Below are positions 1 to 64,000 of a DNA stretch of 64,000 bases, in pieces. Source of the stretch: a virus. How positions within the stretch are numbered: position 1 is the first letter of the stretch; each line of letters starts with the position of its first letter. Below the pieces are notes generated by a model that saw only the letters and a program-made list of their open reading frames with translations, ran no database searches and was not told the origin of the DNA. The position numbers and the translations under genes are program-made. Location: IMG/VR virus record IMGVR_UViG_3300029199_000002. The stretch is one strand, 5' to 3'.

Positions 1-61
1 TCTATCAAGGAGGCGCTGCGCGAATGCGTCGACGCCACCATGGCTGCGAAGGAGGGGTGAT

Positions 62-334
62 ATGACCCTGCTACGCGATGAAATCCGCACAGCGCGCAAG
101 GCATACCCTTGCGGCGCCTACTATTGGTTCGACCAGAGCAATTACGGCGAGCGCGATATCGAGCCGGAGGACTGGAAAACGATTGAGGCGGCCCGAGCAG
201 ATGGGTGTCAAATCTTGCCGGGCATGAAGCACATCTATCAGACCAGCGTCGATGGCGATGGCTTTGGCGAGTTCCGGGCTAGGCAAGACATGAGCGCGAT
301 CTGCCGGAAGTACGACCTATATCCAGGCGACTGA
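62..334 (+). CDS. hypothetical early phage protein (90 aa)
   Basis: ATG preceded by GGAGG; codon usage like neighbouring genes; no recognised domain. Confidence 0.7.
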   Translation: MTLLRDEIRTARKAYPCGAYYWFDQSNYGERDIEPEDWKTIEAARADGCQILPGMKHIYQTSVDGDGFGEFRARQDMSAICRKYDLYPGD

Positions 335-421
335 CCACCTGATGCTGAGCCAGGGTGTCACGCCCCACCCAGTGCGGGGTGGTCCCACCCGCAACACCCT
401 AGAACATAAGGAAAAAGAACA

Positions 422-649
422 ATGAAAATCACAGTAGAGCAGACCCCCGCTGGCCTCGCCTACCGCTGTGACGGCCACCTCATCACATGGCGGGAAGTCA
501 GGGACGCCACTGGCCTGGACAGAGGCTTGTCCAGGCTTCTCCTAAAGAAGGCGGCGCAGTCAGGAGAAGACGTCGCCGATCTTCTGGAGTGGAGAGACCG
601 AAACGTAGTGATCTGGAAGCTGGAAAAAGCACTCTGCCACTCTGCGTAG
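422..649 (+). CDS. hypothetical early phage protein (75 aa)
   Basis: ATG after AAGGA RBS. Confidence 0.65.
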   Translation: MKITVEQTPAGLAYRCDGHLITWREVRDATGLDRGLSRLLLKKAAQSGEDVADLLEWRDRNVVIWKLEKALCHSA

Positions 650-654
650 CAAAC

Positions 655-666
655 CTGTATTTACAG
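655..666. promoter_or_regulatory. copy of phage-wide palindromic motif CTGTATTTACAG, possibly overlapping a -35 (TTTACA ... TAATAA)
   Basis: exact match to motif repeated at many intergenic sites. Confidence 0.7.
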
Positions 667-715
667 ATTCCTGTATTGCGGTAATAATAGGACTAGTTAC
701 GTCAAGGTGAGACAG

Positions 716-916
716 ATGAAGACAGACTACGAACCAGTGAGAGTGGTGATGGATGCCTTGGACCGCATCCCTCTCACAGATGAGGACCGGCACATCCAAG
801 CCAGTCTGGAGTTCGAACTCCCACACGCCCTCGGCTGCGGATCACCGCAGCTGCTGGCCATGAAAATTGCCCACGATCTCCGCAGACTCGAGATCATGCT
901 CAGAGGTACTAAGTAA
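716..916 (+). CDS. hypothetical protein (66 aa)
   Basis: ATG at 716 after AAGGTGAG; stop overlaps xis start (TAATG). Confidence 0.6.
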   Translation: MKTDYEPVRVVMDALDRIPLTDEDRHIQASLEFELPHALGCGSPQLLAMKIAHDLRRLEIMLRGTK

Positions 917-1119
917 TGCAGCATCGAGAATTTGCCCAGAAGTTCGTGACCACATCGGAGTTGTGCGATCGCTACCGAGTCAGCTCCCGCACCCTGGTCC
1001 GCTGGAGGTCTGTGAAGGGATTTCCAGAGCCGGCCATGCACAACGTAGGCGCCGAAAACCTCTACTTGATGGAGGAAGTGGAGACCTGGGAAGAAGGCAA
1101 AATCAGGAAGAAGGCGTGA
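916..1119 (+). CDS. xis: excisionase / recombination directionality factor (AlpA/TorI/MerR-like winged helix)
   Basis: TTSELCDRYRVSSRTLVRWR..GFPEP pattern typical of Xis; near integrase. Confidence 0.8.
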   Translation: MQHREFAQKFVTTSELCDRYRVSSRTLVRWRSVKGFPEPAMHNVGAENLYLMEEVETWEEGKIRKKA

Positions 1120-1157
1120 TATCTTCACGAGCAATAATGACTGAAGGAGCTACCGAT

Positions 1158-1517
1158 ATGGGCAAACATACACTCTACGAACTGGCTACTGATTTCGAAC
1201 TGTTCCAAGAGTTTGCAGATCCCAACAACACATGGGCTGAAGAACTATTCGACTCTACCCCTGTTTCCGAGAAGCTGCGCCATCTGATCTTCACCTTCGG
1301 AGTGGATGAAGAGGGTCGTAACGAACTGGCTGCCAACGTCCGGGATGGCACCTACGTCTGCGAAAACCCGACCTTGCAAGAATGCCGTCAAGATGGGATC
1401 GAAGTGCTGACCGATATGGCGTTCTACGACGCCTTGGCAACCGCAACCGAAACTATCTACGGCAATGTTTCCGACAGCGTTGCCGCGCTTATCCGAGAAG
1501 ACTACGGGATTTACTGA
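1158..1517 (+). CDS. acidic hypothetical protein (119 aa)
   Basis: 3' part of ORF 867..1517; ATG at 1158 follows GAAGGAG; D/E-rich. Confidence 0.65.
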   Translation: MGKHTLYELATDFELFQEFADPNNTWAEELFDSTPVSEKLRHLIFTFGVDEEGRNELAANVRDGTYVCENPTLQECRQDGIEVLTDMAFYDALATATETIYGNVSDSVAALIREDYGIY

Positions 1518-2740
1518 CGCTTCGGCGGCTCAGCCACGATCTCCATCAAGCGATCCCACCACTTCTTATAGGCGGTCGCTTGCTCATCCAGGTAGAGGTG
1601 ACGGTCGTACACTCCTTGCATACCCTTTAGGGAGTGACCGAGCATCATTTCAGCGACAACCACGTCGGTTAGCGAAGAGAAATTGGTCCGCGCTGTCTTC
1701 CGCAGATCGTGCATAGACCAGTGCTTCATCTTCACGCCATAACTGCGCTCCGCTTCGTGCATCACCATCCCAGGAAGGCTGATGACAGTGCCATTAGCCA
1801 TTCTGACCGGCTTCAGGGCGCCGGTCATCAGAAGGCTCTTGGAGCGGGAGATACCCATCAATTCCTGCAGCATAGGGACCACTTCAGGGATTAAAGGCCT
1901 GACGTGATCCCTCTTCACCTTCTTCCTTACCTTGTTTTTCGCGACAGGTATGGTCCAGGTCATGGCCTCGAAGTCTAGATCCTCCAAAGGGTTCACATCT
2001 CTCAGCTCGCCGTTTCGGCAGCCGAAGAACAGACAGAGCCTTATAAAGAGTGTGTTACGCCTCAACGTCGGCGCCGTACCGGCGCAGTGCCAGACCAACC
2101 TAATCTCTTCCTCGGCCAGCGCTCGGCCAGCGTCACCACTGTCCTCTATCTGCAGGTCGTCTCGAGTGTTCAGCAGCGCGAGAGGCTGGGAGTTGATAAG
2201 CCCCCGCTTGTACGCCCACAAGTGAACTTGCTTTGAGGTGTTCAGGATTCTCTCTGCTATAGAGGGGGCCTTCGCTTTGACCCCTCCCAGAACAGCCATC
2301 CACTGCCCTCCTGTGGTCTCGTCTACGGGGAGGTCACCAAGCGTCGGGAAGACGTGGATCTCGAAGGAGCGGAGGTAGGCCTCTGCGTCCTGGTAATTGC
2401 CGAGGGAGTAGCCCTCGTGCCACATCATGTACAGGCTCCGGTTTGTTGGAACACCCGAAGCGTTCGATTTTTCAACCTTGCGTCGAACCCTCGGGTCAAC
2501 ACCCTGCTCAAGCAGCGCCTTCAGCCGAAGGTGCTCGGTGCGGGCCTCCTTTAGAGACATTAAAGGGTAAGTACCTAGGTCGAGCCTGGCAGGCTTTCCA
2601 AGGAACCGGTACCTGTACTGAAAGACAATCCTTCCGCCGGCGGAAACTCGGATACCCAAACCCCCTGCGTCAGCTTTCTCGAGAGTGCTGTCGCGTGGCT
2701 TTTTATGGTTGGCTTTTAACCAAGAATCTGACAGTGCCAT
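1511..2740 (-). CDS. int: tyrosine integrase, P4-like with N-terminal arm-binding domain
   Basis: GLGIRV...FQYRYRF.GK..RLDLGTYPLMSLKEAR arm domain; catalytic R (GCRNGEL), HDLRKT, LGH, Y (GVYD); likely start MALSDSWL at 2740. Confidence 0.95.
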   Translation of the reverse strand: MALSDSWLKANHKKPRDSTLEKADAGGLGIRVSAGGRIVFQYRYRFLGKPARLDLGTYPLMSLKEARTEHLRLKALLEQGVDPRVRRKVEKSNASGVPTNRSLYMMWHEGYSLGNYQDAEAYLRSFEIHVFPTLGDLPVDETTGGQWMAVLGGVKAKAPSIAERILNTSKQVHLWAYKRGLINSQPLALLNTRDDLQIEDSGDAGRALAEEEIRLVWHCAGTAPTLRRNTLFIRLCLFFGCRNGELRDVNPLEDLDFEAMTWTIPVAKNKVRKKVKRDHVRPLIPEVVPMLQELMGISRSKSLLMTGALKPVRMANGTVISLPGMVMHEAERSYGVKMKHWSMHDLRKTARTNFSSLTDVVVAEMMLGHSLKGMQGVYDRHLYLDEQATAYKKWWDRLMEIVAEPPKRQ

Positions 2741-2792
2741 GCCTACTTCCCTTGTGTACATATCCGGAGGGCGATAGTGACACACAAAAAAC

Positions 2793-3064
2793 TATGTACG
2801 CTAGTCTGTACGCACTTGGAATGGCTGGGGTTGTCTGGAAGTGTCCTGGGTAGTCCGAGGCAATATGTCTGTAAGCCTTTATTCATCTAGGGTTGAGCAG
2901 GGTTATTGACCCTGCTTGTCCCGACTTGAAACTGCCTCAGTTGTTGTACAGGTGAATTGCCAATCTCAAGAAGGAACCCAGCGTTTTCGCACTCTTCAGA
3001 GGGATAAGCGAAACGGTAGCCTGGATTATGTACGCTGATATGTACACGTTTGGAAATGTACCCC
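2793..3064. other. putative attP: tandem arm-type direct repeats flanking a ~210-bp core region
   Basis: TATGTACGCT at 2793 and 3027 (identical), variants at 2805, 3039, 3055; non-coding, upstream of int; inverted repeat AGCAGGGT..ACCCTGCT inside. Confidence 0.65.
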
Positions 3065-3215
3065 AACCCACTTCTTAGGAGACCTTGAACATGGTAGCAG
3101 GGCAGAGCCCGCTGAAAATAGCTTATACAACCGTATACCTGTATTTACATAAACACGGGCATGTATTACTGTAATCACAGCCAACAAATCCACAGAAAAA
3201 TAGAAGGTATTAAAA

Positions 3216-3482
3216 TTGTCGCCGTCTGCCGCACTTCTGAGTAGTCTGTCAAGCACTTTTCGCTTGGAACTCGTTTCTCTGATCACCCAGGAGGGGGGGT
3301 TGTGTGTAAACGAAATAGCAGAAAAAAGTGGGACCTCCCAAGCCACTGCATCTCGTCAGCTGATCATCCTGCGAAACGCAGGTGCAATTAAGGTCGAGAA
3401 GCAAAACAACAAGAGGATTTACAGCGTAGACGAACAGGTCGTTAAGCTGGTGGAGGCAGCGAGGAGGATTGCAGAGGGCTAG
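3216..3482 (+). CDS. ArsR/SmtB-family winged-HTH transcriptional regulator
   Basis: RLELVSLI....LCVNEIAEKSGTSQATASRQLIILRNAGAI..EK...RIYS pattern; TTG start. Confidence 0.8.
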   Translation: MSPSAALLSSLSSTFRLELVSLITQEGGLCVNEIAEKSGTSQATASRQLIILRNAGAIKVEKQNNKRIYSVDEQVVKLVEAARRIAEG

Positions 3483-3491
3483 TTCCCAGAT

Positions 3492-3520
3492 TTGACAGCA
3501 GATGAGGTTGCTTGCAGGCT
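3492..3520 (+). promoter_or_regulatory. possible sigma70 promoter TTGACA-17-CAGGCT
   Basis: consensus -35, weak -10, upstream of ORF 3615. Confidence 0.4.
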
Positions 3521-3614
3521 ATCCGGAAAGAAAAACGCCGACCCTAGGGCCGGCGTAAATAAGAAAACCACGTCTTATTTTATCTCCGACCGGCACCAGT
3601 AAGCAAGGAACCTC

Positions 3615-4256
3615 ATGGAACTCTATATGGCAGCGGTCTCCCTTCCTAAACGGGGTCGCTATCTTCCTTTGCACAAACACCACCTCCAAACGCAGATGAC
3701 CTGGACAGCTCGTGACAGGGAAGACTACTTCGCGCTGCTCGAGACTGTAGAGACACTGTATAAAAAAGGCCCTGCCGGCCTGGGCATCCCGAGACCTCTG
3801 TTAGAAGCGCTGTGGGTTGAAGACCTGACGGTCACAGAGGCCACCAACAGGATTCTCCCCTACTTCTTGCAGTGCGACAGCCACAGGCATAACAAGGTGG
3901 CACCTCTGCATGCCAAAAGGGATCGCGTAGAAGTCCTCGGAATGGCAGGGCTGCCTCCGGACCAAAACGGACTGAGATTCGCTGTCATAGGCAAAGGTGT
4001 TGAGCGCCTTGCGCTCTTACCATGGGTTCTAGAAGCCGTGACTAAGGATACGCAGGAGGAGTTCACAGCGGACGACCTAGACACACTGGAAGGACGTTCA
4101 AACCCCTCTCTTGTCCGAATTATCTCACTGGCAGAAAAACCTGTGACGAGCCAAGGCTTTGCCAAGATAGTGGCTGTGCCCGCCGAGGCTATCGTCAACC
4201 TGTCCCGTACACACAAAGGCGAGTTCATTCGAGAAGTACCCAGGGTATGGGCGTGA
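3615..4256 (+). CDS. hypothetical protein (213 aa) in regulatory cluster
   Basis: ATG after AAGGA; no recognised domain. Confidence 0.7.
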   Translation: MELYMAAVSLPKRGRYLPLHKHHLQTQMTWTARDREDYFALLETVETLYKKGPAGLGIPRPLLEALWVEDLTVTEATNRILPYFLQCDSHRHNKVAPLHAKRDRVEVLGMAGLPPDQNGLRFAVIGKGVERLALLPWVLEAVTKDTQEEFTADDLDTLEGRSNPSLVRIISLAEKPVTSQGFAKIVAVPAEAIVNLSRTHKGEFIREVPRVWA

Positions 4257-4313
4257 AAATCCGGGAACTTACGACGCAGTCAACACTCTGTTCAGTGAGT
4301 ACGTATACCTGCA

Positions 4314-4342
4314 TTGACAGGAATACAGTAAACCCCTAGGAT
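4314..4342 (+). promoter_or_regulatory. sigma70 promoter TTGACA-17-TAGGAT with motif variant CTGCATTGACAG (4309-4320) over the -35
   Basis: direct sequence match. Confidence 0.75.
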
Positions 4343-4381
4343 TTAATTACACGTTAATTGACATATATAGGTACACAAAAA

Positions 4382-4597
4382 ATGGCACACGCTGAGGCGC
4401 AAAATCTGACCGTACGGGCAGCGGACCTTCTAAGCCGGCAGGAGAAGAAATTCACTTTGGACATGCCGGAGAGCCTGCACGCCAAGATCAAGGGCATCGC
4501 TGCTGCGCACCGCATGTCTGCAAAAGACGTAGTCCTCGAGGCACTTATGAACTACACCATCCCCAAGTACACAGGAAAAGAGGTATCTGATGAGTAG
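4382..4597 (+). CDS. ribbon-helix-helix DNA-binding protein (Arc/ParG-like)
   Basis: KKFTLDMPESLHAKIKGIAAAHRMSAKDVVLEAL beta-helix-helix pattern. Confidence 0.8.
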   Translation: MAHAEAQNLTVRAADLLSRQEKKFTLDMPESLHAKIKGIAAAHRMSAKDVVLEALMNYTIPKYTGKEVSDE

Positions 4598-4904
4598 AAA
4601 CCTAGTTAGGCTGAGAAAAAAGGCAGCAACGAGGCAGGATATCAGTACACCCGAGTCACGCGACACACTGATAGCGGCATTCCTTGATGAGCTTCAAGCA
4701 GTCGTCTGTAACGACGTCATCGATAACGTCAGTGACGAAGCACTGCACTGCCTGCACATAGACTGGATCAAAGCAATCCTGGCGGGAGAGACGGACGAGG
4801 AAAGGCGCAGCAGGCTGATCAGCGCGGTTATGATCTTCCCCGTGACGAATGAAACCAAACCACCTTCACCTCTAGCAGAGAACGTAGTATCAATCCATGG
4901 CTGA
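4590..4904 (+). CDS. hypothetical protein (104 aa)
   Basis: overlapping start/stop with neighbours in operon. Confidence 0.65.
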   Translation: MSRNLVRLRKKAATRQDISTPESRDTLIAAFLDELQAVVCNDVIDNVSDEALHCLHIDWIKAILAGETDEERRSRLISAVMIFPVTNETKPPSPLAENVVSIHG

Positions 4905-5235
4905 TATAGATGAAAAAGTGGTGCAGTACACGTTAGATTTCAGCCGCAAATGTCAGCTGAATATCGACGAGCACGTCCTGCGCGACAGCATCTATAGCCA
5001 CATGCAAGTGGCTAGGTCAGTGGTAACCGACTCCACCTTGGAGCGGATAGGCCACGTACACCTTTCGGTTATGATAAACACAGCAGCCCGGTACAACTTG
5101 TCACTGGCTGAGGTGATGATGGAAGCTGTGCGCAAGGGTGTTCAACCCGTAGCACCACTGTGTGCTTCCGTAGAAAGTCGGAAGGAAAGCGCAAAGCGGA
5201 TCAGCCGCAAGCCTCTTCTGCGCGTGGTAAAGTAA
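4897..5235 (+). CDS. hypothetical protein (112 aa)
   Basis: operon continuation. Confidence 0.65.
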   Translation: MADIDEKVVQYTLDFSRKCQLNIDEHVLRDSIYSHMQVARSVVTDSTLERIGHVHLSVMINTAARYNLSLAEVMMEAVRKGVQPVAPLCASVESRKESAKRISRKPLLRVVK

Positions 5236-5248
5236 CATTCTTGCCTGA

Positions 5249-5278
5249 TTGACTCCCTCCCCTGCCGCCCGGTAGGAT
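5249..5278 (+). promoter_or_regulatory. sigma70-like promoter TTGACT-18-TAGGAT; motif copy at 5326-5337 downstream
   Basis: direct sequence match upstream of replication operon. Confidence 0.55.
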
Positions 5279-5372
5279 CGCCCTCTTGCGGTAATCTAAT
5301 AACGAGAAAACGTATATCTCCAAACCTGTATTTACAGGTTTACATTATTCCGGGTATACAAAGGAAACCACG

Positions 5373-6680
5373 ATGAAACTAAACTCCGATCAGAAAGCGG
5401 CCGTAGACAGGGCTGTAAAAGGGTTTCTTGAGCAGAACCTCAAGGGACTTACCATCATTGGCGAAGGTGGCACCGGTAAGACTACCTGTGTGATGGCTGC
5501 TGCCGAGCAATGGCTGGCTGCAGGCCTCAAAGTGCTGTTCACGGCGCCCACCAATAAGGCGGTGAAGCAGCTGGAGAAGTCTGCTCGCAACTACGGCCTA
5601 TCGCGGGACAACGTAGCGTTCCAGACGCTTCACAGCGCTCTCGGGCTTGTCCTCCTGCCCTCGGAAGACAGCAAATTCGCGACACGAATGGGTAAGGGTG
5701 TGTTCCCTATCTTCGACATCGTGGTCGTCGACGAGGTATCGATGCTGGGCAAGCGTGCCCTCTTCGATTACCTGCTGCCGGAAGCCAGTTCTCAAGGCGT
5801 CCAGCTGCTGTTCATGGGTGACGACATGCAGCTTCCCCCGGTGAAGGAGGCAACCTCCAGGGCATTCGAGGTGTTCGAGACCGTCCGCCTGACCAAGGTT
5901 GAGCGCCAGGCCGCTGACAGCGAAATCCTCACCGTCAGCGGTCTACTGCGCACTGCGATGAGCGCCGGCCGCCCGTTTACGGCCCCCGCCATTGCTGGCA
6001 ACGGGGTAGAAGTGATCAAGAGCGCCGACTTCATGAAGGAGGTACTGGCAGCCTTCGACGAAGACACCGACCTCGATGAGCAGCGCGTACTGGCCTGGAC
6101 CAACGCAAAGGTGGATGAGGTAAACGCAGCAATCCGCCAGAAGATATACGGAAAAAATGCCCCCCGCTTCATGGAAGGGGAGCGAGTCGTCACCGGAGCG
6201 CCAATTGGTGATGGCGAGAGCATCCTGCTCAGTACCGATGAGGAATGCCTCGTCCACTCCATCCGCGAGTCGAGCATCGACGATGAAGACAGCGGAGAGA
6301 CCTTCCGGACCACCTGCCTCGTTCTCAACCCGATCCACGCTGACATCAAGCAGGTGTTCGCCCATGTCCTCCACGAAAGCGAGGAGAGTCGCTACTGGGA
6401 GCGCCTGAACGACCTGGCCACCAAGGCCAAGAAGAGCCCGAGCGAGTCCCGCCAGTATTGGGCTAGGTACCACAAGTTCAAGGAGCTGTTCTCCACCATC
6501 AAGTATTGCTACTGCATCACCGTCCACCGGTCGCAGGGCAGCACTTATAAAAAAGTGTTCGTCGACGTGGCGAACATCCTCCGCAACAACACCCGCGCCG
6601 AACGTCAGCGACTCCTGTACGTCGCGTTCAGCCGCCCGAGTCGCGAGCTGCTGGTCAACAAAAGCAAATACGTCGCATAG
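5373..6680 (+). CDS. SF1B helicase (RecD2/Dda-like)
   Basis: GEGGTGKT Walker A, APTNKA, DEVSM, GDDMQLPPV, TVHRSQGSTY, LYVAFSRP. Confidence 0.92.
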   Translation: MKLNSDQKAAVDRAVKGFLEQNLKGLTIIGEGGTGKTTCVMAAAEQWLAAGLKVLFTAPTNKAVKQLEKSARNYGLSRDNVAFQTLHSALGLVLLPSEDSKFATRMGKGVFPIFDIVVVDEVSMLGKRALFDYLLPEASSQGVQLLFMGDDMQLPPVKEATSRAFEVFETVRLTKVERQAADSEILTVSGLLRTAMSAGRPFTAPAIAGNGVEVIKSADFMKEVLAAFDEDTDLDEQRVLAWTNAKVDEVNAAIRQKIYGKNAPRFMEGERVVTGAPIGDGESILLSTDEECLVHSIRESSIDDEDSGETFRTTCLVLNPIHADIKQVFAHVLHESEESRYWERLNDLATKAKKSPSESRQYWARYHKFKELFSTIKYCYCITVHRSQGSTYKKVFVDVANILRNNTRAERQRLLYVAFSRPSRELLVNKSKYVA

Positions 6681-6718
6681 CCATCGCGCCTAAGAATTTG
6701 AATTAACCGGAGAGGCCC

Positions 6719-6958
6719 ATGGAAATTCAACGAGTTACAGAGACCCCCGCACCTGTCCAGAGAGTCGATTACGAGGAGCTGGCCAGTCACTACAACGACC
6801 TCGACGTAGACGAGACCCTGAAGATGCCCAGCGTCTACAACACCACGCTGTTCAAGAAAACCTTGGAGCGTAAAGGCCTGGGCGCTGACGACGTCGAGGT
6901 CTACCAACGCAGGGGCAACTGCTACATCACCCGTAAATCCACTGCCACGATGGTGTGA
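6719..6958 (+). CDS. hypothetical protein (79 aa)
   Basis: GGAGG RBS, operon position. Confidence 0.7.
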   Translation: MEIQRVTETPAPVQRVDYEELASHYNDLDVDETLKMPSVYNTTLFKKTLERKGLGADDVEVYQRRGNCYITRKSTATMV

Positions 6959-6964
6959 CCGCCC

Positions 6965-9832
6965 ATGTATCACTTCCTGCAGTTCAAGCCGAACAAGAAG
7001 GAAGCCTGGCGCATGTACGACGAAAGGCAGCTGTCCGATCTCGAGCAGCCGCCGGCGTTCATCACCGTCCTAAAGGTGGACCAGGACCCCGAAAACTTCG
7101 CTGAAAACGGAGAGGACCCGCTCGACCATGTGAAGTACCTGGGGCCGATGTATCTCGACTTCGACGGCCCAGAGCTGGACGTCGTCCTGGACGACGTCCG
7201 CGAGGTCCTTACCCGGCTGACCAAAAAGCTGGACATCGAAAAGTCGTACATCCATTGCTGGTTGTCAGGCCAGAAAGGTGTGCACCTGACTATCCCGGCC
7301 AGGATTTTCGGGCTGAAGAACCCGATCAAGGCGCTGCCCCTCATCTACCGTGAGATCGCAGCCCACTTGAAGGTTGAACACCTTGATATGTCGGTCTATT
7401 CGGCAGGCCGGGGACGGATGTGGCGCTGTGAGAACATCGCCAGGCCAGGTACTGGCACGTTCAAGGTTGGCGTCACGTTCGACGAGCTGATGAATATGGA
7501 CTCGGAGATGTACGCAACCATGGTTGCGCAGCCGAGGCCGCCCATGTCGCTGAGCGAGCCTTCTGACTCAGTGATCTTCCCCAAGGCAGAGTCACTGCTG
7601 AAGACTGCCAGAGCGGCAGCGCAGAAGCGTGTCAGGGCCATGAAGGGGTCATCAGTCGTACCGAAGGACAAGCTTCGCGAGCTGAAGGAAATCCCAGGCT
7701 GCGTACAGAAGCTGCTAACCGAAGGCGACTGTCCAAGCTCCAACTGGAACCAGGCAGCCATGCAGGTTGCAGCGTACATCGCTGCACGGTACGAGCGAGC
7801 CGAGTCCGATGAGTACACCCCTAATGTAGTAGAGCCCTTCGTAAAGAATGTGGAGAGCAGTTCCCGGCCAACCGTTAAGGAACGCCGTAAGCATGTGGAA
7901 GACATGCTCAACCGGGCTTTCTCAGGCCGCATCAAGTTCCTACCGGGACCACTTATCTCGGTTATCGAGAAGCCTTGCGGAGACTGCATCGTCTGTCGCG
8001 GCGACTTCGAAGCCATGGATAAGCCGGAAGGAGAAGACGTCGACTACCACGACAAACGTACCGGAATTGCAGCGGTGAAGGACGGTTACGCACTGCTTAC
8101 CGATAGCGGTAGCAGGAAGTTGACCACCTTCACGTTCTGGCCTCACACAGAAGTTTTCGACCTGGAGGACATCTCTGGAGAGCAGGTGGCCTTCAAGGTG
8201 TCCCCACGCCAGTCGTACATCGGCCTGCTGATAGACGACAAAGGTGATAGGTGGGAGGAGTTCGAAATCCCTGAGTCCTCCTGGGGAGCCAAGCGCTCGC
8301 TGATCTCGACAACCAGCGGCATTGGCTCAGCAACAGTCGTGGCATCAGACGCCGACATCCAACCCATTCTCCGCGCAATCCAAGAGCTTGGTGAGCGCAG
8401 AGCCAAATCAGAAGGCAGAGAGATCGAGAAAATGGTTCGCACCCAGCTTTGTGGGGTGCTGTTCGACCGCCGTAAGGACACCGTCGTGGCTCACTACGTG
8501 GAGGATGCAGGCAGCTGCACTTCCAGTGGCAAGGTCAGTCGGTACTTCTACAGCGGCGATCCCAAGCAGTCACCCAAGCTACTCACTGAGGATTACCCGT
8601 ACGAGGACGGCGACACCGACCTTGAACATGCTATCTACCACCTCTGCAACGTCAACGAGCCTCACAACGTAGCAGCGATCATGGGCTGGTTTGTGGCCTG
8701 CCACTTCCGGGAGCACATACAGTTCAACGAGGTGCAATTCCCGCTCCTGAACATCAGCGGTAACGCCAGCGCAGGCAAGACTTCTCTGGCCATCCTCATG
8801 AGCTACCTCAACGGAATGGACTACACCAAGGCGGACTTCATGAACGTCGAGGTTTCCACGATCTATCCGCTGATTCGCTTCGTTTCCAGCAGCAGTACGG
8901 TGCCCCGCCTGGTGGAAGAGGTGAACCCATCTAACATGGCTGCCGGTCAGTACGGAAAGATCCTCGGCATCCTGAAGGCCGCATGGAACCGTGCCCCTGT
9001 ACCCCGCGGTCGCATCGTCGACAAAGGCGTCTCAGTCACCACCGACCGGGTCAGCTCACCTATCGTCTACACCAGCGAGCAGACGGCCACAGTGCCCTCG
9101 CTGCGAAGCCGGACTGTAGAGGTAAAGCTCACCTCCAAAGCGCTGACCAACCCGGCGTACCGGAACCACTACGCTGAAGCTTCTCGTCTTCGGTTTTCGC
9201 TGATGAGAATGGCAAAAGCATTGATAACTGTGGCGGTAAACCTGAAGCCTTCCGAGGTCTTAGAGGTTTTCGACACAGCAGGAATGTACGTCCCTGACAG
9301 CATCGGACCACGCCCGAAATGGGGTTACCAGACAGCACTTGCTGGCCTGCACCTCATGGGTATGACCATGGACAAGTACAAGCTAAATGGCCGGGGCCAC
9401 GTCGACAAACTCTATGACGCCCTGGCCGACTACCTGCAAGACAACGCCGGGGAGATGGAGAAGGAGAAGTCTGTTTCCGAGGTAGACCGGGTCCTGTCTT
9501 CCATGAACCAACTGGCCGACGACCAAGAGGATAAGGCCACGGCACTGCGTGCTGGTCACCACTACTGGCGCAAAGGGGACCTGCTGTATCTGATTATCTC
9601 AGCCTGTCTGCCCCGCTACTGCCGCTACGCCAAGATCCTTGGCGACACACCTGTGATCAAAGAGGCGCGGCAGATGACGAGCCTACTCGAAGGCGAGGTC
9701 TACTTCGACCGCAAGGAAGCCCACCCCTACAAGGAAGGCGTGGACGTCCATGTGCTCAGTATCGAAGGCCTTCGTAAGAAGGGAACCACTCTCACCAACT
9801 TCCAAGACGGAACCGAGCCAGAAGAAAACTGA
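6965..9832 (+). CDS. primase-helicase (AEP/PrimPol N-terminus plus P-loop NTPase)
   Basis: YLDFD and SGQKGVH AEP motifs; GNASAGKTS Walker A in C-terminal half. Confidence 0.85.
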   Translation: MYHFLQFKPNKKEAWRMYDERQLSDLEQPPAFITVLKVDQDPENFAENGEDPLDHVKYLGPMYLDFDGPELDVVLDDVREVLTRLTKKLDIEKSYIHCWLSGQKGVHLTIPARIFGLKNPIKALPLIYREIAAHLKVEHLDMSVYSAGRGRMWRCENIARPGTGTFKVGVTFDELMNMDSEMYATMVAQPRPPMSLSEPSDSVIFPKAESLLKTARAAAQKRVRAMKGSSVVPKDKLRELKEIPGCVQKLLTEGDCPSSNWNQAAMQVAAYIAARYERAESDEYTPNVVEPFVKNVESSSRPTVKERRKHVEDMLNRAFSGRIKFLPGPLISVIEKPCGDCIVCRGDFEAMDKPEGEDVDYHDKRTGIAAVKDGYALLTDSGSRKLTTFTFWPHTEVFDLEDISGEQVAFKVSPRQSYIGLLIDDKGDRWEEFEIPESSWGAKRSLISTTSGIGSATVVASDADIQPILRAIQELGERRAKSEGREIEKMVRTQLCGVLFDRRKDTVVAHYVEDAGSCTSSGKVSRYFYSGDPKQSPKLLTEDYPYEDGDTDLEHAIYHLCNVNEPHNVAAIMGWFVACHFREHIQFNEVQFPLLNISGNASAGKTSLAILMSYLNGMDYTKADFMNVEVSTIYPLIRFVSSSSTVPRLVEEVNPSNMAAGQYGKILGILKAAWNRAPVPRGRIVDKGVSVTTDRVSSPIVYTSEQTATVPSLRSRTVEVKLTSKALTNPAYRNHYAEASRLRFSLMRMAKALITVAVNLKPSEVLEVFDTAGMYVPDSIGPRPKWGYQTALAGLHLMGMTMDKYKLNGRGHVDKLYDALADYLQDNAGEMEKEKSVSEVDRVLSSMNQLADDQEDKATALRAGHHYWRKGDLLYLIISACLPRYCRYAKILGDTPVIKEARQMTSLLEGEVYFDRKEAHPYKEGVDVHVLSIEGLRKKGTTLTNFQDGTEPEEN

Positions 9833-9877
9833 GTCGGGCAAGAAGAAGGGGCGTGCGAGCCCCTTTAGGAGAACAAG

Positions 9878-10141
9878 ATGCGTTACACCGACCAAGCGGC
9901 CTCTGAAGCTGCAGAGCGCCATGCAGATCCGATAGACAAGGCATCCGCAATCGCTGAAGAGTCCCTTCGTTTGGCGATCGAAGAAGCCAAGGCCAATGCA
10001 CCAAGACCGCTTCTGGCCAACGGCTCCTGCCACTACTGCAGCGAGCCACTTGAGCAGGGGCACCGCTTCTGCGATGAGTTCTGTAGAGAGGACTACGACT
10101 ACATGATGACCAGGAGAAAGGCTAATGGCATCAAGCCTTAG
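9878..10141 (+). CDS. TraR/DksA-like C4 zinc-finger protein
   Basis: D.IDKAS...E N-terminal helix followed by CHYC..PL.....FC.EFC. Confidence 0.65.
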   Translation: MRYTDQAASEAAERHADPIDKASAIAEESLRLAIEEAKANAPRPLLANGSCHYCSEPLEQGHRFCDEFCREDYDYMMTRRKANGIKP

Positions 10142-11759
10142 TGACCTGATGCTGGCGAGTGGAGTAGTCAATTACCCTACATGGTTCGGAAAGGTGGGAA
10201 TCCCTTTCTGGCCAATGCCACACCAGGCGGACATGGTCAAAACATACGCCAGGAAGATGCGGTTCCTAGACGCGGGCGAGCCAGGCATAGGAAAGTCCTT
10301 CCCGGCTCAGATCCACGCAGTGCTGATGGCATCTCTCGGGAACAAGGTCGTATTCACCATGCCGCCGAAGCTGCTGGTCCAGTTCTACGAGGAGATGAAG
10401 GACTTCTTCGTCGGCATCGAGAAGCACCTGTACATCGAGCACCTAGATCGTACAGCCGTTCAGAAGAAGAAGCTGCTTGATCAGTGGGATGCTACGGGAT
10501 GGCCTGACATCCTGATGCTCTCCTACGACAGCTACCGGGCGCTAAACGACAAGTCCCCCATGAAGAACATCGGCGTCAACCTTTGGTTCCGGCAGGACGG
10601 GTCGCCCTACTTCAGGGAAAAGGACGTCCCCTACGACAAGACTGCCCAGCCGTTCACTAAGGATGGTCGGCCGATCAACCGGCGCGGCAAGGCCGCCAAC
10701 CCGCACCAATTCAGACTGAAGAAAGCCGGCTACAACGTGCTGTTCTTCGACGAGGCGCACGCCCTTTGTGGTGTTGATTCGATCCTGTCGAACTCCGTGT
10801 CGGAGATGAGTGAGCAGCTGGGTGATGAGGTGGCCATCTACCTGATGACTGGCACTCCAGTTCCCACTCACTTGCATGACGTCTACGGACTCATCAGGCT
10901 GGTCAATCCTGCAGCCTACGGCAACAAAGCGTCCTTCATGCGGCAACACTGCGAAATCCGCAAGTTCACAATGAACACCGGCAAGAAGGACATCCAGATC
11001 AGCTCAGTCGTCGGATACATGAACACCGAGAAGGTCTACCAGAAACTCTACGAGAACTGCAGCCGGGTGCAGAAGCGCAACGTCATCAGCATGCCGGAAC
11101 CGATGATCACTCAAATCAGGGTTCACCTGACGGGAGCCCATAAACGGCTCTACAAGAAGATCATCAACGACCGGTTCGCCCTCCTCGGTGACAAGGTACT
11201 GATGCCAGACAACCAGTCAGCGCTACGGCACCTCGCCCTACAGCTGATCAGCTGTCCGAGCGAATTCGATGAATCGGTCAGCATGGACAACGAACTGGCC
11301 AACGCTTGCGACACCCTCCTCGACTCGATCAACCCGGCCAACCACAAGGTGATCATCTTCGCTTACTACAAGCGGGCCATCGATTTCCTGGCCAAGCGGT
11401 ACGCTAAGTGGAATCCGGCCGTGGTTTATGGCGGCTCGGCAGGCGGCGAAGTGGACAGATTCAAGCATGACGACACATGCAGGGTAGCCATCATCAACTG
11501 GGTGGCCGGCGGCGCCGGGCTCAACCTACAAGTGGCCTCACACAGCATCTTCTACGAATGTCCGACCAGCCCGAAAGACGCCAAGCAGGCTATCGCCCGC
11601 ACTGACCGCAAGGGTCAGGAGAACATCGTAAACGTGTATTTCTTGCGGGTGATGGGAACCTTGCTCGATAAGAATTTCAAAAACCTCCTCAAAAATGAGG
11701 AAGAGAACAACAAGGTCGTTCGTGACAAGAAGGACCTGTTGCACGAGCTGCTGCGCTAG
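10125..11759 (+). CDS. SNF2/SF2 helicase
   Basis: GEPGIGKS, FFDEAH, MTGTP, GAGLNLQ, QAIARTDRKGQ. Confidence 0.92.
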   Translation: MASSLSDLMLASGVVNYPTWFGKVGIPFWPMPHQADMVKTYARKMRFLDAGEPGIGKSFPAQIHAVLMASLGNKVVFTMPPKLLVQFYEEMKDFFVGIEKHLYIEHLDRTAVQKKKLLDQWDATGWPDILMLSYDSYRALNDKSPMKNIGVNLWFRQDGSPYFREKDVPYDKTAQPFTKDGRPINRRGKAANPHQFRLKKAGYNVLFFDEAHALCGVDSILSNSVSEMSEQLGDEVAIYLMTGTPVPTHLHDVYGLIRLVNPAAYGNKASFMRQHCEIRKFTMNTGKKDIQISSVVGYMNTEKVYQKLYENCSRVQKRNVISMPEPMITQIRVHLTGAHKRLYKKIINDRFALLGDKVLMPDNQSALRHLALQLISCPSEFDESVSMDNELANACDTLLDSINPANHKVIIFAYYKRAIDFLAKRYAKWNPAVVYGGSAGGEVDRFKHDDTCRVAIINWVAGGAGLNLQVASHSIFYECPTSPKDAKQAIARTDRKGQENIVNVYFLRVMGTLLDKNFKNLLKNEEENNKVVRDKKDLLHELLR

Positions 11760-11807
11760 CAGGGCAGCTCTTCAACCACCCCTCCCGCGGAAAGTAGGTC
11801 GACCTGG

Positions 11808-11836
11808 TTGACTACCGGCTATTCACCCGGTATAAC
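11808..11836 (+). promoter_or_regulatory. sigma70 promoter TTGACT-17-TATAAC; motif variant CTGTATTTCCAG at 11860-11871
   Basis: near-consensus promoter. Confidence 0.8.
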
Positions 11837-11932
11837 TGCAAACCTGTGTTCCTGTATTGCTGTATTTCCAGCAAGCAGAGACACCAATGAAGCTGATAAC
11901 CGTAACCATCAAACCCTAAAAGGAACGCCCAA

Positions 11933-12778
11933 ATGGCACTCGTCAAACCTCAAGTTACCCAAGAATCCGTTGTTGAAGTAGCAGTTGAAAAAGAAGTTCT
12001 GACCCAAGCAGGTGTGGAATCCACCGCCAAGGTTGAAGTGCAGGCTGCGGTAGCCCAAGCCGCTGAAGTCGTCTCCGGTGAGACACTGACCGAAGACGGC
12101 ATCGAAGCTACTGACAATGCTGTTGAACAGCCAGCCGAAACCCAGGCTGTAGCCATCACTGAACCCGCCGGCGCCGTATCGGTTGCCGCTCAGCGCACTA
12201 ATGCGATGGCACAGTTCACCCAGGATCAAGCCGATGCAGGCTTCGAAGGCCTGGAGCTGACCGGCATGTCCTTCGACCGCATCAAGATGCACGAAGGCAA
12301 GTTCCTGCTGGGCAGCGACGAGACCGAACTGGGCACTGAGTTCCAGTGCGTAATCCACAACACCCGTCGCCTGTTTGTGGTCCGCCAGAGCACCGACAAC
12401 GATGCTGAGGCGTTCTACTCCTACGACAGCGAAGGTAAGACCTTCACTGACGGCTCCTCGGCTTCCGAGAAGCTGGAAGAGTGGGCTGACGAGGGCTACG
12501 GCGGCGAAGAGAACCCGCTGGACATCAAAGAGTATCTGGAGGCTATGGTCACCCTGGTGAACCGCGATGACGAGTACGACGGCCAGATGGCGATGCTGAG
12601 CATTCCTCCTGCCTCCAAGGCCCGCCTGGCAGGCGTAGCAGCTCAGGCTTACACCAAGCTGCGCGGCGCCAAGCTGAACGACGTGGTCACTCAGTGCCAG
12701 GTAGGCAAGAAGGTCGGTGAAGGCACCAAGGCATTCCGTCCTTGGGTGTTCAAGGCGCTGACCCGCTACGAAGGCTGA
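11933..12778 (+). CDS. putative single-stranded DNA-binding protein
   Basis: A/E/V-rich N-terminus, aromatic/acidic core, position in replication module, own promoter and terminator. Confidence 0.5.
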   Translation: MALVKPQVTQESVVEVAVEKEVLTQAGVESTAKVEVQAAVAQAAEVVSGETLTEDGIEATDNAVEQPAETQAVAITEPAGAVSVAAQRTNAMAQFTQDQADAGFEGLELTGMSFDRIKMHEGKFLLGSDETELGTEFQCVIHNTRRLFVVRQSTDNDAEAFYSYDSEGKTFTDGSSASEKLEEWADEGYGGEENPLDIKEYLEAMVTLVNRDDEYDGQMAMLSIPPASKARLAGVAAQAYTKLRGAKLNDVVTQCQVGKKVGEGTKAFRPWVFKALTRYEG

Positions 12779-12793
12779 TCTCAGCGGCAACAG

Positions 12794-12824
12794 AAAAGCC
12801 GCCGGTGACCCCGGCGGCTTTTTT
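12794..12824. terminator. intrinsic (bidirectional) terminator
   Basis: AAAAGCCGCCGG-TGACC-CCGGCGGCTTTT 12-bp stem with T tract. Confidence 0.9.
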
Positions 12825-12863
12825 ACCCCCTAGAACCTGTATTTACAGGAATAAGGAAAGAGC

Positions 12864-13166
12864 ATGGACAATCAGCATAAGAAGATTAGCGGCTATCGCG
12901 ACCTCACCCAGCCAGAAATCGACCTGATGAACCGCATCAAGGACAAGGGCCGGGAGCTGCTGGAGTTGCAGGCGAAGCTGGTCACGGCGTTGAAGGTGCA
13001 GCAATCAGATAAGGCTGCCGCAGTAGCCTGCAACACTGATGAGAACGCCGAGTTCGAGCGATTCATAGACGCCGAGCCGCTGCGTTGGGCTGCCATCGGC
13101 AAGACCGACATCCAGACTGGGGTTATGGCTCTGGTGCGTGCCGTTGCTCAGCCGGCCGGAGTGTGA
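12864..13166 (+). CDS. acb2: anti-CBASS protein Acb2 (cyclic oligonucleotide sponge)
   Basis: MDNQHKKISGYRDL..EID.MNR.K and AEP.RW.AIGKTDIQTG.MA..RA.AQP closely match Pseudomonas phage Acb2 as I recall it; Y11 and K26 positions conserved. Confidence 0.9.
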   Translation: MDNQHKKISGYRDLTQPEIDLMNRIKDKGRELLELQAKLVTALKVQQSDKAAAVACNTDENAEFERFIDAEPLRWAAIGKTDIQTGVMALVRAVAQPAGV

Positions 13167-13173
13167 GGTTGGG

Positions 13174-13905
13174 ATGAAAGCAGTCTACGAAAATCATTAC
13201 CTCAGTGACCGTGACGTGGCCAACTTCGCCCGCCACAGCTTCGCTGACCTCGCTGACAACTTCAGCGAAGCCCAAAACGACAACCTGATCCGCTTCCTGG
13301 CTCGCGGTATGAAGTCGGGTGATTGGAACGATCTGATCCTCGAGATGTTGGAATGCCGAGACGAGATCGAAGCCAACAACCTCGCCAACTACCTGCGCAA
13401 GATCCCTGAGCATTGGGTTCCTTTCGGCCATCCGCACATCTCCCTGCGTATGCAGGCCCCGGTGCCCATCGCCCGCCAGGCGTTCAAACACAAGATCGGC
13501 CTGGTCGAGTCGGAAGAGTCCCGCCGCTACATCAGCAGCCGCCCTACCCTCTTCGTACCTGACCACTTCCGCGCTGCAGCGGAGAACGTGAAGCAAGGGT
13601 CAGCCGGCGTCCACCCAGAAAGCGCTGTCATCCTAGAGGGCTACATCAGCACATCCACGTCGATGATCGACCTGTACGAATCAATGATCGCAATGGGCGT
13701 GTGCCCTGAGCAGGCCCGCCTCGTCCTGCCGCAAGGCTGTGAGGTGAACTGGGTCTGGACTGGCTCGCTGTACGCCTTCGCCAACTTCTACAACCAGCGC
13801 AGCGACTCGCACGCCCAGAAGGAGATCCAGGATCTCGCCGAGCAGGTAAGCCAGATCATTGCCCCACTGTATCCGGTTTCGTGGCCGGCGTTGACCGGCA
13901 AATGA
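13174..13905 (+). CDS. thyX: flavin-dependent thymidylate synthase
   Basis: HWVPFGH, PIARQAFKH, ESRRY, EQARLVLP, QRSDSHAQKEI. Confidence 0.93.
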   Translation: MKAVYENHYLSDRDVANFARHSFADLADNFSEAQNDNLIRFLARGMKSGDWNDLILEMLECRDEIEANNLANYLRKIPEHWVPFGHPHISLRMQAPVPIARQAFKHKIGLVESEESRRYISSRPTLFVPDHFRAAAENVKQGSAGVHPESAVILEGYISTSTSMIDLYESMIAMGVCPEQARLVLPQGCEVNWVWTGSLYAFANFYNQRSDSHAQKEIQDLAEQVSQIIAPLYPVSWPALTGK

Positions 13906-13953
13906 ACCCCCCTTCCGGCACGAGGGGTGCCGGGACTAAAGAAGCGAAGAAAA

Positions 13954-14970
13954 ATGTCACTTAGCCAGATCGAAACACCCACTGACTCCTATGTTGCCCG
14001 CTACCCGTGGGCAACAGAGATGGCCATCGAACAACAGTCGATCTTCTGGCCCGCTGAGGAACTCGGCGTAGAGCGAGATGAAAACGACTTCAGGACCCTG
14101 CTCAACGAAGCCGAACTGCACGGCGTACTCACTGCTCAGTCGATTCTGACCCAGTACGAACTCATGATCGGTGGTGACGAGCTGTGGGGTGGCAAAATTG
14201 CCAAGATGTTCCCTCGCCCAGAGATCCAGCGCATGTGCGCCTGCTTCGCCAACGTCGAGCTGGGCAGTCATGCTCCCTTCTATGACCTGGCCAACAAGGT
14301 GCTGGGCAAGGCCACTGACGAGTTCTACAGCCAGTGGAAGCTGGACCCCGTTTTGGCTGAGCGTATCGCTTTCGTGAACGAGTGCACCGCCAGCGAAGAC
14401 GCCCTTGAGGTCACAGCCGCTTTGGCGTTCCTTGAGGGCTCGGTACTCTTCAGCGCCTTCGGCTACTTCAAGGGCTTCAACGCTCGCGGCCACAACATGA
14501 TTTCTCACTTCGTCAGCGGCATTGACGGATCTGCGAAGGATGAGAATTTCCACTCGATGGCATCTGCCTACCTGTTCCGGCAGTGCAAGGCCGAGCGCAC
14601 CGCCGCCGGCAACCACAGCCCTGCGCAGGATGCTGCACTGCGCGAGAAGATCCTCTGGATGGCCAAGGTCGTCTGGGAGCATGAACAGCTGATCACTCGA
14701 AAGCTGTTCGAGATCCCGGGCAACCGCGTCGTTACCGAGGAAGAGCTACTCGCCTTCACGCAGGACCGCATCGACGTCGTCCTTAACAGGCTGGAAATGC
14801 CGCCGATGTTTGGCCACGAGAAAGGCGTGATCTCCGGCTGGTTCTATCAGCAGCTGTCCACCGTGAAGGTGCCGGACTTCTTCGCCAATACCCAGCTGCA
14901 GTACCGCAGGTCTTGGGCTAAGCACCGGCTAATTTTTCGCAAGGAGCTGGCTCATGCACCCGCTTCTTGA
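13954..14970 (+). CDS. nrdB: class I ribonucleotide reductase beta subunit
   Basis: FWPAEE, E...H..FY radical Tyr, LEGSVLFSAF, DENFH, DFF. Confidence 0.93.
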   Translation: MSLSQIETPTDSYVARYPWATEMAIEQQSIFWPAEELGVERDENDFRTLLNEAELHGVLTAQSILTQYELMIGGDELWGGKIAKMFPRPEIQRMCACFANVELGSHAPFYDLANKVLGKATDEFYSQWKLDPVLAERIAFVNECTASEDALEVTAALAFLEGSVLFSAFGYFKGFNARGHNMISHFVSGIDGSAKDENFHSMASAYLFRQCKAERTAAGNHSPAQDAALREKILWMAKVVWEHEQLITRKLFEIPGNRVVTEEELLAFTQDRIDVVLNRLEMPPMFGHEKGVISGWFYQQLSTVKVPDFFANTQLQYRRSWAKHRLIFRKELAHAPAS

Positions 14971-15466
14971 GGTAATTCGTGAGCGTTTTGAGTACGCCGA
15001 TGGTCAGGTACGGGTTCTAAAAGCAGGCCAGTGGAAAGGTAAAAAAGGCGCTCTGGCTGGCAATGTCCGACCTAAGGATGGGCGAATAATCATTCAGATT
15101 AAAGGTGCCCGGCTTTTCGCACATCAAGTGGTCTGGCTCCTCTTTCATGATGACCTTCCCGAAACCACCTTAGATCATCGAGACCGAGACCCTACCAACA
15201 ATAGGATAGAGAACCTACGACCGGCCAGCCTCAGTGAGCAGCAGGGGAACAAAACACGGCAGGCAAACAACACCAGCGGTTTTCGTGGTGTAAGTCGTGC
15301 CCACAACCATATGACGAAGCCTTGGCTAGCCACCATCAATCAAGGAGGCAAAGCCAAACACCTAGGGTACTTCGTTTCAGCTGAAGAAGCTGCCAGAGCC
15401 TATGACGCAGCTGCGATAGCTCAATTTGGGGCGTATGCCTCTACTAATTTCGGAGGGGTTATCTGA
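14954..15466 (+). CDS. HNH homing endonuclease with C-terminal AP2 domain
   Basis: AHQVVW...DHRDRDPTNNRIENLR; NTSGFRGV...W.A.I.......HLGYF.S.EEAARAYD.AA...FG.YA.TN. Confidence 0.9.
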   Translation: MHPLLEVIRERFEYADGQVRVLKAGQWKGKKGALAGNVRPKDGRIIIQIKGARLFAHQVVWLLFHDDLPETTLDHRDRDPTNNRIENLRPASLSEQQGNKTRQANNTSGFRGVSRAHNHMTKPWLATINQGGKAKHLGYFVSAEEAARAYDAAAIAQFGAYASTNFGGVI

Positions 15467-17193
15467 TGTCTTTCGATCCTACTGGCCTTGACGCCAACAC
15501 CCTGCAGAAATTCGAGCAGCTGAGCGTAGACCGCAAGCGGCTACAGGAGATGGGGCACCTGCCGAGCTGGTATACGACAGCTGGTTACCAGATGTTCAAG
15601 GACAAGTACCAGGTCCCTGGTGAAGACGCCGTACAAGGCCGTCACCGCCGTATCGCACAGACACTGGCCCGCCACATGAAGGGCCGTGAGGCTGAGTGGG
15701 AGGAAAACTTCTTCAACGAAATGTGGGACGGCGTCCTGTCACCGTCATCACCGGCACTGGCCAACACTGGCACTGACCGCGGCATGATGGTCGCCTGCTC
15801 AGGGCAGGTCGTCGGCGACAGCGTGAACGATTTCTACACAGCCCTGCGTGAGACAGCCCTGCTGTCCAAATGGGGTTTCGGTACCAGTGCTGACTTCAGT
15901 GGCATTCGCCCGCGTGGTACGCCGATCAGCAAAGGTGGCAAGGCCAGCGGCGCCGTCGAGGTCATCAACGACTTCTTCACAGCGGCCGGCAAGATCAGCC
16001 AGGGAGGCGCACGCCGTGGCTCCATCGGCGCCTACCTCGACATTGAGCACGCCGACTGGGACGAGGCATGTGACTCACTGGCCGCTGAACCCAATGGCAA
16101 GAACTACGGCTGGATCATCCGCGACTCGTTCGTTGAACGACTCATGGCGGGTGATGAAGACGCCAACCGCCGCTGGACAAAGGCGATCTACACCAAGCTG
16201 ATCACAGGCAAGGGTTACGTCTTCTGCGTGGACAAGGCCAACCGTCACCGTCCGCAGATGTACAAGGACTGGGGCCTGGATATCAAGGCCACCAACCTGT
16301 GCTCGGAGATCATGCTGCACAGCTCCGATGACCTGACCTACAGCTGCATCCTGGCTTCCCTGAACCTGATCCACTGGGACCGCATCAAGAGCAGCAACTC
16401 GGTCTTCATCGCCACGGTGTTCCTGGACTGCTTGTGCCAGGAGTTCATCGAGAAATCTGAAGGTGTAACGGGTCTTGAGAAGGTGCGTGAGTTCACCATC
16501 CGTGGGCGAGCCATTGGCCTGGGCATCATGGGCTTTCACACGATGCTGCAGCAGAAAGGCATCCCGTACATCGGCCTCGAGGCGCAGTTCCTGTCCACCG
16601 AGATCGCCAAGCATCTGCATGACGAATCCCTGCGGGCAAGCCAGTGGCTGGCACAGGAGTATGGCGAGCCTATGTGGTGTGAGGGGTACGGAGTTCGCAA
16701 CACACATCGTATCGCCTACGCCCCAACCAAGACGACAGCACTACTCATGGGTGGAGTTTCCGAGTCCTGGTTCCCTGACCCGGGCATGGTATTCGATGCC
16801 AGCTCAAGCGTAGGTGAACTTCGCCGCATTACACCTGTGATCTACGAGGTGATGAAGGCCAAGGGCGTCTACAGCAATGAGACGATCGAAGACCTGATTA
16901 ACAAGCTGGGCAGCGTCCAGCACGTTGACTGGCTGACCGATGAAGAGAAGTTGGTGTTCCTCAACGCCTTCGAAATGGATCAGCGAATCCTGCTGCGCCA
17001 TGCCAGCCAACGTCAGCCGCACACCTGCCAGGGGCAGAGTCTGAACTTCTATGTGCCGGAAGACGGTTCAGAGGATCTGATCGCTGAACTGCTGACGCTC
17101 GTCCTGCTCGACCCTAACATCCTGTCCCAATACTACATCTACTCGAGAAGCGGGATTGTCGTGAAGGACGAGTGCATCGCCTGCTCAGCATAA
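15466..17193 (+). CDS. nrdA: class I ribonucleotide reductase alpha subunit (no ATP cone)
   Basis: SPSSPAL.N.G, ATNLCSEI, SCILASLN, RAIGLG.MG, APT, C-terminal CIACSA. Confidence 0.95.
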   Translation: MSFDPTGLDANTLQKFEQLSVDRKRLQEMGHLPSWYTTAGYQMFKDKYQVPGEDAVQGRHRRIAQTLARHMKGREAEWEENFFNEMWDGVLSPSSPALANTGTDRGMMVACSGQVVGDSVNDFYTALRETALLSKWGFGTSADFSGIRPRGTPISKGGKASGAVEVINDFFTAAGKISQGGARRGSIGAYLDIEHADWDEACDSLAAEPNGKNYGWIIRDSFVERLMAGDEDANRRWTKAIYTKLITGKGYVFCVDKANRHRPQMYKDWGLDIKATNLCSEIMLHSSDDLTYSCILASLNLIHWDRIKSSNSVFIATVFLDCLCQEFIEKSEGVTGLEKVREFTIRGRAIGLGIMGFHTMLQQKGIPYIGLEAQFLSTEIAKHLHDESLRASQWLAQEYGEPMWCEGYGVRNTHRIAYAPTKTTALLMGGVSESWFPDPGMVFDASSSVGELRRITPVIYEVMKAKGVYSNETIEDLINKLGSVQHVDWLTDEEKLVFLNAFEMDQRILLRHASQRQPHTCQGQSLNFYVPEDGSEDLIAELLTLVLLDPNILSQYYIYSRSGIVVKDECIACSA

Positions 17194-17212
17194 ATAACAA
17201 CTAAAGTATAGC

Positions 17213-17246
17213 TGTAAATACAGGGCCGTAAGGCCCTGTATTTACA
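17213..17246. promoter_or_regulatory. perfect 15-bp hairpin with GTAA loop containing two copies of the CTGTATTTACAG motif
   Basis: TGTAAATACAGGGCC-GTAA-GGCCCTGTATTTACA. Confidence 0.7.
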
Positions 17247-17262
17247 TCAGAGGAGAACCACC

Positions 17263-20200
17263 GTGGAAGACAATACCTCCTATGCAATTCTGGACTTTCG
17301 GGCAGTAGTCAAACACGCCTACTACGGCGCGGACGACCCTGAAAGCATCTTCTGTGAAACTTCTGGCCGCCGCTTCGCTACTTGGCAATGCGCCGCACAA
17401 GGTTTCATCAGCCGCTACATCGAACCACTCATCGCACAGGACGGCAGCGTCCGCACATTGCTGGTTGCTCACGATATGGGTCGTGACTACCGGACCAGTA
17501 TTTTCCCTGATTACAAGGGCCAGAAATCCAAGACCAAGACCGAGAAGAGTCCCGTCGAGGTCGAGCAGTGCGACAAGTTGATAGCCTGGGCCAAGCGTTT
17601 TTTGACTGCTATCGGCTCCACCCAGATTGGCGTCAAAGGCGTGGAGGCGGATGACGTCATCGCATGGTTGTGCCAGCGCATCACCTACCCGAAGGCCGTG
17701 TACACGGTGGACGCGGACCTTCTGCAGCTGGTCAACGACACCACCATCGTCTACCTGAAGAACGAGCCGCATTTCGGTGAAGGAGAGTACAAAGACATCC
17801 CGTACAGCCTGACATCGATTTCCAAATCGATACTCGGCGACACCTCTGATAACTACGGAGGCGTGAAAGGACTCGGCCCGGCCAAATTTGCCGGACTGAT
17901 GGAAAATTTCGGCGCTGACGGCATCGAGCAGCTGCGAGACATCGTCGACTCCGGTGACCCTGCCCTGCTTGACGAAGCCATCGAGCAGACCCAAGACAAG
18001 ACCCTGATCAAGTTACGTGAAAACTTCGGCGACTGGAGGACCATGTGGCGCCTGGCAAAGCTGCACCCTGAGCTGTGTTGGAAGCCTCGGACTCGCAAGC
18101 TGGTAACACCTTTCTTCCACAAGCGGGTGCCGAATGCCCAGTTCGCGTTCAATCTGCTTGCAGAGATCGGCGCCCAGGACCTGTGGGATGAAACCTTCAG
18201 CGGTCTGATGCCGAACCAGCTGGCCATCACAGCCGACAACTGGACTGAGATGAAGGATGCGATCTTCGCTGAGATCGAAGCTGGCGACATCACCGCGTTC
18301 GACTACGAGTCCTCCAACAAAGACCCGATCCCCGAGTTCTCCCAGGCTTCAGCCCAGGGGGACAAGTTTGTCGACGTACTCAGTCAGGAACTCGCAGGGG
18401 CTTCCTTCCAGTTCGGTCGGCACCTTGAGAACGTGGTGTACCTGCCGGTGGACCACAAGGACAGTCCAAACCTGCCCAAGTCGGTCATCGCGGAGATCCT
18501 CGAGCACGCTGCCAAGCACACCCGCCTGGTTGCGCACAACGAGTTCTTCGAAGGCGTGGTCAGCCAGACCAACCTGAACCTGGAACTGAAGAACGTCCAC
18601 GACACTCGTCTCATGCAGCGCTATGTCAACGAGAACATGGGCGCTGGCCTGAAAGAGTGTTCGCTGACCTACCTCGGTTACGAACAGGCCTCCTACGAGG
18701 AAACTATCGCCAAAGGCAACGGCGGCGAAGGCGCGGCGAACATGAGCGAGCTGACCTTGGATGAGGTCTTCAGCTACGGCGCCGACGATGCCATGGTCAC
18801 CGGATGCCTGTACGACCTGCTGAAGCTGATGCTGCAGCTCGACGAGCAGTGGGAGTTCTACCAGCGTTGGGCGGTCAACCCGACCGTGGTTCTGCAGCAC
18901 TCCTACATCAAGGGCGTGGACATCAACTGGCCACTGCAGAAGGAGCTTCACCAGCGAGATCTCAAACAGGTTGCCGACGGGATGGTTGAGTTACGCCAGA
19001 TCCTCGAGGAGAACATCACCGGCAACATCACCGAAGGTTGCAAGAGCTTCATCGAAGCTGAGAAGGACTACATCTACCGGGCTGCCAAGAAGAAATTCGA
19101 GTCAGCGGAGGTGGCCTCAGAAAAGCTGCACGAGTGGCGCACCAAGCAAGAGCGCGCCTGCCAGTACGTCCCCTACTCCGAAGAGCAGGTGATGCCGTCC
19201 TTCGCACTGACTACAAAGCAGCTCTCAGCAGCTGCTACGGCTGTGGGCCTGCCAGAGGTGACCAAGGTCAGCGCCTCGGGCCTCAGTGAGTACCTGGAGA
19301 CCTGCGGGATCGTCGGCGCTGGTGACACGCTGGAAGATCCGAAGCAGCAAGAGTTCGTTGAAGCCATCAGCTATGCGCTGGAGCGAGGCGCCTTGAAAGT
19401 GAAGGCGCTGGAAACCAAGGCTGAGGACGGCGACGAGAAAGCCGAGCGGTCAGCTGCTCAGGCTCGCAAGGCGTTCGACAAGCTGGGAGAAGTGGTCCAG
19501 CGGTTGGCCGGCATCGAAGCCAAAGTCATCAGCATCGGCGACGAGCTCAACTCTGGCAGCCCGCAGCAGATGCAACAGCTGCTGTACTGCAAGATCGGGG
19601 TTCCGGTTCGCCTCCGAGGGAAGCAGGCCGGCAAAGGTCGCCTGATGGTTGGCATCACCGAGGCAGGGCCGTCCACGGACGAGACAGCCATCCTCACAGC
19701 CATCGCCAACGACATCGAGAGAGGCAGCTGGCAGCATCAGGCGCTGGAAGCCCTGCTGAAGGTCAAGTCGGCGTCCACTCGCATTTCTCTCTACCACGAC
19801 AAGCTACCGCTCTGGAAACACCGTGACGGCAAGGTCCACCCCTCCTTCACTGACGCTGGTACCGACACTCGCCGGCCCACTGGCTCTTCGCCGAACGTCC
19901 TGCAGGTGAGCAAGAAGGACAAGTCGATGCGGTCGATGTACATGCCGCCATCGAAGGACCACGTCGTCGTCGCCATCGACTACAACGGCCAAGAGATCCG
20001 CATCATGGCCTGCGAGTCAGGCGATCCGATGATGATCAGCGTGTATGACCCGGCCAACGAGAAGGACTTGCACAGCATGACCGGGTCCGGCATCGCGAAG
20101 ATGTCCTACGAGGACTTCGTGGAGGCCAAGGACGACGAGGAACACGAGCTGAACGGCATCACCAACGCCATCCGTAAGAAGGCCAAAGGCGTCAACTTCG

Positions 20201-20820
20201 GCCTTGCGTATGGGGCTGGGGCGGCAACCCTGTCCCGCAACCTGATCGTACCGTTGGAAGAAGCAGACGCGCTTCTCTCTGGTACCATGAACCTGTATTC
20301 CCAGATTCCTGTATGGCAGCAGAACACGGCGAAGTTCATGGAGCGCAACGGGTTCACCCTGACCGCGTTCGGCACCAAGCGTCACGCCACCGACGACGTG
20401 TTCAGCAAGGACAAGGGCAAATCGTCCCGCCAGCACCGCCAGGGCACGAACGCAACCATCCAGGGTACCGCTGCAGAAATGCTGCGGATCGTCCTCACAG
20501 GCATCGTGGAGCGCGACCTGTTGAATCGCCTGGATATGGTCTTCTTCGCCCCGATCTACGACGAGACGGTTGCCTTCGTCCATAAGGACGACGTTGTTGA
20601 GTATTGCCGCGAGATGAACGAAATCATGCGCAGTGCGACACCGCCGGGGCACGTTGTTCCACAGGTGCCTGAGTTCTCGATAGGCCCCGATTGGGGCAGG
20701 GTCCACGAACTGGGCCGCTGGCCGGGAGAGGAAGCTATCGAGAAGGCCGTGGAGCGCAGCCTTGAAGAAGCCGAGGGTATCTGGGCTGAGATGGAACAAG
20801 CGATGGAGGTGGCAGCGTGA
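17263..20820 (+). CDS. polA: family A DNA polymerase with 5'-3' exonuclease and 3'-5' exonuclease domains
   Basis: EADDVIA / GDTSDNYGGVKGLG (5' nuclease); FDYE, AHN..FE, YGADDA (3' exo); IDYNGQEIR, RKKAKGVNFGLAYG, IYDE (pol motifs A/B/C). Confidence 0.95.
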   Translation: MEDNTSYAILDFRAVVKHAYYGADDPESIFCETSGRRFATWQCAAQGFISRYIEPLIAQDGSVRTLLVAHDMGRDYRTSIFPDYKGQKSKTKTEKSPVEVEQCDKLIAWAKRFLTAIGSTQIGVKGVEADDVIAWLCQRITYPKAVYTVDADLLQLVNDTTIVYLKNEPHFGEGEYKDIPYSLTSISKSILGDTSDNYGGVKGLGPAKFAGLMENFGADGIEQLRDIVDSGDPALLDEAIEQTQDKTLIKLRENFGDWRTMWRLAKLHPELCWKPRTRKLVTPFFHKRVPNAQFAFNLLAEIGAQDLWDETFSGLMPNQLAITADNWTEMKDAIFAEIEAGDITAFDYESSNKDPIPEFSQASAQGDKFVDVLSQELAGASFQFGRHLENVVYLPVDHKDSPNLPKSVIAEILEHAAKHTRLVAHNEFFEGVVSQTNLNLELKNVHDTRLMQRYVNENMGAGLKECSLTYLGYEQASYEETIAKGNGGEGAANMSELTLDEVFSYGADDAMVTGCLYDLLKLMLQLDEQWEFYQRWAVNPTVVLQHSYIKGVDINWPLQKELHQRDLKQVADGMVELRQILEENITGNITEGCKSFIEAEKDYIYRAAKKKFESAEVASEKLHEWRTKQERACQYVPYSEEQVMPSFALTTKQLSAAATAVGLPEVTKVSASGLSEYLETCGIVGAGDTLEDPKQQEFVEAISYALERGALKVKALETKAEDGDEKAERSAAQARKAFDKLGEVVQRLAGIEAKVISIGDELNSGSPQQMQQLLYCKIGVPVRLRGKQAGKGRLMVGITEAGPSTDETAILTAIANDIERGSWQHQALEALLKVKSASTRISLYHDKLPLWKHRDGKVHPSFTDAGTDTRRPTGSSPNVLQVSKKDKSMRSMYMPPSKDHVVVAIDYNGQEIRIMACESGDPMMISVYDPANEKDLHSMTGSGIAKMSYEDFVEAKDDEEHELNGITNAIRKKAKGVNFGLAYGAGAATLSRNLIVPLEEADALLSGTMNLYSQIPVWQQNTAKFMERNGFTLTAFGTKRHATDDVFSKDKGKSSRQHRQGTNATIQGTAAEMLRIVLTGIVERDLLNRLDMVFFAPIYDETVAFVHKDDVVEYCREMNEIMRSATPPGHVVPQVPEFSIGPDWGRVHELGRWPGEEAIEKAVERSLEEAEGIWAEMEQAMEVAA

Positions 20821-20848
20821 AGCGGCCTAACAATGAGGTAGTAACCCA

Positions 20849-21550
20849 ATGCTGATACTAGCCCACGACTACGAGACAACCGGCGTAAACGCAGCCAAGT
20901 GTGGGGTCGTGCAAGCGGCCCTGTGCTTCGCCACGCTCAACCAGGATGGCTCGTACAGCATCCTCGAAAAGGACGTACAACTACTCAACCCCGGCGAGGC
21001 CATCCCCGCTGGAGCGTCTGGTGTTCATGGCATTTATGACCACCACGTCGTAGACGCACCACTATGGGAGGACTACCTGGCAGAGCAGTTCGAGGTGGTC
21101 AGCGGCACCGCCATCAAGGGTGTCCTTGGCTACAACTCGAAGAGGTTCGACGACACCATAGCCCGCCGCTGCGGGATGCTGGACTACCCGTCGATTGACC
21201 TGATGGTGGCCACGAAGCGCTTCAAGGAACAAGGGCTCGACTCAGCCAAACTGGGTAACGCCTACGAGTGGCTGACCGGGCGGACCGCAGAGAATGCTCA
21301 CGATGCCTTCGCCGACATCGTGATGACTCTGGACCTGATTCAACCCGCGATGGACAAAGCCGAGTGCAGCACACTCGACCAGTTCATTACGTGGATGAAC
21401 ACGCCATGGGCCTCTCGCCAGATGAAGATGCCCTTCGGAAAGCACAAGGGCGTCAAGCTCTGCAACCTGCCGAAGAGTTACATCTCGTGGGCGATGGAGA
21501 ACATGGACCTGAGTGATGATTTGCGGGCTGGATTGGAGTTGGTGCGATGA
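20849..21550 (+). CDS. DEDDh 3'-5' exonuclease (ExoX/DnaQ-like) with C-terminal MPFGKHKG module
   Basis: HDYETTG, YNSKRFD, AHDAFAD. Confidence 0.88.
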   Translation: MLILAHDYETTGVNAAKCGVVQAALCFATLNQDGSYSILEKDVQLLNPGEAIPAGASGVHGIYDHHVVDAPLWEDYLAEQFEVVSGTAIKGVLGYNSKRFDDTIARRCGMLDYPSIDLMVATKRFKEQGLDSAKLGNAYEWLTGRTAENAHDAFADIVMTLDLIQPAMDKAECSTLDQFITWMNTPWASRQMKMPFGKHKGVKLCNLPKSYISWAMENMDLSDDLRAGLELVR

Positions 21551-21876
21551 CTGCTGATAATCCAAATCTGAAAATCCCGCCAAGGCCGGAAGCAGATGCC
21601 GAGTACACCGGGGGTAGCGTCAGTTACTACTCGGTGCCGGTGGCTGTTCCAACGACTGCGGGCAGGGCGTCTTACATCGCTGAGTGTAACGACATCATCG
21701 AGGCGCTTGGGATGAACTACGCGGAAGGCAACGCCTTCAAGGCTTTGTGGAGGAGAGCAGCTGCCCGCCACGGTAAAGCTAAACGGCACTACACCGACGG
21801 CCTTTACGACGCTGAGAAGGTGGTGTTCTTTGGTGAGCGGTTGGTAGCCCAAGAGAAATCTCAAATTGGCAACTGA
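21547..21876 (+). CDS. conserved phage protein, DUF3310-like
   Basis: ECNDIIEALGMNYAEGNAFKALWR...D.EK..FF pattern. Confidence 0.6.
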   Translation: MTADNPNLKIPPRPEADAEYTGGSVSYYSVPVAVPTTAGRASYIAECNDIIEALGMNYAEGNAFKALWRRAAARHGKAKRHYTDGLYDAEKVVFFGERLVAQEKSQIGN

Positions 21877-22396
21877 CATCGGGAAGATCTTCGAGAAGGA
21901 GCTGGAGAAGGTCTTCCGCTCCCTCAAGGAGACTCATCTCCTAGGCTGGCACCGGTTGGCAGACACCGGATCAGCCGGTGGAGCCATCATCAGTGCCCAG
22001 CCGAGTGACTACCTGCTGGCCCTACCTCCTGGGTCAGTGTCACCCCGTGATAATCAGCGCCTGTTCTTCGTGGAGGTGAAAGCCAGCGAGAAGAACAGAC
22101 TGTTGAGCAAGGCCGCAATGCAGCCGGCGCAGCGTGGAGCCATCAGCTTCTACCGAGAGATGCTCCAGCTTCCCTACCTGGTCCTGTTCTACGACGTGGA
22201 AAACGGCGAGGTGCAGGTGTGGGATGGCGCCGCAGTTGTACAGGAGGCGAGGATCGACCCAATTTTCATATTGGCCCGTTTCAAATCAGTGGGTTACGCA
22301 CACAAGTTAAACCAGGATGCGATGAGAGCAGCGCTTATCGGCTACTTCGACCTGCCGCAGGCCGCTGAAACTATCCGCCGCTTTTCTTGTGCGTAG
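21866..22396 (+). CDS. Holliday junction resolvase (RecU/Hjc-like PD-(D/E)XK)
   Basis: GK.FE, PSDY, FVEVKAS; TTG start. Confidence 0.75.
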   Translation: MATDIGKIFEKELEKVFRSLKETHLLGWHRLADTGSAGGAIISAQPSDYLLALPPGSVSPRDNQRLFFVEVKASEKNRLLSKAAMQPAQRGAISFYREMLQLPYLVLFYDVENGEVQVWDGAAVVQEARIDPIFILARFKSVGYAHKLNQDAMRAALIGYFDLPQAAETIRRFSCA

Positions 22397-22453
22397 ACCC
22401 TTATTGCTGTAAATACAGCAAGTTGTTAACCCATTAACACGAAGAGAAGAAGC

Positions 22454-23587
22454 ATGAAGGTTCTGAAGGAAATCACTTTGTTCAAAAACCACGGCGGAAA
22501 GATCGGGGATTGGAAAATTCAGGCAGTGGTGGAAGAAGAGTACCTCCAAGGGTCGCCCGCTCACCTCGTGATCAGCCACACCAAGGTCGTCGGCGGAGCA
22601 GTCGTCACTAAGGAGATCGAGGTCAAGAGTAAGAACATCGGCCGCGCCAACCAGACCACCCCTGCTCAGCAGGCCATTCTCGAACTGGACAGCCGGGTCA
22701 ACAAGCAACTCGACAAGGGCTACGTCCGCACACTCGAGGAAGCGAGCGCGCCGGCAACCAACGCCCTGGGACTGGAAAAGCCGATGCTGGCCCACCCGAT
22801 CGACAAGGTGAAACCGGAATCGATCGACTGGGACAACGCATGGGCACAACCCAAGCTGGACGGCCACCGCTGCCTAGCAAACGGCATTCTTTACAGCAGA
22901 AACGGCAAGGAAATCCTCCTGCCACACATCCGGGATTTCCTCGGAGATTACGGACTGCTGGACAAGGGGTTGGACGGTGAGCTGTACGTCCACGGGATGC
23001 TGCTGCAGGACATCGGCAGCCTGGTGGGGAAGCCCCGCGAAGAGTCACTGCAACTCCAGTACCACGTCTACGACATCATTCGCCAGGCACCTTACAGTGA
23101 GCGTAAGGCAGAGTTGGATGACCTGCTGTCCAGCGTTGAGCCTTATTCACCTATCGTTCCGGTGACCTCACTTAAAGTCGCTGACCGCAGCGCTCTGAAC
23201 GACCTGCACTCCTACTGGCTAGAGCATGGCTTCGAAGGCTCCATCCTCCGCCACGGTATGGCCCCCTACGAGACCGACAAGCGATCCAGCAGCCTGCTCA
23301 AACTCAAGGATTTTACCGATGAGGAATTCGAGGTAATCGGTGTCGAGCGCGGCACGCCTAATGGTTCGTATGAGGTGCCGATATGGGTCTGCCGCAATCC
23401 ACACGGACTGACCGAGAAGACCAAGACCTTCACCGCGACCGCCCAGGGCTCCATGCAGCAGAAACACGCCCAATGGGAGATGAAACACACCCACATCGGG
23501 CGTCAGCTCACAGTGCAGCACTTCGGCCTAAGCAAGGACGGTGGAATTCTGCTGCCTGTAGCGCTTCGTTGGAGGGAGGACGTGTGA
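22454..23587 (+). CDS. ATP-dependent DNA ligase
   Basis: QPKLDGHR adenylation motif, LDGELY, YHVYD, FEGSILR, LLKLK. Confidence 0.93.
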   Translation: MKVLKEITLFKNHGGKIGDWKIQAVVEEEYLQGSPAHLVISHTKVVGGAVVTKEIEVKSKNIGRANQTTPAQQAILELDSRVNKQLDKGYVRTLEEASAPATNALGLEKPMLAHPIDKVKPESIDWDNAWAQPKLDGHRCLANGILYSRNGKEILLPHIRDFLGDYGLLDKGLDGELYVHGMLLQDIGSLVGKPREESLQLQYHVYDIIRQAPYSERKAELDDLLSSVEPYSPIVPVTSLKVADRSALNDLHSYWLEHGFEGSILRHGMAPYETDKRSSSLLKLKDFTDEEFEVIGVERGTPNGSYEVPIWVCRNPHGLTEKTKTFTATAQGSMQQKHAQWEMKHTHIGRQLTVQHFGLSKDGGILLPVALRWREDV

Positions 23588-23682
23588 ACCGTCACCTCGC
23601 CCGTCAATTCGCAATCGCCCTCCTCGCTGCTTCGGCAGCGGGAGTGGTCCTGTCGCTGCTGATCACAGGGGTTTTGCTGTGA
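23584..23682 (+). CDS. small membrane protein (32 aa)
   Basis: GTG overlaps ligase stop; MNRHLARQFAIALLAASAAGVVLSLLITGVLL; stop overlaps next start. Confidence 0.5.
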   Translation: MNRHLARQFAIALLAASAAGVVLSLLITGVLL

Positions 23683-24539
23683 GCGAGAAGGTATGCACCA
23701 AGTGCAAGACCACTAAGCCCTTCGGCAGCTTCAGTAAGTCGGTGAGGATGTCGGACGGCCTCGCTTCGTGGTGTAAGCCCTGCCATTCCGCCTATGAACG
23801 GGATTACAGAGAGCGAAAAAAGAAAGAGGCCCTTCTGTCTCCAGCAGAGGTCGAGCAGCTCCTCCTAGCCAAGCAAGCTAAAGCGAAAGCTAGTAAGGAG
23901 AGGAAGACCGCATACAAAAAGATGTGGGCAACGGAAAACTCGGAAAGAGTTTCTGCGCTTCAACGCGCGTCCTACCTCGCAAATAGAGAGAAAAGGCGGG
24001 CGAAAGCTAAGGCTAGGTATGAGTCCCAAAAAGACCAAATCCTCCTCCAGATGCGTCAGTACGCGAAAAGGCACAAAGATCAGATCAACGAAAGGTTTAA
24101 GGCCAGGTACCGGGCAAGGCCTGAGATCAGACTATCGGCTGCCATGAGAGGCATGCTTAGCCGGGTACTCAACCCAACGAAAGTAGCCAAGTCGGGCAGA
24201 ACCTCTGAGTTACTCGGCTACTGCCGAGACAAGCTCATTCAGCGGCTACAGGCCCAGTTCCTACCCGGCATGTCGTGGGACAACTACGGCAAGTGGCACA
24301 TCGATCACAAGATCCCTGTTTCGCACTTCTTATCGAAGGGCGAGACACGGCCCTACCTCATAAACGCCCTGTGCAATCTTCAGCCTCTGTGGGCTGAGGA
24401 CAACTGGCGTAAGCACTCAAAACATCCGAGGGAGCTTCGAAATGCTGACAACCTTATTCACAGATCCACACCTCGGCACCCGCCGGGCAGCCCACACCAC
24501 CCGAGAATCGTCCAAGAAGCTGACGGCAGCGTTGTATGA
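23679..24539 (+). CDS. HNH homing endonuclease with N-terminal CxxC...CxxC and K/R-rich linker
   Basis: CTKC...WCKPC; WDNYGKWHIDHKIP...NLQPLWAEDN. Confidence 0.82.
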   Translation: MSEKVCTKCKTTKPFGSFSKSVRMSDGLASWCKPCHSAYERDYRERKKKEALLSPAEVEQLLLAKQAKAKASKERKTAYKKMWATENSERVSALQRASYLANREKRRAKAKARYESQKDQILLQMRQYAKRHKDQINERFKARYRARPEIRLSAAMRGMLSRVLNPTKVAKSGRTSELLGYCRDKLIQRLQAQFLPGMSWDNYGKWHIDHKIPVSHFLSKGETRPYLINALCNLQPLWAEDNWRKHSKHPRELRNADNLIHRSTPRHPPGSPHHPRIVQEADGSVV

Positions 24540-25476
24540 ACAGGCTATGAGCATCGTCACCAACGCAACAAACCCCGTATGCCTGGGTGATTTGTTCGAC
24601 CGCTCATCCAACCCTGAAGACATCATTGTTCAGGGCTTCAACGTCGCCAGTCGTTGCCGGTGGACACTGGCAGGGAACCACGACTGCTCGAACCGCGCCG
24701 ACACGGTCACTTCTCTGGACGCGATCAAGGAGATGGGCTGCTCGATCATTTCGTCTCCCAACCTTCACGCCCCCTACTTCGATGCTCACGGCCCACTGTA
24801 CTTCGTGCCCCACCACGCCAGCCAGCAACTCTTCGAGCAGGCGATGCTCGATGCGGCAGCGCATGCCGCCAAGGAGCGGGCAGGTAAGGCCAGTGTGCTG
24901 ATGCTCCACTGCAACTACGACCAGCCGTTCGCCAAGGAAGATGACACGCTCAACCTTTCGCCGGCGGTGGCTGAGCAGCTGCTGGTGGCGTTCGACTACA
25001 TCTTCCTTGGGCACGAGCACAAGCCATCGAAACACCTCGACGGCCGTGTCGTGATCCTGGGCAACACGCACCCCACTTCCTATAGCGATATCAGTGACAA
25101 AATCGTCTACCACATGGACATTACCGACGACAGCATCGAGCTGAGAGAAGAACTGATTTGGTCTCGCCAGTATCGGTTCGCTGAGGTGCGGTACGGCGCC
25201 GCGCTGCCCGATCTCGAAGGCGTTCAATTCATTGACGTCATCGGCAAGGCCGAAGCCGATGCTGCGGTCGACGTCGCTGACTTCATCCAGAAAGTGTGGG
25301 CAGCGGCTCCCGATGCCCTGGCCGTCCGTAACAGCGTGGACGTGGGCAAGCTGGCCCTTGAGGACGACGCCGATCGCCCTGCCTTGGTCGACATCCGGCA
25401 GCGGATTGCGGCGGACCTGGAAGGTAGTGACTTGCTGGATATATACAACGAATTGGCGAAGGAAGTCTCCGTATGA
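24442..25476 (+). CDS. Mre11/SbcD-like metallophosphoesterase nuclease
   Basis: DPHLG, LGDLFD, GNHD, LH.N, GHEH. Confidence 0.9.
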   Translation: MLTTLFTDPHLGTRRAAHTTRESSKKLTAALYEQAMSIVTNATNPVCLGDLFDRSSNPEDIIVQGFNVASRCRWTLAGNHDCSNRADTVTSLDAIKEMGCSIISSPNLHAPYFDAHGPLYFVPHHASQQLFEQAMLDAAAHAAKERAGKASVLMLHCNYDQPFAKEDDTLNLSPAVAEQLLVAFDYIFLGHEHKPSKHLDGRVVILGNTHPTSYSDISDKIVYHMDITDDSIELREELIWSRQYRFAEVRYGAALPDLEGVQFIDVIGKAEADAAVDVADFIQKVWAAAPDALAVRNSVDVGKLALEDDADRPALVDIRQRIAADLEGSDLLDIYNELAKEVSV

Positions 25477-25742
25477 AGCTCGAAATCATCCGCGGTGCAG
25501 CAGGCCCCGGTAAGACCACCAAGTTGCAAGAGATCCTGCGGAATGCGGAAGACAAAGGGTCCCAGGCGGTATCTATCTTGGGGTACACCACACTGGTTGT
25601 AGAAAGGAAATTGAGGCAGTTGGTTGCCGATGGGTTTACCACCATCGTCATCGCCGACTGCAGTGACATCGAGATGCTGAAGAAAATCTGCCGGGCCAAC
25701 CATGCGGAAGGCGTGACGGTCTACGCGGTGGAGGCAGCATGA
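25473..25742 (+). CDS. small protein with Walker-A-like loop (89 aa)
   Basis: IIRGAAGPGKTTKL. Confidence 0.65.
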   Translation: MKLEIIRGAAGPGKTTKLQEILRNAEDKGSQAVSILGYTTLVVERKLRQLVADGFTTIVIADCSDIEMLKKICRANHAEGVTVYAVEAA

Positions 25743-26074
25743 CCCACCCACAATTCCAGCTTGGTACCAAGGTCCTCGTCACCACCGATGCCTTCTTCTT
25801 CGCCCCCGACGGCAAGCAGTACCGGTCAGCCTACGGCACCGTGCACGGCATTCACACTGACGAGAAGACATTGGGCATCCGGACCAACGCCCGCTCCGCC
25901 AACTGGTACGTGCAGGTAGGTGACCTGCTGATTGCCGGCTGCCAGATCCATTATGCCGTCCGGACCGACAATTGCCATGTCGGCTCAGCCAAGGACTGGA
26001 AGGAGGTGAACGGCGAGGTCATTGAGTTCCGCCGCCCCTCTTTTATCTACGACGCGGACGGAGGCCAGCCATGA
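25739..26074 (+). CDS. hypothetical protein (111 aa)
   Basis: ATGA overlaps at both ends. Confidence 0.75.
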   Translation: MTHPQFQLGTKVLVTTDAFFFAPDGKQYRSAYGTVHGIHTDEKTLGIRTNARSANWYVQVGDLLIAGCQIHYAVRTDNCHVGSAKDWKEVNGEVIEFRRPSFIYDADGGQP

Positions 26075-26214
26075 GACCGATCTTCAAATCCCGCAGAGTC
26101 GGCCTACTCAGTGAGTTGATCAGGACAGAGTCCGACCACGTCCCCCGCCTTTGCCATAAAAAGCTGCGCCTCCAGCTATCGATATGGCGCGCCATAAAGG
26201 AAACCACACGATGA
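26071..26214 (+). CDS. small basic hypothetical protein (47 aa)
   Basis: my translation MRPIFKSRRVG...WRAIKETTR; ATGA overlaps at both ends fill the gap exactly. Confidence 0.5.
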   Translation: MRPIFKSRRVGLLSELIRTESDHVPRLCHKKLRLQLSIWRAIKETTR

Positions 26215-28421
26215 AACTCATACGCCTCACATGCAAAAACTTCAAAAAGCTCAGCGACTTCACCGCCAACTTCGAAGACGGCCTGAACGTCATCGTCGGC
26301 GAGAACGCCCAAGGCAAGTCCACACTGCTGCAGGCAATCGAAGCAGCACTGTTCGGCGTTACCGTTGTGCCGGGCAAGAAAGAGAACATTCCGACGTGGG
26401 GGCAGACGACTTTCGGGCTGGAGCTGACTTTTCAGACCTCGACTGATCACTACTACGTCCTAACTCGCAGCAAGACCACTGCCAAGCTGTTGCGCTACAG
26501 CGATGAGCTTCCGGTTGGTGAGCTCGTCGCCAACGGCAACACCCCAGTCACTGCCTACATCGAGGAGCTGCTGGGCCTCAACGCCAAGGACTTCAACCTG
26601 TTCGTCCAGAGCAAGCAGGGCGAGACTTCCGGCGTGCTGACCTTCGGCGCCACGGCGCTGAACAACAAGGTCGAGGAGTTCGCCGGCATCAGTCTGATCG
26701 ACGAAGTGAAGAGCCGTGCACAGTCGCTGGCCCTCTCTGAGAAGGCTGCTGCAGATGCTAAGGCGGTCAGCGATGAGGATATGGTAGAAGCTGTGCAGCA
26801 ATTTCTTACTTCACAGGAGGAGCGTGACGGAGCGGCTGAGTCGTACGAAGCCGCCAGGCTTGTCTTGGACAACTACCCTGCCCTGACCGCCCAGAAGCCC
26901 CCTGTGAGCAGCGAAACGCTTCGGGCGGTCCAACGAGACGCTCAGAGGGCTGAAAGCGCGCTACGGGAAGCTGAGCAGGCTCTCAGCCACAAGCGCGAAG
27001 CCCTTGCCATTGCCAAGCAGGCGCTGGCTGAGTGTGAGGAACCTGTTGAGGTTGACGGGATACAGGTCGAGGTCACCGAGAAGGGCTTGGTTCTTCGCCA
27101 GAAGCGTGCCCGACTGGCTGATGTGCAGGAAGAGTTGGCTGCAGGTGTTCGGGCGGAGGCTGAGCACGAACAGGCGCTGACAGCGCGGAACGCCATCGAG
27201 CCGGTAACCTTGGGGCTACTGGAGCAGCACGAGAAAACCCTAGCACACTACGCCGGCGAAGCGGCGCGTCACCGCGAACTGATCGCCGTGACCAAGTCCA
27301 AGCTGGCCTCGCTGCGAAAGCTGGAGAAGGATGCCACCTGTCCAACTTGCGGCACGGCATTGGCAGAGCACGATCCGGACGCGCTGGCCGAAGAGATCGC
27401 GATGCTCGAGAAGGAAATCAGCGACCTCGGCGTTGCCCTTTCACTCGACACCGCTGGTGAGCAAGAAGGTGCGAAGACCCTCGCCGCGTTGCGCAAGCGG
27501 ATCGACCAACGTGAGACCAAGCAGGTTGAGGTCGAGAAGTGGGCCACCAAACTGGTTGATTCCTCAGTCCTGAATGACCTTCGCGGCGAGCTCGTCTCGT
27601 TGCAGGGTGTGATCGAGCAGCTGCAGGGCGAGATTGCCGGACTGAAGGCGAAGATTGAATCCGCTGAGCAAACCAACGAGCGTCACGCCTCGGCTCTTCG
27701 TCGACTGGCCAAGGCCGAAACCGAGGAAGGGGCTGCAGACATCACCGTAGGCAAGCTGCGGATGGCCCTGACGGTTACCGTACCGTCAGACGAGGACATC
27801 GCCCTGGCTGTCGAGGCTGAAACCGCCTACGTCGCAGCCGAACAGGCGTGGAAGGAAGGTAAGAGGTCCGCTGAGTACGCTTTGGAGCTGGCTGGGCAGC
27901 GGCTCAAAACAGCTGAGAAAGAGTTCGCCCGCGCAGGTGACCTCCGAAAGCTGCTGGCAGGGAATTCCGACAAGGCGCGTGAGCACGCCATGAAGGCAGA
28001 CAAGGCCAGCCGGCTGGCCCGCTTCCTCGCTGAGAAGCGTCAATCCTATCTGCGTGACGTGTGGGACACCGTGTTAGCTGCAGCGTCCCGCCAGGTGCAG
28101 GTGGCCACCCGCGGCACGATTACCCGCATCACCAACGACGGCGAGTTCGGCTTCGAAGAAGACGGCGTGGTCGCGCCGGTAGCTTCGGCGTCCGGCGCCC
28201 AGAAGGCATTCATCGGATCTGCCGTTCGCATCGGCCTGGCACGGGCGCTCTACGGATCTGACAGCCTGCTGATATTCGATGAGCCTACCGAGTCCATGAG
28301 CGAGAAGAACGCCAGCGGCCTAGCAGCGTCCCTCACCAGTGCCGCTCGCCAACTGTTGCTAATCACCCACCGCGAGCAGGATCAGAACCTGGCCGCGAAC
28401 ATCATTCAAGTAGGAGTTTGA
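26211..28421 (+). CDS. Rad50/SbcC-like SMC ATPase
   Basis: GENAQGKSTL, coiled coil with CPTC zinc hook, SGAQ signature, LIFDEPT, ITH. Confidence 0.93.
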   Translation: MKLIRLTCKNFKKLSDFTANFEDGLNVIVGENAQGKSTLLQAIEAALFGVTVVPGKKENIPTWGQTTFGLELTFQTSTDHYYVLTRSKTTAKLLRYSDELPVGELVANGNTPVTAYIEELLGLNAKDFNLFVQSKQGETSGVLTFGATALNNKVEEFAGISLIDEVKSRAQSLALSEKAAADAKAVSDEDMVEAVQQFLTSQEERDGAAESYEAARLVLDNYPALTAQKPPVSSETLRAVQRDAQRAESALREAEQALSHKREALAIAKQALAECEEPVEVDGIQVEVTEKGLVLRQKRARLADVQEELAAGVRAEAEHEQALTARNAIEPVTLGLLEQHEKTLAHYAGEAARHRELIAVTKSKLASLRKLEKDATCPTCGTALAEHDPDALAEEIAMLEKEISDLGVALSLDTAGEQEGAKTLAALRKRIDQRETKQVEVEKWATKLVDSSVLNDLRGELVSLQGVIEQLQGEIAGLKAKIESAEQTNERHASALRRLAKAETEEGAADITVGKLRMALTVTVPSDEDIALAVEAETAYVAAEQAWKEGKRSAEYALELAGQRLKTAEKEFARAGDLRKLLAGNSDKAREHAMKADKASRLARFLAEKRQSYLRDVWDTVLAAASRQVQVATRGTITRITNDGEFGFEEDGVVAPVASASGAQKAFIGSAVRIGLARALYGSDSLLIFDEPTESMSEKNASGLAASLTSAARQLLLITHREQDQNLAANIIQVGV

Positions 28422-28894
28422 ACATGAACCAGGCAGTGGATATGAACCAGGCAGTGAACATGGGTACGAACCTAAAAGTGAAGCGCCTTGATGAGCGCGC
28501 CCAACTACCAACATACGGCACGGGTGGCGCAGCCTGCTTTGACTTGTATGCCATTCAGAGTGGGGTTGCTTACTCAGGCGGAAGCGTCCTCATCCGGACA
28601 GGACTATCCTTCGACATCCCGGAAGGGTGGGCGATGCTGGTCTACTCTCGCAGCGGTCATGGCTTTAAAAACGCCATTCGCCTGGCCAACTGTACGGGCG
28701 TGATCGACTCCGACTACACCGGCGAAGTAATGGTCAAGCTGGCCAACGATTCGGATTTCTCGTTCACGGTCACTGCCGGTGACCGTGTTGCGCAGGCGAT
28801 GCTGGTACCGGTGAAGCGGTTCTCGTTTGTGGAAGTGGGTGAGCTGAAGGAGACGGAACGAGGAGAAGGCGGATTCGGGAGCACTGGAAAGTGA
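28418..28894 (+). CDS. dut: trimeric dUTPase
   Basis: AACFDL, RSG, GVIDSDYTGE, GDRVAQ, RGEGGFGSTG. Confidence 0.96.
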   Translation: MNMNQAVDMNQAVNMGTNLKVKRLDERAQLPTYGTGGAACFDLYAIQSGVAYSGGSVLIRTGLSFDIPEGWAMLVYSRSGHGFKNAIRLANCTGVIDSDYTGEVMVKLANDSDFSFTVTAGDRVAQAMLVPVKRFSFVEVGELKETERGEGGFGSTGK

Positions 28895-29091
28895 GCTGCC
28901 AATGCCAAGCGGTACACTTGAACCCGGCTGATCATTTGCCGCCTGTGGCGTGCCCGATCGTGATAGAGGTCGACGGCAAGCTACTGCGTGCGGAACGCAC
29001 CGGATTCATCGAGCAGCGTGACCGCAGCATGGAATACGAGCTGGGTGACGGATCAAAGATTCTCGGCCGACATCCCTGGACCTTTCCTTAA
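28891..29091 (+). CDS. hypothetical protein (66 aa)
   Basis: GTGA overlap with dut; last gene of + strand block. Confidence 0.6.
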   Translation: MSCQCQAVHLNPADHLPPVACPIVIEVDGKLLRAERTGFIEQRDRSMEYELGDGSKILGRHPWTFP

Positions 29092-29417
29092 TCGTCAGGC
29101 TTCTGATTAGCCCGCAACAACGCCGGGATGGTGTTCTTCGCAACGGAGATCACCATCTCGAACCCCTTCAAACCGGTGGCACCTATCAGCAGGACTACCG
29201 CGTCTCTATTCGCCCATTCTGGCGAGACAATCCCCCCGAACAACATACCCAGGTAAAACCCAACGATGACTGTGCACGCCAGGACCAGCGACGACAGCGG
29301 CTGCCCGTCGTTACGTGCGATCTGCCAGAGGTAGCCGACAAGCGCCGCGAAAGAGCCGAGCGTGCCGAAATAGAGGTAGGTCTGGGCCTTCTCGAACCAC
29401 TCAGGAGGAATCTTCAA
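29088..29417 (-). CDS. putative holin (2-3 TM segments)
   Basis: hydrophobic segments, charged C-terminus, lysis cassette context. Confidence 0.6.
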   Translation of the reverse strand: MKIPPEWFEKAQTYLYFGTLGSFAALVGYLWQIARNDGQPLSSLVLACTVIVGFYLGMLFGGIVSPEWANRDAVVLLIGATGLKGFEMVISVAKNTIPALLRANQKPDD

Positions 29418-29427
29418 GAGTGGTTCC

Positions 29428-29751
29428 TTACTGCTCAGTCTGGCAGGCGTCTTTCGTAATCAGGTCAAGAACCAGCCAGTAAGCTGCGCAATTGCTGAGA
29501 ACAAACATCTGGAAAACCCTCATTGACATAAGGGTCTTTCCGTATACCTGCAGCACGTAGAGGTTGGCTGCCATAAAGGTGAGGGTGCATACCGTAATCA
29601 GCAGCAGGATGGCTGCCAGTCGCGCCTCCTTGACTCTGTCCTCCATCCCATAGACCTTACGCCATGCGAAGAACAGCTTAGCCAGTAGGGCTGTGTAGAG
29701 GAGGAATGGTACGGCGGCGACGAGGAGGTCTGTTGCGCTTTCAGCGTTCAT
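29428..29751 (-). CDS. membrane protein, holin/antiholin candidate (about 3 TM)
   Basis: three hydrophobic stretches; directly after endolysin. Confidence 0.55.
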   Translation of the reverse strand: MNAESATDLLVAAVPFLLYTALLAKLFFAWRKVYGMEDRVKEARLAAILLLITVCTLTFMAANLYVLQVYGKTLMSMRVFQMFVLSNCAAYWLVLDLITKDACQTEQ

Positions 29752-30209
29752 GCCGGGTACTCCTTTCGGTCAAGCTCGAAGTGTGGACCGTCTATGAAGG
29801 CGCTACGCCCTATTGCCCGGCGTGACTTGACGTAGTCGGCTACAGCTTGTTTAGTGTCGGATAAGGTGTTCAGCCTCTTGTCCCACACACCCCCCCATAC
29901 TATCGGGACGCCCAACTCCGACGCTGCGCCGCTCACAGCTTCGGCGATGCTGTAGTAGTGCTCCCACTCCCACGATGTCTTACCGTCCACCCAAGCCCCC
30001 AGGTCGACTGCGTGGCCGGTGATATGTCTGCCGTCCAAGGTCTTTGAGGCTCCTGATGCAACCAACTGCTTCTGCCTGGTAGCAGATCGCAACCCTTCGA
30101 GAACACTGAAGTCCACGGACGTTTTACGAATGGCAAGGCGAACGACTCGTTGAAGGTCAGGGTGAAGACCTGCCAGACGATCTTCACTTCGCCGACTGAG
30201 GTTGAACAT
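29748..30209 (-). CDS. endolysin, M15 L-Ala-D-Glu peptidase (T5-like)
   Basis: LHPDL..V...AI, EGLRS..RQ, S.TL..RH.TGHAVD, DGPHFE; probable start MFNLS (frame stays open further upstream). Confidence 0.9.
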   Translation of the reverse strand: MFNLSRRSEDRLAGLHPDLQRVVRLAIRKTSVDFSVLEGLRSATRQKQLVASGASKTLDGRHITGHAVDLGAWVDGKTSWEWEHYYSIAEAVSGAASELGVPIVWGGVWDKRLNTLSDTKQAVADYVKSRRAIGRSAFIDGPHFELDRKEYPA

Positions 30210-30504
30210 CAGAAGGAGTCCCTTGAGGGGCGGCCCACGCGCGCCAGGCTTCATCCCTGGTCTTGAGCGTACGCAGGAGCGCCTTGAGGTAGTTAAGGTC
30301 ACGCTCAGCAAGAGCAGCGTGTGCGGATGGATCTGACGGGGCTATAAAAACTGGTAGGTATTCTGGCGTGTACCTATTGGATAGCCACTGCGGCGCCTGC
30401 CGCTGAATAGGTACTGGCACACTTACTTCGAAGGGGCGGTCGACGTACTTAGTGGAGGAACATCCCGTAACGACTAAGGCAAGGAAAACAGCGACTCTAG
30501 CCAC
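30184..30504 (-). CDS. o-spanin (Rz1-like lipoprotein)
   Basis: lipobox VVTGC, Pro-rich; overlaps i-spanin 3' end. Confidence 0.8.
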   Translation of the reverse strand: MARVAVFLALVVTGCSSTKYVDRPFEVSVPVPIQRQAPQWLSNRYTPEYLPVFIAPSDPSAHAALAERDLNYLKALLRTLKTRDEAWRAWAAPQGTPSDVQPQSAK

Positions 30505-30815
30505 TGGTTCATCTCCCTTGGGGCGGTACCGGCTGCTCTGTCCTGCTTGATTAGTGAAGGAAGGGCAGCATGGATATTTTCGGCGCGAGCACCGGCTGCA
30601 ACTTCTTCTGCAACCGCAGCAGCAGCGAGGCCCGCGACGGCGGCGTTCTGCCGACCCACCGCGTCCCTCATAGCCTTGGCTGACTCCTCCAGTTGCTGGA
30701 TCTTGCCATTAGCTGTCCCTATCTCTTCTCGCAGAGTCCCCAGCTCCGTCAGCAGGTACCACACCAAAAGCACGGTAGCTGCTGGGATTAAGTAGGATTT
30801 CCAGTCGAACGTCAT
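30474..30815 (-). CDS. i-spanin (Rz-like)
   Basis: N-terminal TM followed by Ala-rich coiled coil. Confidence 0.75.
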   Translation of the reverse strand: MTFDWKSYLIPAATVLLVWYLLTELGTLREEIGTANGKIQQLEESAKAMRDAVGRQNAAVAGLAAAAVAEEVAAGARAENIHAALPSLIKQDRAAGTAPREMNQWLESLFSLP

Positions 30816-30889
30816 AAGAAATGGCCGGTCAGGGGTATAGCAATAATACAGCAACCCATATTTACAGGCGAACCATATTTACAGGACCG

Positions 30890-33535
30890 CTAGTCGTAAA
30901 AATCCCGGTAGACGTCCAATGGGTACGATTCCCCAATTTTTCGCGCCCAGCTGTTCTCGTCCGGAAAGGGGGTGATGGTCACACTTTTCACATCCATCCA
31001 CTCTTCTGTGAAGTTCGCCGACTTTCCTGCCCAGTGGTTGTTAGTGGCGGACGGGAACCACAGACCGACCCAGAACCTGCCTGGAATGTCTGGAATGGTC
31101 GTTGAAACGATGTGTTTCAGGTGTCCGTCGATATAGAACTCCACACGCGGGTTGTCCCCCAAGTGCCAGTCAAATCGGAACTCATGAAACTGTCCGTCAT
31201 TGGTCTGCACACCGTGGTCTATAAAGTCGTCCGTGTACTCGGTCCAGTAGGACGGATCATTTTCACTGACATCCCAATTCCGGTTCTCTCCGAACCAAGT
31301 GTTGAATCGGCCGTTACGGTAGCTGACCACCTCCATGTCTGGTGCTCCCTTCAACGCTGTCGGGATCTCGATGTCTATTTCATGGTTGCGGACGGTGTAA
31401 TAACCGTCCTCCAGATTACCCCCGCGCCGGATTCCTTCTGCAATGTGCTCGTTGTAGACGGGGTGACCTGGGTACCCTTCTTCGTAGTGAAACGTCCAGA
31501 ACGCAGTGACCACTCCGTCGTGAATAGGGAGCTTCGCAACTACGCGGTAACTGCCAGGTCCGTAGTAATGATGAGTAGCGAAACACCCACCAATTCGCGT
31601 TGCCATTGTGGTTCGCTTGCCAACGCGGTCTACTCCGCGCAGCGGACCTGTGTACAGATCTCCGCACGCCCTGATTCGGAGTAGGCCCGCCTCCTGGTCG
31701 TGGATGATGTTTTCATGGATTACCCCTCCGTTTTTTCCGCCCCACTGCTTGTGGGCGCGAATTAACTTGCGCCGAATTTCCTCTTTAGGTGTCGTGGCGA
31801 AATCAATGGCCAGCGGCTCTGTTGTCCACTCAAACGGCGAGATCGTGAATCGTTTCTTCGCGGTGTCTTTCCCGGAGCGACGAAGGTATACGTCATACTC
31901 CCCGGGTGGCAGGTTTGGTACTGTTTGCGTGATCTGCGTATCAGTTGATTTGAGGATGCAGTAGTTGACCTTCGTCTCAACTCCGGTTGATAAATTCTTC
32001 CAGAGCAGCGACACCTCGAAATTAGGGTCGATAAGAGAGTCCTGGACATCCGACCGGTAGAAGTCGTACCCCCTGATGAAGAAACTGCGCACAAAGCCAT
32101 TGAAGTAGTCGTAGCCATCTTCAGTTGGCAGAAGTGAACGAGGAACTTCAGCAGCGTCCGGGTTCTGGTACACCCAGGTCGTACGACTGACGGATACTTT
32201 GACGCTAAACGGTTTGCCCAATGTGGCGTTTGCGCGGCCCGAGATCCCGAACGTAACTGGGACCTGTATAGTGCCTACCGCGAACGGCCGGCCGCGGGAC
32301 ACCCCATTGACGAAGAGTTCAATCTGCCCGTTGTCGCTATCGTAGAGCAGTCCGATGATCGAGTTGTCTGGGATGGCAGTCTTCCAAGCGGTCCCGCCAC
32401 CCGTCTGATGGTTAAACATTCGGCCGTTAATGGTGTTGCACGCCCACCCAATAACCCCTAGTGGCTCTGTAAGGGGTACGTCAGTGTCAGCTACCCCGAT
32501 CTGCACGTCGTAGGAGTTACGGTTGGCCACCTCGATGTAGTAGAGACCAGTCCCTGGTTCCATAACCTCGCTGCCTAGCGCGGTGTAGTAGTTGGCAGTA
32601 TTGTGATACAGCTCTTCCGGGCCGACGATAGTCATGCCAGTCCGGACATTCTCCGGCTTGAAGAATTGAGGATCCGTGGTGTAGGAGTAGCTTGATACCC
32701 CTCTTGCCAGGTAAAGGGCGGATGCGGCTTCAGGTACATTCGGGGTGAAGTACGGAACTCCGCTTGCAGTTGAAATAGTCGCCCCATCATCCGCCTTCAT
32801 AGTCAGTGTGTAAGGCGGGCCCGGGTAATGGCGTACCCAGCACCCCGACCACTGCCCGACCTTGACTTGGCCAGGTAGCACGAGCCGCTTTACACTGGCC
32901 CCCTTCCAGGTGAACACCAGATCGCCGTTCGACTCAACATGAAGTGACACGTAGCGATCGTAAGCTGCTCCATAGAACAGTGTTTGCTTTTGCCCTGCTG
33001 GGGGCAGTGACATCGGGCAGAACTGGAGCCCGAAAAGCCACATGGCTGCGCCAGTCGACAGGCCTAGCATTCCGCGCAGGTCGATGCCACCCTCTGCGTC
33101 TGTCGGCACGCGCACATACTGCCGAAGCGCTGGATCGAATCGTATTGCATTGCCGCCGGCGTAAGAACCTGCCACCGGCGCAGCGTCTGCAGGCATTGGC
33201 TTGAGGCTGGCTCCGTTCTCGATGTTCTCCACGAATCCGCGGACCATCGGGTAGAAGTAGTAGTTCGATGGGATTGGCTTCGCAACCTGCCCAAGGTTCT
33301 CTCCGGTAAGGATCAGCTCCCCCTGCCACGGAGTTCCGCCTCGGTATGAAAGCTCGCTGAGCACGGCAGTCGACGCAGAGTCTGACGTCTCGTTGTCGAA
33401 CACCTCCGTCCAGCGGCCTTCATATCCCACCAGCTTCGCGTGTGCGCGCTTCCACACTCCGCCGTGCTCGGCGTACATATCCCTGGCCTTGATCCACCAG
33501 CCGTCGTGCTCGTAGAAGATGTTGTTCTTAGACAA
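30890..33535 (-). CDS. receptor-binding/tail protein with LamG-like, SPRY-like and C-terminal GH16 glycoside hydrolase domains
   Basis: YYIEV..IGVA..IIGLLYDSDNGQIELFVNG (SPRY-like); GVVTAFW, HEIDIE, FHEFRFDW..VEFYIDG (GH16); probable TTG start after GAGGAG. Confidence 0.75.
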   Translation of the reverse strand: MSKNNIFYEHDGWWIKARDMYAEHGGVWKRAHAKLVGYEGRWTEVFDNETSDSASTAVLSELSYRGGTPWQGELILTGENLGQVAKPIPSNYYFYPMVRGFVENIENGASLKPMPADAAPVAGSYAGGNAIRFDPALRQYVRVPTDAEGGIDLRGMLGLSTGAAMWLFGLQFCPMSLPPAGQKQTLFYGAAYDRYVSLHVESNGDLVFTWKGASVKRLVLPGQVKVGQWSGCWVRHYPGPPYTLTMKADDGATISTASGVPYFTPNVPEAASALYLARGVSSYSYTTDPQFFKPENVRTGMTIVGPEELYHNTANYYTALGSEVMEPGTGLYYIEVANRNSYDVQIGVADTDVPLTEPLGVIGWACNTINGRMFNHQTGGGTAWKTAIPDNSIIGLLYDSDNGQIELFVNGVSRGRPFAVGTIQVPVTFGISGRANATLGKPFSVKVSVSRTTWVYQNPDAAEVPRSLLPTEDGYDYFNGFVRSFFIRGYDFYRSDVQDSLIDPNFEVSLLWKNLSTGVETKVNYCILKSTDTQITQTVPNLPPGEYDVYLRRSGKDTAKKRFTISPFEWTTEPLAIDFATTPKEEIRRKLIRAHKQWGGKNGGVIHENIIHDQEAGLLRIRACGDLYTGPLRGVDRVGKRTTMATRIGGCFATHHYYGPGSYRVVAKLPIHDGVVTAFWTFHYEEGYPGHPVYNEHIAEGIRRGGNLEDGYYTVRNHEIDIEIPTALKGAPDMEVVSYRNGRFNTWFGENRNWDVSENDPSYWTEYTDDFIDHGVQTNDGQFHEFRFDWHLGDNPRVEFYIDGHLKHIVSTTIPDIPGRFWVGLWFPSATNNHWAGKSANFTEEWMDVKSVTITPFPDENSWARKIGESYPLDVYRDFYD

Positions 33536-34217
33536 TGATCCACTCCTCACCTTCCCGCGGGATGCCGGACGGCGCAGATGTTGAGATGGTTCTGATCAGC
33601 TTGGATCTTGCTGCAGAGAACTCAGCCTCGAACGCGTTAATTTTCTGAACGGCCAGCGCGGAGTTTGTTTTGGCCTCGGTCATATCTCCACGAGCTGCCA
33701 ACACTTCAGCCGCCGCGGCGTCCACGCCCTGTTTCGCCGTTGCTACGTCAAGCAGGATCTGGTTCGCCTGGGCTACAGAGAATCCAACGTCTCCGGCTAG
33801 ATTTGTGACTTCGGCCCTATCGGCTGCTGCCGCAGACGCGCTGGCAGCAGCCCCCGTGGCCGCAGTTTGCGCTGCCTGCCGGTCAGCTGCAGATTGCTCG
33901 GCTGCTGCCAGCACAGAGGCCAACGCAGCGGACACCTGCGAGGCCGCTGTCTGAACTGCCGCCAGGTCTGCAGCCGTCATCGTCGCGCTGTTCGACGCTG
34001 CTGCCGCATCAGAAGCCGCGGTGGAATCATGCAGCAGGATGGCATCCAAGGCCGCCTGCGCCTGCGCGGCGTACTGGCGAGCATCTTCCACCGCGCCCGC
34101 AACAGAATAGGTTTCTCCAACTGCGTTGAGTGCTGACACTTTAAGGATCAGCGCCTCCACCTCTGCAATGAGCTGGTTCGCAGCAGCCTCGAAATTGCCG
34201 TAGCTCTCAGCGGTCAT
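33528..34217 (-). CDS. tail fibre/side-fibre shaft protein (Ala-rich coiled coil)
   Basis: heptad Ala-rich repeats; C-terminal ISTSAPSG...GEEWI. Confidence 0.65.
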   Translation of the reverse strand: MTAESYGNFEAAANQLIAEVEALILKVSALNAVGETYSVAGAVEDARQYAAQAQAALDAILLHDSTAASDAAAASNSATMTAADLAAVQTAASQVSAALASVLAAAEQSAADRQAAQTAATGAAASASAAAADRAEVTNLAGDVGFSVAQANQILLDVATAKQGVDAAAAEVLAARGDMTEAKTNSALAVQKINAFEAEFSAARSKLIRTISTSAPSGIPREGEEWIIV

Positions 34218-35065
34218 GCTGCCCCCTTTGTTTGAGAAAAGTCTGCGATGAGCATCCGCCATCGATTGAGGTCGCTAACATCGCCGGCGGGATGCTGAGC
34301 CAGTCCGAAGAAGGCAACAGACCACAGGTTGGTACGGCTGGCGTCGGGGAATCCGACGGTAACGGCTGCAGCAACTTTTTTGTCGTAGTTGCCGACATCA
34401 AGGCTGGTTCCGATACGGCCGATAGAGGCGATGAGAATTCCCTGGGTCCCGTCCGTGACCCCCCATGCGTGGTACCCTTTCGCCAGCACCTGATCTTCGT
34501 CACCAGAAACGTCACGATAGCCCCAGTAGTGGCCCATCGCATACCCACGAGTGAAATCGCTGAGCGTCCAGGTTTGTAGGAGACCTCGGAACTGCACCAC
34601 AGGCCACGCGCTGTCATAGATGACCTTGCCGGTAGGGCCGAACAGCCTCATTCCGTATTCGGCGTATCCTGCATCTCCTGCCAGGCCAAATCCGCAGACG
34701 CTGTACTCCCACCCGCTGTCGAACCCCATCTGCATTGCACTGTAGTTGTTGGCGAACAGCGCCCCGGTAATCATCACGCAGAATCCTATCCAACCTCCCG
34801 GCCTGCCACGGTGAGTGAACACGCCAATGCCCTTGTTCGCGCAACGTGGTGTGGGTATCCCGAAAACAAGCGGAGGCTCGCGAGTTTCAACCGGGTACGG
34901 GTAGGTAACCTCACAGTAGCCGTATCCCCTGCCCATAAGAGTCCCGCTGGGGTTCCTGGGTAACGTGTTTACCGTCAACTTTCCGCGGTACATTTGCGTC
35001 AGGATAGGGGAAGAGCCGTTAATAATCAGACGATTATCAGTTCCAAGCGCCGAAAATCCATACAT
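34214..35065 (-). CDS. tail tip-associated protein
   Basis: G/Y-rich, YG.RLF...G..IYDS motif, position after central fibre. Confidence 0.6.
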   Translation of the reverse strand: MYGFSALGTDNRLIINGSSPILTQMYRGKLTVNTLPRNPSGTLMGRGYGYCEVTYPYPVETREPPLVFGIPTPRCANKGIGVFTHRGRPGGWIGFCVMITGALFANNYSAMQMGFDSGWEYSVCGFGLAGDAGYAEYGMRLFGPTGKVIYDSAWPVVQFRGLLQTWTLSDFTRGYAMGHYWGYRDVSGDEDQVLAKGYHAWGVTDGTQGILIASIGRIGTSLDVGNYDKKVAAAVTVGFPDASRTNLWSVAFFGLAQHPAGDVSDLNRWRMLIADFSQTKGAA

Positions 35066-35080
35066 GAGTGTTCTGCCCTC

Positions 35081-35443
35081 TTACAGGTAGCTGAGGACAT
35101 AAACCGCGATGTCCAGCTTGCCTAAGTTGTAGGAGGTACCGCGGATAGCCACGTATCCGTCATGAACGGTGGCGTACGGAACACATGGGTAGATGTCAGG
35201 GTTACCACCTTGCGCGGGCCATGCCCCCCAACTGGCTTGATCCATGGCCACAGGGTATTCTGACAGCGGGACGACAACCGCGAACATTGCCGACGTTGCC
35301 TCCGGCATGTTGATGGTGTGGACACTGCCGGTGGCCATGTAGTCACCGTATACCACTGCGGCCCCGATCATCTTCACCGTGAAAGAGTCGGGGTCCAGCC
35401 AGCGATCGCCCTCCCCGTTGTTAACCAATATTCCCTCTGTCAT
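35081..35443 (-). CDS. tail tip-associated protein
   Basis: follows J-like gene; GILV.N..G N-terminus. Confidence 0.6.
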   Translation of the reverse strand: MTEGILVNNGEGDRWLDPDSFTVKMIGAAVVYGDYMATGSVHTINMPEATSAMFAVVVPLSEYPVAMDQASWGAWPAQGGNPDIYPCVPYATVHDGYVAIRGTSYNLGKLDIAVYVLSYL

Positions 35444-38400
35444 ATCGCACTCAGCTTCCCTAGTTGTACGCGCAGGACGTTATTGGCGTCATACACGCTG
35501 ATAGCTGTGTTGGTCTGAACCAACCTACCCTGCCCGGGGGCAGATCCATTCATCTCGAACTGTCCTGACTTGGTAAGAGCCCAGCCGGTCTGCCCCATCA
35601 CATAGTTGTCCGACTGCAGGGCTCCGCTGATCTTTGCCATCGTGATTGACGCCTCACGGATCAAAGCGTCCCGTATGACGGTCTGCCCATTTACTACCGC
35701 GAACGCCAGCGTGTACGTGCCGCCGACCGGGTTGTAGACGTAAAATCTGTCAGCTATCGCCCCGATCTCGGCAACTTCGTTGTCGACAGAAATGCCGAAC
35801 ACAGCTTTCTTCCCGTTCACCGTCGCGGTAGTGACGGCGCGGGCAACTGCTCCGTCCGCGTATGCTTGCGTCGAGTAGGTTTGACTTACGCTGGCGAACT
35901 GCCCATTCATGGAGGCTTCGAGGCCCGTGACCGTAGAGGCCAGAGCCTCATCAGCTGTTGCCCTCGCCGTCTCTTCAGCCGTGATCCTGGCGTTCACGGA
36001 CCCCGTCTCGCCCTGAACCTCAGATTCGATCGTGGTCAGCCTCGAGGCCAATGCCTGATCTGCGCTAGAGAGAGCGACAAGGTCAGCGGTTATGGCGGCC
36101 TTGTTGGCGTCGTAGTCGGCCTTAATGGTGTCAATGCGTCCGGATATCGCTTGGTCCGAGGTTACCCTTGCCAGCTCCTCTCCTGACACTCGTGCAGTTG
36201 CCAGCTCCGAGGACGCCTGGACGGCTGAGTGTTTTATCGCCAGCAGGTCGTCTGCGTACTGTAGATCAGTAATGCCATCCTCGACCAAGACAATGCGTGG
36301 AATCATTCCCCCTACTGCATCTCGCGCTGCCACTGCCTCGGCTACCGCCTCGTCAGCCTTGGTCTTAGCCTCCTCGATACCGGGGGTGACCGAATTGACC
36401 ATCTCGTCGAACAGCCCGCCAGGCCTGCGGATGTCCTCGTCAAGTGCGGTGAAGATATCATCGAAATTGTTCAGTGTGGTGGCCTGTACAGGGAACCACG
36501 CTGACACACCGTAAACATTCGAGCCCCGTACGTAGTAGTAATACTGCGTGTCAGGCTTCAGGCCTACGTCTACAAGGTCAGTAGATACGCTGAGGAGTAA
36601 CGCATTTGCCTCAATGTGGACGTCGTCAAGTGGTGCTTCACTCCTCCAGAACTCGTATACCGCGCCTGGGTAAGCACCTCTAGGTATCAGCGATACGCTG
36701 AACGTAGCAACTGATACGTCTACGCGGTCCGGCATAACCGGCAGTAGTAGCGTGGCCAGGTTTATCGTCCTTGCCACCCACAGAGATGCTCCTCCCATGG
36801 TTGACACAGCGCGCAGCCGGAACATCCACTGCCCGCCGTCTACGTCCAACTCATCGTGTGACGTGGCGGAGCCAGAGTAAGCTGTGCGGAAGGCGACGTC
36901 ATTAGGCCCTCGTACCTCCAAAACATACTGACTCACCCGGACGTCTGGGGACGCTTTCCAGCTGACTGTGAGCCCCTGGTGCTCTGTGCCGCCAGCCAGG
37001 TATTTGTAGACCACCGCGTTGAGATCACTAGGTGGAGAGATCGGCCCGGTAGGCAGGAAACTGGTAGGAGTCTCAGGAAGTAGCAGATCGAGCTCAACCC
37101 TGTCGTACTTGGTTGGGTCATGCTCGGTGGCGGTGATAGTGTATTCGAGGCGTTCCGGGTCCTCGTCATTCGACACTACGCGGTAGATTGGCAGGTTGAC
37201 CGAAAGACTAGATAGAACCCATACGGCACCCCTCAGAGGCAAGGTGCTGAATGGAGTCAGAAGGTTTACTGAGTTGCCATCGAAGGACAGCACTTGCCGC
37301 CTGGCAATGGCCCCTGTGGGCATGGTCACACTGAGGAACCAAGTGTCAGTGGACGTCTGCTCAGGTACGTCGTCTAGAGTAACCCTGTTCAGGTCCGCTT
37401 CAATGACTCGTCCGCCCATACGGGCGCCGGCAGCGTCCGGATCTGAGACTGTGATGTGATCACCGGGTCTCAGATCGGCGTGGTCTACCGATGCCTTGTA
37501 GGTGAGGGTCTGTGTCTCCTTGCGCTCGGAGTACAGTATCCACTTGCCGAGGCGACGGGCTTGCCCCCGAGAAGCGCTGCCGAGCGCAGTAACCTGGGTC
37601 TCCCGCCATCCGAAAAGGTCAATACTTTCTGCGTCTTCTACAAATTCAGGCTTGGCCTTGTAGTTGTCCTCTGGGTCATTCCACATGACGATGGCGACAG
37701 AGTGCCGCTCGCGCAGGGAGGTTCCACTGTATTCAAACTCACCGCCGATCACGTTAGCTGGAGTGACGAGCTTCACTGGGTCGGCGGGCATGTCGGCTAC
37801 AGGCATGAGGGTGTCTGACCCCCAGTAACACATACCACGGAACACGGAGGCCAGGTTGGCCAGCACCGTGATTGCCTCCTCACGCTCGCCAAACAAGGTG
37901 TTGATGGTGAAGCGAGGCTCCATGCCTCCGTAGCCATCTGGTACGAGCTCGTCGCAATATTGGGATATCTGGTACAGCGCCCACTTATCTACGTTCTCTA
38001 CGTCGGCGCCGATTGTAGGGTGCGTGGCCAGGTCGTAAAAAGCCCAGGCAGGGTTGTCCGTCCACGACTGCTTGAATGTGCCGTCCCACAGCCCGGTGTA
38101 TTCGCGGGTTCGGGGGTTGTAGTTGCTCGGCACACTGATGATGCTGAGCTCCACGTCGTAGGAACGCGAAGGCATCTGGGCGCCGAACAGAGCAGAGTCG
38201 ACCTCGATACCGACCAGGGCGCTATCCGGATAACTCAGCTTGGCGTCGATGACCTCAGTAGTCGTCGTCCAAACCAGGGCGTCGGAGACCTCTGTGGTTT
38301 CGCTCTCCTTTCCGAGTCTGCGGACCCTTAGATCAAAGGGTCCGTCACCGGAAAGATTTACTCGGTATGTCCGCTGGTAAGGGGACATCGTCTTTCCGCT

Positions 38401-38904
38401 AATAGTGTCGCTTACCGCGGTGCTCCACTGACCCGTGCCGGACTTGGCGTCAATGGCGAACCCGACAGAGTGCGGTTTGATGTCGCCAGTCTTCTTGTCA
38501 GATCTGCTAAGCGCCTGCACCTGAATCGTGACAAGCGCAGCGTCTGCCTCGTTGTTGGTGATCGAGCGTACAACGGGATCATCGAACTTGATGGCACTGC
38601 CAACCTCTACCGTGTTCTCGACGGAGGGAAATCCTTCAATGTAGTCCTGGTCCGGGTAGCCGTTACGGGTGTGAATAACCACACCTTCGAAGTTGAAGGT
38701 GCCATCAGAGTTCTGCAGAGGAGTGTCATCGAGGTAGATGGACTTCATCCCGTCTACCAAACCACTGATCGGACCATGGGCGATGAGGTCTAGGATTCTG
38801 CCCTTGGCCGCGCTTCGCAGTGTGTTTGGAGACTCTACAGGCGTACGCTGCTTCTTTGACCCGCCGCCGCCACCGGCACCTTCGATTACTGGGGAGGTGG
38901 TCAT
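35440..38904 (-). CDS. central tail fibre / host specificity protein J (lambda-like)
   Basis: GAGGGG.K..RTPVE.P..L.S, WTDNPAW..YDL, FN3-like repeats, C-terminal I..A.I..A.I and LRV.LG. Confidence 0.92.
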   Translation of the reverse strand: MTTSPVIEGAGGGGGSKKQRTPVESPNTLRSAAKGRILDLIAHGPISGLVDGMKSIYLDDTPLQNSDGTFNFEGVVIHTRNGYPDQDYIEGFPSVENTVEVGSAIKFDDPVVRSITNNEADAALVTIQVQALSRSDKKTGDIKPHSVGFAIDAKSGTGQWSTAVSDTISGKTMSPYQRTYRVNLSGDGPFDLRVRRLGKESETTEVSDALVWTTTTEVIDAKLSYPDSALVGIEVDSALFGAQMPSRSYDVELSIISVPSNYNPRTREYTGLWDGTFKQSWTDNPAWAFYDLATHPTIGADVENVDKWALYQISQYCDELVPDGYGGMEPRFTINTLFGEREEAITVLANLASVFRGMCYWGSDTLMPVADMPADPVKLVTPANVIGGEFEYSGTSLRERHSVAIVMWNDPEDNYKAKPEFVEDAESIDLFGWRETQVTALGSASRGQARRLGKWILYSERKETQTLTYKASVDHADLRPGDHITVSDPDAAGARMGGRVIEADLNRVTLDDVPEQTSTDTWFLSVTMPTGAIARRQVLSFDGNSVNLLTPFSTLPLRGAVWVLSSLSVNLPIYRVVSNDEDPERLEYTITATEHDPTKYDRVELDLLLPETPTSFLPTGPISPPSDLNAVVYKYLAGGTEHQGLTVSWKASPDVRVSQYVLEVRGPNDVAFRTAYSGSATSHDELDVDGGQWMFRLRAVSTMGGASLWVARTINLATLLLPVMPDRVDVSVATFSVSLIPRGAYPGAVYEFWRSEAPLDDVHIEANALLLSVSTDLVDVGLKPDTQYYYYVRGSNVYGVSAWFPVQATTLNNFDDIFTALDEDIRRPGGLFDEMVNSVTPGIEEAKTKADEAVAEAVAARDAVGGMIPRIVLVEDGITDLQYADDLLAIKHSAVQASSELATARVSGEELARVTSDQAISGRIDTIKADYDANKAAITADLVALSSADQALASRLTTIESEVQGETGSVNARITAEETARATADEALASTVTGLEASMNGQFASVSQTYSTQAYADGAVARAVTTATVNGKKAVFGISVDNEVAEIGAIADRFYVYNPVGGTYTLAFAVVNGQTVIRDALIREASITMAKISGALQSDNYVMGQTGWALTKSGQFEMNGSAPGQGRLVQTNTAISVYDANNVLRVQLGKLSAI

Positions 38905-39479
38905 CCGGTGTACTCCTCCGCGAACAGCCCGCCGCTCACTACAATGCTGCCTACGAGCACCCTACCGTAGCCGCGGGGGACCGCCACGCCTTGTTTGGAT
39001 TGGTTGGTGGGGCCGTTGAACAGATAAGAGGCTCGCTCATCGGCTCCGCCCTTGGTCGAGTCGTCAACGCCTGGGATCTTCGTCGTCACCTGGACGATAC
39101 CTCCGACTGCCATGCCTGCCCCGCCTGCGATCATGGCCATGCCCATGGTCGAGGTGGAGCCGAACGTGAAGTAGCCAACGACGATCAAAATGATCCCGAC
39201 GATTATGTTGGTCCAGCCGTTGTTAGCCCCCTCAATTGCCGGGATGATGTGAACCTCTTGGTAGTTGCCAAGCGTCACAGTCAGTCCGTCCTCGTCGGAC
39301 TCGTCGCGCCCTTCCAGAGGGCCTCTGACTACGTGCCAGTTACCCTGTTTGATGGCCTCTGAGAACCCAGCCACCTGGACGCCTATAGCCTTTACAGCTT
39401 CCGCCGGCGTGTCGACGTCAAGGGTGTAGGTCTTACCGAACCGATCGCCCAGGTACCCATGCAGGTGGATAGTCTTCAA
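38901..39479 (-). CDS. tail assembly protein I
   Basis: IHLHG.LG..FG, IHIIP.IEG, SYLF.GP.N...QG..VP..YG; TTG start overlapping K stop. Confidence 0.88.
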   Translation of the reverse strand: MKTIHLHGYLGDRFGKTYTLDVDTPAEAVKAIGVQVAGFSEAIKQGNWHVVRGPLEGRDESDEDGLTVTLGNYQEVHIIPAIEGANNGWTNIIVGIILIVVGYFTFGSTSTMGMAMIAGGAGMAVGGIVQVTTKIPGVDDSTKGGADERASYLFNGPTNQSKQGVAVPRGYGRVLVGSIVVSGGLFAEEYTG

Positions 39480-40189
39480 CCGGTGTACCTCAGCCAATGA
39501 GTGATGTACCGCTGGTAGCGGAAGATCGGCTCGCGCACCGACAGCCTTGAGTCGTCGACTGGGTTGCGAGAACAAACCTGGTGTAGGGCCAGAGAATCTT
39601 CTAGGAGGATTCCGCAGTGACAGGCGACGTCGCTGGCGATCTGTGCGAGCCACACGTCACCTGGCTCGGCTTCGCTGGCATCGATCCGAGTAAATCCGGC
39701 CAACGGGAATCCCTCTACCAGCAGGTTCTGGTCTTTCCACCACTCCCAGTCGCGTGGAAACTCCAGGAGGTCCACGCCTTTTTCCTCTTCGTAGTAGTCT
39801 CGAATCAGCGAGTAACAGTCGGAGATGCCGTGGCGGAATTGGCGGCCTACCAGGGGCTGCTTGGGGGTGCCATTTCCCCACCAGGCAATCCTGGTGGCAT
39901 CTACTCCGTCCGTGCCGACAATTCCCCATGGCACCGCCGTGTTGATCTGGGACTGCATGTCTGAGGCGGAAGGCGCGGCGATGTTGCTGGGGTGGCTGTG
40001 CACTACTGCCAGTAGTCCGCGGGCCATAGCGTACCGGCTGTCAGCCTCGCTGATAGAGAAGAAGTTCTCCGGGTCCTCATGGATGTTTTCGACATGCCTG
40101 CAGCCATCCTCAGTTATCAGCCAGACCGCTTCCAAGGGGTACGCTTCAATAGCCTGCTGGCGGATATGTGACTCATATTGCTCGAACAT
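39476..40189 (-). CDS. tail assembly protein K (JAB/MPN + NlpC/P60)
   Basis: VVHSHP...PSASD; GRQFRHG..DCY.LIRDYY. Confidence 0.92.
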   Translation of the reverse strand: MFEQYESHIRQQAIEAYPLEAVWLITEDGCRHVENIHEDPENFFSISEADSRYAMARGLLAVVHSHPSNIAAPSASDMQSQINTAVPWGIVGTDGVDATRIAWWGNGTPKQPLVGRQFRHGISDCYSLIRDYYEEEKGVDLLEFPRDWEWWKDQNLLVEGFPLAGFTRIDASEAEPGDVWLAQIASDVACHCGILLEDSLALHQVCSRNPVDDSRLSVREPIFRYQRYITHWLRYTG

Positions 40190-40191
40190 GC

Positions 40192-40896
40192 TTACATCCT
40201 CCCCACGCCTGGGTAACCGTAGAAAGGGAGCACCGCGTTACTACCGAAGTGTTTTTTGCAGTCTGAAACACGCTTACCACAGCGTGCTTCGAGAGGGTTG
40301 CTGGTGAGCTCCCCGTTTGCTTTGAACATCTGAGCAGCGCTGTAGGGGCATGTGACGCCGGCGTAATTCCACCTGCCATTTGCCCAGTATCGAAACCTGT
40401 GAGTGCAGGAGTCCCGAAGGACTTGTCGGTTTGGAATCATCCGGCCTTGCTGGTCCATTTTTGCGGAAAGCTCGAACTGGATTTGGGTGCGCTTCTGAGA
40501 TGTCTTCTTCTCAACCACATAATGGTCGGGCGGGAACATCGCCTCCGGGTTCGGGCTGCTGCCGTCATCGAGGTACTTTCTGTAGGTCCTGATGCGCTTC
40601 ACAGGGCAGCCGACTAGGTCGTCAGCGCTGACCACTAGACTGATGAATACCAAGTCCTTGGACGCCATGGTCAGAGTGGGCCTGGGAATAGTTCCTGAGC
40701 TATTCCAGGCGAATCCATCAGCTTTGATGGGTAGCGGGGTGTATTCGACACCCCCGAAAATCGGCCCATGCCCATCAACCACAGAGTTTGAAAAGCGGAG
40801 AATCCCACTACCAAATCGCTGGGCGTCCAGCTCGAACAGCGTTACGATCGCGTCTTGTTCGAGAAGCTGAATGTCGGAGGCGATTAGGTCACTCAT
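40192..40896 (-). CDS. minor tail protein L
   Basis: LFELD, Y.PLPI..GF, RPTL, C...Y...C..C...S.C..HFG, FYGYPG. Confidence 0.92.
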   Translation of the reverse strand: MSDLIASDIQLLEQDAIVTLFELDAQRFGSGILRFSNSVVDGHGPIFGGVEYTPLPIKADGFAWNSSGTIPRPTLTMASKDLVFISLVVSADDLVGCPVKRIRTYRKYLDDGSSPNPEAMFPPDHYVVEKKTSQKRTQIQFELSAKMDQQGRMIPNRQVLRDSCTHRFRYWANGRWNYAGVTCPYSAAQMFKANGELTSNPLEARCGKRVSDCKKHFGSNAVLPFYGYPGVGRM

Positions 40897-40969
40897 GGCA
40901 TCACTGCTGACAGGTTACTGAGCCGTCAAGGTACTCTAAACCCGTATTTATGTAAATACAGGTTTCTGG

Positions 40970-41323
40970 TTAAAGCGGGTTGAAGTCCTTTTCGAAGGAG
41001 GCTTTGAGTAGATAGTCGTTGACGTCGTTATAGACCAGACCTACTGACTTGCAGACGACCTGGTGGACATCTCCGCTAATAGGATGGGTCCAGAGGAACG
41101 CCCTGAGAGACTTCCTGGCGCGAAGCCATTGGTAGGTGGACTCTGCTGTCACCTTATCCAGTGACGACCACGACAAGCTCCACTTGTCGCGGATGTGGTT
41201 TACTCCTGCCGGCTGACGAAGGGTATACCCGTCCCCGAACCGGACCTCTGTGACGCTGACGTCTGGCTCGTCCTCGGAGAAACCCCAGTCAGGGGTGTCT
41301 AGGTCAGGGAACTTTTCCATCAT
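40970..41323 (-). CDS. minor tail protein M (distal tail)
   Basis: V...RFGDGY..R...G.N, W.LSW, AFLWT.P. Confidence 0.9.
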   Translation of the reverse strand: MMEKFPDLDTPDWGFSEDEPDVSVTEVRFGDGYTLRQPAGVNHIRDKWSLSWSSLDKVTAESTYQWLRARKSLRAFLWTHPISGDVHQVVCKSVGLVYNDVNDYLLKASFEKDFNPL

Positions 41324-44300
41324 GCTCTCCTTTGTGATTTGATCCAGGTGTCAAGAGTGCCCCCAGGGCGAGTCTGTTCTTTCATCGTGGCGACGACGAT
41401 GTTCTGGAGGGTTTTGCCTAGCTCCCGGGCCTTGCTTGCTTCATCGGCACCATTCCCCTCACCTCCTTCGCCCTGCTGGACGGTTATTTGAGGGGCCAGG
41501 GTGATGTTGTACTCCGCACTGCCTGACAGCTTCTTCGCCGACTTCTCCCGGCTGGTGACGTTGGCCGGACCATGAACGATCTCAGGGCCGTATTCGCCGA
41601 CGATGCCGTAGGAGTTGTAAGGGATGAAGCCGCCGTCGTCGTAGGCGCCGGATGAAGAACCGCCAGGCTTGGCTCCTGACATCTCGGCGATAGCCAACCC
41701 GCCAACCAGTGCGGCGGAAGCGTAACCCTGTGCGGTGATAAAGGTAGCCAAGCTCATGCCCAGCACCTTGGTGGTGTCCCCTGGGATCGCCATAGCCTGT
41801 GCAGCTGCCAGATGGGTGTACATGAGGATCTGCGCAATTGCTAATGCCTTCTGGGCTACAAAGGCAGCTTTCTGCGCGTTGGTGGAATCTTCCCCGACGC
41901 TGGCGAACATACCGAGGATGTTCTCAGCTGTCCCAAGCATCGAGATCATTGCCATCTTGCCCATCTGCTCGCTGTAGGCGGCCCGGTCTGCATCAAGCTT
42001 CATGCTGGCCCTGCCGAACTGATCATGAGCTGCCAGCAGCGCAGTGTTCTTTTCTTGCTCTAGTGCCTTCAGGCGTTCTGCGTGCTCCTGTTGTTGTAGA
42101 AGCTCGGCGTCTAAGGCTGCCTGCCTGACCTCAAACTCACGATTAATACGGTCAGTGTCGTTCTCGTACCCGGTGAAAAGGTCATCCTTGCGTTTACCAA
42201 ACTGGCCGAGCCCCTGCGCACGCTCAATCTCGGTACCCATCCAGTCGCTGAATGGGCTCGAGGACGCATCCCCCATCTGCAGGTTCGCAGTAGGCAGGCC
42301 ACTGGTAGCCTCGCTCACTGCGCGCTCGCTGATCGTGTCCTTGATCCGCTTGTACTCGGCCAACGAAACATTGTTCGCTTTCAACAGTCGGTTCAGCTCG
42401 ACCATGTCGTCGAGGGTGGAAGAGAATGGAGAGTCCAGGTACGAATCGCGGAGATTCTCCAGCGACTGGTAGTTCTTGTTCTGTTCGATCGCCAGCTCGT
42501 AGTGTGCCTTGCGGAGGTGCCAGATCGCCTGAGCCTTCTCCTCTGCGGTGATCTTGCCGCGCTTGTGCAGCAGGTTCAGCTGCCCGGTCTTTTCGTTGAC
42601 GTCGTCCATCGAGGCGCTAAGCGGGTCGAACTGTTTGTACAGGGCGTCGTAGGTTGACTTAGCAGCTTTCAGGTCTTTGGACAGCTGAGACTCTGTGGAA
42701 CTACTCTTCTTGGGTTTATTTAGCCGCTCCTCTATGCCTTGGATGGCTTGAAGAAGGCGCAGCTCTTCCTTCAGCCTGTCAGCTTCCTTAACGGACGCCT
42801 CGGCTCCTAGTGACCCGCCTTCGGCGATCAGAGAGTTGTTGATCACCCTCATCAGCATGATGTCGGCGAGGTCTTCCTTCAGAACCGCCAGGTTCTCGAT
42901 GTCGGTGCGGTGGAAGTCCTCCAACGCTCTTCGGGCTTCCTCCAGCGTCTGGGCCTCTTTCTCAGCTTCCGCCTGGAGTTCCGCAATGAGCGTCACCGCC
43001 TCAGCTCGTTTGCTGTTAAGGCGGTTGTATTCGGTCTGGCCTGGGCGGTTTTCAAGGTTCCCGGACTCGATAGCTTTGGCGTCCAGAGTCTCCATGGCTC
43101 TGAGCTCGGCCTCCACCCTAACCAATTCCCCTCGAGCACTGGCCAGCTTCTGCGTTGCGCTAGCTGACTTCTCAAGTTGTTTGGCCAGCGCCTCCTGGTC
43201 CTGAGCGGCTGCGTCCCTCTTCGCAATGTCTGCCAGGGCTACCAGGTTTCTGGACACTTGGACAGCCTGGGTAGTTACAGAGACCGATGCGGCGACCGCG
43301 GCCTGCCATTCTTCCTTGGCTTTTTCCAGGTTGGCAGAGTCTGCAGAGGTGACGGAGCTCGAAGCCATTCTCGCGTCAAAGGTGCTCTTCGCCTCAAGGT
43401 ATTGCTGGTAGGTCGTAGCCACTCGCTCAGCCGCTGCAACCTGGTCTTCCATAGCCTTAACGGAGTCATAGGCTGTGGCGCCCATTTCCTCCAGCTTCTT
43501 GTTGGTGGCGTCGATATGGGAGTTGAAAGTCGATATGCGCAGGTTGTTTGAGTCAAGGGTGACTTGTAGGGACTTGCGAGTTTGTTCATCCAACCCAGAG
43601 GCATCATCCGCCAGCGCACCACTGATGCGTGAATTCATACCCTGCAGTTCTGTTACGCTGGCCTGGTCGGCTTTCACGTTCTCGCGGAGGGCTTGCTTCT
43701 CCTTCTCCAGCGAGACCTGCTTCATCGCGTCCTTGAGGTTCTCGTAACTGGATTTCAGTGCATCAGTTTCGGTTCTTTGATCGATGATGTCCTGGCGCGC
43801 ATCGTCGCCGAACGCGGCCTTACCTGCCTCGTAGATGCCCCATACCAGCCCCGCCCACCCAAGTGCTTTGGACAGCGCTGACATAGCTACAGAGAGTCCC
43901 GCGACGGCGTTCCTGGCACCTATGGCGGAGCCTGTAGTAAGTGCCAGTGTCGTGTTCAGCGGGTGAAGGGCAGCGTTCTTAGCTCTCGCTGCAACTGTGC
44001 TGGCAGCAAGGGTGTAGTTGTACCCTTTCAGGCCGACTACGGTCTCGGCCATTCTAGTACGCAGTACGCCAGATATCTGACCAAGCCTGGTCATGTCAGA
44101 CGCCAGCGCACCGAACAGGTTGCCGGCGACAGCCACGGCCTTCAGGGCAGCGAACCCACCTACTACATATCCGATGACCTGTGCCAGATTCTCAGCGCGC
44201 TGGAGGACTAGGTCCAGCTGGGAGATGGTCGAGCCGTCAGCTAGCGTTTCAATCGGCTGGGTCAGTTCAACGAGCCAGGTTGCCAGACGCATCGACCCTT

Positions 44301-46593
44301 CTCGCATCCGGGTTTCATAGGCGTCGAAGGCAGTGATCTGCACTTCCTGGAAGGCTGAAACTACTTGGTTCCAGTCCTTGCTGAGAGTGTCTTCGATCTT
44401 TGAGCGCATACGCTCGGCGGCGCCGGCTACGTGGTCGAGCTGGTTTCTCAGGTTGACTAGGTTGTCAGACTGATCGATAAGGGCTGCGACAGGTGAGGTG
44501 GCGTAGACGCCGACTAGGTCCTGGATGGCTCCTAGGCGCTCTCCGCCGGATACGCCGGCCAGAGCCTTGTTCAGCTGTTTGACAATGTCTACCAGTCCGC
44601 GGGTCTTGCCCTCGGCGTCCAGTACGGATATCCCGTACTGCTCCATCATGTCTGCGCCCTTCTTGGTCGGGTTCAGTAGGCTGACGAACAGGCGTCGTAG
44701 TGCCGTGCCGGAGCGGGACGACTTGATGCCCGAGTTGGCCATGGCCTCAATGGCGGCGACGGTATCCCGCATCGAGATGCCAGCTGTCTGCGCTGCAGGG
44801 CCTGCGTAGGTCAGCGAGTTGGCCAACTGCTCGATAGTGGTGTTGGAGTTCGTGACTGCCGTGGCCATCACGTCTACGACCTCTGTGAGGTCAGACGCCG
44901 ACTTGCCGAACGTCATCATCACGTTGGTCGCGATATCGGCGGACTGCCCCATGCCGATGTTGCCTATCATGGCCAGATCGAGTGACGGGCGCAGAGCCAG
45001 TACAGCGTCCCCGGCAGAGAGTCCTGCCATACCCAACTCATTGAGGCCTTGAGCAACTTCAGAGGCGGTGAACGCGGTGCTCTGTCCAAGCGCCCGGACC
45101 TGCATCTCCATTGCTGCCATGCTGCCGGTGTCAGACATCCAGGCAGGATTGGAGGAGTTCATGATCGCCCCGGTCCGTGCCATTATTGCGCTGAACTCTG
45201 TGCCGACTTTGACCGAACTACGGAGGGCCGCTGCTACTGCGTAAGTGGACGACGCAGCGAGAATGGTGGCACTGGTGTACATACCTATGCTGGTGTGCAG
45301 GCCAGCAAGACCGGCCCGCATCATAGCCGCTGATTGAGAGCCGGCCACCTGAGAAGCGTTGAACCGGCGGGTGGCGTTTGTGAGGCCTAGCAGTTCAGCA
45401 GTGCTCAGAGCCAGTAGGCGGTTGTACCGCTCCTGGTCTGCAATGCTTTTCTTCGTCTGGGCTATTTCACGGCCATAGCTGCCTGCCAGGAGATCTTTCT
45501 GGGCCTTCAGGCGGGCTAGCCTGTCGATTTCCACCTGCCGGGCCTGGCTCAGTTCCTTTTGGGCCTTGCTCATGCCATGGGCAGAGCGCGCCTCGTCCAG
45601 TAGCGCCTCGGAGGCCCGCTTGTTGGCTTCTCTGGAGGCTTCTGCCCGTGCAGTTGCTTGGGCCTCCGCCTGCGTCATCCTGTGTAGGGCGTTCGCAGCT
45701 TCCTGGGTAGCTTGGTTCTTCGCCCGGTACACTGAGGCCTGCCGACTAGCTTTGGCGATGAGCTCAGCTTCTGCTTGTGACAGTAGGAGTGCAGACTGGC
45801 GTGCACGCTCATCCGACTGAATCTGCCGTCGACGTTCTGCGATCTGGCGCTGGATCAGCGTGATCTCCTGCTCCTGTCCTCCGTGTAGGCTGGCCAGCTG
45901 GCGTTCTAGGTCGTTCAGCTTGGCGCGGCGCTTCTCGTCCTCCTGTACTGCACGTCGGGTGGCGGACAGCCGCACCTCTGCGCTGGCCGCTGCTCGCCCC
46001 TCTGCCGTGTCGAGGTGGTGGATCGCGTTCTCAAGCTCAACTGTCTTGAGTCTGCGCTCCTGGTCGTGATTCAGGATGCGGCGGTTGGTAGCCAGCTTGG
46101 ACTTTAGCCGCTCATTGTACTGGCCCTCCGCCGTGAAGGCGGATTTGATCGACTGAACCAAGAAGCGGTTCTGGTTGGCCATCTCACCGCTAAGGTTCGC
46201 CGACCGGGCTGCCCATTTTACGTAACTGGACTTTGCTGATGAGTCCTTCAGCAGTCTCTCTAATTCCTTCAGTTCCCCGTTGTATGCCCTAGCCTGCGTA
46301 GTCAGCTTGAGGTTATCCATGGCTATGCCTTGGAAAAGCTGCTGTGCGGCCTGACGAGACCGTTTCATGGACTCGCCGGCAACCTCAGAGGACACCCCTA
46401 CCCGCTCAAGCGCCCGCTCTAGGTCTGAGTAGTGCTTGTGCATCTCCCTCATTAACTGTGCGGCAGCTCCTGCCGGCTTGCTGGAAGATGCCTGGACCTG
46501 GTCCAGAGCAGTTCCCAGGGCCTTAGTTTTGGCTTGGAACTCAGCCAGCTGCCGTAAGGCTTCTGAGAAATCTACGTCAAACTTAGCGGCCAT
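41320..46593 (-). CDS. tape measure protein (1757 aa)
   Basis: long helical Ala-rich protein with TP901-type core repeats, C-terminal GAYDDGG; position. Confidence 0.93.
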   Translation of the reverse strand: MAAKFDVDFSEALRQLAEFQAKTKALGTALDQVQASSSKPAGAAAQLMREMHKHYSDLERALERVGVSSEVAGESMKRSRQAAQQLFQGIAMDNLKLTTQARAYNGELKELERLLKDSSAKSSYVKWAARSANLSGEMANQNRFLVQSIKSAFTAEGQYNERLKSKLATNRRILNHDQERRLKTVELENAIHHLDTAEGRAAASAEVRLSATRRAVQEDEKRRAKLNDLERQLASLHGGQEQEITLIQRQIAERRRQIQSDERARQSALLLSQAEAELIAKASRQASVYRAKNQATQEAANALHRMTQAEAQATARAEASREANKRASEALLDEARSAHGMSKAQKELSQARQVEIDRLARLKAQKDLLAGSYGREIAQTKKSIADQERYNRLLALSTAELLGLTNATRRFNASQVAGSQSAAMMRAGLAGLHTSIGMYTSATILAASSTYAVAAALRSSVKVGTEFSAIMARTGAIMNSSNPAWMSDTGSMAAMEMQVRALGQSTAFTASEVAQGLNELGMAGLSAGDAVLALRPSLDLAMIGNIGMGQSADIATNVMMTFGKSASDLTEVVDVMATAVTNSNTTIEQLANSLTYAGPAAQTAGISMRDTVAAIEAMANSGIKSSRSGTALRRLFVSLLNPTKKGADMMEQYGISVLDAEGKTRGLVDIVKQLNKALAGVSGGERLGAIQDLVGVYATSPVAALIDQSDNLVNLRNQLDHVAGAAERMRSKIEDTLSKDWNQVVSAFQEVQITAFDAYETRMREGSMRLATWLVELTQPIETLADGSTISQLDLVLQRAENLAQVIGYVVGGFAALKAVAVAGNLFGALASDMTRLGQISGVLRTRMAETVVGLKGYNYTLAASTVAARAKNAALHPLNTTLALTTGSAIGARNAVAGLSVAMSALSKALGWAGLVWGIYEAGKAAFGDDARQDIIDQRTETDALKSSYENLKDAMKQVSLEKEKQALRENVKADQASVTELQGMNSRISGALADDASGLDEQTRKSLQVTLDSNNLRISTFNSHIDATNKKLEEMGATAYDSVKAMEDQVAAAERVATTYQQYLEAKSTFDARMASSSVTSADSANLEKAKEEWQAAVAASVSVTTQAVQVSRNLVALADIAKRDAAAQDQEALAKQLEKSASATQKLASARGELVRVEAELRAMETLDAKAIESGNLENRPGQTEYNRLNSKRAEAVTLIAELQAEAEKEAQTLEEARRALEDFHRTDIENLAVLKEDLADIMLMRVINNSLIAEGGSLGAEASVKEADRLKEELRLLQAIQGIEERLNKPKKSSSTESQLSKDLKAAKSTYDALYKQFDPLSASMDDVNEKTGQLNLLHKRGKITAEEKAQAIWHLRKAHYELAIEQNKNYQSLENLRDSYLDSPFSSTLDDMVELNRLLKANNVSLAEYKRIKDTISERAVSEATSGLPTANLQMGDASSSPFSDWMGTEIERAQGLGQFGKRKDDLFTGYENDTDRINREFEVRQAALDAELLQQQEHAERLKALEQEKNTALLAAHDQFGRASMKLDADRAAYSEQMGKMAMISMLGTAENILGMFASVGEDSTNAQKAAFVAQKALAIAQILMYTHLAAAQAMAIPGDTTKVLGMSLATFITAQGYASAALVGGLAIAEMSGAKPGGSSSGAYDDGGFIPYNSYGIVGEYGPEIVHGPANVTSREKSAKKLSGSAEYNITLAPQITVQQGEGGEGNGADEASKARELGKTLQNIVVATMKEQTRPGGTLDTWIKSQRRA

Positions 46594-46596
46594 CTG

Positions 46597-46986
46597 TCAC
46601 CTACGGGGTAAGGGCTTTTTACGTGGTCGTGAGGCATTCGCCGCTTCTGCGCGCTCCCTGGACTTCGAGTAGTGGTCAAAGAGGACTCCGTTGTCGGTCT
46701 CCTCCATGGTCTTGAAGTACAGAGACCGCAAGTCCTGATCCACTTGTAAAACGTGGTCAGCGAAGTGGGCCATCTCCTGGTACTGCAGGGGCTGGAATCC
46801 GTTCTCCGTGTGCTGCCGCCTCCTGTGCAGGCGAAAGAAAGAATCCACGAGCCACCTCATTGCGGGTGGCGGCTCCTTGAAGTCCTCGAGGGCTGGGTGT
46901 TTGCGCCCAAATTTTTCCTCGAGGTCTTTCATGGCCTTCAGCCCTTTCGCGCCATGCGTGATCAGGAAGCGGCAGAATCCTTTACC
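46597..46986 (-). CDS. tail assembly chaperone T (C-terminal part of G-T -1 frameshift product)
   Basis: -1 frame opens right after TGA at 46990-46992 and is open through GGTAAAG (46986-46980) to 46597. Confidence 0.7.
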   Translation of the reverse strand, partial: GKGFCRFLITHGAKGLKAMKDLEEKFGRKHPALEDFKEPPPAMRWLVDSFFRLHRRRQHTENGFQPLQYQEMAHFADHVLQVDQDLRSLYFKTMEETDNGVLFDHYSKSRERAEAANASRPRKKPLPRR

Positions 46987-47423
46987 GATTCAGCTACTTC
47001 TTCCTCGGCGCGCTCACGGAAGTTCGCCCGGTTCATAGAGAAGTTTTCGATGAACTGGTTGAGGTCGCGGAAGCGCGGGTTGATTAGGTACTCGTAGCCG
47101 ACCTCGGCGGAGTACGGCAGCGGCTCACCACCCTTGCTGACGCCTTCCCACTCAATAAGCACGGCCTCGGACAAAACCCGAGCAGCAATGTCGTTGGCGA
47201 TGGCGTCAGAGTTCTCGTCTCCTGCGGTCAGCGCGTCCCACTTATCCAGCGTCAGCTTGGAACGGAGGAAGTTCACCCGGTCGCTGTTGTACCGGGCGAT
47301 CTTGAACTTGGCGCCCATGAAGGTTGCCCACACACCCTCTTCTGCGGCGGTGGGGTCAACGGCAAGGCTTTCGATGTCGAGCATGTTCTGGTTCTCTGAA
47401 GACTGAAGTGATATGGGCGTCAT
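46962..47423 (-). CDS. tail assembly chaperone G
   Basis: EEGVW, KIAR..., L..WEGV...G..LPYS; start could be MLDIE at 47384. Confidence 0.8.
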   Translation of the reverse strand: MTPISLQSSENQNMLDIESLAVDPTAAEEGVWATFMGAKFKIARYNSDRVNFLRSKLTLDKWDALTAGDENSDAIANDIAARVLSEAVLIEWEGVSKGGEPLPYSAEVGYEYLINPRFRDLNQFIENFSMNRANFRERAEEEVAESVKDSAAS

Positions 47424-47475
47424 CCTAGAGGAATGACGCCCATATTTACAGCTTTATGTATTTACGGATTGCGCC

Positions 47476-48516
47476 TTACGGCTTGGCCAGGTATGTAATT
47501 GCGATTGCGCATACTACGGTCAGGGCGCCGATGGTCACTTCGCCTTTCTCAGCGGTCAGGGTGATCGACGTCTTGTAGTCCTGGTTCTCACCATCAGCGC
47601 TGTTGGAGGGCGACTGGGCGACCAGGTTCGGCAGGTAGACGGTGTAAGTTCCGTCTACCGTGTCCAGGGTCAGCTCGCCCGACAGTCGCTTGTTGGTCAT
47701 GTGAGCGTCGAGTACGGTCTGGTCGAAGTAGTAGATCTCCCCTGACAGGGATACACCGACCTTGCCTACCCCAACGCCGGCAGCGAACTCGTGCCCAAGG
47801 CCCGGCTGTTCGCGGACGTTGTTCTGCACCTGCAAAGAGGCGTCCGAGAACGTCATCTCAAGAGGTGTGCCCTGAGAGTCCTTGATGATCAGATTCTTGA
47901 GGTTGTTGGAGCTATCCGCGACCTCGTAGTCTGCAGGCACCGCCTTCGTTGTGGCGATGCTGCCTCCGAGACCGTTCGCGCCCGCAACCGCGCTGGCATA
48001 GTCAGCGAAGGTCGAGATGGTGTTCAGAGCCAGGGTAATCAGCTCGCCGTCACCAAACTCCATGGTGAAGTCGTTGATCATGGTGCCGTAGTAACGCTCG
48101 TGGTAGAGATTGTCAGTAGCCTCCGGCCCGCCCTTGGTAGTCTTCTCGAAAACCATGAAGCGTTTCAGGTCGCTGTCGGTGATGAAGCTGCCGGCTGAAG
48201 CGTCCACTTCGTCCACAAGTGCCCATTCAGACATCAAGCCGAGGGCCAGCATGTCTTGGATGAACGGGGTGGCGCCGAACTCCAGGGTGGTGGCGCCGGA
48301 AGCGCTACCCTTGGTGTTCTTCGAGTTGTTGGGGCGGCGATCGTTGGTAATGGCGGTGGACGCCTTTGCCTCCTTAGCCATGTTGAAACCTTCCGTGGTG
48401 AACGGCAAGTAGCTGAACTGCGGGGCGGCGGCAGTCACTTCGGCGGGTGTGGTGGCGTCGGCAATGGCGTATGCCAGAGAGACGGCGGATGTATCAGCAA
48501 AGCTGCGGACTGGCAT
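47476..48516 (-). CDS. major tail tube protein
   Basis: size, position, G...LSGEIYY, LP.L pattern. Confidence 0.8.
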   Translation of the reverse strand: MPVRSFADTSAVSLAYAIADATTPAEVTAAAPQFSYLPFTTEGFNMAKEAKASTAITNDRRPNNSKNTKGSASGATTLEFGATPFIQDMLALGLMSEWALVDEVDASAGSFITDSDLKRFMVFEKTTKGGPEATDNLYHERYYGTMINDFTMEFGDGELITLALNTISTFADYASAVAGANGLGGSIATTKAVPADYEVADSSNNLKNLIIKDSQGTPLEMTFSDASLQVQNNVREQPGLGHEFAAGVGVGKVGVSLSGEIYYFDQTVLDAHMTNKRLSGELTLDTVDGTYTVYLPNLVAQSPSNSADGENQDYKTSITLTAEKGEVTIGALTVVCAIAITYLAKP

Positions 48517-48521
48517 AGGTC

Positions 48522-48956
48522 TTACCCTCGTGAGATATCAAAATCAAAGTTGATCACGCCGCTGTAGGTCGTGAATCCCATCACCCTCGTTGTCCCCAGC
48601 GGGATGAAGGTACGAAACCGGATGTCCCGGACCGTCTTTTCAGCGAACCAGTTAGAGACCGTCTCCAACAGGTTCTTATGGAACAGCTCGCGAGAGCCAT
48701 TCTTGGTGTGCAGACTGATGTGTAGCTCCCCCCAGCACCGGGTCGGTGACACGAAACTGGGTCCTACTCGCCTTGTCTCAACCAGCTCGGACTCGAACAG
48801 GTAAAAATCGTCGTCTTGTTTAAACAGAGGTCCAGCGCCCCGGGGGCTAATGTCCTCGTCTTCGGAGAAGCTGAAGGCGAAGCTGGTTGAATCTCCGATG
48901 TTCTCCAGGACGATGTCCCGAATCAGTCCTAGCGCTTCTGTCTGGGTGTTCAGCAT
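48522..48956 (-). CDS. tail terminator/completion protein
   Basis: size and position before tail tube. Confidence 0.6.
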   Translation of the reverse strand: MLNTQTEALGLIRDIVLENIGDSTSFAFSFSEDEDISPRGAGPLFKQDDDFYLFESELVETRRVGPSFVSPTRCWGELHISLHTKNGSRELFHKNLLETVSNWFAEKTVRDIRFRTFIPLGTTRVMGFTTYSGVINFDFDISRG

Positions 48957-49492
48957 CAGAGGGTCGCCTTCCGTTTGTTGCCAGCGGCGATGCGGCGCTC
49001 TGCAGACGCCACAATCGCAGCGGCGCCGGCTTCCCCGGCGGCCTGGATATTGGCGTTGTCGTTGTAGTTCGACGTGCCGCCTACTGCGTTGTAGAGGTAG
49101 AACCTGAACTCGGGGCTGCGACCTGAGATCATCTTGTCCAGTACATCTTTCAGCTCCCGATCCCGCACGAACTTGAGGGTGCTGCCTTCGTTTGCACCCT
49201 CGTCACCTTGGTAGCCAACCGGGTAAATCGGAGGCCTGCGCGGTCCTCGGATGCCTAGCGTCCCGCGCATGTCCTGCACCTTGCCCAGCCGGCGATTGCC
49301 TGGTTTGGTGCCGCGAGCGCCAATCAGCCAGTGTGCTGCAGCGTTGGAAGAGTCGTGTTTAGTGGTCTTCACCGCTACCTCTAGTCCTTCTAGGATTGCG
49401 GCGCGCATGGCCCGGCTGAACAGCTGGCTCGTGTAATCCGAGATTCTGTTTGCCTGCCCCTCGAACTTTTTCGCTCCGGCCATCACTCGCAC
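48956..49492 (-). CDS. neck/tail completion protein (HK97 gp10-like)
   Basis: basic, T..DSSNA..HW motif, position. Confidence 0.6.
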   Translation of the reverse strand: MRVMAGAKKFEGQANRISDYTSQLFSRAMRAAILEGLEVAVKTTKHDSSNAAAHWLIGARGTKPGNRRLGKVQDMRGTLGIRGPRRPPIYPVGYQGDEGANEGSTLKFVRDRELKDVLDKMISGRSPEFRFYLYNAVGGTSNYNDNANIQAAGEAGAAAIVASAERRIAAGNKRKATL

Positions 49493-50412
49493 CTCAGACG
49501 GTACTGCCGCTCACCGGGCTGGGAGCTGACATGCTTTACCCTTCGCTTCCGCCCTTGGAGCTCTACAGACGTGATGCCGGCGACCGGACGGAAGCCGATG
49601 TGATCGGCCTCCATAGAGATGTCGATGTACGACGCTGAGTCGGTAGTCCAGTTGGCGTAGTCGTGGTACTTCACCATCACTCCGGTGACGTTGTGTGGCA
49701 CCGCGGCGACCACGTACTCATGGGTAGTCCGGTCGTACACCTTACCCTCTACGTGGAGTACGAAATCGATCCTGGGGTCAGGTTCTTCGTCCACGCGCAG
49801 CCCACTTAGTCCACTGTCCGGGAAAGTGTCGACTACCCGTAGGCGCCTACCGTGTAGCTCGAGGTAGTCCCATTCCTCACACTGGATGTGGCGTGGTAGG
49901 AAGGCGAAGTAGTTCTCCACCTTCACCTCGAACGTGTCAGCCTCATTGGCGCTGGTCCGGAACTCCAGGTCCACGTAAGCCTTGGCGACCTCTTGCTCTA
50001 CCAACCAGCCTGGACTTTCTTCCGGCCCGATTGGAGCCTTCCGGTAGATTGTTGCGAGCCCAGAGCTGCCTCCAGGTTCATCAGTGGCCAAGTGAAGGAC
50101 AGTCATCTCGATGTAGGGGTTACCACCAAGTGCGTCCGCCCGGGTCTGGCCAAGCAGGTAGACTTGCTTGGTACCTGGGTGACGAATTGTCCGACTGGCG
50201 GGGAACTCGGTGCCGAACGCCGTGAACAGTGCCCGCCGGCGGAGCGGCTTGTTGAAGTTGCTCAGGAACCGGTCAGTCAGGTCTATGCGGCCGAGAAAGC
50301 TGTCTGGCAGGAAGGTCTGCGTGGCTTCATCCCACGCTTCCAGTGGCTCAGTGGCTTTGTGAGTCGCTATTTTAGCCAAGTGCATCTTCACGAGCCTCCG
50401 TAACCGGATCAC
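49483..50412 (-). CDS. head closure / head-tail joining protein
   Basis: position, beta-rich. Confidence 0.5.
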   Translation of the reverse strand: MIRLRRLVKMHLAKIATHKATEPLEAWDEATQTFLPDSFLGRIDLTDRFLSNFNKPLRRRALFTAFGTEFPASRTIRHPGTKQVYLLGQTRADALGGNPYIEMTVLHLATDEPGGSSGLATIYRKAPIGPEESPGWLVEQEVAKAYVDLEFRTSANEADTFEVKVENYFAFLPRHIQCEEWDYLELHGRRLRVVDTFPDSGLSGLRVDEEPDPRIDFVLHVEGKVYDRTTHEYVVAAVPHNVTGVMVKYHDYANWTTDSASYIDISMEADHIGFRPVAGITSVELQGRKRRVKHVSSQPGERQYRLRCE

Positions 50413-50872
50413 GTGTAGGCGTAACTCGAGAAGTGAACGTCATCACGCCGGCTGCTGGCTCTTCCCCGCCTAGGACTTCTATAAGGGCGGTCTTGTACTG
50501 GCTAGCTTTGTTGGATAGGAGATTGCTCAGCCAGAGGAATCCGTCCTTGTCACTACGTTGCCCCTCGTTAGAGCCGTCAGTGTTTTTGGTCAGTACGAAT
50601 ACCGGCGCCGTCGCAGCTACCTGCGCAGCGCAGAAATACTTGGCGTAGAGGCGAAGCAGCTTGCTCTGCTTCACGCTTGCCGCCGACGGGGGCGGCTCGA
50701 TGGCCCCGCCCGCCTCGACGATGCCCTGCCACTCACCCGCCCATTCATCGAGATCGACGGACAGGTCGTCTTCCAGGCCGTAGGCAGCCAGGGTTTCATC
50801 AGGCAAGTCTGCCTCCGAAACCGTGAGCACGCCGCGGATCTGGTTGAACGAGGTGAGCGATAGCAGGGTCAT
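50372..50872 (-). CDS. head-tail adaptor
   Basis: IRGVL.VSE.DLPD pattern, position after capsid. Confidence 0.55.
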   Translation of the reverse strand: MTLLSLTSFNQIRGVLTVSEADLPDETLAAYGLEDDLSVDLDEWAGEWQGIVEAGGAIEPPPSAASVKQSKLLRLYAKYFCAAQVAATAPVFVLTKNTDGSNEGQRSDKDGFLWLSNLLSNKASQYKTALIEVLGGEEPAAGVMTFTSRVTPTRDPVTEAREDALG

Positions 50873-50873
50873 G

Positions 50874-51263
50874 TCAGACTCGCTTCAGTAGCTTTGCGGC
50901 GATCTGGTTTTTCAGCCAGCCGTCGTTACGCAGGGATTTGGTCGACTTGCCTGCGATAGTCAGCCCAGTGCTGTGCTGATACAGGGTCGAATGGCTCAGG
51001 TTTTCGACCTTCACCAGGGTTTCTTCGGCTTCCGGTTTCGGGTTTGTCCCAGCTTCTTCGGTGACCTCGGTAGCTTCTGCTTCCGTAGCTTCGGTGACTT
51101 CGACTTCTTCCGCAGCTTCGGTGACTTCGACTTCTTCCGCAGCTTCGGTGACTTCGACTTCTTCGGTGGCCTCGGTAGCTTCTACTTCAGTGGCTTCCAG
51201 CTCCTCATCCAGCTTTGCTTCGAGTGCAGCCATCGCTTTCGCATCGTTCTTTTTCAGTGCCAT
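50874..51263 (-). CDS. acidic low-complexity virion-associated protein
   Basis: E/T/A repeats; between capsid and adaptor. Confidence 0.7.
   Translation of the reverse strand: MALKKNDAKAMAALEAKLDEELEATEVEATEATEEVEVTEAAEEVEVTEAAEEVEVTEATEAEATEVTEEAGTNPKPEAEETLVKVENLSHSTLYQHSTGLTIAGKSTKSLRNDGWLKNQIAAKLLKRV
51087..51164. repeat. 27-bp in-frame tandem repeat, about 2.9 copies (AEEVEVTEA)
   Basis: AGCTTCGGTGACTTCGACTTCTTCCGC at 51087, 51114 and partially at 51141. Confidence 0.95.
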
Positions 51264-51315
51264 GTCACTACTCCCTTATGGGTGGAAGGGGCCGACCGGA
51301 GCCGGCCCCTTTCAA

Positions 51316-52506
51316 TCACGCCTTCTCGAGGCTGACGACCGACCATGCCTCGTCGTGCAGACGGGTCGACATCTCGCCGTAGTCCACGCGGAAGCCGGTG
51401 GCTTTGCGCATCACGTACTCTTCAATCGCGTCGTAGGAAGCCGACACGTTGACGAAGCGTTGGATGGCGTAGCGAGGGTCCAGGCCAACCATTACGCCGG
51501 CACCGAACACGTCGGCAGCGAACGGGGTGATCTTCGGCTGGGTGATACCCAGGTTCAGGCCGCCCCAAGGGGTGGAGATTTTCGAGGAGTCGACGCCGGT
51601 GGTGGATGGCAGCAGTGCTTCGTCGACAGTCAGCGCGGTGTCGATGTCGGTCAGTACCTGGCTGAGGTTGCAGATGTTCTGCTTGCTGTGCAGCCACTTG
51701 ATAAACGCACGCTTGGTGATCTTGCCGTCCACAGTGATCGCGCCGTCAAAGGTGCCGATCTTGGTCACCGGCAGAGCAGTGATGCCCAGGTCGACATCAC
51801 CTTGCACCATCGAGCGGATCTGCTCGTTGACGCGGCGGATGCGGTCACCACGGGACTGTGCTTCCATCACGACACGAACCAGGTCGATGGTGGTGGACGC
51901 CATGGCTTCGTCGGAGATCATCAGACCAACGCTGTTGGTCGGGATACGGTACGACTTGTCGCCGGTGGTGATGGAGATCATCGTCTCCGGCTCAGCCAAC
52001 TGAGCGATACGACCGCTACGGCTACCTTCCGGCGCAGTGGTGTCGATGATCGGCTGGTCGGCCTTGGTGCCGTTGACGCTGCGGCTGACAGCGACCAGGG
52101 ATTCCCAGATGCTCAGAATGTCGCTGCCGTCGTCACGCAGGGCGTTGGCCTGCATGGTTTCCAGAATCAGCTGCGGGTACAGCAGGCGAGCGCCAAGGCT
52201 GTTGTCGCTGCCGTCCGGGCGGCGGAAGCCGTCAGCCAGCTTGGAACCTGCGATGTCCTGCAGGGTCATCGAAGGCATGCCGAACTTCTGGCCGTCCATC
52301 AGGCCGGAGTTGGCGTACATCTGGTCAAGCGGCTCGCCCATGCTGCGGTCCCAGTCGGGCGCCAGGTGCTTGGCGTACTGGCGCAGGGTCATGCCCTTCT
52401 GCGCAGCGTGCTTGTAGGCCTCAACGGTGACGTCAACGGACTTCAGGACTTTACTGCCCTTCTCGTCCTTGGCCCAGTATTCCAGCTTGAATGGTTTCAT
52501 GTTCAT
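51316..52506 (-). CDS. major capsid protein
   Basis: 396 aa, strongly biased codon use, follows protease and decoration genes. Confidence 0.8.
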   Translation of the reverse strand: MNMKPFKLEYWAKDEKGSKVLKSVDVTVEAYKHAAQKGMTLRQYAKHLAPDWDRSMGEPLDQMYANSGLMDGQKFGMPSMTLQDIAGSKLADGFRRPDGSDNSLGARLLYPQLILETMQANALRDDGSDILSIWESLVAVSRSVNGTKADQPIIDTTAPEGSRSGRIAQLAEPETMISITTGDKSYRIPTNSVGLMISDEAMASTTIDLVRVVMEAQSRGDRIRRVNEQIRSMVQGDVDLGITALPVTKIGTFDGAITVDGKITKRAFIKWLHSKQNICNLSQVLTDIDTALTVDEALLPSTTGVDSSKISTPWGGLNLGITQPKITPFAADVFGAGVMVGLDPRYAIQRFVNVSASYDAIEEYVMRKATGFRVDYGEMSTRLHDEAWSVVSLEKA

Positions 52507-52528
52507 TTCCTGTATTTCTGGTAGGTGC

Positions 52529-52550
52529 CGGACCTGTAATTACAGGTCCG
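52529..52550. promoter_or_regulatory. perfect 22-bp palindrome centred on CTGTAATTACAG
   Basis: CGGACCTGTAATTACAGGTCCG upstream of capsid gene. Confidence 0.75.
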
Positions 52551-52562
52551 TTTCCAAAGGTT

Positions 52563-53018
52563 TTAGAGAAGTTCGAGAACAACCACGTCGCCGGCAACGC
52601 CGGTACCGCGAACTGTCATCACTCGGTACTTGTGGAGTTCCGGGGCGCCGGTCTTGACCTGGGCCAAGCCTTTGGTGCCAACAGCCAGCTGGGCGTCGGC
52701 AACCACCAGATCACCAACCGCCATAGCCGTCGCACCTTGGCCAGCACCTACCTGGGCCTCGACACGAAAGCCGCGGTTGCCGCGAGCCACACCGCCGAAG
52801 CTGAAGCCACCAGCAGTGGCAGCGTCGACGGAGTCGATGAAGCCTTCCAGCTCATCGTCAGCCGCACACAGGACGTGGTTGGCCAAGGCACCCATCTTCA
52901 CCGCTTTGCGCTTGTCGGCATCGCTGTACTTGGTGGCCGCGTCCGGACCCAGCTTGGTGGAAATGACGTTCAGTCGCTCGGGACTGTGAGTCAGCACGTT
53001 GAAAGCAAAATCAGCCAT
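52563..53018 (-). CDS. capsid decoration/cement protein
   Basis: 151 aa G/A/V-rich, D.GKAVK, between protease and capsid. Confidence 0.7.
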   Translation of the reverse strand: MADFAFNVLTHSPERLNVISTKLGPDAATKYSDADKRKAVKMGALANHVLCAADDELEGFIDSVDAATAGGFSFGGVARGNRGFRVEAQVGAGQGATAMAVGDLVVADAQLAVGTKGLAQVKTGAPELHKYRVMTVRGTGVAGDVVVLELL

Positions 53019-53029
53019 GACTGGCCTCC

Positions 53030-54433
53030 TCAGTTATGTCGAAACGACGTGGTGACCTGGGCACTCGTGGTGTCTTCGGTCGGGGTTTGGGTCTGCTGGC
53101 CAACCTTGAAGCGCTTGGCCATGTCTCCCTGTAGCTCGTTGTACTGGGCAACGACTTCGGCGGCGGAGCTCTTGGCTTCCTTCGGACGGCCCAGGGCAGT
53201 CTGCAGGTTGCCTACGGCGGCCTGGGCAACGGTCAGAAGCGAGGACATTTGAACATCACGACCTTCTAGCGACTGTTTCAGCGCGGCGTTGTCGGCAGCA
53301 GCAGCTTCCAACTTCGCCTCGAGCTTGCCGTTCTCCTTCAGGAGATTGGCGTAGTCGGCAGCGAATGCTTCTGGCTTTTCAACGTTGGCTTCTGGCTTGT
53401 CTCCCTCGTTACCTTCCGGCTCTGTGGCTTCCGGCTCTTCTGCAGCCGGTTCGGCTTTCAGCTCTGCGGTGTACAGGGTGAACTCTTCCGCGGTCAGGAC
53501 CGTTTTCGGGTCGGCGCCGGCCGCAATCTGAGCCAGTTTTTCTGGAGAGATTTTCATCTCGAATCTCCGTGGGTCACTGGTGGTTGTTGAGGAAGCGCCG
53601 CTTCCGATGAGATCAGCCAGGGTGGTTACCCGGTCGATCAGCCCAACGGACAAGCCTTCCTCTGCGAAGAAGGTCTTGCCCTCGCCCCACTGATTACGAT
53701 CGCTCATCATCAGGTTGCGTTTGCGGGATACGTGCTCGAGGAAGAATTTGTTGGTCTTCTCGAGGTTGTCCTGGATGTACGCTTTGGCCTTGTCGCTCAA
53801 CTCTTCGTACGGAAGGCCGAGGGCCTTGTACTCGCCGGCGCGGAAGACGTGATACTCAATGCCTTCCTTCTCAGCCGCCTTGGCATAGCTGGTGAGCACC
53901 ATCAGCGTACCGATGGAGCCGACCTCGGCCATCCGGGAAGCTGTGGTAGAGCGAGCTGCAGCGCCTACCCAGTAGGCTGCCGAGAACATGTGGCTGTCGG
54001 TGTGGGCGTATACCGGCTTGATCCTGTCGATGCGGTGCACGGCGTCGGACATGATGTCCAGGCCGCGAACCACTCCGCCTCCGGAGGCGATGTCCATGAA
54101 GATCTCGGTGATGCCATCTTCGTCAGCGGCGATCTTCAGCGCGTCAGCGATTGCTTCGTAGCTGGTGACGTAACCAACCATGTGCTGATGCCACCACTGG
54201 TGGGTGTTGGTCAGTGAGCCATGCACCTTGACCACTGCCTTGTTACCGAAGCGTTCAAGCAGGTAGAGGCCCTTGCGGTCGCTGTCAGCGTTGAAATGCT
54301 TGTCCCGAACCGGGTAGTCATCGTCATCGCGTAGCGCCTTTACGTCAGGCAGTTGGCCTGCGTACTTAGCCTCGTAGAAATCAAGTTGCTGCAGGGCGTC
54401 TTCTGTGCCCAGCCAGATGCGAAAACCCTTCAT
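53030..54433 (-). CDS. S49 prohead protease with C-terminal scaffold
   Basis: DIASGGG.V.G, SAAYW, VGSIG, F.AEE.L..GLID; acidic/coiled-coil C-terminus. Confidence 0.92.
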   Translation of the reverse strand: MKGFRIWLGTEDALQQLDFYEAKYAGQLPDVKALRDDDDYPVRDKHFNADSDRKGLYLLERFGNKAVVKVHGSLTNTHQWWHQHMVGYVTSYEAIADALKIAADEDGITEIFMDIASGGGVVRGLDIMSDAVHRIDRIKPVYAHTDSHMFSAAYWVGAAARSTTASRMAEVGSIGTLMVLTSYAKAAEKEGIEYHVFRAGEYKALGLPYEELSDKAKAYIQDNLEKTNKFFLEHVSRKRNLMMSDRNQWGEGKTFFAEEGLSVGLIDRVTTLADLIGSGASSTTTSDPRRFEMKISPEKLAQIAAGADPKTVLTAEEFTLYTAELKAEPAAEEPEATEPEGNEGDKPEANVEKPEAFAADYANLLKENGKLEAKLEAAAADNAALKQSLEGRDVQMSSLLTVAQAAVGNLQTALGRPKEAKSSAAEVVAQYNELQGDMAKRFKVGQQTQTPTEDTTSAQVTTSFRHN

Positions 54434-54503
54434 TGGCAGTCCTTCGTGGCAGGGGCGAACCCTTGGTAAGTGTCGGCGAGGCTCCCGCCGAATCCGGTAA
54501 TGT

Positions 54504-55967
54504 TCACTGGTCATCTCCGCCTGATTTGCTCGGAGTGCCTGGGTTCAGCGCACGCCCGGTCGAGCTTTCGCGCTCGCCTTCTTCACCACCCGAGGCAGTC
54601 TTCTTGGTGTAGAAACCGGTACCTGCGAAGATATCTGTCAGGCCTTGCGGGCGTATCCCAAGCTCGTAGCAAGCCTGTGCGTCGTTGATAAGGCCGTAGC
54701 TAAGTAGCTCCAGGACCCTCTTTTGTTTGGTGCCTTTGTAGGCTTCCAGCTCCTCTTCCGGGCGGAGGTTGACTGGCATGAATTCGAAGTAAACGTGGCC
54801 TTCTACGCCCATGAGCCGAACGGCCAGAGTCAGGGCGCGGCTCATTACCTCTTCTACCGGCGGGCGAGCTGCCTCGACGACTTTGAGGTAGATCAGAGTC
54901 TCCGCGTTGGAGAGACCTTGGCCACCACTGGCACGCAGGCCGCTTACGCTTGCCGGGGTCTTGAGCGATGCGCCCAGCAGGTTGCCCAGCGTGGTTAGCA
55001 TCGGCGAGTAGTCGGATTTGCTGCCACCTGTGTCCTTCACGTCGTAATTGACAGAGTCATAGGCGACCAGGGCGTCTTCCGGCTCGAGGCCTTCAAGGGC
55101 TTGCTCAACCTGCTCTCGGACAGTGTTGAAGTAGGTGTTCCGCTTGGCTGGATCGGACTTGATATCTTCCGGCGCGGTAGACAGAACCTTATCGCTGTCC
55201 AGTTTGGCCAGTAACCGGCTGTGTCCAGTGCGGTTGACGGCCCGGTGCGTGTCTTCCAAAAACTCATTGAAGTTCACGGTGTGGGACAGGCCCGGGCGAA
55301 GCAGGCTCACCGCGTAGGCTTCGTCAGCATTACGGTTGTGCTCAGCGACGAACGCTGTGGGGATGTTCAGGTCGATATCGCCGTTATCCTGCGTAGGATA
55401 ACGACCGCCCTTCCCATCAGCTTCCCACTGAATAGTGGAGTAGCCGACCGGAACCAGCCGTTCTGGGCCGAAGGTTTTGTCCAGGACCAGCTCAACTCCG
55501 CAGCCTCCAGTACCGATAACGTCGGTCTGCAGGGTGGTCAGCAGGGACTGCAGGCCCGGCTTATCGTTGAAGCCCTGACTGTAGTCGTGGAGCGTACTGA
55601 GGCGGTCAATTAGCGAGTAGGCAACCGCAGTCACCCCCGTGTCCATGGCACCTTCAGCCGTGTAACCCGCAATACGGAATCCACTGTTGGCAGCCAGTGC
55701 CACCATGCTGTTCGCCGCTGAAGAGAACAGTCCATCTTCACGCATCAGCGTGCGGATGATCTCGTTGATATCCGTGCGGTTTCGGACATCCTTAATGGCG
55801 GTAGCTACGTAGCGGTTCAGCGTGTTGCTGATCGCCTGGCCACGGTCAAAATCTGATCCTGGGCGCTTAGCGCGAGCCTTACCAGCCAGGTTACGTTTTG
55901 GCAGCACGACGCTCGCACCCTGGGTATTGGTGCGGGGAGAACGTGACGCTGCTTTGCGTATTGCCAT
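54504..55967 (-). CDS. portal protein
   Basis: 487 aa between terminase and protease; helical pattern, C-terminal R..LG..P-like motif. Confidence 0.8.
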   Translation of the reverse strand: MAIRKAASRSPRTNTQGASVVLPKRNLAGKARAKRPGSDFDRGQAISNTLNRYVATAIKDVRNRTDINEIIRTLMREDGLFSSAANSMVALAANSGFRIAGYTAEGAMDTGVTAVAYSLIDRLSTLHDYSQGFNDKPGLQSLLTTLQTDVIGTGGCGVELVLDKTFGPERLVPVGYSTIQWEADGKGGRYPTQDNGDIDLNIPTAFVAEHNRNADEAYAVSLLRPGLSHTVNFNEFLEDTHRAVNRTGHSRLLAKLDSDKVLSTAPEDIKSDPAKRNTYFNTVREQVEQALEGLEPEDALVAYDSVNYDVKDTGGSKSDYSPMLTTLGNLLGASLKTPASVSGLRASGGQGLSNAETLIYLKVVEAARPPVEEVMSRALTLAVRLMGVEGHVYFEFMPVNLRPEEELEAYKGTKQKRVLELLSYGLINDAQACYELGIRPQGLTDIFAGTGFYTKKTASGGEEGERESSTGRALNPGTPSKSGGDDQ

Positions 55968-56051
55968 GGGCTGTATTTACAGGTTTACAGGTTTGACTAC
56001 GATTATTGGACACTCCGTAGTTAGAAGCAACTGGTTATTCTTTGACCAGAC

Positions 56052-56080
56052 TTGATAACGATAGGGCATATCGCTAGGCT
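56052..56080 (+). promoter_or_regulatory. sigma70-like promoter TTGATA-17-TAGGCT for the moron lipoprotein
   Basis: sequence match about 30 bp upstream of ATG 56111. Confidence 0.5.
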
Positions 56081-56110
56081 GCTGTGATTACAGGAAGTAG
56101 GGAGTTTGCA

Positions 56111-56377
56111 ATGAAAAAAGTATTTTTGGTCCTTTCTATCGCACTGACCCTAGCGGGCTGCGATTCCCTGGAAAGTCGAGTAAAACCCTTTGTTCACGAA
56201 GACGCCGAAATCAATGGACTTAGGGAAGGGCGGGACGGGGCGGTATGCGGGGAAGTTAGGAGACCCGGTGCGCTATGGCACCGGGTTGTTGTTGTAGACG
56301 AAGCCGCCCACTACTCAATTGACGTTATCACCTACGACCATCCGAGCGCCGAGGTCTACAAGAAATACTGCCTCTGA
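56111..56377 (+). CDS. moron lipoprotein (88 aa), opposite strand
   Basis: MKK + hydrophobic stretch + LAGC lipobox; VCGEV motif and C-terminal Cys. Confidence 0.8.
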   Translation: MKKVFLVLSIALTLAGCDSLESRVKPFVHEDAEINGLREGRDGAVCGEVRRPGALWHRVVVVDEAAHYSIDVITYDHPSAEVYKKYCL

Positions 56378-58126
56378 CTACCAGCCGGTGCGGTGTACAG
56401 ACTCCCTGCCCTTCCCTGCCGCAGACCCCACCTTTACCTTGCCCGTGATCGGCGGCGCGCCAATGACCACGCTCAGGCCCAGGTCTTCGATAACCATCGC
56501 GGCGATGCTGCAGTAGTTTAGAGAGTGCACCCAGTGGTCCGTGTCAGAGGTCTTTGTGAACCTCTCCACCATGTCTCCGTCCGCCGCACGGGCGCGGATT
56601 TTCTTCGTGGTCTTCAGGTGTTCGAAGATCTCCGACGTGATCTCCTCACGCATCGGGTAGTGGATCTCCCCTGCGTTGTGCTTGTTCAGCAGCACCGAGA
56701 GGGTCTTGGTACGGTCAGCGTTGATCACCATGCCGTCCGCCTTCTCATCGATAGGCAGGATTCCGCTGACCTTGTTCACGTAGACTACGGCGCGGATACC
56801 TAGCCGGGCACCGACCAGGCTGTTGACCAGGGTGATATCCGGGCCGGCGTCGATGCAGAGCATCGCCATGCGGTAGTAGTCGAAGCGTGCCAGCACCTGG
56901 CCGGTGGCCGGCTCCTCTCTGGTGTTCCGGATCTTCTCGGCCCATACCACGTGCCAGTGCTTACCTACCTTGGCCTTTACTGTCAGGTGGCAGGTCTTGC
57001 CTACGTCCATACCTCCAATGGTCTGGCAGGTAACCGCCCATTGCTGGAAAATCCACAAGTCCACGTCAGATAAGCGCTGGCGGTGCTCTTTTGTCACCGT
57101 GAAGCTGTTCTCAGCATCGCTGTAGGGCAGCCCTATGACGAAGTTGTAGAAGTCGCTGCGCAGCGGGTAGTCGCCCATCTGCTTGATGATTGCCGGCGGA
57201 GTGTTGTACGTAGGCACGTCCCAGGGGTACACCTGATAGCTGTGGTCCCATACGTCTGGCCGCTTTGGTACCCACATCCTGCGCTCTGGATTCAGTAGAG
57301 ACTGCTGCAGGTCGTTGCCGCAGTCGGGGCACTTGATGTAAGCGTCCTGGATGCGGTGTCTAGTGTCAGAGACGTCTTCCCTTGTGAACTTGGTGATGCT
57401 GTCGTCGAACCCAGGCACGATGAAGTCATGGTCGAAGTCTGGCAGCACCCATTTGTGGCAGCAGCGGCACTTGACCATGTAGTAGCGCTGGTCGCCTGCA
57501 TTGAAGCCGGCATCCACCCCATAGTCCTCTACCGTTGGAGTAGAGAAACGCATCCGCATACCCCGGTTGCCCATCTCGTCAACCAAGCTTGCGTGTCGTA
57601 GACGGGAGTTCAACTTGCCGAGGATGACCTCGTTAGAGAAGTCCACCTCATCGCTGATGATGACCTCGGCGGGGACCGAGATAGCGCTGTTCGCACCGAA
57701 CGAGCCGGTGATGTAGAGGGTACAAGTGCCGATCTTCTTCTGGCTGGCAGAGTTCTGGGCCTTCTGGACCAGTCCACTGTAGAAGTCTGACTGATCAATT
57801 GCGCTGTCGAACCGGTCCTTGGAGAACGGCATGGCCATGTCACGGGTCGGCAGCGTGAAGATGATCCTGATGTGGCTCATGGTGGCGCCCATGGCGATGG
57901 TCTTCTGGACCATCACCTCTGACAGGCCTACCTGTGAGCACTTGCGAACGTCGATCCGAGAGCGAGTGTCGCGGATGATCTCCTGCTGAAATTCGTGGTC
58001 CTTGAATGTGTAGGGCTTGCCATTGACCCTGCCGTATTTGAGGACGACCTTGTCCAGCTCCCGCATGCCTTCCTCTCGATTGAGTTGCATTCGTAACCGG
58101 CTGGCGGCGGAAGCAGATTCAGACAA
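56378..58126 (-). CDS. terL: terminase large subunit (lambda GpA-like)
   Basis: KCSQVGLSE Walker A, ISDEVD, FSTPT, CxxC..CxxC zinc finger, GMDVG, CIDAG, DHW.H. Confidence 0.9.
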   Translation of the reverse strand: MSESASAASRLRMQLNREEGMRELDKVVLKYGRVNGKPYTFKDHEFQQEIIRDTRSRIDVRKCSQVGLSEVMVQKTIAMGATMSHIRIIFTLPTRDMAMPFSKDRFDSAIDQSDFYSGLVQKAQNSASQKKIGTCTLYITGSFGANSAISVPAEVIISDEVDFSNEVILGKLNSRLRHASLVDEMGNRGMRMRFSTPTVEDYGVDAGFNAGDQRYYMVKCRCCHKWVLPDFDHDFIVPGFDDSITKFTREDVSDTRHRIQDAYIKCPDCGNDLQQSLLNPERRMWVPKRPDVWDHSYQVYPWDVPTYNTPPAIIKQMGDYPLRSDFYNFVIGLPYSDAENSFTVTKEHRQRLSDVDLWIFQQWAVTCQTIGGMDVGKTCHLTVKAKVGKHWHVVWAEKIRNTREEPATGQVLARFDYYRMAMLCIDAGPDITLVNSLVGARLGIRAVVYVNKVSGILPIDEKADGMVINADRTKTLSVLLNKHNAGEIHYPMREEITSEIFEHLKTTKKIRARAADGDMVERFTKTSDTDHWVHSLNYCSIAAMVIEDLGLSVVIGAPPITGKVKVGSAAGKGRESVHRTGW

Positions 58127-58136
58127 GTCCCTCTCC

Positions 58137-58433
58137 TCAGATTAGCTTGCAGTTTGCGCGATTGTCACAGGTAGTCGATTGACACAGTGTTCTGGCAGCT
58201 TTGGCCAAGCTGCTTGGACCCTTGGGGTGTTTCACAGAGTCCACCCGAACAGGTATCTCCACCTTGAAAGCCCACTCCAGGGCCGTGATGAACCCCAGGA
58301 CCTGGTTAACCAGATAATTGGCGACCCAGTTCTTGAAGCCCTCTCCCGCCGGACACTTGCTTACGTCAGTGGTCCAAGTTCCCTCAGCCGAAACACGAAT
58401 CGGCACTAAGCCGAACAACAGGTATCTCTCCAT
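58137..58433 (-). CDS. hypothetical protein (98 aa) behind an SOS-box promoter
   Basis: ATG after GAAGTGG; directly upstream of terL. Confidence 0.55.
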   Translation of the reverse strand: MERYLLFGLVPIRVSAEGTWTTDVSKCPAGEGFKNWVANYLVNQVLGFITALEWAFKVEIPVRVDSVKHPKGPSSLAKAARTLCQSTTCDNRANCKLI

Positions 58434-58470
58434 TTTCCACTTCTCGCACTCGTTATTTTCACAGGGAACA

Positions 58471-58486
58471 CTGTATTTTTATACAG
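58471..58486. promoter_or_regulatory. LexA (SOS) box CTGTATTTTTATACAG overlapping the -10 of a - strand promoter TTGTCA-18-TATAAA (58507-58478)
   Basis: exact CTGT-N8-ACAG match with AT-rich spacer. Confidence 0.7.
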
Positions 58487-58711
58487 CAGTCCGTCAACCC
58501 CTGACAATCGCTTTCAGCTTCCATCCACCTAGCATATATGTAGTAGTAGAGTGCCACCTGCCGCGGCGGTCGCTGATCTTGCCTGTATTTTTGACGCCTG
58601 TCATACGCCGAAAAGCAGGTAAGTCCCCACAAATCTATCGGGATTGCTGTAAATACGGCGAAGATGGGCTTTTCTCCGCTTGTCGGATTAATCCTTTTTC
58701 AGCTCGCTCGG

Positions 58712-59254
58712 TCACACTTCTCCGGTCTCAATCCTTTCCAGCTCCAATAGCACTGCCTCTTGCTGCTCCCTCGTCATGTGGGACTCCATTACTCGACGCA
58801 GCGCCTCTTCCTGCTTCTGGATGCGGTCCAGGGTGTAAATCTTGGGCAGGTCGCGAACCATCACCTGGGTCACTTTTAGCGAAAGGTTTAGTGCGTCCTT
58901 CAGGGGGATTTCGTAGTCGTCGGCGTTGATTGTCTTGGTGCCGTCAGTGTTCACGATGCGGCGAAGTACGGTGTCCACAAGCTGAATCTGCTGCTTGAAT
59001 GTCATCAGGACACTGGCCTCGAGGCCGGAGATTTTGGCCACCATGTCACGGCGGGTCGTCGGGCTCATGGCCTCAACGATCTTTTCCTGGACCGCGTAGG
59101 ACAGCATGTCCTGGCGGAGCGCGCCGATGACGTCTTCCACCGCCATTCGCAGTGTCGGGTCGTCTGACAGCGCGTCTCCGCGAGGAGTCACGGTCAGTGG
59201 TGCGTAAGGTAGGCCGCTGCCCTCGTCGCTATTACCTGTGCGGTCGCCCCTCAT
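58712..59254 (-). CDS. putative terminase small subunit (180 aa)
   Basis: helical protein upstream of terL; ATG at 59254 overlaps stop of upstream peptide. Confidence 0.55.
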   Translation of the reverse strand: MRGDRTGNSDEGSGLPYAPLTVTPRGDALSDDPTLRMAVEDVIGALRQDMLSYAVQEKIVEAMSPTTRRDMVAKISGLEASVLMTFKQQIQLVDTVLRRIVNTDGTKTINADDYEIPLKDALNLSLKVTQVMVRDLPKIYTLDRIQKQEEALRRVMESHMTREQQEAVLLELERIETGEV

Positions 59255-59367
59255 TCGCCGTCTCCCCAGCTCACTTCCAACTCGCGGAACGCCAGAAACA
59301 TCAGGAACCCTATGGTGGTGAGTACCGCGCCACAGAGCAGGCCCCAAAACACGATAGTCACCACCAT
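59251..59367 (-). CDS. small membrane protein (38 aa)
   Basis: AAGGAG RBS; MVVTIVFWGLLCGAVLTTIGFLMFLAFRELEVSWGDGE. Confidence 0.6.
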   Translation of the reverse strand: MVVTIVFWGLLCGAVLTTIGFLMFLAFRELEVSWGDGE

Positions 59368-59393
59368 CTCGCTCCTTATGCTTCGTCGCGACT

Positions 59394-59675
59394 TCAGGCT
59401 TCGACGCGGATCTGGTCCGGGTTGGCGCTGTAGGTCAGCACGGTGCGGGCCGGAACTTCTACTTCGGTTGCGACGACGCCGCCCTTGATGGTGCGCGCTG
59501 CGTACTGGCGAGCACGGAACTTTCCGAAGCCACGCAGGGTGAGGTGGCCGCGATCGAATGCCAGCTCACTGATGCCAGCCAGGACGGATTCCACAGCGGT
59601 CTTGGCAGCCACTTTGGAGATGTCGGCGTGGGTGGCGACGAAGTTGATCAGGTCCTGCTTGGAGGCGTTACTCAT
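59394..59675 (-). CDS. HU/IHF-like DNA-bending protein
   Basis: SKQDLI..VA..ADISK..A..AVE.V, LTLRGFGKF, R, VPAR. Confidence 0.9.
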   Translation of the reverse strand: MSNASKQDLINFVATHADISKVAAKTAVESVLAGISELAFDRGHLTLRGFGKFRARQYAARTIKGGVVATEVEVPARTVLTYSANPDQIRVEA

Positions 59676-60057
59676 TTTGGGTGGCCTTTTAAGTTCTTGA
59701 GGTGGTTCTTGTGGGGTTATGCGTTGGGTCTAGGAGACTTGCGAGAGTTCCCGCAGGTGGGCAAACCCATATTGCTGTACTTACAGGTTTACAGAGTATA
59801 TCGGGTGGAGGTGGGTGTAAAGGGGTGTCGGTTTGGTGGTCGTTGAGGATGGGTGTAGAGGGTGAGGCTTTCGGTGGGGGTGATGAGGTCGTGGGCGGGC
59901 TGGGGGTGGCGGGCGGTGGGGGATGTCGGGGTGTATAACGATATAAGCCAGGTTTGGTTTTTCGTAAATTTTTGGGCGCGGAGGTAGGGGTGCAGGTGGT
60001 GTCCTCTATGTATAAAAAGAGGGTCCGGGGCTGTCTGAAATTTTCGCAAATTGACGC

Positions 60058-60086
60058 TTGACTCTATGTTTCTATTCCCGCATAGT
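60058..60086 (+). promoter_or_regulatory. sigma70 early promoter TTGACT-17-CATAGT
   Basis: direct match at a compositional boundary. Confidence 0.7.
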
Positions 60087-60092
60087 TCGTCC

Positions 60093-60780
60093 CAAGCAAC
60101 GCAAACAACGGTTGCCTAGCCAAGCCCTACGGGGTGAGGCGCAAGGCTCCAGCCTTGCCCGTTCTTTAAACCCGCTAGTGTGTCGCTCAACCGAGCGGCC
60201 TGTATTGAGTCACAACGGCAGAAGCTTTGCCGTTGCGGATAACCTTGCCAGTGGTCTGACTGCTGGCCAGCGCTACCTAACCCCGTCTATATGTCTGGCA
60301 ATGGCTGGCAAGGCGACGGGCAACGGAAGCAAGGCGCAAAAGGGGAAACGCCAGACGGTCTAGGCCTCGGGAGACAAAGAAATCAGCTTTTCAGCCTATG
60401 GGTATGAAGGGCGGAGCTTTGCCTAACGATCGGAGTGATCGGCACGCACTGCATTGGGCATCCTGTATTTACAGTTTTTCTGCTTTACAGCTTGCCGGAT
60501 CATTAAAAACTTATCGCTTTGCCAGACTATCCGCGCCCTAGTTGCGCCCATTGTTTGCCGCTATCTGCTATCCGTTGCCATTGCCTTCGATAGCGCACAA
60601 GAAAGCCGGCAGACGCTACAACTAACGGCCTTATAGCGGCAAAGCATGGAAACGGAAACGAGGCAGGCGGTAGCGTCTGCCTCGACTAGCTAAACCATCC
60701 CAGCGGCTTATACAAAGGGCATTCCACTAGATTGCCCTTTGCCGTAACCCACTAAAGAAAATCAGAACCTAAACGAAAGG
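60093..60780 (+). ncRNA. candidate large structured non-coding RNA / 5' leader
   Basis: ~700 nt with no convincing ORF, many perfect 8-12-bp local and long-range complementary pairs. Confidence 0.4.
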
Positions 60781-60790
60781 GAACCCCACT

Positions 60791-61510
60791 ATGAAAAGGC
60801 AAGCCACCGTTATCACCATCGCCGGTAAAATCATCACTGCCCAACAAGTCGCAGCATTCAACAAGTCGTTTGCCGGTCAATCTGAAATCATTACCACTTG
60901 GGCGAACTATTGCACCATTCATGCAGTGGCTCACAACAACATCGACCCATTGAATGCCATGCTAAACAATGCCGCATTTCGCCTCACAAGCGGCAAAGCG
61001 TCAAAACTTGGAAAAGAGGTATTCTCTTTCATTAAGGCCCACGCGCCCCAGATTCAAGAAGACACGAAAACCGGGCGCTTTATCGTCAAGAAAATGAAAG
61101 TAGAAAACCCGCAATTCAAGCACTTTGCGGACCCTTCAAACCTTGACGACGACGGCAAGCCAGCCATTGTCGAGCCGGGCGACTTTGCGCTTTCCTTCGA
61201 TGCTTGGCGCGTTCTGGAAGAGCCGAAAAAAGAGGAAAAGCCGGCCACATTGAAAGCCGCAACGGTCGCCAATCAAGTGCAAAAGGCATTGGACGCGATC
61301 AATGGCAAGCTTTTCACTGCGTCCGCCGATGAGGCTCGCCAGTTGGCCGAACAATTAAAAAGCTTGTTTGTAACGGTCGATTTTATTGCCGGCCAGCTGG
61401 CAAAGTCAGAAATGCCACTAGACACCGATAAAGCAGCCGAACTGCTGAAAAGCGGTCAAGCGGGCAAGTCGAAGCGTGCCGGTGGCAAGGTAGCGCCGGT
61501 TGCTGTCTAA
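60791..61510 (+). CDS. first early protein (239 aa), unknown function
   Basis: AAAGGG RBS, AT-richer codon use, followed by terminators. Confidence 0.85.
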   Translation: MKRQATVITIAGKIITAQQVAAFNKSFAGQSEIITTWANYCTIHAVAHNNIDPLNAMLNNAAFRLTSGKASKLGKEVFSFIKAHAPQIQEDTKTGRFIVKKMKVENPQFKHFADPSNLDDDGKPAIVEPGDFALSFDAWRVLEEPKKEEKPATLKAATVANQVQKALDAINGKLFTASADEARQLAEQLKSLFVTVDFIAGQLAKSEMPLDTDKAAELLKSGQAGKSKRAGGKVAPVAV

Positions 61511-61517
61511 CCCAACC

Positions 61518-61540
61518 AGCCGCCTTCGGGCGGCTTTTTT
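61518..61540 (+). terminator. intrinsic terminator
   Basis: AGCCGCC-TTCG-GGCGGCT followed by T tract. Confidence 0.92.
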
Positions 61541-61561
61541 ATTTCGCGCGCGCGTGCGTAT

Positions 61562-61584
61562 GCCGGCCTAGTGCCGGCTTTTTT
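61562..61584 (+). terminator. second intrinsic terminator
   Basis: GCCGGC-CTAGT-GCCGGC followed by T6. Confidence 0.75.
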
Positions 61585-61739
61585 ATGCCCGCGAAAAGGT
61601 GAAACGGCGCTGAAAAGTTCCAAAAAACTCCTGAAATTTCCCAGAAAATCTCCGGAAATAGCCAGAAATCTCCAATAAGTATAAGAAAACGGTTCGCCAA
61701 CCACATGACGTAACCAATCCCACAAAGGAAACCCACACC

Positions 61740-62174
61740 ATGCAAACCAACCAAACCGAGCAGGATCTTAGCCTGCCCAATGTCTACTTCGTCACCGTTT
61801 CGTCTGCTATCACTGGTGAGACCCACCACCTGTATATCCCGGCGGATTTCAGCGGTTCAGCATTCCGGAAAGCACAGAACATCTGTGCCGAAAGATTCCA
61901 CTTCCGCCCCTTCCGCTCGAACAGCACGGTGAAAATGCGCCGGCTGAAGCTGTCCGACTATCTGGAGAATCCGGATGCGCTCCGGGCTGCACTTGTCACA
62001 GCCGCCGAACTCGGCGAGCGCGACACTCTTTTGGCCCTCCGCCGCAGGCCGCAGGAAATCGCTGCAATGCTCAGTGTGGCTGAACAGCCGGTGATCGACT
62101 TCGATGCCGTCCTGGGCCGTCTAAAGGAGCAGCTGTCCACCCTCGACAGCCTGCCTGCAAAGGAGGCTGTGTAA
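61740..62174 (+). CDS. hypothetical early protein (144 aa)
   Basis: AAAGGA RBS. Confidence 0.8.
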   Translation: MQTNQTEQDLSLPNVYFVTVSSAITGETHHLYIPADFSGSAFRKAQNICAERFHFRPFRSNSTVKMRRLKLSDYLENPDALRAALVTAAELGERDTLLALRRRPQEIAAMLSVAEQPVIDFDAVLGRLKEQLSTLDSLPAKEAV

Positions 62175-62428
62175 TGGGCCGTCAGGTGAGTGCGAGTCTC
62201 GATGATCTGGCGCTGGCAGGGTGCCTCGTACAGATCGCCTTTTTCGTCGAGGACGACGAAGGCACCGCGGTGGTCGTTCGCAGGGCCCCCGTGGACTTCC
62301 CTGATGGCAGCCGCCTCACCAGCGATGTGGGCGACTTCCTCGTCTTCGACTGCCGCAACCGGCAGAGCGCGAACTTCTGGGCGCTTGAGCAGCTCATCGA
62401 CCTCGGTGTGCCCTTCACTTGGTCGTGA
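62174..62428 (+). CDS. hypothetical early protein (84 aa)
   Basis: TAATG overlap, AAGGAGG RBS. Confidence 0.75.
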   Translation: MGRQVSASLDDLALAGCLVQIAFFVEDDEGTAVVVRRAPVDFPDGSRLTSDVGDFLVFDCRNRQSANFWALEQLIDLGVPFTWS

Positions 62429-62440
62429 AGGTCATCCCGT

Positions 62441-62513
62441 TCGCCACGAGTAAAGGTGGCTACAAGTAAAGGTGGCCATGCGTTTCCATAGTGTCGCCAC
62501 GAGTAAAGGTGGC
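62441..62513. repeat. direct repeats: TCGCCACGAGTAAAGGTGGC x2 and AGTAAAGGTGGC x3
   Basis: 62441-62460 and 62494-62513; 12-mer at 62449, 62465, 62502. Confidence 0.9.
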
Positions 62514-62829
62514 CATCGGCAAAGGGGATTCCATCGTGTTCAACTTCCAAGTTTTCAGCAGCAGCGTACCGGGGAAGACCCGCGCCCACCTCGTCGAGGA
62601 CGACAGCGTCCTCCCCATCGCCTTCGTCGCGTTCACTGTCAGCGATGAGCCGGGGCCACTCAACGTATTCACCCGCGTCAGCGCCGAGCTGTACACCGGG
62701 GAAGGCTTCTACCCGGCTCGTCACAGCGCGTCCATGACCTGGCCCTGTGATACACCCATTCTTACTGACGAAGTGCCTGTGAGGCCCGTTCTGGGCTTCA
62801 TGGGCGAGGGCGTAAAGGAGGTCGCATGA
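62491..62829 (+). CDS. hypothetical early protein (start uncertain)
   Basis: coding-like frame, ATGA overlap with next ORF. Confidence 0.6.
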   Translation: MSPRVKVAIGKGDSIVFNFQVFSSSVPGKTRAHLVEDDSVLPIAFVAFTVSDEPGPLNVFTRVSAELYTGEGFYPARHSASMTWPCDTPILTDEVPVRPVLGFMGEGVKEVA

Positions 62830-63008
62830 GCATCACGCAGCAACTCGCCCATTGGCTGATCGCCATGGGCCTTGAACCGGCTATGGCCGCCCTCCTCGCC
62901 CTCCTGTCGCTTCCGGTTGGATTCCTCCTGGTCGGAACAGGTGTGGCAGGTCTCCTGGAAATCCGTGATCGTCGTAAGCGTGGACCTGTATTTACAGGTT
63001 TACGTTAA
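62826..63008 (+). CDS. small membrane protein (60 aa)
   Basis: AAGGAGG RBS, hydrophobic core. Confidence 0.65.
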   Translation: MSITQQLAHWLIAMGLEPAMAALLALLSLPVGFLLVGTGVAGLLEIRDRRKRGPVFTGLR

Positions 63009-63044
63009 ACTGTAGTAACAACGAACCGTGGTAAGAGGCCCAAG

Positions 63045-63809
63045 ATGAAAGTCACTCCCTATTTGTTCAAGCAAACAACCGTCCGCGTATATACCGACAG
63101 CGAGACCAACAAGTTCTATTTCCTAGGCCGCGACATCGCTGACCTGCTTGGATACCGCGATGCAGAGCCGATGACCCGAAAGCTGGGCGGCGAGGGATTC
63201 ATCCTCCGAAACATCCACGGCATCTGCACCCGCGAGGTGGTGCTGTTGGACGAGTACGGCCTCAACCTCAGTGTCTTTGGTGCCAAGATGGAAAAAGCCC
63301 GGGCCGTCCGGCGATGGGTACAAGATGAATTGCTGCCAAAGGTGAAGGAGCAGCATACCCTCGCCAATCGCCTAGCCAGCATCGGCGGGATCAGGCCCAA
63401 GGTCGGTAGTTCATCAGCCGGCTCAACCTCCGTCGAAGAGTTCAGTGAGCACACCCGCGGACGATTCTTCACTGTCGAGCAGTTCGCCGCAGCCATTGGA
63501 CTCAGTGGTGCCCGTGTGATCGACCTCCGCAATCAGGTGGCCATCGCCTACATGGCCTTGGAGCGCTCAGGAGGCCCCTACCCGCCCTCTGCCAACGACG
63601 ACGGCAAGGTTCTATACGAGGTCGAGTTCCTGCCCGTCCTGAGAGCTGCCCTCGCCTTCAGCCCTCGAAAGCCAGCAGCTGGTTATGGAAGAGCCATCGA
63701 CCACCTCGTTCGCAGAGGTAGGCTGGGCGTGGCTGATGCCGTCACGAGCAGCGAGTTGAAGGACTTCCTCACTGGCGACTTGAGCAGCGTAGGGGATGAG
63801 CAGCTGTGA
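63045..63809 (+). CDS. Bro-N domain protein (antirepressor-like)
   Basis: Y.F....VRV......YF...DIA.LLGY.D, LLDEYGL..SVF...ME.A.A.RRWV..ELLP. Confidence 0.8.
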   Translation: MKVTPYLFKQTTVRVYTDSETNKFYFLGRDIADLLGYRDAEPMTRKLGGEGFILRNIHGICTREVVLLDEYGLNLSVFGAKMEKARAVRRWVQDELLPKVKEQHTLANRLASIGGIRPKVGSSSAGSTSVEEFSEHTRGRFFTVEQFAAAIGLSGARVIDLRNQVAIAYMALERSGGPYPPSANDDGKVLYEVEFLPVLRAALAFSPRKPAAGYGRAIDHLVRRGRLGVADAVTSSELKDFLTGDLSSVGDEQL

Positions 63810-63871
63810 AGGTGGGGGTGCATGTATAAACAAGAGTACAAGTATATACGCATATATGAGAGAAGCCCTTA

Positions 63872-63914
63872 CTATATATATAATAAATAAATGTTTGTTT
63901 TTATATATATATAG
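63872..63914. repeat. AT-rich inverted repeat CTATATATATA-N21-TATATATATAG
   Basis: direct inspection. Confidence 0.85.
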
Positions 63915-64000
63915 AGGGGCTGTATCCTCTCCTCTGCTGTTTAACACACTTCTGTTCCGATATTTTCTACGGCGAACCTATGTCGATAACGAAATTTTTG

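Follow-up and report, generated by a model that had tools for sequence, protein, structure and literature searches.

Short box arrays in an 8-bp register at dispersed non-coding junctions of a temperate siphovirus are candidate repressor operators

Results

Distribution of the motif

The window, that is, the whole 64,000-nucleotide stretch of viral DNA analysed here, is part of the 69.8-kb record of a temperate siphovirus. It carries the motif sites and candidate regulator genes collected in Table 1. The nine exact copies of the palindrome named in the original prediction (655, 5326, 12837, 17212, 22407, 52534, 55971, 60463 and 62986) were all recovered, as were all of its variants (3139, 4309, 11860, 17236, 30856, 30873, 40950, 47440, 58647 and 59775). 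The second TTTACA that extends the copies at 5326, 55971 and 62986, the 22-mer common to 3139 and 40950 (reverse complement) and the copy covering a -35 at 4309 were also confirmed. Copies at 3169 and 56082 (one mismatch) and 47456 (two mismatches) were absent from that list, and a further copy with at most one mismatch lies beyond the window at window-coordinate 67269 of the record.

The window holds 9 exact copies of CTGTAWWTACAG and 17 copies with at most one mismatch, against 0.00 and 0.15 expected from 100 dinucleotide shuffles, and the commonest 10-mers and 12-mers genome-wide are words of the motif. The suggested concentration in intergenic DNA was borne out: 17 of the 18 copies with at most one mismatch in the 69.8-kb record fall outside the gene list, in non-coding DNA that makes up 6.7% of the record (binomial P = 1.9e-19). 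The sole exception, 62986, lies inside a doubtful 60-aa ORF. About 22 sites fill most sizeable non-coding gaps, in early, replication, tail, head and accessory modules, at distances of 3 to 99 nt from the start codon.

Table 1. Motif sites and candidate regulator genes in window coordinates
Position	Strand	Feature	Context
655-666		Exact copy	TTTACA is the -35 of promoter-like TTTACA-17-AATAAT (660-688)
3139-3180		Two copies (3139-3150, 3169-3180)	5' of ArsR-type gene
3216-3482	+	ArsR-type winged-helix protein	Pfam HTH_5, E = 1.2e-7
4309-4328		Variant copy CTGC ATTG ACAG GAAT ACAG	Centre is perfect -35 TTGACA of RHH promoter
4382-4597	+	Arc/ParG-like ribbon-helix-helix (RHH) protein	Alternative TTG start at 4358
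4590-4904	+	104-aa partner gene	Overlaps RHH stop codon
4897-5235		112-aa protein	Cassette member
5326-5345		Exact copy and third box	Leader of Dda-like helicase gene
11843-11871		Four-box array (three direct CTGT units, then CCAG)	
12837-12848		Exact copy	Between terminator-like hairpin and next gene's ribosome-binding site
17212-17247		Two copies 24 bp apart	Directly 5' of DNA polymerase gene
22407-22418		Exact copy with upstream in-register box	5' of DNA ligase gene
30856-30884		Two degenerate copies (CCAT ATTT ACAG), 17 bp apart	Between two tail-region genes
40942-40965		Three-to-four-box array (CCGT ATTT ATGT AAAT ACAG)	Between two tail genes
47440-47467		Two adjacent degenerate palindromes, one 8-bp register	Downstream of 346-aa gene (47476-48516, minus strand)
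52534-52545		Exact copy, centre of 20-bp perfect palindrome	Before 396-aa head gene (51316-52506, minus strand)
55971-55998		Exact copy and two direct TTTACAGG units	
56082-56093		One-mismatch copy	1 nt past -10 of TTGATA-17-TAGGCT (56052-56080)
58471-58486		True SOS box (CTGT-N8-ACAG), outside the motif family	Over promoter-like pair for 98-aa ORF
58647-58658		One-mismatch copy	Between two minus-strand genes
59394-59675		HU/IHF-like protein	
59775-59794		One-mismatch copy with flanking in-register boxes (CCAT .. CTGT .. ACAG .. ACAG)	Near divergent control region
60463-60490		Exact copy and second TTTACAG 16 bp further	Early leader region
62986-63005		Exact copy and third box	47 nt 5' of Bro-N gene

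Organisation and placement of the sites

The sites are built as arrays in which 2-6 degenerate boxes of 4 bp (CTGT/ACAG; also CCGT, CCAT, ATGT and ACGG) recur every 8 bp, in direct or inverted orientation, with A/T-rich spacers between them; viewed as blocks, nearly every site shows 3-6 boxes in register. The 12-mer palindrome arises from the commonest box pair, which is inverted, and forms just the core of a site. In G000 and G009, the spacing of direct TACA-TACA pairs peaks at 8, 16 and 24 bp and that of inverted pairs at 6 and 14 bp; the motif-free genome G006 did not show these peaks. There are 13 instances of CTGT-N4-ACAG where 1.3 are expected, and the divergent box order was not enriched. 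The orientation of the arrays is independent of gene strand and the central WW flips among relatives, as fits symmetric recognition.

At the RHH and ArsR promoters the arrays cover the -35; elsewhere they follow sigma-70-like promoters or occupy short gaps beside ribosome-binding sites. The 3139 copy forms a three-to-four-box array with a -35-like TTTACA, and the 3169 copy overlaps the inferred -10/+1 of the ArsR-type gene; three-box arrays are found at the matching position in the relatives L141, L142, L281 and L290. The RHH gene has the promoter TTGACA-17-TAGGAT (4314-4342), and the layout at 4309 recurs in L281, L282 and L284 and, in degenerate form, in L141, L142 and L290. The 5326 array, conserved in G002, G003, G005, G009 and G010, begins 48 nt past a promoter-like TTGACT-18-TAGGAT (5249-5278), while the 11843 array lies 6 nt 3' of TTGACT-17-TATAAC (11808-11836), with both array and hexamers kept in G002, G003 and G005. 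In-register boxes from the 655 copy run on to ~686. On the minus strand, the 55971 array follows a weak promoter-like TTGCTT-17-AATAAT (56030-56002) and stops 3 nt short of the start codon of a 487-aa gene (54504-55967), earlier labelled "portal". The gene after the 56082 copy is on the plus strand and has a lipoprotein-like signal. Promoter-like hexamer pairs are no commoner than in shuffles, and, since TTTACA is part of the motif, overlap with a promoter may in some cases be trivial.

Conservation in related phages

The predicted conservation in related phages was observed. Syntenic relatives with 67-83% nucleotide identity hold the motif at the junctions at 5326, 11860, 12837, 17212, 22407, 40950, 47440, 52534, 55971 and 60463, and the motif stays as the flanks diverge. 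More distant relatives with the same gene cassette retain the 8-bp register with changed boxes and without the palindrome; one has direct ATACAG units and another CCAC/CCAT boxes. The RHH strands of distant relatives differ too (TKFTLVLP in L317, KKFSIELP in L319), a covariation of strand and box that rests on two distant lineages only. The distant relative G006, 95% complete, carries neither the motif nor an integrase or immunity cassette, and lacks the ArsR-type, 112-aa and HU-like proteins.

Candidate binding proteins

The original prediction allowed for an operator in either DNA or RNA. Action in RNA, as a hairpin in leaders and intercistronic regions that is the target of a translational regulator or a processing or stability element, would suit the many copies 3-17 nt ahead of start codons, the overlap of the 3' end ACAGGAG with the Shine-Dalgarno sequence in relatives, and the folding of some copies with their flanks at -5 to -8 kcal/mol (-17 kcal/mol at 52534; -26 kcal/mol at 17212-17247, where the copies are arms of a 15-bp-stem palindrome in this phage). 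However, the copies over the RHH and ArsR -35 elements lie upstream of the transcript, and what is conserved is the sequence of the stem rather than its pairing. The 52534 flank shows one compensatory change in relatives, but pairing at flank positions 1-8 is no more frequent than with shuffled partners (all P > 0.17) and hairpin covariation is absent. An RNA structure would also give no reason for direct repeats arrayed in an 8-bp register. With flank complementarity at chance, and with the upstream -35 copies and the WW flips, the DNA level fits better, and we regard an RNA element as the least probable reading. A promoter element or activator site for middle/late transcription units is also very improbable. 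Three promoter-like matches do use the TTTACA-containing motif as their -35 (660, 4314 and 55976), and in phage P1 late promoters are marked by palindromes near -22. Against this, many stop-to-ribosome-binding-site gaps span only ~30 nt and the motif there adjoins the Shine-Dalgarno sequence, so a transcription start could not fit upstream of it; the start-codon distances vary from 3 to 99 nt, the array is downstream of a conserved -10 in several places, and the large ORFs yielded no phage RNA polymerase or sigma factor. Collectively, the sites read very probably as a double-stranded DNA operator of one protein.

The binder is probably encoded by the phage, and the RHH protein is our leading, if tentative, candidate on the evidence of sequence. 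It matches a PHROG Arc-like repressor (E = 1.3e-6) and is modelled as beta-alpha-alpha (pLDDT 78); its top PDB fold matches are all RHH proteins, but with E > 0.8, among them the omega repressor of pSM19035 (34% identity over 41 columns, E about 1). The strand K-x-T-x-D-x-P is invariant in closer relatives, and in three subgroups the perfect -35 of the gene's own promoter lies under an array. In the unrelated low-GC phage G001, nine motif copies in the same register lie inside one gene, which adjoins a ParA-like gene and whose C-terminal RHH domain is 42% identical to the RHH protein (E = 9e-8). The RHH gene and its 104-aa partner are also found as a stand-alone chromosomal cassette. The close RHH homologues P0005, which lies in a chromosomal two-gene cassette, and P0009 share the beta-strand and have no motif copy within 220 nt upstream of their genes, an absence that autoregulation of this RHH type through the motif would not predict.

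It is unlikely, though worth weighing, that another phage protein binds these operators. The ArsR-type gene is as conserved in the cassette as the RHH gene and is preceded by the richest arrays, two of them in all subgroups; of the cassette members, the 112-aa protein is conserved best (66-80% identity among relatives); and the HU/IHF-like protein matches PF00216 (E = 1e-11) and is 72% conserved. The absence of all three from motif-free G006 agrees with such a role. However, the ArsR recognition helix is only partly conserved in motif-keeping relatives, with about five positions changed in L141 despite an identical motif, and no DNA-binding fold is recognisable in the 112-aa protein (pLDDT 0.49). 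We know of no ArsR or HU protein that uses short boxes in an 8-bp register. Such a register is documented for RHH proteins (PMC3130281), and we favour the RHH protein over the ArsR-type protein as the putative binder.

A co-opted host repressor of the GntR/HutC family (HutC or a paralogue) that silences the phage until a small-molecule ligand, urocanate for HutC, releases it is likewise unlikely, yet a real rival, since TGTA-N2-TACA, the operator of Pseudomonas HutC, is identical to the core. HutC binds operators centred on this sequence, one of them with three half-sites, and assembles into dimers to hexamers (PMC12977541). The 10-bp core and spacing are identical, and the multi-half-site operators and higher oligomers of HutC offer a parallel. 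The exact core is present in thirteen sites of G000. The phage consensus spelling CCTGTA-NN-TACAGG is also chromosomal: 13 of 151 Pseudomonas genomes have the 14-mer CCTGTA-TA-TACAGG as a single conserved site, though with a TA centre that occurs in none of the nine exact window copies. In the three genomes checked, the 14-mer lies directly upstream of a histidine-ammonia-lyase-family gene. In G044, the one genome examined further, this gene heads a run with ABC-transporter genes and a GntR/UTRA regulator gene. The phage itself encodes no GntR or UTRA domain, which differs from HutC and suits a binder from the host. The motif is invariant though the phages' own regulators have diverged to 45-60% identity; its constancy among phages with RHH proteins only 57-59% identical is easier to explain with a conserved host protein. 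Against this, hutU operators from five genomes have the sequence CTTGTA-YR-TACAAG, while TGTA is preceded by C in 93% of phage sites, and extra half-sites step 6 bp at hutF but 8 bp in the phage arrays. Distant cassette-bearing relatives keep the 8-bp register and lose the TGTA-N2-TACA palindrome. The 487-aa gene at 54504-55967 has no homologue in 401 genus and 401 family genomes (Pseudomonas reference), which also counts against a host repressor.

Discussion

The palindrome is real, enriched in intergenic DNA, conserved and set in an 8-bp grammar at defined positions. The single-regulator regulon of the original prediction stands in its spread over modules, its non-coding enrichment and its conservation; its unit is a box array rather than the bare 12-mer. 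The likening of the half-site to that of LexA fails on spacing: both have the outer letters CTGT...ACAG, but these are 4 bp apart in the motif and 8 bp apart in the LexA box. Among described operators, the HutC/GntR site TGTA-N2-TACA comes nearest. The separate true SOS box at 58471 is a possible induction input.

Dispersed operators across lytic and structural genes had been thought unusual, yet one-repressor dispersed control is already known as a style. Phage P1 (C1) and the Streptomyces phage phiC31 each have one immunity repressor and ~14-20 operators scattered over the genome, palindromic with conserved inverted repeats in phiC31. Their sequences, phage lineages and repressor families are unrelated to this phage, and we know of no description of these operators as an 8-bp box array. 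A close precedent for dispersal is the L5 stoperators: the L5/Cluster A repressor (gp71 type) has >20 copies of one short site, in promoters and short intergenic spaces, thought to stop both initiation and elongation (PMC9283540). The temperate phage studied here shares this dispersal. In contrast, L5 sites are asymmetric 13-mers oriented with transcription and bound by a two-domain monomer, whereas here a palindromic core with free orientation sits in multi-box arrays in an 8-bp register, and no gp71-like protein was noticed in the phage. The box grammar itself resembles that of the RHH protein ParG, which binds the operator O_F and the centromere parH of plasmid TP228 at degenerate tetramer boxes with 4-bp AT-rich spacers, direct and inverted, one dimer per box, and whose operator overlaps its own promoter (PMC3130281). 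The ParG sites and the omega repressor heptads of pSM19035 differ in forming one or a few long arrays beside their own plasmid operons, compared with ~22 short arrays over a 70-kb phage; the ParG box is ACTC rather than CTGT, and the phage has no ParA partner.

From this layout we infer a scheme in which a single phage-encoded repressor would occupy all arrays. RHH dimers, one per box, would coat each array cooperatively. The repressor would shut its own promoter and the ArsR promoter, whose -35 elements are covered, and would block several sigma-70-like promoters that have an array directly 3' of the -10. At short intra-operon junctions, bound arrays would act as stoperator-like roadblocks to read-through, and release would come via the LexA-controlled 98-aa gene. 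The full account, in which the RHH repressor on ~22 dispersed arrays silences almost the whole phage, is plausible at somewhat less than even confidence. Under it, promoter block together with the roadblock to read-through would keep the integrated prophage silent, by a style of control known from other phages and with a site layout that differs from theirs.

The palindrome is concentrated between genes and kept in related phages

The 12-bp palindrome CTGTAWWTACAG was found in nine exact copies against 0.00 expected, and in 17 copies with at most one mismatch against 0.15 expected. In the whole 69.8-kb record, 18 copies lie within one mismatch, in addition to degenerate ones. All but one of these 18 are outside genes, in a fraction amounting to 6.7% of the DNA (P = 1.9e-19), and the remaining copy falls within a doubtful 60-aa ORF. 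The intergenic placement in the original prediction is thus borne out. The coordinates it gave for the motif were all correct, and further copies were located at 3169, 47456, 56082 and, beyond the window, 67269. No 10-mers or 12-mers in the genome are commoner than words of the motif, which also dominate the intergenic k-mer spectrum. A full-text literature search with the motif letters returned nothing relevant.

The window represents bases 302-64301 of the IMG/VR viral contig, whose G+C content is 57%. Because the closest GenBank matches are only single Pseudomonas phage genes (~75% identity), this phage (G000) is regarded as a poorly described temperate siphovirus, probably with a Pseudomonas-like host. 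No homologue of the 487-aa gene at 54504-55967 was found among the 802 genomes (401 + 401) of the host search. A 216-aa ORF at 867-1517 gave a sub-threshold match to the AcrF31 anti-CRISPR family (23.7 bits, cut-off 27). The main genes and sites are listed in the table.

Relatives were identified by a pattern scan and by exact 14-mer scans of viral contigs. Across viral and genome contigs the 14-mers gave mostly single chance matches; several copies occurred in only five viral records, and these supplied the relatives. The genome-contig scan produced a single lead, a Pseudomonas locus (L189), which was used just to enter that genus. The syntenic relatives G002, G003, G005, G007, G008, G009 and G010 share 67-83% nucleotide identity with this phage and carry 3-19 motif copies each, compared to 0-1 for a reversed-pattern control. 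In junction alignments the flanks diverge or carry indels while the motif is kept, as the original prediction had required of related phages. This was observed before the helicase gene, a 281-aa gene, the gene past the 12837 terminator and the DNA polymerase and ligase genes. The same holds for two junctions in the tail region, the 396-aa and 487-aa genes (at 52506 and 55967, respectively) and the early leader. The central two bases interchange between TT, AA and AT among orthologous sites, and motif orientation is independent of gene direction, as would be expected for a symmetric protein on duplex DNA.

A distant relative, G006 (L143-L148; 82.7 kb, judged 95% complete), has the replication genes in common with this phage (helicase identity 44-45%), along with part of the minus-strand block. 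Its helicase gene is preceded by a TTGACC-17-TAGGAT promoter followed directly by two direct CTGTATAA units. G006 has zero motif copies even at one mismatch, no integrase domain, and no homologue of the ArsR, 213-aa, ribbon-helix-helix (RHH), 104-aa, 112-aa or HU-like proteins. Since the motif and these genes are absent together, we conclude that the motif travels with the putative lysogeny and immunity cassette.

Features of the phage, its motif sites and related loci
Feature	Location	Strand	Description
Tyrosine integrase	1511-2785	minus	
ArsR-type protein	3216-3482		Winged helix
213-aa protein	3615		Orphan
RHH protein	4382-4597		Arc-like
Replication module			Large; Dda-like helicase, primase, helicase, thymidylate synthase, ribonucleotide reductase, DNA polymerase, resolvase, ligase, SbcCD-like nuclease
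Block of large ORFs	~29 to 60 kb	minus	Syntenic with relatives; called tail, head and packaging in the original prediction
Bro-N and KilA-N proteins			Also encoded on the contig
HU/IHF-like DNA-binding protein	59394-59675	minus	Pfam PF00216, E = 1e-11; 72% conserved in relatives
Array	11843-11871		Three direct CTGT units, then CCAG
Array	55971		CTGT ATTT ACAG GTTT ACAG GTTT
Array	40942		CCGT ATTT ATGT AAAT ACAG
Array	47440		Two adjacent palindromes in one register
Array	17212 and 17236		Two copies 24 bp apart
Class (a), regulator promoter	4309		Variant copy is the perfect -35 of TTGACA-17-TAGGAT before the RHH gene
Class (b), directly 3' of a sigma-70-like pair	11843		Array after TTGACT-17-TATAAC; kept in relatives
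Class (b)	56082		One base after TTGATA-17-TAGGCT
Class (b)	5326		TTGACT-18-TAGGAT lies 48 nt before the site
Class (b)	55971		Array after a weaker hexamer pair
Class (c), short operon gaps			Often preceded by a stop codon or terminator-like hairpin and followed by a ribosome-binding site
SOS box	58471-58486	minus	Perfect CTGT-N8-ACAG over promoter-like TTGACG-16-TACAGT, upstream of a 98-aa ORF (58137-58433)
Distant relative	L317		Three direct ATACAG units before the ArsR gene; CTGT.ATGG.ACGG.ACAG before the helicase gene
Distant relative	L319		CCAC.ATAT.CCAT.CCAC before the helicase gene
Unrelated phage G001	L134 17364-18981		ParA-like ATPase gene, then a 287-aa protein made up of 8-aa repeats and ending in an RHH domain
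P0005 cassette	L294 1165-1636		RHH homologue with a 102-aa partner, stand-alone in a bacterial chromosome

The sites are arrays of short boxes in an 8-bp register

When the sites are read in 4-nt blocks, three to six CTGT/ACAG-type boxes are seen at nearly every one, including the variants CCGT, CCAT, ATGT, ACGG and ACAT. The boxes occupy every second block and the blocks between them are A/T-rich, so that on this reading a box array has the palindrome as its core. Direct box triplets occur at 11843 and 55971. In both G000 and its relative G009, the spacings of direct TACA-TACA pairs have maxima at 8, 16 and 24 bp, and those of inverted TGTA-TACA pairs at 6 and 14 bp; none of these peaks was present in G006. 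CTGT-N4-ACAG was counted 13 times against 1.3 expected and direct pairs six times against 2.5, with no enrichment of the divergent box order.

The copy at 4309, originally predicted to cover a -35 element, forms the perfect TTGACA of the RHH promoter. This layout, together with a third in-register box, was found in three subgroups of relatives, and three-box arrays lie upstream of the ArsR gene in every subgroup. In promoter scans, sigma-70-like hexamer pairs were no commoner than in shuffles, and the motif itself contains TTTACA. For this reason only conserved promoters, notably that of the RHH gene, are regarded as trustworthy, and the other assignments are leads. In relatives, the 3' ACAGGAG of the motif can serve also as a Shine-Dalgarno sequence. 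The 487-aa gene, originally called portal, has its start codon 3-4 nt past the motif and lacks a Shine-Dalgarno sequence (55964-55970), an arrangement found in this phage, G002 and G005. It must have either an unconventional translation start or a wrongly annotated one.

Several other readings of the motif were discarded. The family spacing is N4 rather than that of CTGT-N8-ACAG, so a LexA SOS box was rejected. No phage RNA polymerase was seen among the large ORFs that could have gone with a polymerase-specific promoter. A partition site was set aside, given the presence of an integrase and the lack of any ParA among the ORFs searched with Pfam or PHROGs; this reading applies to the unrelated phage G001 only. 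The two strands carry 17 and four copies of TTTACAG, respectively, but a replication- or packaging-oriented signal was dropped because relatives show no such bias.

The motif is likely to act as duplex DNA

The original prediction allowed for an operator in either DNA or RNA. As RNA, some copies with their flanks fold at -5 to -8 kcal/mol, and long perfect palindromes at 52524-52555 (-17 kcal/mol) and 17208-17251 (-26.5 kcal/mol) precede the 396-aa gene (51316-52506) and the DNA polymerase gene, respectively. One compensatory change was seen in relatives in the flank of 52534. Hairpin covariation was not found in the flanks when positions 1-8 were compared with shuffled partners (all P > 0.17), and the conserved part is the stem sequence itself. 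Copies over -35 elements are untranscribed from those promoters, and an RNA function would give no reason for direct repeats arrayed in an 8-bp register. These observations favour the DNA alternative over the RNA one and make it likely that the motif family is a duplex-DNA operator.

Candidate binding proteins

The box arrays resemble the operators of ParG and omega. ParG, the RHH protein of plasmid TP228, recognises degenerate tetramer boxes in an 8-bp register with 4-bp AT-rich spacers (PMC3130281). Its boxes are both direct and inverted, each binds one dimer, and the operator lies over its own promoter (PMC3130281). The phage sites likewise consist of short boxes, direct and inverted, with an 8-bp period and A/T-rich spacers, and the phage encodes an RHH protein whose promoter is overlain by an array. 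The 8-bp grammar therefore points to the RHH protein as the candidate binder. This protein has an Arc-like PHROG match and a beta-alpha-alpha model (pLDDT 78) whose best PDB neighbours are all RHH proteins (AmrZ, Arc, omega and CopG), at E > 0.8, which is not significant for so small a fold. Its profile gave only sub-threshold matches (ParD, MazE, AmrZ) against PDB sequences.

Among motif-keeping relatives the strand K-x-T-x-D-x-P of the RHH protein is invariant. In the distant relatives L317 and L319, which have the same gene cassette, the 8-bp register is kept, the boxes are changed and the palindrome is lost, and the RHH strands of the two lineages differ (TKFTLVLP and KKFSIELP, respectively). 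G001, a low-GC phage with terminal repeats, and its relative L297 carry nine palindrome copies in the same 8-bp register within one gene. The C-terminal RHH domain of G001 is 42% identical to the RHH protein of the window (E = 9e-8). Since the G001 boxes coincide with a 24-nt coding repeat, this co-occurrence is suggestive only; the repeats may be a centromere or an operator within the gene of their own binding protein. Boxes are present at the RHH homologues' own promoters in the phage relatives and in G001/L297. Against the RHH protein, no motif copy was found in the 220 nt upstream of the genes of two close homologues with the same RHH strand, those of the P0005 cassette and of the P0009 locus, the latter on a 135-kb contig. 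The L294 cassette is situated between a translation-GTPase-family (lepA-like) gene and a mucD-like protease gene adjoining RseA/MucB/RseC-family genes; this setting suggests that the module is mobile, with a regulatory or toxin-antitoxin-like role. The RHH gene and the 104-aa partner gene overlapping its stop codon look like a self-contained module, and this was counted against the RHH protein as binder. It also counts against it that the ArsR, 112-aa and HU-like proteins have the same phyletic pattern. A complex prediction for the RHH dimer with the 104-aa partner scored near zero, evidence neither way, and neither the 104-aa nor the 112-aa protein could be placed in a usable family through the protein atlas.

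The phage could instead lack a regulator of its own and carry ~20 high-quality operators for a host metabolite-sensing repressor of the GntR/HutC family, although we consider this unlikely. Pseudomonas HutC binds TGTA-N2-TACA, with three half-sites at one site, and forms higher oligomers (PMC12977541). As this is the published operator, the phage core, with 13 exact TGTA-N2-TACA palindromes in G000, is by its sequence a HutC-type core. A search of the phage record found no GntR/UTRA regulator, as the host reading would have it. A scan of 151 Pseudomonas genomes revealed no chromosomal regulon, with 0-2 matches per genome. A single site, CCTGTATATACAGG, recurs in 13 of them and lies directly upstream of a histidine-ammonia-lyase-family gene, also described as an aromatic-amino-acid (histidine) ammonia-lyase, in all three genomes checked (L300 2539, L301 2510, L307 2541). 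In G044 (L316), the sole genome examined further, ABC-transporter genes and a gene for a GntR/UTRA regulator come after the lyase gene, and CCTGTATATACAGG has the appearance of a HutC-paralogue operator.

The details of the sites fit a host repressor less well. The hutU operators read CTTGTA-YR-TACAAG in five of five genomes, whereas C precedes TGTA at 93% of the phage sites; one chromosomal paralogue operator does have this C. The hutF half-sites step by 6 bp rather than 8, and the cassette and register outlast the palindrome in L317 and L319. If the host reading were true, silencing and release of the entire prophage would be set by a host catabolic signal, for example urocanate or a related histidine-derived compound, instead of, or besides, the SOS response.

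Proposed mechanism and significance

For a phage-encoded repressor, with the RHH protein as candidate, we infer a scheme that covers repression and induction as well as a roadblock. All arrays of a lysogen would be filled by the repressor, which would curb its own synthesis. Promoters with arrays on or directly after them would be shut, and bound arrays would stop polymerases reading through from co-directional immunity genes or from outside. The perfect SOS box at 58471 is the sole N8 site and is separate from the motif family; the 98-aa ORF behind it could encode a LexA-gated antirepressor.

Genome-wide operators of one repressor are known in P1, phiC31 and epsilon15, and also in L5. As in L5, whose stoperators are thought to block read-through (PMC9283540), many copies of one short site are spread over the whole phage genome, in promoters (-35) and in short gaps separating a stop codon from the following ribosome-binding site. 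The L5 sites are asymmetric and oriented with transcription, whereas the phage core is palindromic, its central WW flips and it does not follow the gene strand. The present case differs in its lineage, in the 8-bp grammar of its box arrays and in having a core identical to a host metabolic operator.

If the proposal is true, ~22 short arrays put almost all transcription units of a 70-kb temperate phage under the control of a single small protein, and accessory genes at 12864 and 56111 seem to be subject to the same switch. Together the sites provide an exact map of control points and a compact experimental probe set, and the motif is useful as a metagenome marker for this phage group and immunity type. 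The core shared with the HutC operator raises the possibility of cross-talk that would link amino-acid catabolism in the host to silencing of the prophage. The proposal would extend genome-wide stoperator silencing, which has so far been characterised chiefly in actinobacteriophages whose repressors are helix-turn-helix proteins, to a Gram-negative siphovirus lineage, in which the silencing protein would probably be a ribbon-helix-helix protein that coats DNA like plasmid partition proteins.

Follow-up and report, generated by a model that had tools for sequence, protein, structure and literature searches.

A predicted LexA operator ahead of a conserved small gene next to terL in a temperate Pseudomonas-type phage

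Does the SOS response of the host reach directly into this phage genome and, if so, what is done by the gene through which it would act? The question is raised by a single palindrome with the geometry of a LexA (SOS) box, which lies in front of a small gene next to terL, the gene for the large terminase subunit. The phage genes known to be gated by LexA serve as antirepressors or in accessory functions and lie away from the virion genes, and the position of this one next to the packaging genes is therefore of some interest.

The window, that is, the whole stretch of 64,000 nucleotides analysed here, comes from a 69.8-kb viral contig rated 80% complete. The presence of a tyrosine integrase with an arm-binding domain (1511-2785, minus strand) indicates that the phage is temperate. 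Its TerL is 58-62% identical to those of the Pseudomonas phages Lana, PMBT3 and UAntarctica, and from these terL relatives we infer a Pseudomonas-like host. The group of large temperate phages to which it belongs is poorly known; how these phages are induced has not been described, and no cleavable repressor has been found in them. Indeed, searches for Peptidase_S24 and HTH_3 gave no match in this record (80% complete) nor did five relatives, 50-94% complete, yield an S24 peptidase, in agreement with an earlier reading of the window from its sequence alone (the sequence-only reading), in which no cleavable CI was visible.

A small gene family fixed ahead of terL

The small gene encodes a protein of 98 amino acids (58433-58137, minus strand) and lies directly before terL (56378-58126, minus strand; TTG start at 58126), whose product is a large terminase subunit of the GpA_ATPase type. 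In the window, the stop codon of the small gene is 10 nt ahead of the TTG start of terL. The two genes overlap by 4 nt in four lineages (L026, L032, L033 and L034), and a 206-nt spacer lies between them in L025. Since there is no terminator in the 10-nt gap, the earlier suggestion that a promoter of the small gene would also read into terL holds good.

In every context that was read, the order of genes is the same: a gene for an HU-like protein, a gene for a protein of ~177 residues, a gap of 150-280 bp, the small gene and terL. The HU/IHF-like DNA-binding protein (59394-59675, minus strand) is encoded by the first gene of this module and keeps the same position in relatives. The gene that follows (58712-59254, minus strand) has a reading frame open to 59347, corresponding to 211 aa; relatives start later, and the frame in the window probably does so too, giving ~173-184 aa as in the relatives. 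This ~177-aa protein is 70-84% identical across relatives, which makes it as conserved as TerL, and is without a family assignment. A protein language model gave a weak lead to the small terminase of T5, and it is its position that makes this protein the likely small terminase, for which it is a better candidate than the product of the small gene.

The small ORF had been taken for an orphan. This was first suggested in our searches too, as a word-based search returned one copy only, 91% identical, and tblastn against phage records was empty. The relatives' loci and an HMM search overturned this view. In the loci of relatives, which were fetched through the ~177-aa protein, 70-aa homologues lie directly before terL, and the profile search against 1.8 billion representative proteins found 11 clusters of 66-98 aa. 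The small gene therefore belongs to a new conserved family of proteins of 66-98 aa, most relatives having 66-76 aa, that is fixed directly upstream of terL. Residues M1, F7, G8, W20, G30, L46 and E53 are invariant in the family, and its members are mostly acidic, with a pI of 4.1-5.1 in 11 of 16. Profile searches of Pfam, PHROG and PDB returned no family match for any of these 16 members. A protein-atlas search with the ORF gave sub-threshold matches only, and two scans of species-representative genomes revealed no relatives of either the ~177-aa protein or the small ORF. No match to TerS families or to a DNA-binding N-terminal domain was obtained, and the small protein has no recognisable DNA-binding motif.

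Across relatives, the small protein is 32-50% identical compared to 77-94% for TerL. This is particularly clear in L025, where TerL is 94% identical and the small protein 50%. The small protein evidently evolves fast and, as these sequence comparisons suggest, is swapped independently of TerL. In the more distant Lana-type phages, the place before terL is taken by small ORFs unrelated to the family, and those of Lana and UAntarctica show no detectable homology to it. With all 16 members aligned, the family proved too diverse to be scanned for patterns. AlphaFold2 models of the small protein, built from 8 and 16 sequences, contain three short strands and one long helix at a pLDDT of 48 and 53, respectively, which is too poor to base a fold comparison on. 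The prediction of a complex between TerL and the small protein, which was run without controls, gave a score of 0.00, a result that carries no weight in either direction.

The putative LexA box and promoter across lineages

The gap between the ~177-aa gene and the small gene is non-coding, measures 278 bp in the window (58434-58711, minus strand) and has a counterpart at the matching place in all relatives. Within it lies the palindrome CTGTATTTTTATACAG (58471-58486, plus-strand reading; CTGTATAAAAATACAG on the minus strand), which is the sole exact CTGT-N8-ACAG in the whole 69.8-kb phage record. The box starts 53 nt ahead of the ATG of the 98-aa ORF and its 3' edge lies 37 nt ahead of it. The box matches the published P. 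aeruginosa LexA consensus, CTGTATAAATATACAG (PMC13114513), at 15 of 16 positions.

The sequence-only reading had placed a perfect CTGT-N8-ACAG over a TATAAA hexamer, and sequence and coordinates are as described (58471-58486 for the box, 58483-58478 for TATAAA). The promoter that it had assigned to this hexamer, TTGTCA-18-TATAAA (58478-58507, minus strand; TTGTCA at 58507-58502), stands in part: both hexamers are present and the box overlaps the promoter, but TTGTCA is located in a 10-bp duplication that is missing from the close relative L003. A promoter scan pointed to a second promoter-like pair, TTGACG-16-TACAGT (58470-58497, minus strand), whose spacer and -10 are covered by the box and which L003 retains in full. 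Indeed, a 28-nt run that is identical between the window and L003 corresponds exactly to 58470-58497, within a gap that is 86% identical overall. In L046-48, the TTGACG -35 has decayed to TTGTCT; TTGTCA and the 10-bp duplication are retained there. Both promoters are consensus predictions, and with either hexamer pair the spacer and the -10 lie under the box.

A loose match to CTGT-N8-ACAG is expected about once per window (1 observed vs 0.98 expected in 64 kb; at least one in 70 of 100 shuffles) and thus proves nothing by itself. The strict form CTGTAY-N4-RTACAG with an all-A/T core, to which the box conforms, was however found in 0 of 100 shuffles. The relatives extend this comparison. An exact CTGT-N8-ACAG is present 36-87 nt before the ATG of the small gene in six divergent lineages, whose surrounding DNA is no longer alignable. 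The box reads CTGTATAAAAATACAG, starting 53 nt before the ATG, in the window, L003 and L046-49, which all have the same box sequence; CTGTACATGCGTACAG (start 42 nt before the ATG) in L025; CTGTACATCTATACAG (38 nt) in L027-29; CTGTACGTTTATACAG (36 nt) in L030-31; CTGTCTTTTTATACAG (87 nt) in L041; and CTGTATATTCATACAG (44 nt) in L052-54, where the small protein is most divergent. In L014, which is sister to L041, the box occurs as a CTGG variant. The outer CTGTA/TACAG bases are conserved between the boxes and the cores and flanks vary, which, as far as an alignment can tell, is the pattern expected of a selected protein-binding site. The 51 related loci contain 13 exact boxes, 12 of which fall in the gap before the small gene, and a hand estimate, in which the chance of a box is ~0.005 per gap of ~300 nt, gives a probability of ~1e-10 for boxes in six of 13 lineages.

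The site therefore has a CTGT-N8-ACAG palindrome, the extended consensus with an A/T-rich core, a predicted overlap with a promoter and an orthologous position in relatives. On these grounds, we read the palindrome as a genuine, selected operator of the host LexA that would gate the promoter of a unit formed by the small gene and terL, with a probability of about 0.75. In a lysogen, a LexA dimer on the box would cover the spacer and the -10 and would keep this sigma-70-type promoter shut. Following DNA damage, RecA would become active and LexA would cleave itself, so that the small protein would be made. The terminase would be made too, because only 10 nt and no terminator lie between the two genes.

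Control by LexA is not universal in the family. Seven lineages (L004-08/11, L009-12/37/38, L013/34-36/40, L026, L032, L033 and L055-56) have the gene and the gap but no box, which indicates that LexA control is dispensable for the function of the gene. In a tree of the 5' part of terL, four of the box lineages form one supported clade (98/97) together with the box-less L004-12, suggesting that the box is old in this clade and was lost once; L041 falls in another clade. In five whole relatives (L004, L005, L006, L007 and L009, ~380 kb), no CTGT-N8-ACAG was found at all, where ~5-6 would be expected by chance. As these records are closely related, this may be taken as a hint of motif avoidance only.

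For the boxes of L025, L027-31 and L052, a simple scan found no good -35/-10 pair in the surrounding sequence, and TGgTAG motifs upstream of them were read by eye. The motif concerned, GGTGGTAG / GGTGGATGG, recurs upstream of LexA boxes, 12-30 nt before them in L027, L030 and L052, and occurs at ~58534-58544 in the window. It reads in L027 and L030 as an extended -10 (TGgTAGnnT) 18 nt after TTGAC(G/T), and with such a reading the box would fall at the start of transcription.

The gap contains further conserved elements. Its longest block identical with L003 measures 32 nt (58572-58603, minus strand) and contains the inverted repeat TGAC-N4-GTCA. A putative upstream promoter, ATGACA-17-CAAGAT (58576-58604, minus strand), lies within this block, and the box-less L004 and L009 have a counterpart, GTGACA-17-CATCAT, at the matching place. 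Right after the stop codon of the ~177-aa gene there is a short palindrome, GGATTAATCC (58682-58691), which is conserved across lineages, including L004-L012 (GGCTTAATGCC in L009). A structured RNA in the gap was considered and rejected (fold z = -0.42, no Rfam match). In the box-less L004-L012, a conserved palindrome, ATGTC-AAAAA-GACAT, is found ~60-75 nt before the ATG of the small gene, right after a CATAAT hexamer that resembles a -10. It occupies the position that the LexA box takes in other lineages and may serve another regulator as its operator. A PrtR-type operator was rejected for the box-less gaps, as the published operator-like sequence ATAAATGCATTTAC (PMC12066065) differs from the palindrome found there.

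Possible roles of the small protein

As the small protein is mostly acidic, has no recognisable DNA-binding motif and folds poorly alone, it probably acts by binding another protein. A role with the packaging machinery is our tentative preference and is somewhat more likely than that of an antirepressor. Like small terminases and accessory genes that are coupled to terL, the small gene lies directly before terL, with overlapping stop and start codons in four lineages. Unlike TerS, however, its product is very small and mostly acidic, has no TerS-family homology and is not predicted to adopt a DNA-binding fold. Should the small protein turn out to help packaging, DNA packaging would in this phage be wired directly to the SOS state of the host. 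To our knowledge, no true phage has been described in which this is so, and we found no example in the literature.

The sequence-only reading had proposed that the small protein is the SOS trigger of induction, a LexA-gated antirepressor that inactivates a non-cleavable repressor. Such a repressor would most plausibly be an ArsR-type winged-helix regulator of 88 aa (3216-3482, plus strand; HTH_5, E 1.2e-7), whose gene adjoins the integrase and which we consider a candidate both for the prophage repressor and for the protein that binds a family of 12-bp palindromes. The genome-wide operator family seen in the first reading is indeed there: CTGTA-NN-TACAG occurs in 10 exact and 9 one-mismatch copies spanning 655-62997 (e.g. 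5326, 12837, 17212, 22407, 52534, 55971, 59775, 60463 and 62986), most of them at divergent promoters or 3-45 nt ahead of a start codon. Two copies (3139 and 3169) lie just upstream of the ArsR-type gene. CTGTAYTTACAGGTTTACAG is an extension common to the copies at 55971 and 59775, and relatives L004-L014 and L027-29 have the family as well.

Several observations would fit an antirepressor. The genome has no other LexA input, no S24 peptidase was found in the record or in the five relatives, and LexA control is old, being retained in six lineages. A small, mostly acidic protein is what one would expect of a protein binder. Its rapid divergence, independent of TerL, is paralleled by the ArsR-type regulator, which in relatives G001 and G005 is 45-46% identical with a conserved recognition helix. 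The small gene lies ~55 kb from the integrase/ArsR region and thus outside the immunity region, which is also the case for gfoA, tum and antC (PMC3121763). There is also a more conventional antirepressor candidate, a Bro-N / Ant-like protein of 254 aa (63045-63809, plus strand). An exact 12-mer is found 47 nt before its start (from the end of the box to the ATG), and the gene may itself be repressed by the regulator of the phage, which would make it a poor primary trigger.

On the other side, the small gene in every case sits immediately before terL, whose start it overlaps in four lineages, the seven lineages without any LexA box that keep the gene include whole proviruses, and the small protein has no similarity to the antirepressor, DinI and Tum families in Pfam and PHROGs. 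Moreover, the ArsR-type protein is presumed to be the repressor and the 12-mer binder, and in a record that is 80% complete the true repressor could be missing. We therefore regard an antirepressor-like trigger of induction as possible but rather unlikely. Slightly more doubtful is the idea in its most extended form, in which the family would be a new class of SOS-gated antirepressors that inactivate a non-cleavable ArsR-type repressor of ~20 promoters acting via the 12-bp palindrome, and would serve as the induction trigger of temperate Pseudomonas-type phages of ~70-83 kb without an S24 repressor, with box-less lineages having rewired the trigger to other signals. Were the small protein the induction trigger, it would represent a new antirepressor family together with a new ArsR-type switch. 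What probability remains goes to some other accessory role that is timed by the SOS response.

Comparison with known systems helps to place the locus. Prophage antirepressor genes under LexA control are those for GfoA/GftA/GfhA of the Gifsy phages of Salmonella, Tum of coliphage 186 and AntC of N15 (PMC3121763). The locus described here resembles them in being a small temperate-phage gene outside the immunity region, with a predicted promoter overlapped by a single canonical LexA box, and no cleavable CI-type repressor was found. It differs in that its product has no sequence similarity to these antirepressors, that the gene is fixed before terL and often translationally coupled to it, that about half of the lineages are without the box, and that the candidate repressor is of the ArsR rather than the CI/DicA type. 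In P. putida KT2440, the prophage gene PP3901 is described as being under LexA1/LexA2 control and as required for other prophage genes to be expressed upon damage (Abella et al. 2007, cited in PMC4595014). By this description, PP3901 is likewise a Pseudomonas-type prophage gene whose control by LexA, here predicted, ties prophage expression to the SOS response. In GIL01, a tectivirus of Bacillus thuringiensis, the host LexA itself represses phage promoters (PMC4551915, PMC6182141), and the same direct repression, rather than one via a cleavable phage repressor, is predicted here. GIL01, however, has several boxes of the Gram-positive type at an early promoter and involves the helper proteins gp7 and gp6, whereas here a single box of the gammaproteobacterial type precedes a packaging-module unit. 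Since LexA-gated phage genes themselves are already known, what is new is the small family locked to terL and its link to a predicted LexA operator.

The 12-bp palindromes and other readings of the site

The 12-mers also bear on the site itself, as their half-sites, CTGTA/TACAG, are those of the LexA box, with a core of 2 nt instead of 6 nt. The palindrome before the small gene might accordingly be a form of the phage's own 12-bp operator with a wider spacer, recognised by a phage regulator and not by LexA. The 12-mers lie at gene junctions, one of them in the same gap (58647-58658, CTGTAAATACGG, with one mismatch; its position is kept in L009, L010 and L012), and box-bearing L027-29 have the 12-mer family as well. 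A spacer of 6 nt rather than 2 nt, however, puts the half-sites on a different helical phase, and no other copy with 6-nt spacing exists in the genome. The exact LexA geometry has always been kept in the six lineages, and there are 12-mer-rich relatives without any 16-mers. Taken together, we consider a phage operator at this site to be very improbable and retain the reading of a host LexA operator. Least likely of all, to the point of being nearly negligible, is a palindrome that arose by chance in AT-rich intergenic DNA and regulates nothing, a reading for which only the loose pattern, expected about once per 64 kb, could speak, against the failure of the shuffles to yield the strict pattern, the return of exact boxes at the same place in six lineages with non-aligning flanks and the concentration of 12 of the 13 boxes in the gap.

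Two of the 12-mer copies (55971 and 56082) are located in the promoter region of a small gene on the far side of terL. This gene (56112-56377, plus strand) encodes a small lipoprotein, with a signal peptide followed by Cys, is convergent with terL and abuts its stop codon. No minus-strand terminator past terL was found at the lipoprotein gene, and read-through into the portal gene is thus possible. The lipoprotein gene has a weak PHROG match to Cor superinfection exclusion (E 2e-4). In relatives, different genes on the opposite strand are found after terL, and the spot therefore looks like a moron slot.

What the first reader, a model, noticed from the sequence alone, without database searches (positions are those of the whole stretch)
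60058..60790. About 700-nt highly self-complementary leader after the first early promoter: candidate large structured ncRNA or RNA switch
Local hairpins seen: GCAAGGCT/AGCCTTGC (60141-60158), CAACGGCA/TGCCGTTG (60213-60235), CCTTGCCAG/CTGGCAAGG (60243-60313), AAAGGGCA/TGCCCTTT (60714-60740). Long-range perfect pairs: GTCTGGCAA(60293)/TTGCCAGAC(60519), GGCAATGGC(60297)/GCCATTGCC(60577), GGCAACGGA(60319)/TCCGTTGCC(60571), TTTGCCGCTAT(60554)/ATAGCGGCAAA(60633), GGCAGACGCTAC(60608)/GTAGCGTCTGCC(60670). The last two cross like a pseudoknot. The 60670 strand can alternatively form a local hairpin (60660-60683), giving mutually exclusive folds. An operator copy sits at 60463. No ORF with a convincing RBS is present. 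Alternative roles include an antitermination RNA (put-like) for the tandem terminators downstream, or a ssDNA structure acting during injection.
Basis: partly seen in the sequence, partly recalled or inferred. Interest (0 to 1): 0.78.

Follow-up and report, generated by a model that had tools for sequence, protein, structure and literature searches.

The report
New large structured phage RNA family
The roughly 700-base gene-free stretch is a conserved, intricately folded RNA that sits between a host-type promoter and an early phage gene of unknown function; it matches no described RNA family and recurs in at least 21 related Pseudomonas/Stutzerimonas-type phages and prophages.

Summary
Perfect inverted 9-mers occur 13 times against 1.4 expected, and the fold is 4.8 sd below shuffles.

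The stretch is non-coding: no codon periodicity, no conserved ORF. It is conserved in 21 other phage or prophage loci, always between an HU-like gene and a 239-aa gene ("p239"), behind a conserved TTGnnn-17-TAnnnT promoter. Compensatory base changes support a multi-domain fold:
- A long-range helix, 60197-60205 with 60358-60366, has 6 of 9 pairs compensated.
- In the 3' domain, 60515-60645, 16 of 40 pairs show double changes against 0-4 in slid controls.

Helices predicted only on the + strand covary; those predicted only on the - strand barely do. Rfam 15 has no match.

They come from an over-used TTGCC/GGCAA word and are not conserved.

No terminator or RBS-sequestering helix links the RNA to p239, so a simple switch is unlikely. 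The best reading is a new large structured RNA co-transcribed and functionally coupled with p239. Its function is unknown and no expression data exist. The isolated phages Lana, PMBT3 and UAntarctica carry an analogous unannotated ~900-nt gap.

The parts
60058..60086 (+). Sigma-70-type promoter: -35 TTGACT (60058-60063), 17-nt spacer, -10 CATAGT (60081-60086). The transcription start is inferred a few nt downstream, about 60090-60095.
   Evidence: Consensus scan. The same TTGnnn-17-TAnnnT arrangement sits at the aligned place in clade A, clade B and clade C.
60087..60753 (+). Structured RNA body, about 665 nt. The 5' end is inferred from the promoter; the 3' limit is the end of the last conserved hairpin. 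Transcript ends are not measured.
   Evidence: A profile built from relatives only hits 60144-60775 at E 6.6e-84. Supported by alignments A2/A3, covariation and z-scores.
60087..60094 (+). 5' strand of the closing helix; it pairs with 60647-60655.
   Evidence: Family consensus pairs columns 1-7 with 666-673. They are 93% paired in relatives and 6 of 6 compatible in the window. There is little variation, so covariation support is weak.
60161..60172 (+). Invariant single-stranded motif 1, GTTCTTTAAACC. TCTTTAA is shared by all clades, about 80-105 nt after the -10 element.
60197..60206 (+). 5' strand of the best-supported long-range helix; its partner is 60357-60366.
   Evidence: In 9 sequences, aligned pairs show CG/UA/GC, UA/CG, UA/AU and GC/UA exchanges. 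In 21 sequences, 6 of 9 pairs are compensated and 95% of cells are paired. The window is 9 of 10 compatible despite a different sequence.
60357..60366 (+). 3' strand of the long-range helix; its partner is 60197-60206.
60214..60234 (+). Conserved hairpin.
   Evidence: 9 of 9 pairs in the window, 100% of relatives' cells paired, with compensatory changes.
60383..60415 (+). Conserved hairpin with internal G-U pairs that are kept in all clade A members.
   Evidence: The core 60390-60396 with 60401-60408 is 100% paired in 21 sequences, with 3 compensated pairs.
60453..60500 (+). Hairpin carrying the genome-wide palindromic word (TGTATTTACAG, 60464-60474) at its tip.
   Evidence: The stem shows covariation (GC/CG, GC/AU). 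The word has 17 copies against 0.7 expected. In L004, L008 and L042 it appears in inverted orientation at this place.
60497..60510 (+). Single-stranded motif 2, GGATCATTAAAAAC. Counterparts in clades B and C look like motif 1 (for example CTCTTTAACA). It always lies about 270-300 nt before the start codon.
60515..60645 (+). 3' domain: a closed multi-helix domain of about 40 base pairs.
   Evidence: A covariance model built without the window hits here full-length at 50.3 bits, E 4e-9. Pair counts on 21 sequences: 94.5% paired, 16 of 40 pairs with double changes, slid controls 0-4, 0 of 500 shuffles.
60659..60684 (+). GC-rich local hairpin, present in every member with a different sequence. It has no U tract.
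   Evidence: (columns 627-652: 4 or more compensated pairs).
60702..60753 (+). Terminal extended hairpin (core 60713-60741). It has no U tract.
   Evidence: 18 pairs, 8 compensated, 97% paired in 21 sequences.
60754..60790 (+). A-rich unstructured spacer with the ribosome-binding site of the next gene.
   Evidence: Mean unpaired probability is 0.68 in the window and 0.58 across the family, against 0.34 for the RNA body.
60791..61510 (+). p239: a conserved 239-aa phage protein of unknown function. It always lies directly downstream of the RNA.
   Evidence: 64 homologues. No Pfam, PHROG or NCBIfam family. AlphaFold model pLDDT 80.8 without PDB or AFDB matches. It shows codon periodicity.
61518..61578 (+). 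Two tandem intrinsic terminators (61518-61535 and 61562-61578) that end the RNA-p239 unit.
   Evidence: They are 93-95% identical in L004, L008 and L010.

Best explanation
The stretch encodes a previously undescribed family of large (about 650-700 nt), multi-domain structured RNA.

Shown:
- It is non-coding.
- It is conserved in sequence, length and position in 22 phage or prophage loci.
- Its helices, including ones joining sites 150-600 nt apart, are maintained by compensatory substitutions on the + strand.
- It starts right after a conserved host-type (sigma-70) promoter.
- It runs without an intrinsic terminator into a conserved gene of unknown function (p239), which is followed by two terminators.

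Inferred:
- Host RNA polymerase transcribes the RNA early, as the 5' part of the p239 transcript.
- It folds into a compact body: a closing helix, a 5' domain, a central hairpin carrying a DNA operator-like palindrome, a 3' domain and two terminal hairpins.
- It acts as a functional RNA in its own right and is tied to p239, most likely as its RNA partner or scaffold, in the way OLE RNA is encoded next to and co-transcribed with oapA. It is less likely a simple on/off leader, because the p239 ribosome-binding site lies in an open spacer outside the fold.

My odds: real structured RNA on the + strand 0.9; functional unit with p239 0.7; autonomous RNA or RNP rather than a switch 0.45.
For: Homologues:
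- 8 IMG/VR relatives found through the terminase, 3 metagenome loci, and a Stutzerimonas stutzeri prophage, L044.
- Clade B loci and six further loci not used for model building. These match the 5' model at E 1e-6 to 7e-29 and the 3' model at E 5e-16 to 2e-23, colinearly.

The window is a member:
- nhmmer gives E 6.6e-84.
- The covariance model built without the window gives E 4e-9.

Covariation:
- 34 of 190 alifold pairs show double changes in 9 sequences.
- With structures predicted from single sequences, 81% of doubly changed pairs stay paired against 30-49% in slid controls. That is 22-31 compensated pairs against 3-9 in controls.
- In the 3' domain, 16 of 40 pairs show double changes against 0-4 in slid controls, with 0 of 500 shuffles reaching this.
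- In 21 sequences, 32 of 78 retained pairs are compensated.

Strand: helices predicted only on + carry 5-14 clean compensated pairs; helices predicted only on - carry 0-4. This holds in 10 of 10 sequences. The promoter and the downstream gene are on +.

Folding: z is -4.3 to -10.4 in all 11 members tested.

Non-coding.

Coupling to p239:
- Every locus with a p239 homologue, down to 26% identity, has an 880-1100-nt gene-free gap upstream.
- There is no terminator in between.
- The RBS is open.

No known family matches: Rfam 15 gives nothing at E up to 10.
Against: - There is no direct evidence of transcription or of the transcript's ends.
- p239 has no recognisable RNA-binding domain or known fold, so the RNP idea rests on adjacency and co-occurrence only.
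- When forced into the family helices, the window's copy folds 29 kcal/mol above its own MFE; relatives fold 9-27 kcal/mol above theirs. The exact fold of this copy is therefore uncertain.
- The alignments used for pair counts in the 3' domain were fitted to the model.
- The sequences come from one phage lineage, so counts of cells are not independent events.
- The central hairpin tip behaves like a DNA site, so part of the conservation acts at the DNA level.
Confidence: 0.55

Rival explanations
1. It is a cis-acting regulatory leader (an RNA switch or attenuator). The fold senses a signal or a protein and sets how much p239, or downstream read-through, is made. The first reader's mutually exclusive folds or a put-like antiterminator would be versions of this.
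For: The RNA is physically the 5' UTR of p239 with no terminator between. Motif 2 and the terminal hairpins keep a fixed distance to the start codon in all clades. In clade A, a segment upstream (window 60608-60619) resembles the 5' arm of hairpin 60659-60684 and could compete for its 3' arm. A hairpin followed by a UUCUUU tract at 60141-60169 scores as a weak terminator. Tandem terminators follow p239.
Against: There is no known aptamer. There is no intrinsic terminator or RBS-sequestering helix near the gene, and the SD/AUG region is predicted open in 16 of 17 members. The alternative pairing is not seen in clade B (by eye), and the pseudoknot pairs are not conserved. A size of 650-700 nt with about 190 pairs far exceeds known switches, by my own knowledge of riboswitch and T-box sizes. 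The genes after the terminators have their own A-tract/-10-like region, so antitermination is not required.
Confidence: 0.22
2. It is a replication-priming or origin RNA. As with ColE1 RNA II or the T4 oriF/oriG R-loops, a promoter-driven structured transcript would form a persistent hybrid and prime phage DNA synthesis near the genome end.
For: The size and elaborate fold resemble RNA II (my own knowledge). It has a strong host-type promoter and lies next to the packaging module and a conserved G-rich DNA block. The phage encodes its own Pol I-type polymerase and primase.
Against: The transcript continues into a translated gene. No antisense promoter lies inside the stretch: the only - strand match in the scan is at 61409-61380, within p239. 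No iterons or AT-rich unwinding element were seen in the region. There is no test of an origin here.
Confidence: 0.08
3. It is a DNA-level element: a cos/pac recognition region, protein-binding palindromes, or a single-stranded DNA structure formed during injection or replication. On this reading the apparent RNA fold is a by-product.
For: It lies beside the terminase module. The central hairpin tip is a DNA operator-like palindrome that also occurs in inverted orientation. The - strand also folds below shuffles.
Against: Compensated pairs join sites 150-600 nt apart, which duplex DNA sites do not need. Helices specific to the + strand covary and - strand ones barely do. G-U pairs inside covarying helices are conserved. 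A conserved promoter points into the region. Some contig ends of relatives fall 130-160 nt after p239, but not in the RNA.
Confidence: 0.05

Closest known systems
GOLLD and ROOL RNAs (large ornate RNAs often carried by phages and prophages)
   Same: They are of similar size (about 600-800 nt), with a multi-domain fold maintained by covariation, carried by phages, and of unknown function.
   Different: No sequence or structure match to any Rfam 15 model at E up to 10. This RNA is not next to tRNAs: none are found in the window. It is the 5' part of an mRNA for a conserved protein, and its hosts are Pseudomonas/Stutzerimonas-type Gammaproteobacteria. Oligomeric cage formation is untested.
OLE RNA with its adjacent oapA gene
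   Same: A large (about 600 nt) structured RNA encoded immediately upstream of, and co-transcribed with, a protein gene that is its partner. This is what I think the RNA works like.
   Different: There is no homology of the RNA (Rfam search) or of the protein. OLE is chromosomal in extremophilic Firmicutes, whereas this RNA is a phage early unit. RNA binding by p239 is not shown.
HK022 put RNAs and other processive antitermination leaders
   Same: A promoter-proximal structured RNA in a phage early transcript, with terminators downstream.
   Different: put elements are about 70-nt two-stem units, whereas this RNA is ten times larger and multi-domain. There is no evidence that the terminators at 61518-61578 are read through, and the downstream genes have their own upstream region.
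ColE1 RNA II (replication primer)
   Same: A long, highly structured promoter-driven untranslated RNA of about 550 nt.
   Different: This transcript leads into a translated gene. No antisense partner or origin features were found.
P1/P7 C4 antisense RNA (immI leader)
   Same: A regulatory RNA embedded in the leader of a phage early operon. A true C4 RNA occurs elsewhere in relative L006, and the dispersed palindromic word recalls P1's scattered C1 operators.
   Different: C4 is about 80 nt and matches Rfam RF01695. The stretch studied here does not match it, and the window has no C4 hit.

Membership tests
The new RNA family defined here (clades A+B, 22 loci) | Full-length match to the 3'-domain covariance model built without the window | tested here: met
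   R1 hits window 60515-60645 (+), model positions 1-130 of 130, 50.3 bits, E 4e-9. With the wider model R2: 89.8 bits (the window is in R2's training set).
The new RNA family defined here (clades A+B, 22 loci) | Sequence-profile match over the whole element | tested here: met
   nhmmer profile of 10 relatives hits window 60144-60775 (+) at E 6.6e-84.
The new RNA family defined here (clades A+B, 22 loci) | Family helices can form in this copy | tested here: met
   134 of 199 consensus pairs are compatible. The core helices score 9/10, 9/9, 11/12, 7/8 and 6/6, with changed sequences. The constrained fold lies 29 kcal/mol above the MFE, against 9-27 in relatives.
The new RNA family defined here (clades A+B, 22 loci) | Synteny: HU-like gene (-), conserved sigma-70 promoter, RNA, p239 gene, terminators | tested here: met
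Clade C element (Lana, PMBT3, UAntarctica and relatives) as the same family | Detectable homology of RNA sequence and structure | tested here: inconclusive
   In favour: same position, same promoter type, length 664-767 nt, two TCTTTAA motifs at matching places, and its own covariation signal of 51-59% against 30-41% in controls. The 5' model gives weak colinear hits: L067 at E 1e-3 and four more at E 0.1-0.9. Against: the 3' model finds nothing and nhmmer is marginal.
Known large RNAs and all other Rfam 15 families (GOLLD, ROOL, OLE, HEARO, group I/II introns, RNase P, tmRNA, 6S, riboswitches) | Covariance-model match | tested here: not met
   There are no hits inside the stretch at E up to 10 in the window, at gathering score in the window and four relatives, or at E up to 1 in L010, L045 and L061.
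Riboswitch / RNA switch | Expression platform: an intrinsic terminator or an RBS-sequestering helix coupled to the sensor | tested here: not met
   There is no terminator between 60200 and 60790, and the two 3' hairpins lack U tracts. The SD/AUG region is more open than the RNA body in 16 of 17 members. A Rho-dependent or kinetic mechanism cannot be excluded.
put-type antiterminator RNA | Acts in cis on RNA polymerase to read through downstream terminators | not testable with these tools
   Terminators exist downstream, but read-through needs transcript data. The size and architecture differ from the roughly 70-nt put units, by my own knowledge.
Protein-coding gene (missed or degenerate) | Conserved reading frame and third-position variation | tested here: not met
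   Variation by codon phase is 0.55/0.54/0.51, against 0.43/0.30/0.79 in p239. 149 of 187 gap runs are not multiples of 3. The longest ORFs differ in place and frame between members, and L004 has only one ORF of 35 codons or more.

The most novel reading that the evidence does not exclude
This is a new class of giant 'ornate' phage RNA that is a core component of a whole lineage of about 80-88-kb Pseudomonas-type siphoviruses, lytic and temperate alike. On this reading it is made from the first host-recognised promoter beside the packaging end and works as a catalytic or scaffolding RNA, either an RNP with the fold-orphan protein p239 or an RNA-only assembly like ROOL and GOLLD, in host take-over, genome protection or replication. 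The unannotated ~900-nt gap in the cultured phages Lana, PMBT3 and UAntarctica would be its distant homologue.
Probability: 0.3. Interest if true: 0.9.

Novelty: new variant of a known kind. Interest (0 to 1): 0.74.

Why it matters
Bacterial and phage RNAs longer than about 500 nt with a conserved, intricate fold are few. Each class has turned out to be, or is suspected to be, biochemically sophisticated: ribozymes, RNPs, RNA cages.

This one is unusually tractable:
- It has a clear promoter.
- It has a fixed protein neighbour.
- It occurs in a sequenced Stutzerimonas stutzeri strain as a prophage.
- An analogous element sits in three cultured Pseudomonas phages whose published annotations leave the gap blank.

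Expression, probing, deletion and pull-down experiments are therefore directly possible. The finding also assigns a likely role as an RNA-associated early module to a widespread phage protein family with no known fold.

Tried and rejected
Searches that found nothing useful:
- blastn of 59700-61600 against 50,697 phage records: no match.
- Locus search with p239 alone in IMG/VR: none.
- A two-block DNA pattern in IMG/VR gave 18 chance loci besides the known relatives.
- One of four metagenome pattern hits (L040) was chance.
- RNA pattern and terminase in 185,579 reference genomes: nothing.

Expression:
- No RNA holder is listed for the stretch.
- Four runs were laid. All were contigs, probably DNA. 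They show closer relatives in wastewater-type samples but nothing about transcripts, so there is no verdict.

Ideas tested and dropped or left open:
- The strand test by simple G-U versus A-C counts in shared helices was weak (30 vs 17), and alifold energies are equal on both strands. I replaced it with covariation in strand-specific helices.
- The window's own MFE as a reference shows no covariation: 37% kept, the same as controls. The MFE of this copy is therefore not the family fold.
- The 3'-domain model does not find clade C.
- p239 function: Pfam, PHROG, NCBIfam, PDB Foldseek, AFDB clusters, VIA-align wide and the ESM Atlas give no assignment. Only uncharacterised phage proteins appear in BFVD.
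- Complementarity between motif 1 and the A-rich spacer (UUCUUUAA with UUAAAGAA) is seen in some members, but it does not covary in L004 and L007 (by eye), so I dropped it.
- Terminal-repeat or genome-end reading of 60040-61680: contig ends of relatives do not coincide with the RNA, and the prophage copy is internal. This is unresolved.
Full report
**Context.** The window is part of a 69.8-kb IMG/VR virus record.
- It encodes a long-tailed phage: a tape-measure protein at 41320-46593, a lambda GpA-type large terminase at 56378-58126, an HU-like protein at 59394-59675, its own DNA polymerase and a primase.
- The sample of origin is a gas-well/rock metagenome.
- The finding lies between the HU-like gene on the - strand and a 239-aa ORF on the + strand (60791-61510, "p239"). 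Two intrinsic terminators follow that ORF.

**Observation.**
- Every complementary word pair it listed is present at its coordinates.
- Perfect inverted repeats are far above chance: 9-mers 13 against 1.4 expected, with 0 of 500 shuffles reaching this. Coding controls give 0-2.
- The RNA fold is 4.8-4.9 sd below dinucleotide shuffles on the + strand and 2.6-3.5 sd below on the - strand.
- Part of the excess comes from one word. TTGCC occurs 12 times and GGCAA 4 times, in this copy only. Relatives build their stems from GCGCC/GGCGC instead. This word reuse explains why so many alternative 9-nt matches can be drawn.

**It is not coding.**
- Variable columns are spread evenly over the three codon phases: 0.55/0.54/0.51. 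In the neighbouring p239 gene, in the same genomes, the values are 0.43/0.30/0.79.
- Four fifths of gap runs are not multiples of three.
- The longest ORFs differ in frame and place from one relative to the next.

**Homologues.** The stretch is conserved in 21 other loci.
- The terminase led to eight IMG/VR relatives in which the stretch is about 68-70% identical, as conserved as the flanking genes.
- A conserved hairpin pattern found three more loci in metagenomes.
- p239 homologues (64 found) led to a prophage in a 623-kb Stutzerimonas stutzeri contig, to a more distant clade B, and to six further loci.
- Every locus has the same layout. An HU-like gene lies on the opposite strand, sometimes with other genes between. 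Next come a conserved G-rich DNA block and a TTGnnn-17-TAnnnT promoter. A gene-free stretch of 660-740 nt follows, then an open A-rich spacer with a Shine-Dalgarno sequence, and finally p239.
- A profile made from relatives alone hits the window at 60144-60775 with E 6.6e-84.
- A covariance model of the 3' domain, built without the window, hits 60515-60645 full-length at E 4e-9.
- The six loci fetched last, unseen by the models, match the 5' model at E 1e-6 to 7e-29 and the 3' model at E 5e-16 to 2e-23, in the right order.

**Structure and covariation.**
- RNAalifold on nine sequences gives 190 pairs, 34 of them with double compensatory changes.
- To avoid circularity I predicted structures from single sequences and asked how the other sequences treat those pairs.
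  - With L010 as reference, 81% of doubly changed cells stay paired, against 30-49% when partners are slid by 1-3 columns.
  - Across four reference sequences, 22-31 pairs carry compensatory changes, against 3-9 in slid controls.
- The clearest long-range helix joins 60197-60205 to 60358-60366. In 21 sequences, 6 of its 9 pairs are compensated and 95% of cells are paired.
- In the 3' domain on 21 sequences, 94.5% of cells are paired and 16 of 40 pairs show double changes. Slid controls give 0-4, and 0 of 500 shuffles reach this. That alignment is fitted to the model, which favours it somewhat.
- Insertions behave like RNA expansion segments. L041 carries a 44-nt extra hairpin in an unpaired region, and L006 and L007 swap one hairpin for another.

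**Strand.**
- Simple G-U versus A-C counts and alifold energies do not decide the strand.
- Covariation does. Helices predicted only on the + strand carry 5-14 clean compensated pairs. Helices predicted only on the - strand carry 0-4. This holds in all ten sequences tested.
- The conserved promoter, the downstream gene and the terminators are all on the + strand. No sigma-70-like site lies on the - strand within the stretch itself; the one - strand match in the scan is inside p239.

**Anatomy in the window**:
- a closing helix, 60087-60094 with 60647-60655;
- three small 5' hairpins;
- invariant single-stranded motif 1 at 60161-60172;
- a 5' domain enclosed by 60178-60184 with 60441-60447 and by the long-range helix, containing hairpins 60214-60234 and 60383-60415;
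- a central hairpin at 60453-60500;
- motif 2 at 60497-60510;
- the 3' domain at 60515-60645;
- hairpin 60659-60684;
- a terminal hairpin at 60702-60753;
- an open spacer.

The window is the most divergent member, only 52-64% identical to the others. Forced into the family helices, it folds 29 kcal/mol above its own MFE; relatives fold 9-27 kcal/mol above theirs. Its MFE, which uses the TTGCC/GGCAA matches, shows no covariation.

Hairpin 60213-60235 and the local hairpin 60659-60684 are family features.

**The 'operator'.**
- TGTATTTACAG, in full the near-palindrome CCTGTATTTACAGG, has 17 copies in the window against 0.7 expected. They lie mostly between genes.
- One copy forms the tip of the central hairpin. 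In three relatives it is there in the opposite orientation.
- That fits selection for a DNA site of a dimeric protein rather than for an RNA loop sequence.
- A repressor bound there could block transcription into the 3' half and p239. This is inference only.

**What it is not.**
- Rfam 15 has no match in the window at E up to 10, nor in relatives of clades A, B and C. It is therefore not GOLLD, ROOL, OLE, HEARO, an intron, RNase P, tmRNA, 6S or a known riboswitch.
- No terminator lies between the RNA and p239.
- The Shine-Dalgarno/AUG region is predicted more open than the RNA body in 16 of 17 members: 0.58 against 0.34. The usual expression platforms of a switch are therefore missing.
- The genes after the tandem terminators have their own phased A-tract and -10-like region, so a put-like antiterminator is not required.

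**p239.**
- It has no Pfam, PHROG or NCBIfam family.
- A confident AlphaFold model (pLDDT 80.8) has no match in PDB or AFDB.
- Its only structural neighbours are uncharacterised proteins of T7/phiKMV-type phages.
- It is mildly basic (pI 9.3) and has a conserved basic tail.

**Wider distribution.**
- A third clade has p239 at 26-35% identity. It includes the cultured phages Lana, PMBT3 and UAntarctica. It carries a 664-767-nt gene-free stretch at the same place.
- That stretch has the same promoter type, two TCTTTAA motifs at matching positions and its own covariation signal.
- The published records leave this gap unannotated, and term searches of the two papers (PMC8421299, PMC7368026) found no mention of it.
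- Homology to the window's family is only hinted at. There are weak colinear 5' hits and no 3' hit.

**Reading.**
- Shown: a conserved, non-coding, + strand-specific, covariation-supported large fold lies behind a conserved promoter, always followed by p239.
- Inferred: it is transcribed early by host polymerase as the 5' part of the p239 transcript and is a functional RNA coupled to p239.
- I favour an autonomous RNA or RNP, as with OLE and OapA, over a switch. The reasons are its size, its closed multi-domain architecture and the open ribosome-binding site outside the fold. This is the weakest step.
- Rivals are a cis-regulatory leader, a replication-primer RNA and a DNA-level element.
- Expression could not be tested: no RNA run holds the stretch, and the runs laid were contigs only.

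Noticed in passing
window, 17 sites: 656, 3140, 5327, 11861, 12838, 17212, 17237, 22407, 40950, 47457, 52534/52535, 55972, 58647, 59776, 60464, 62987: The near-palindromic word CCTGTATTTACAGG has 17 copies against 0.7 expected. They lie mostly between genes, and several sit 15-36 nt before start codons. Two are embedded in long perfect palindromes. The pattern looks like a dispersed operator set for one phage DNA-binding protein, as with P1 C1 operators.
   Followed up: partly
L006:186-286 (-): A true C4 antisense RNA (Rfam RF01695, 57.6 bits, above gathering) lies in a close relative, about 4.5 kb beyond p239 in the early direction. There is no C4 hit in the window itself.
   Followed up: no
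window 59968-60035 and the aligned place in all clades: A conserved DNA block lies just upstream of the RNA promoter: an A/T run, then GGAGGTAGGCG-like and AAAAAGAGGGGGCGGGG-like segments. It could be a cos or terminase site or a divergent regulatory region. This is not resolved.
   Followed up: partly
window 59800-59935: A G-rich insertion with GGGTG-type direct repeats is present only in this phage. Relatives have a gap there in the alignment.
   Followed up: no
window 61600-61680: Phased A-tracts (GAAAA, CAAAAAA, GAAATTT and others, about 10-11 bp apart) lie after the tandem terminators and before a -10-like TATAAG. This is probably bent DNA upstream of the next promoter.
   Followed up: no
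window 60791-61510 (p239): The Foldseek BFVD search gives probability-1.0 matches (E 1e-4 to 5e-4, TM 0.35-0.49) to uncharacterised proteins of T7/phiKMV-type phages: Cronobacter A24, Pseudomonas TL, Caulobacter Lullwater, Ralstonia phiAp1, Vibrio ICP2. The protein family may therefore reach well beyond this lineage. I did not check whether those genes also follow long leaders.
   Followed up: no
NC_048166 84535-85440 (Lana); NC_047902 82097-82999 (PMBT3): In cultured Pseudomonas phages, unannotated gaps of about 900 nt lie upstream of the p239 homologue. They have the same promoter type and two TCTTTAA motifs, and are probably an analogous or distantly homologous large RNA.
   Followed up: partly
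L046:2627-3124, L047:2594-3124: In clade C, the gene diverging from the RNA promoter carries Pfam PF21825 ('Sequestin').
   Followed up: no
L041, inside the RNA (alignment A3 columns about 400-444): A 44-nt insertion that is itself a hairpin sits in an otherwise unpaired linker of the RNA. This is typical of variable expansion segments in structured RNAs.
   Followed up: no
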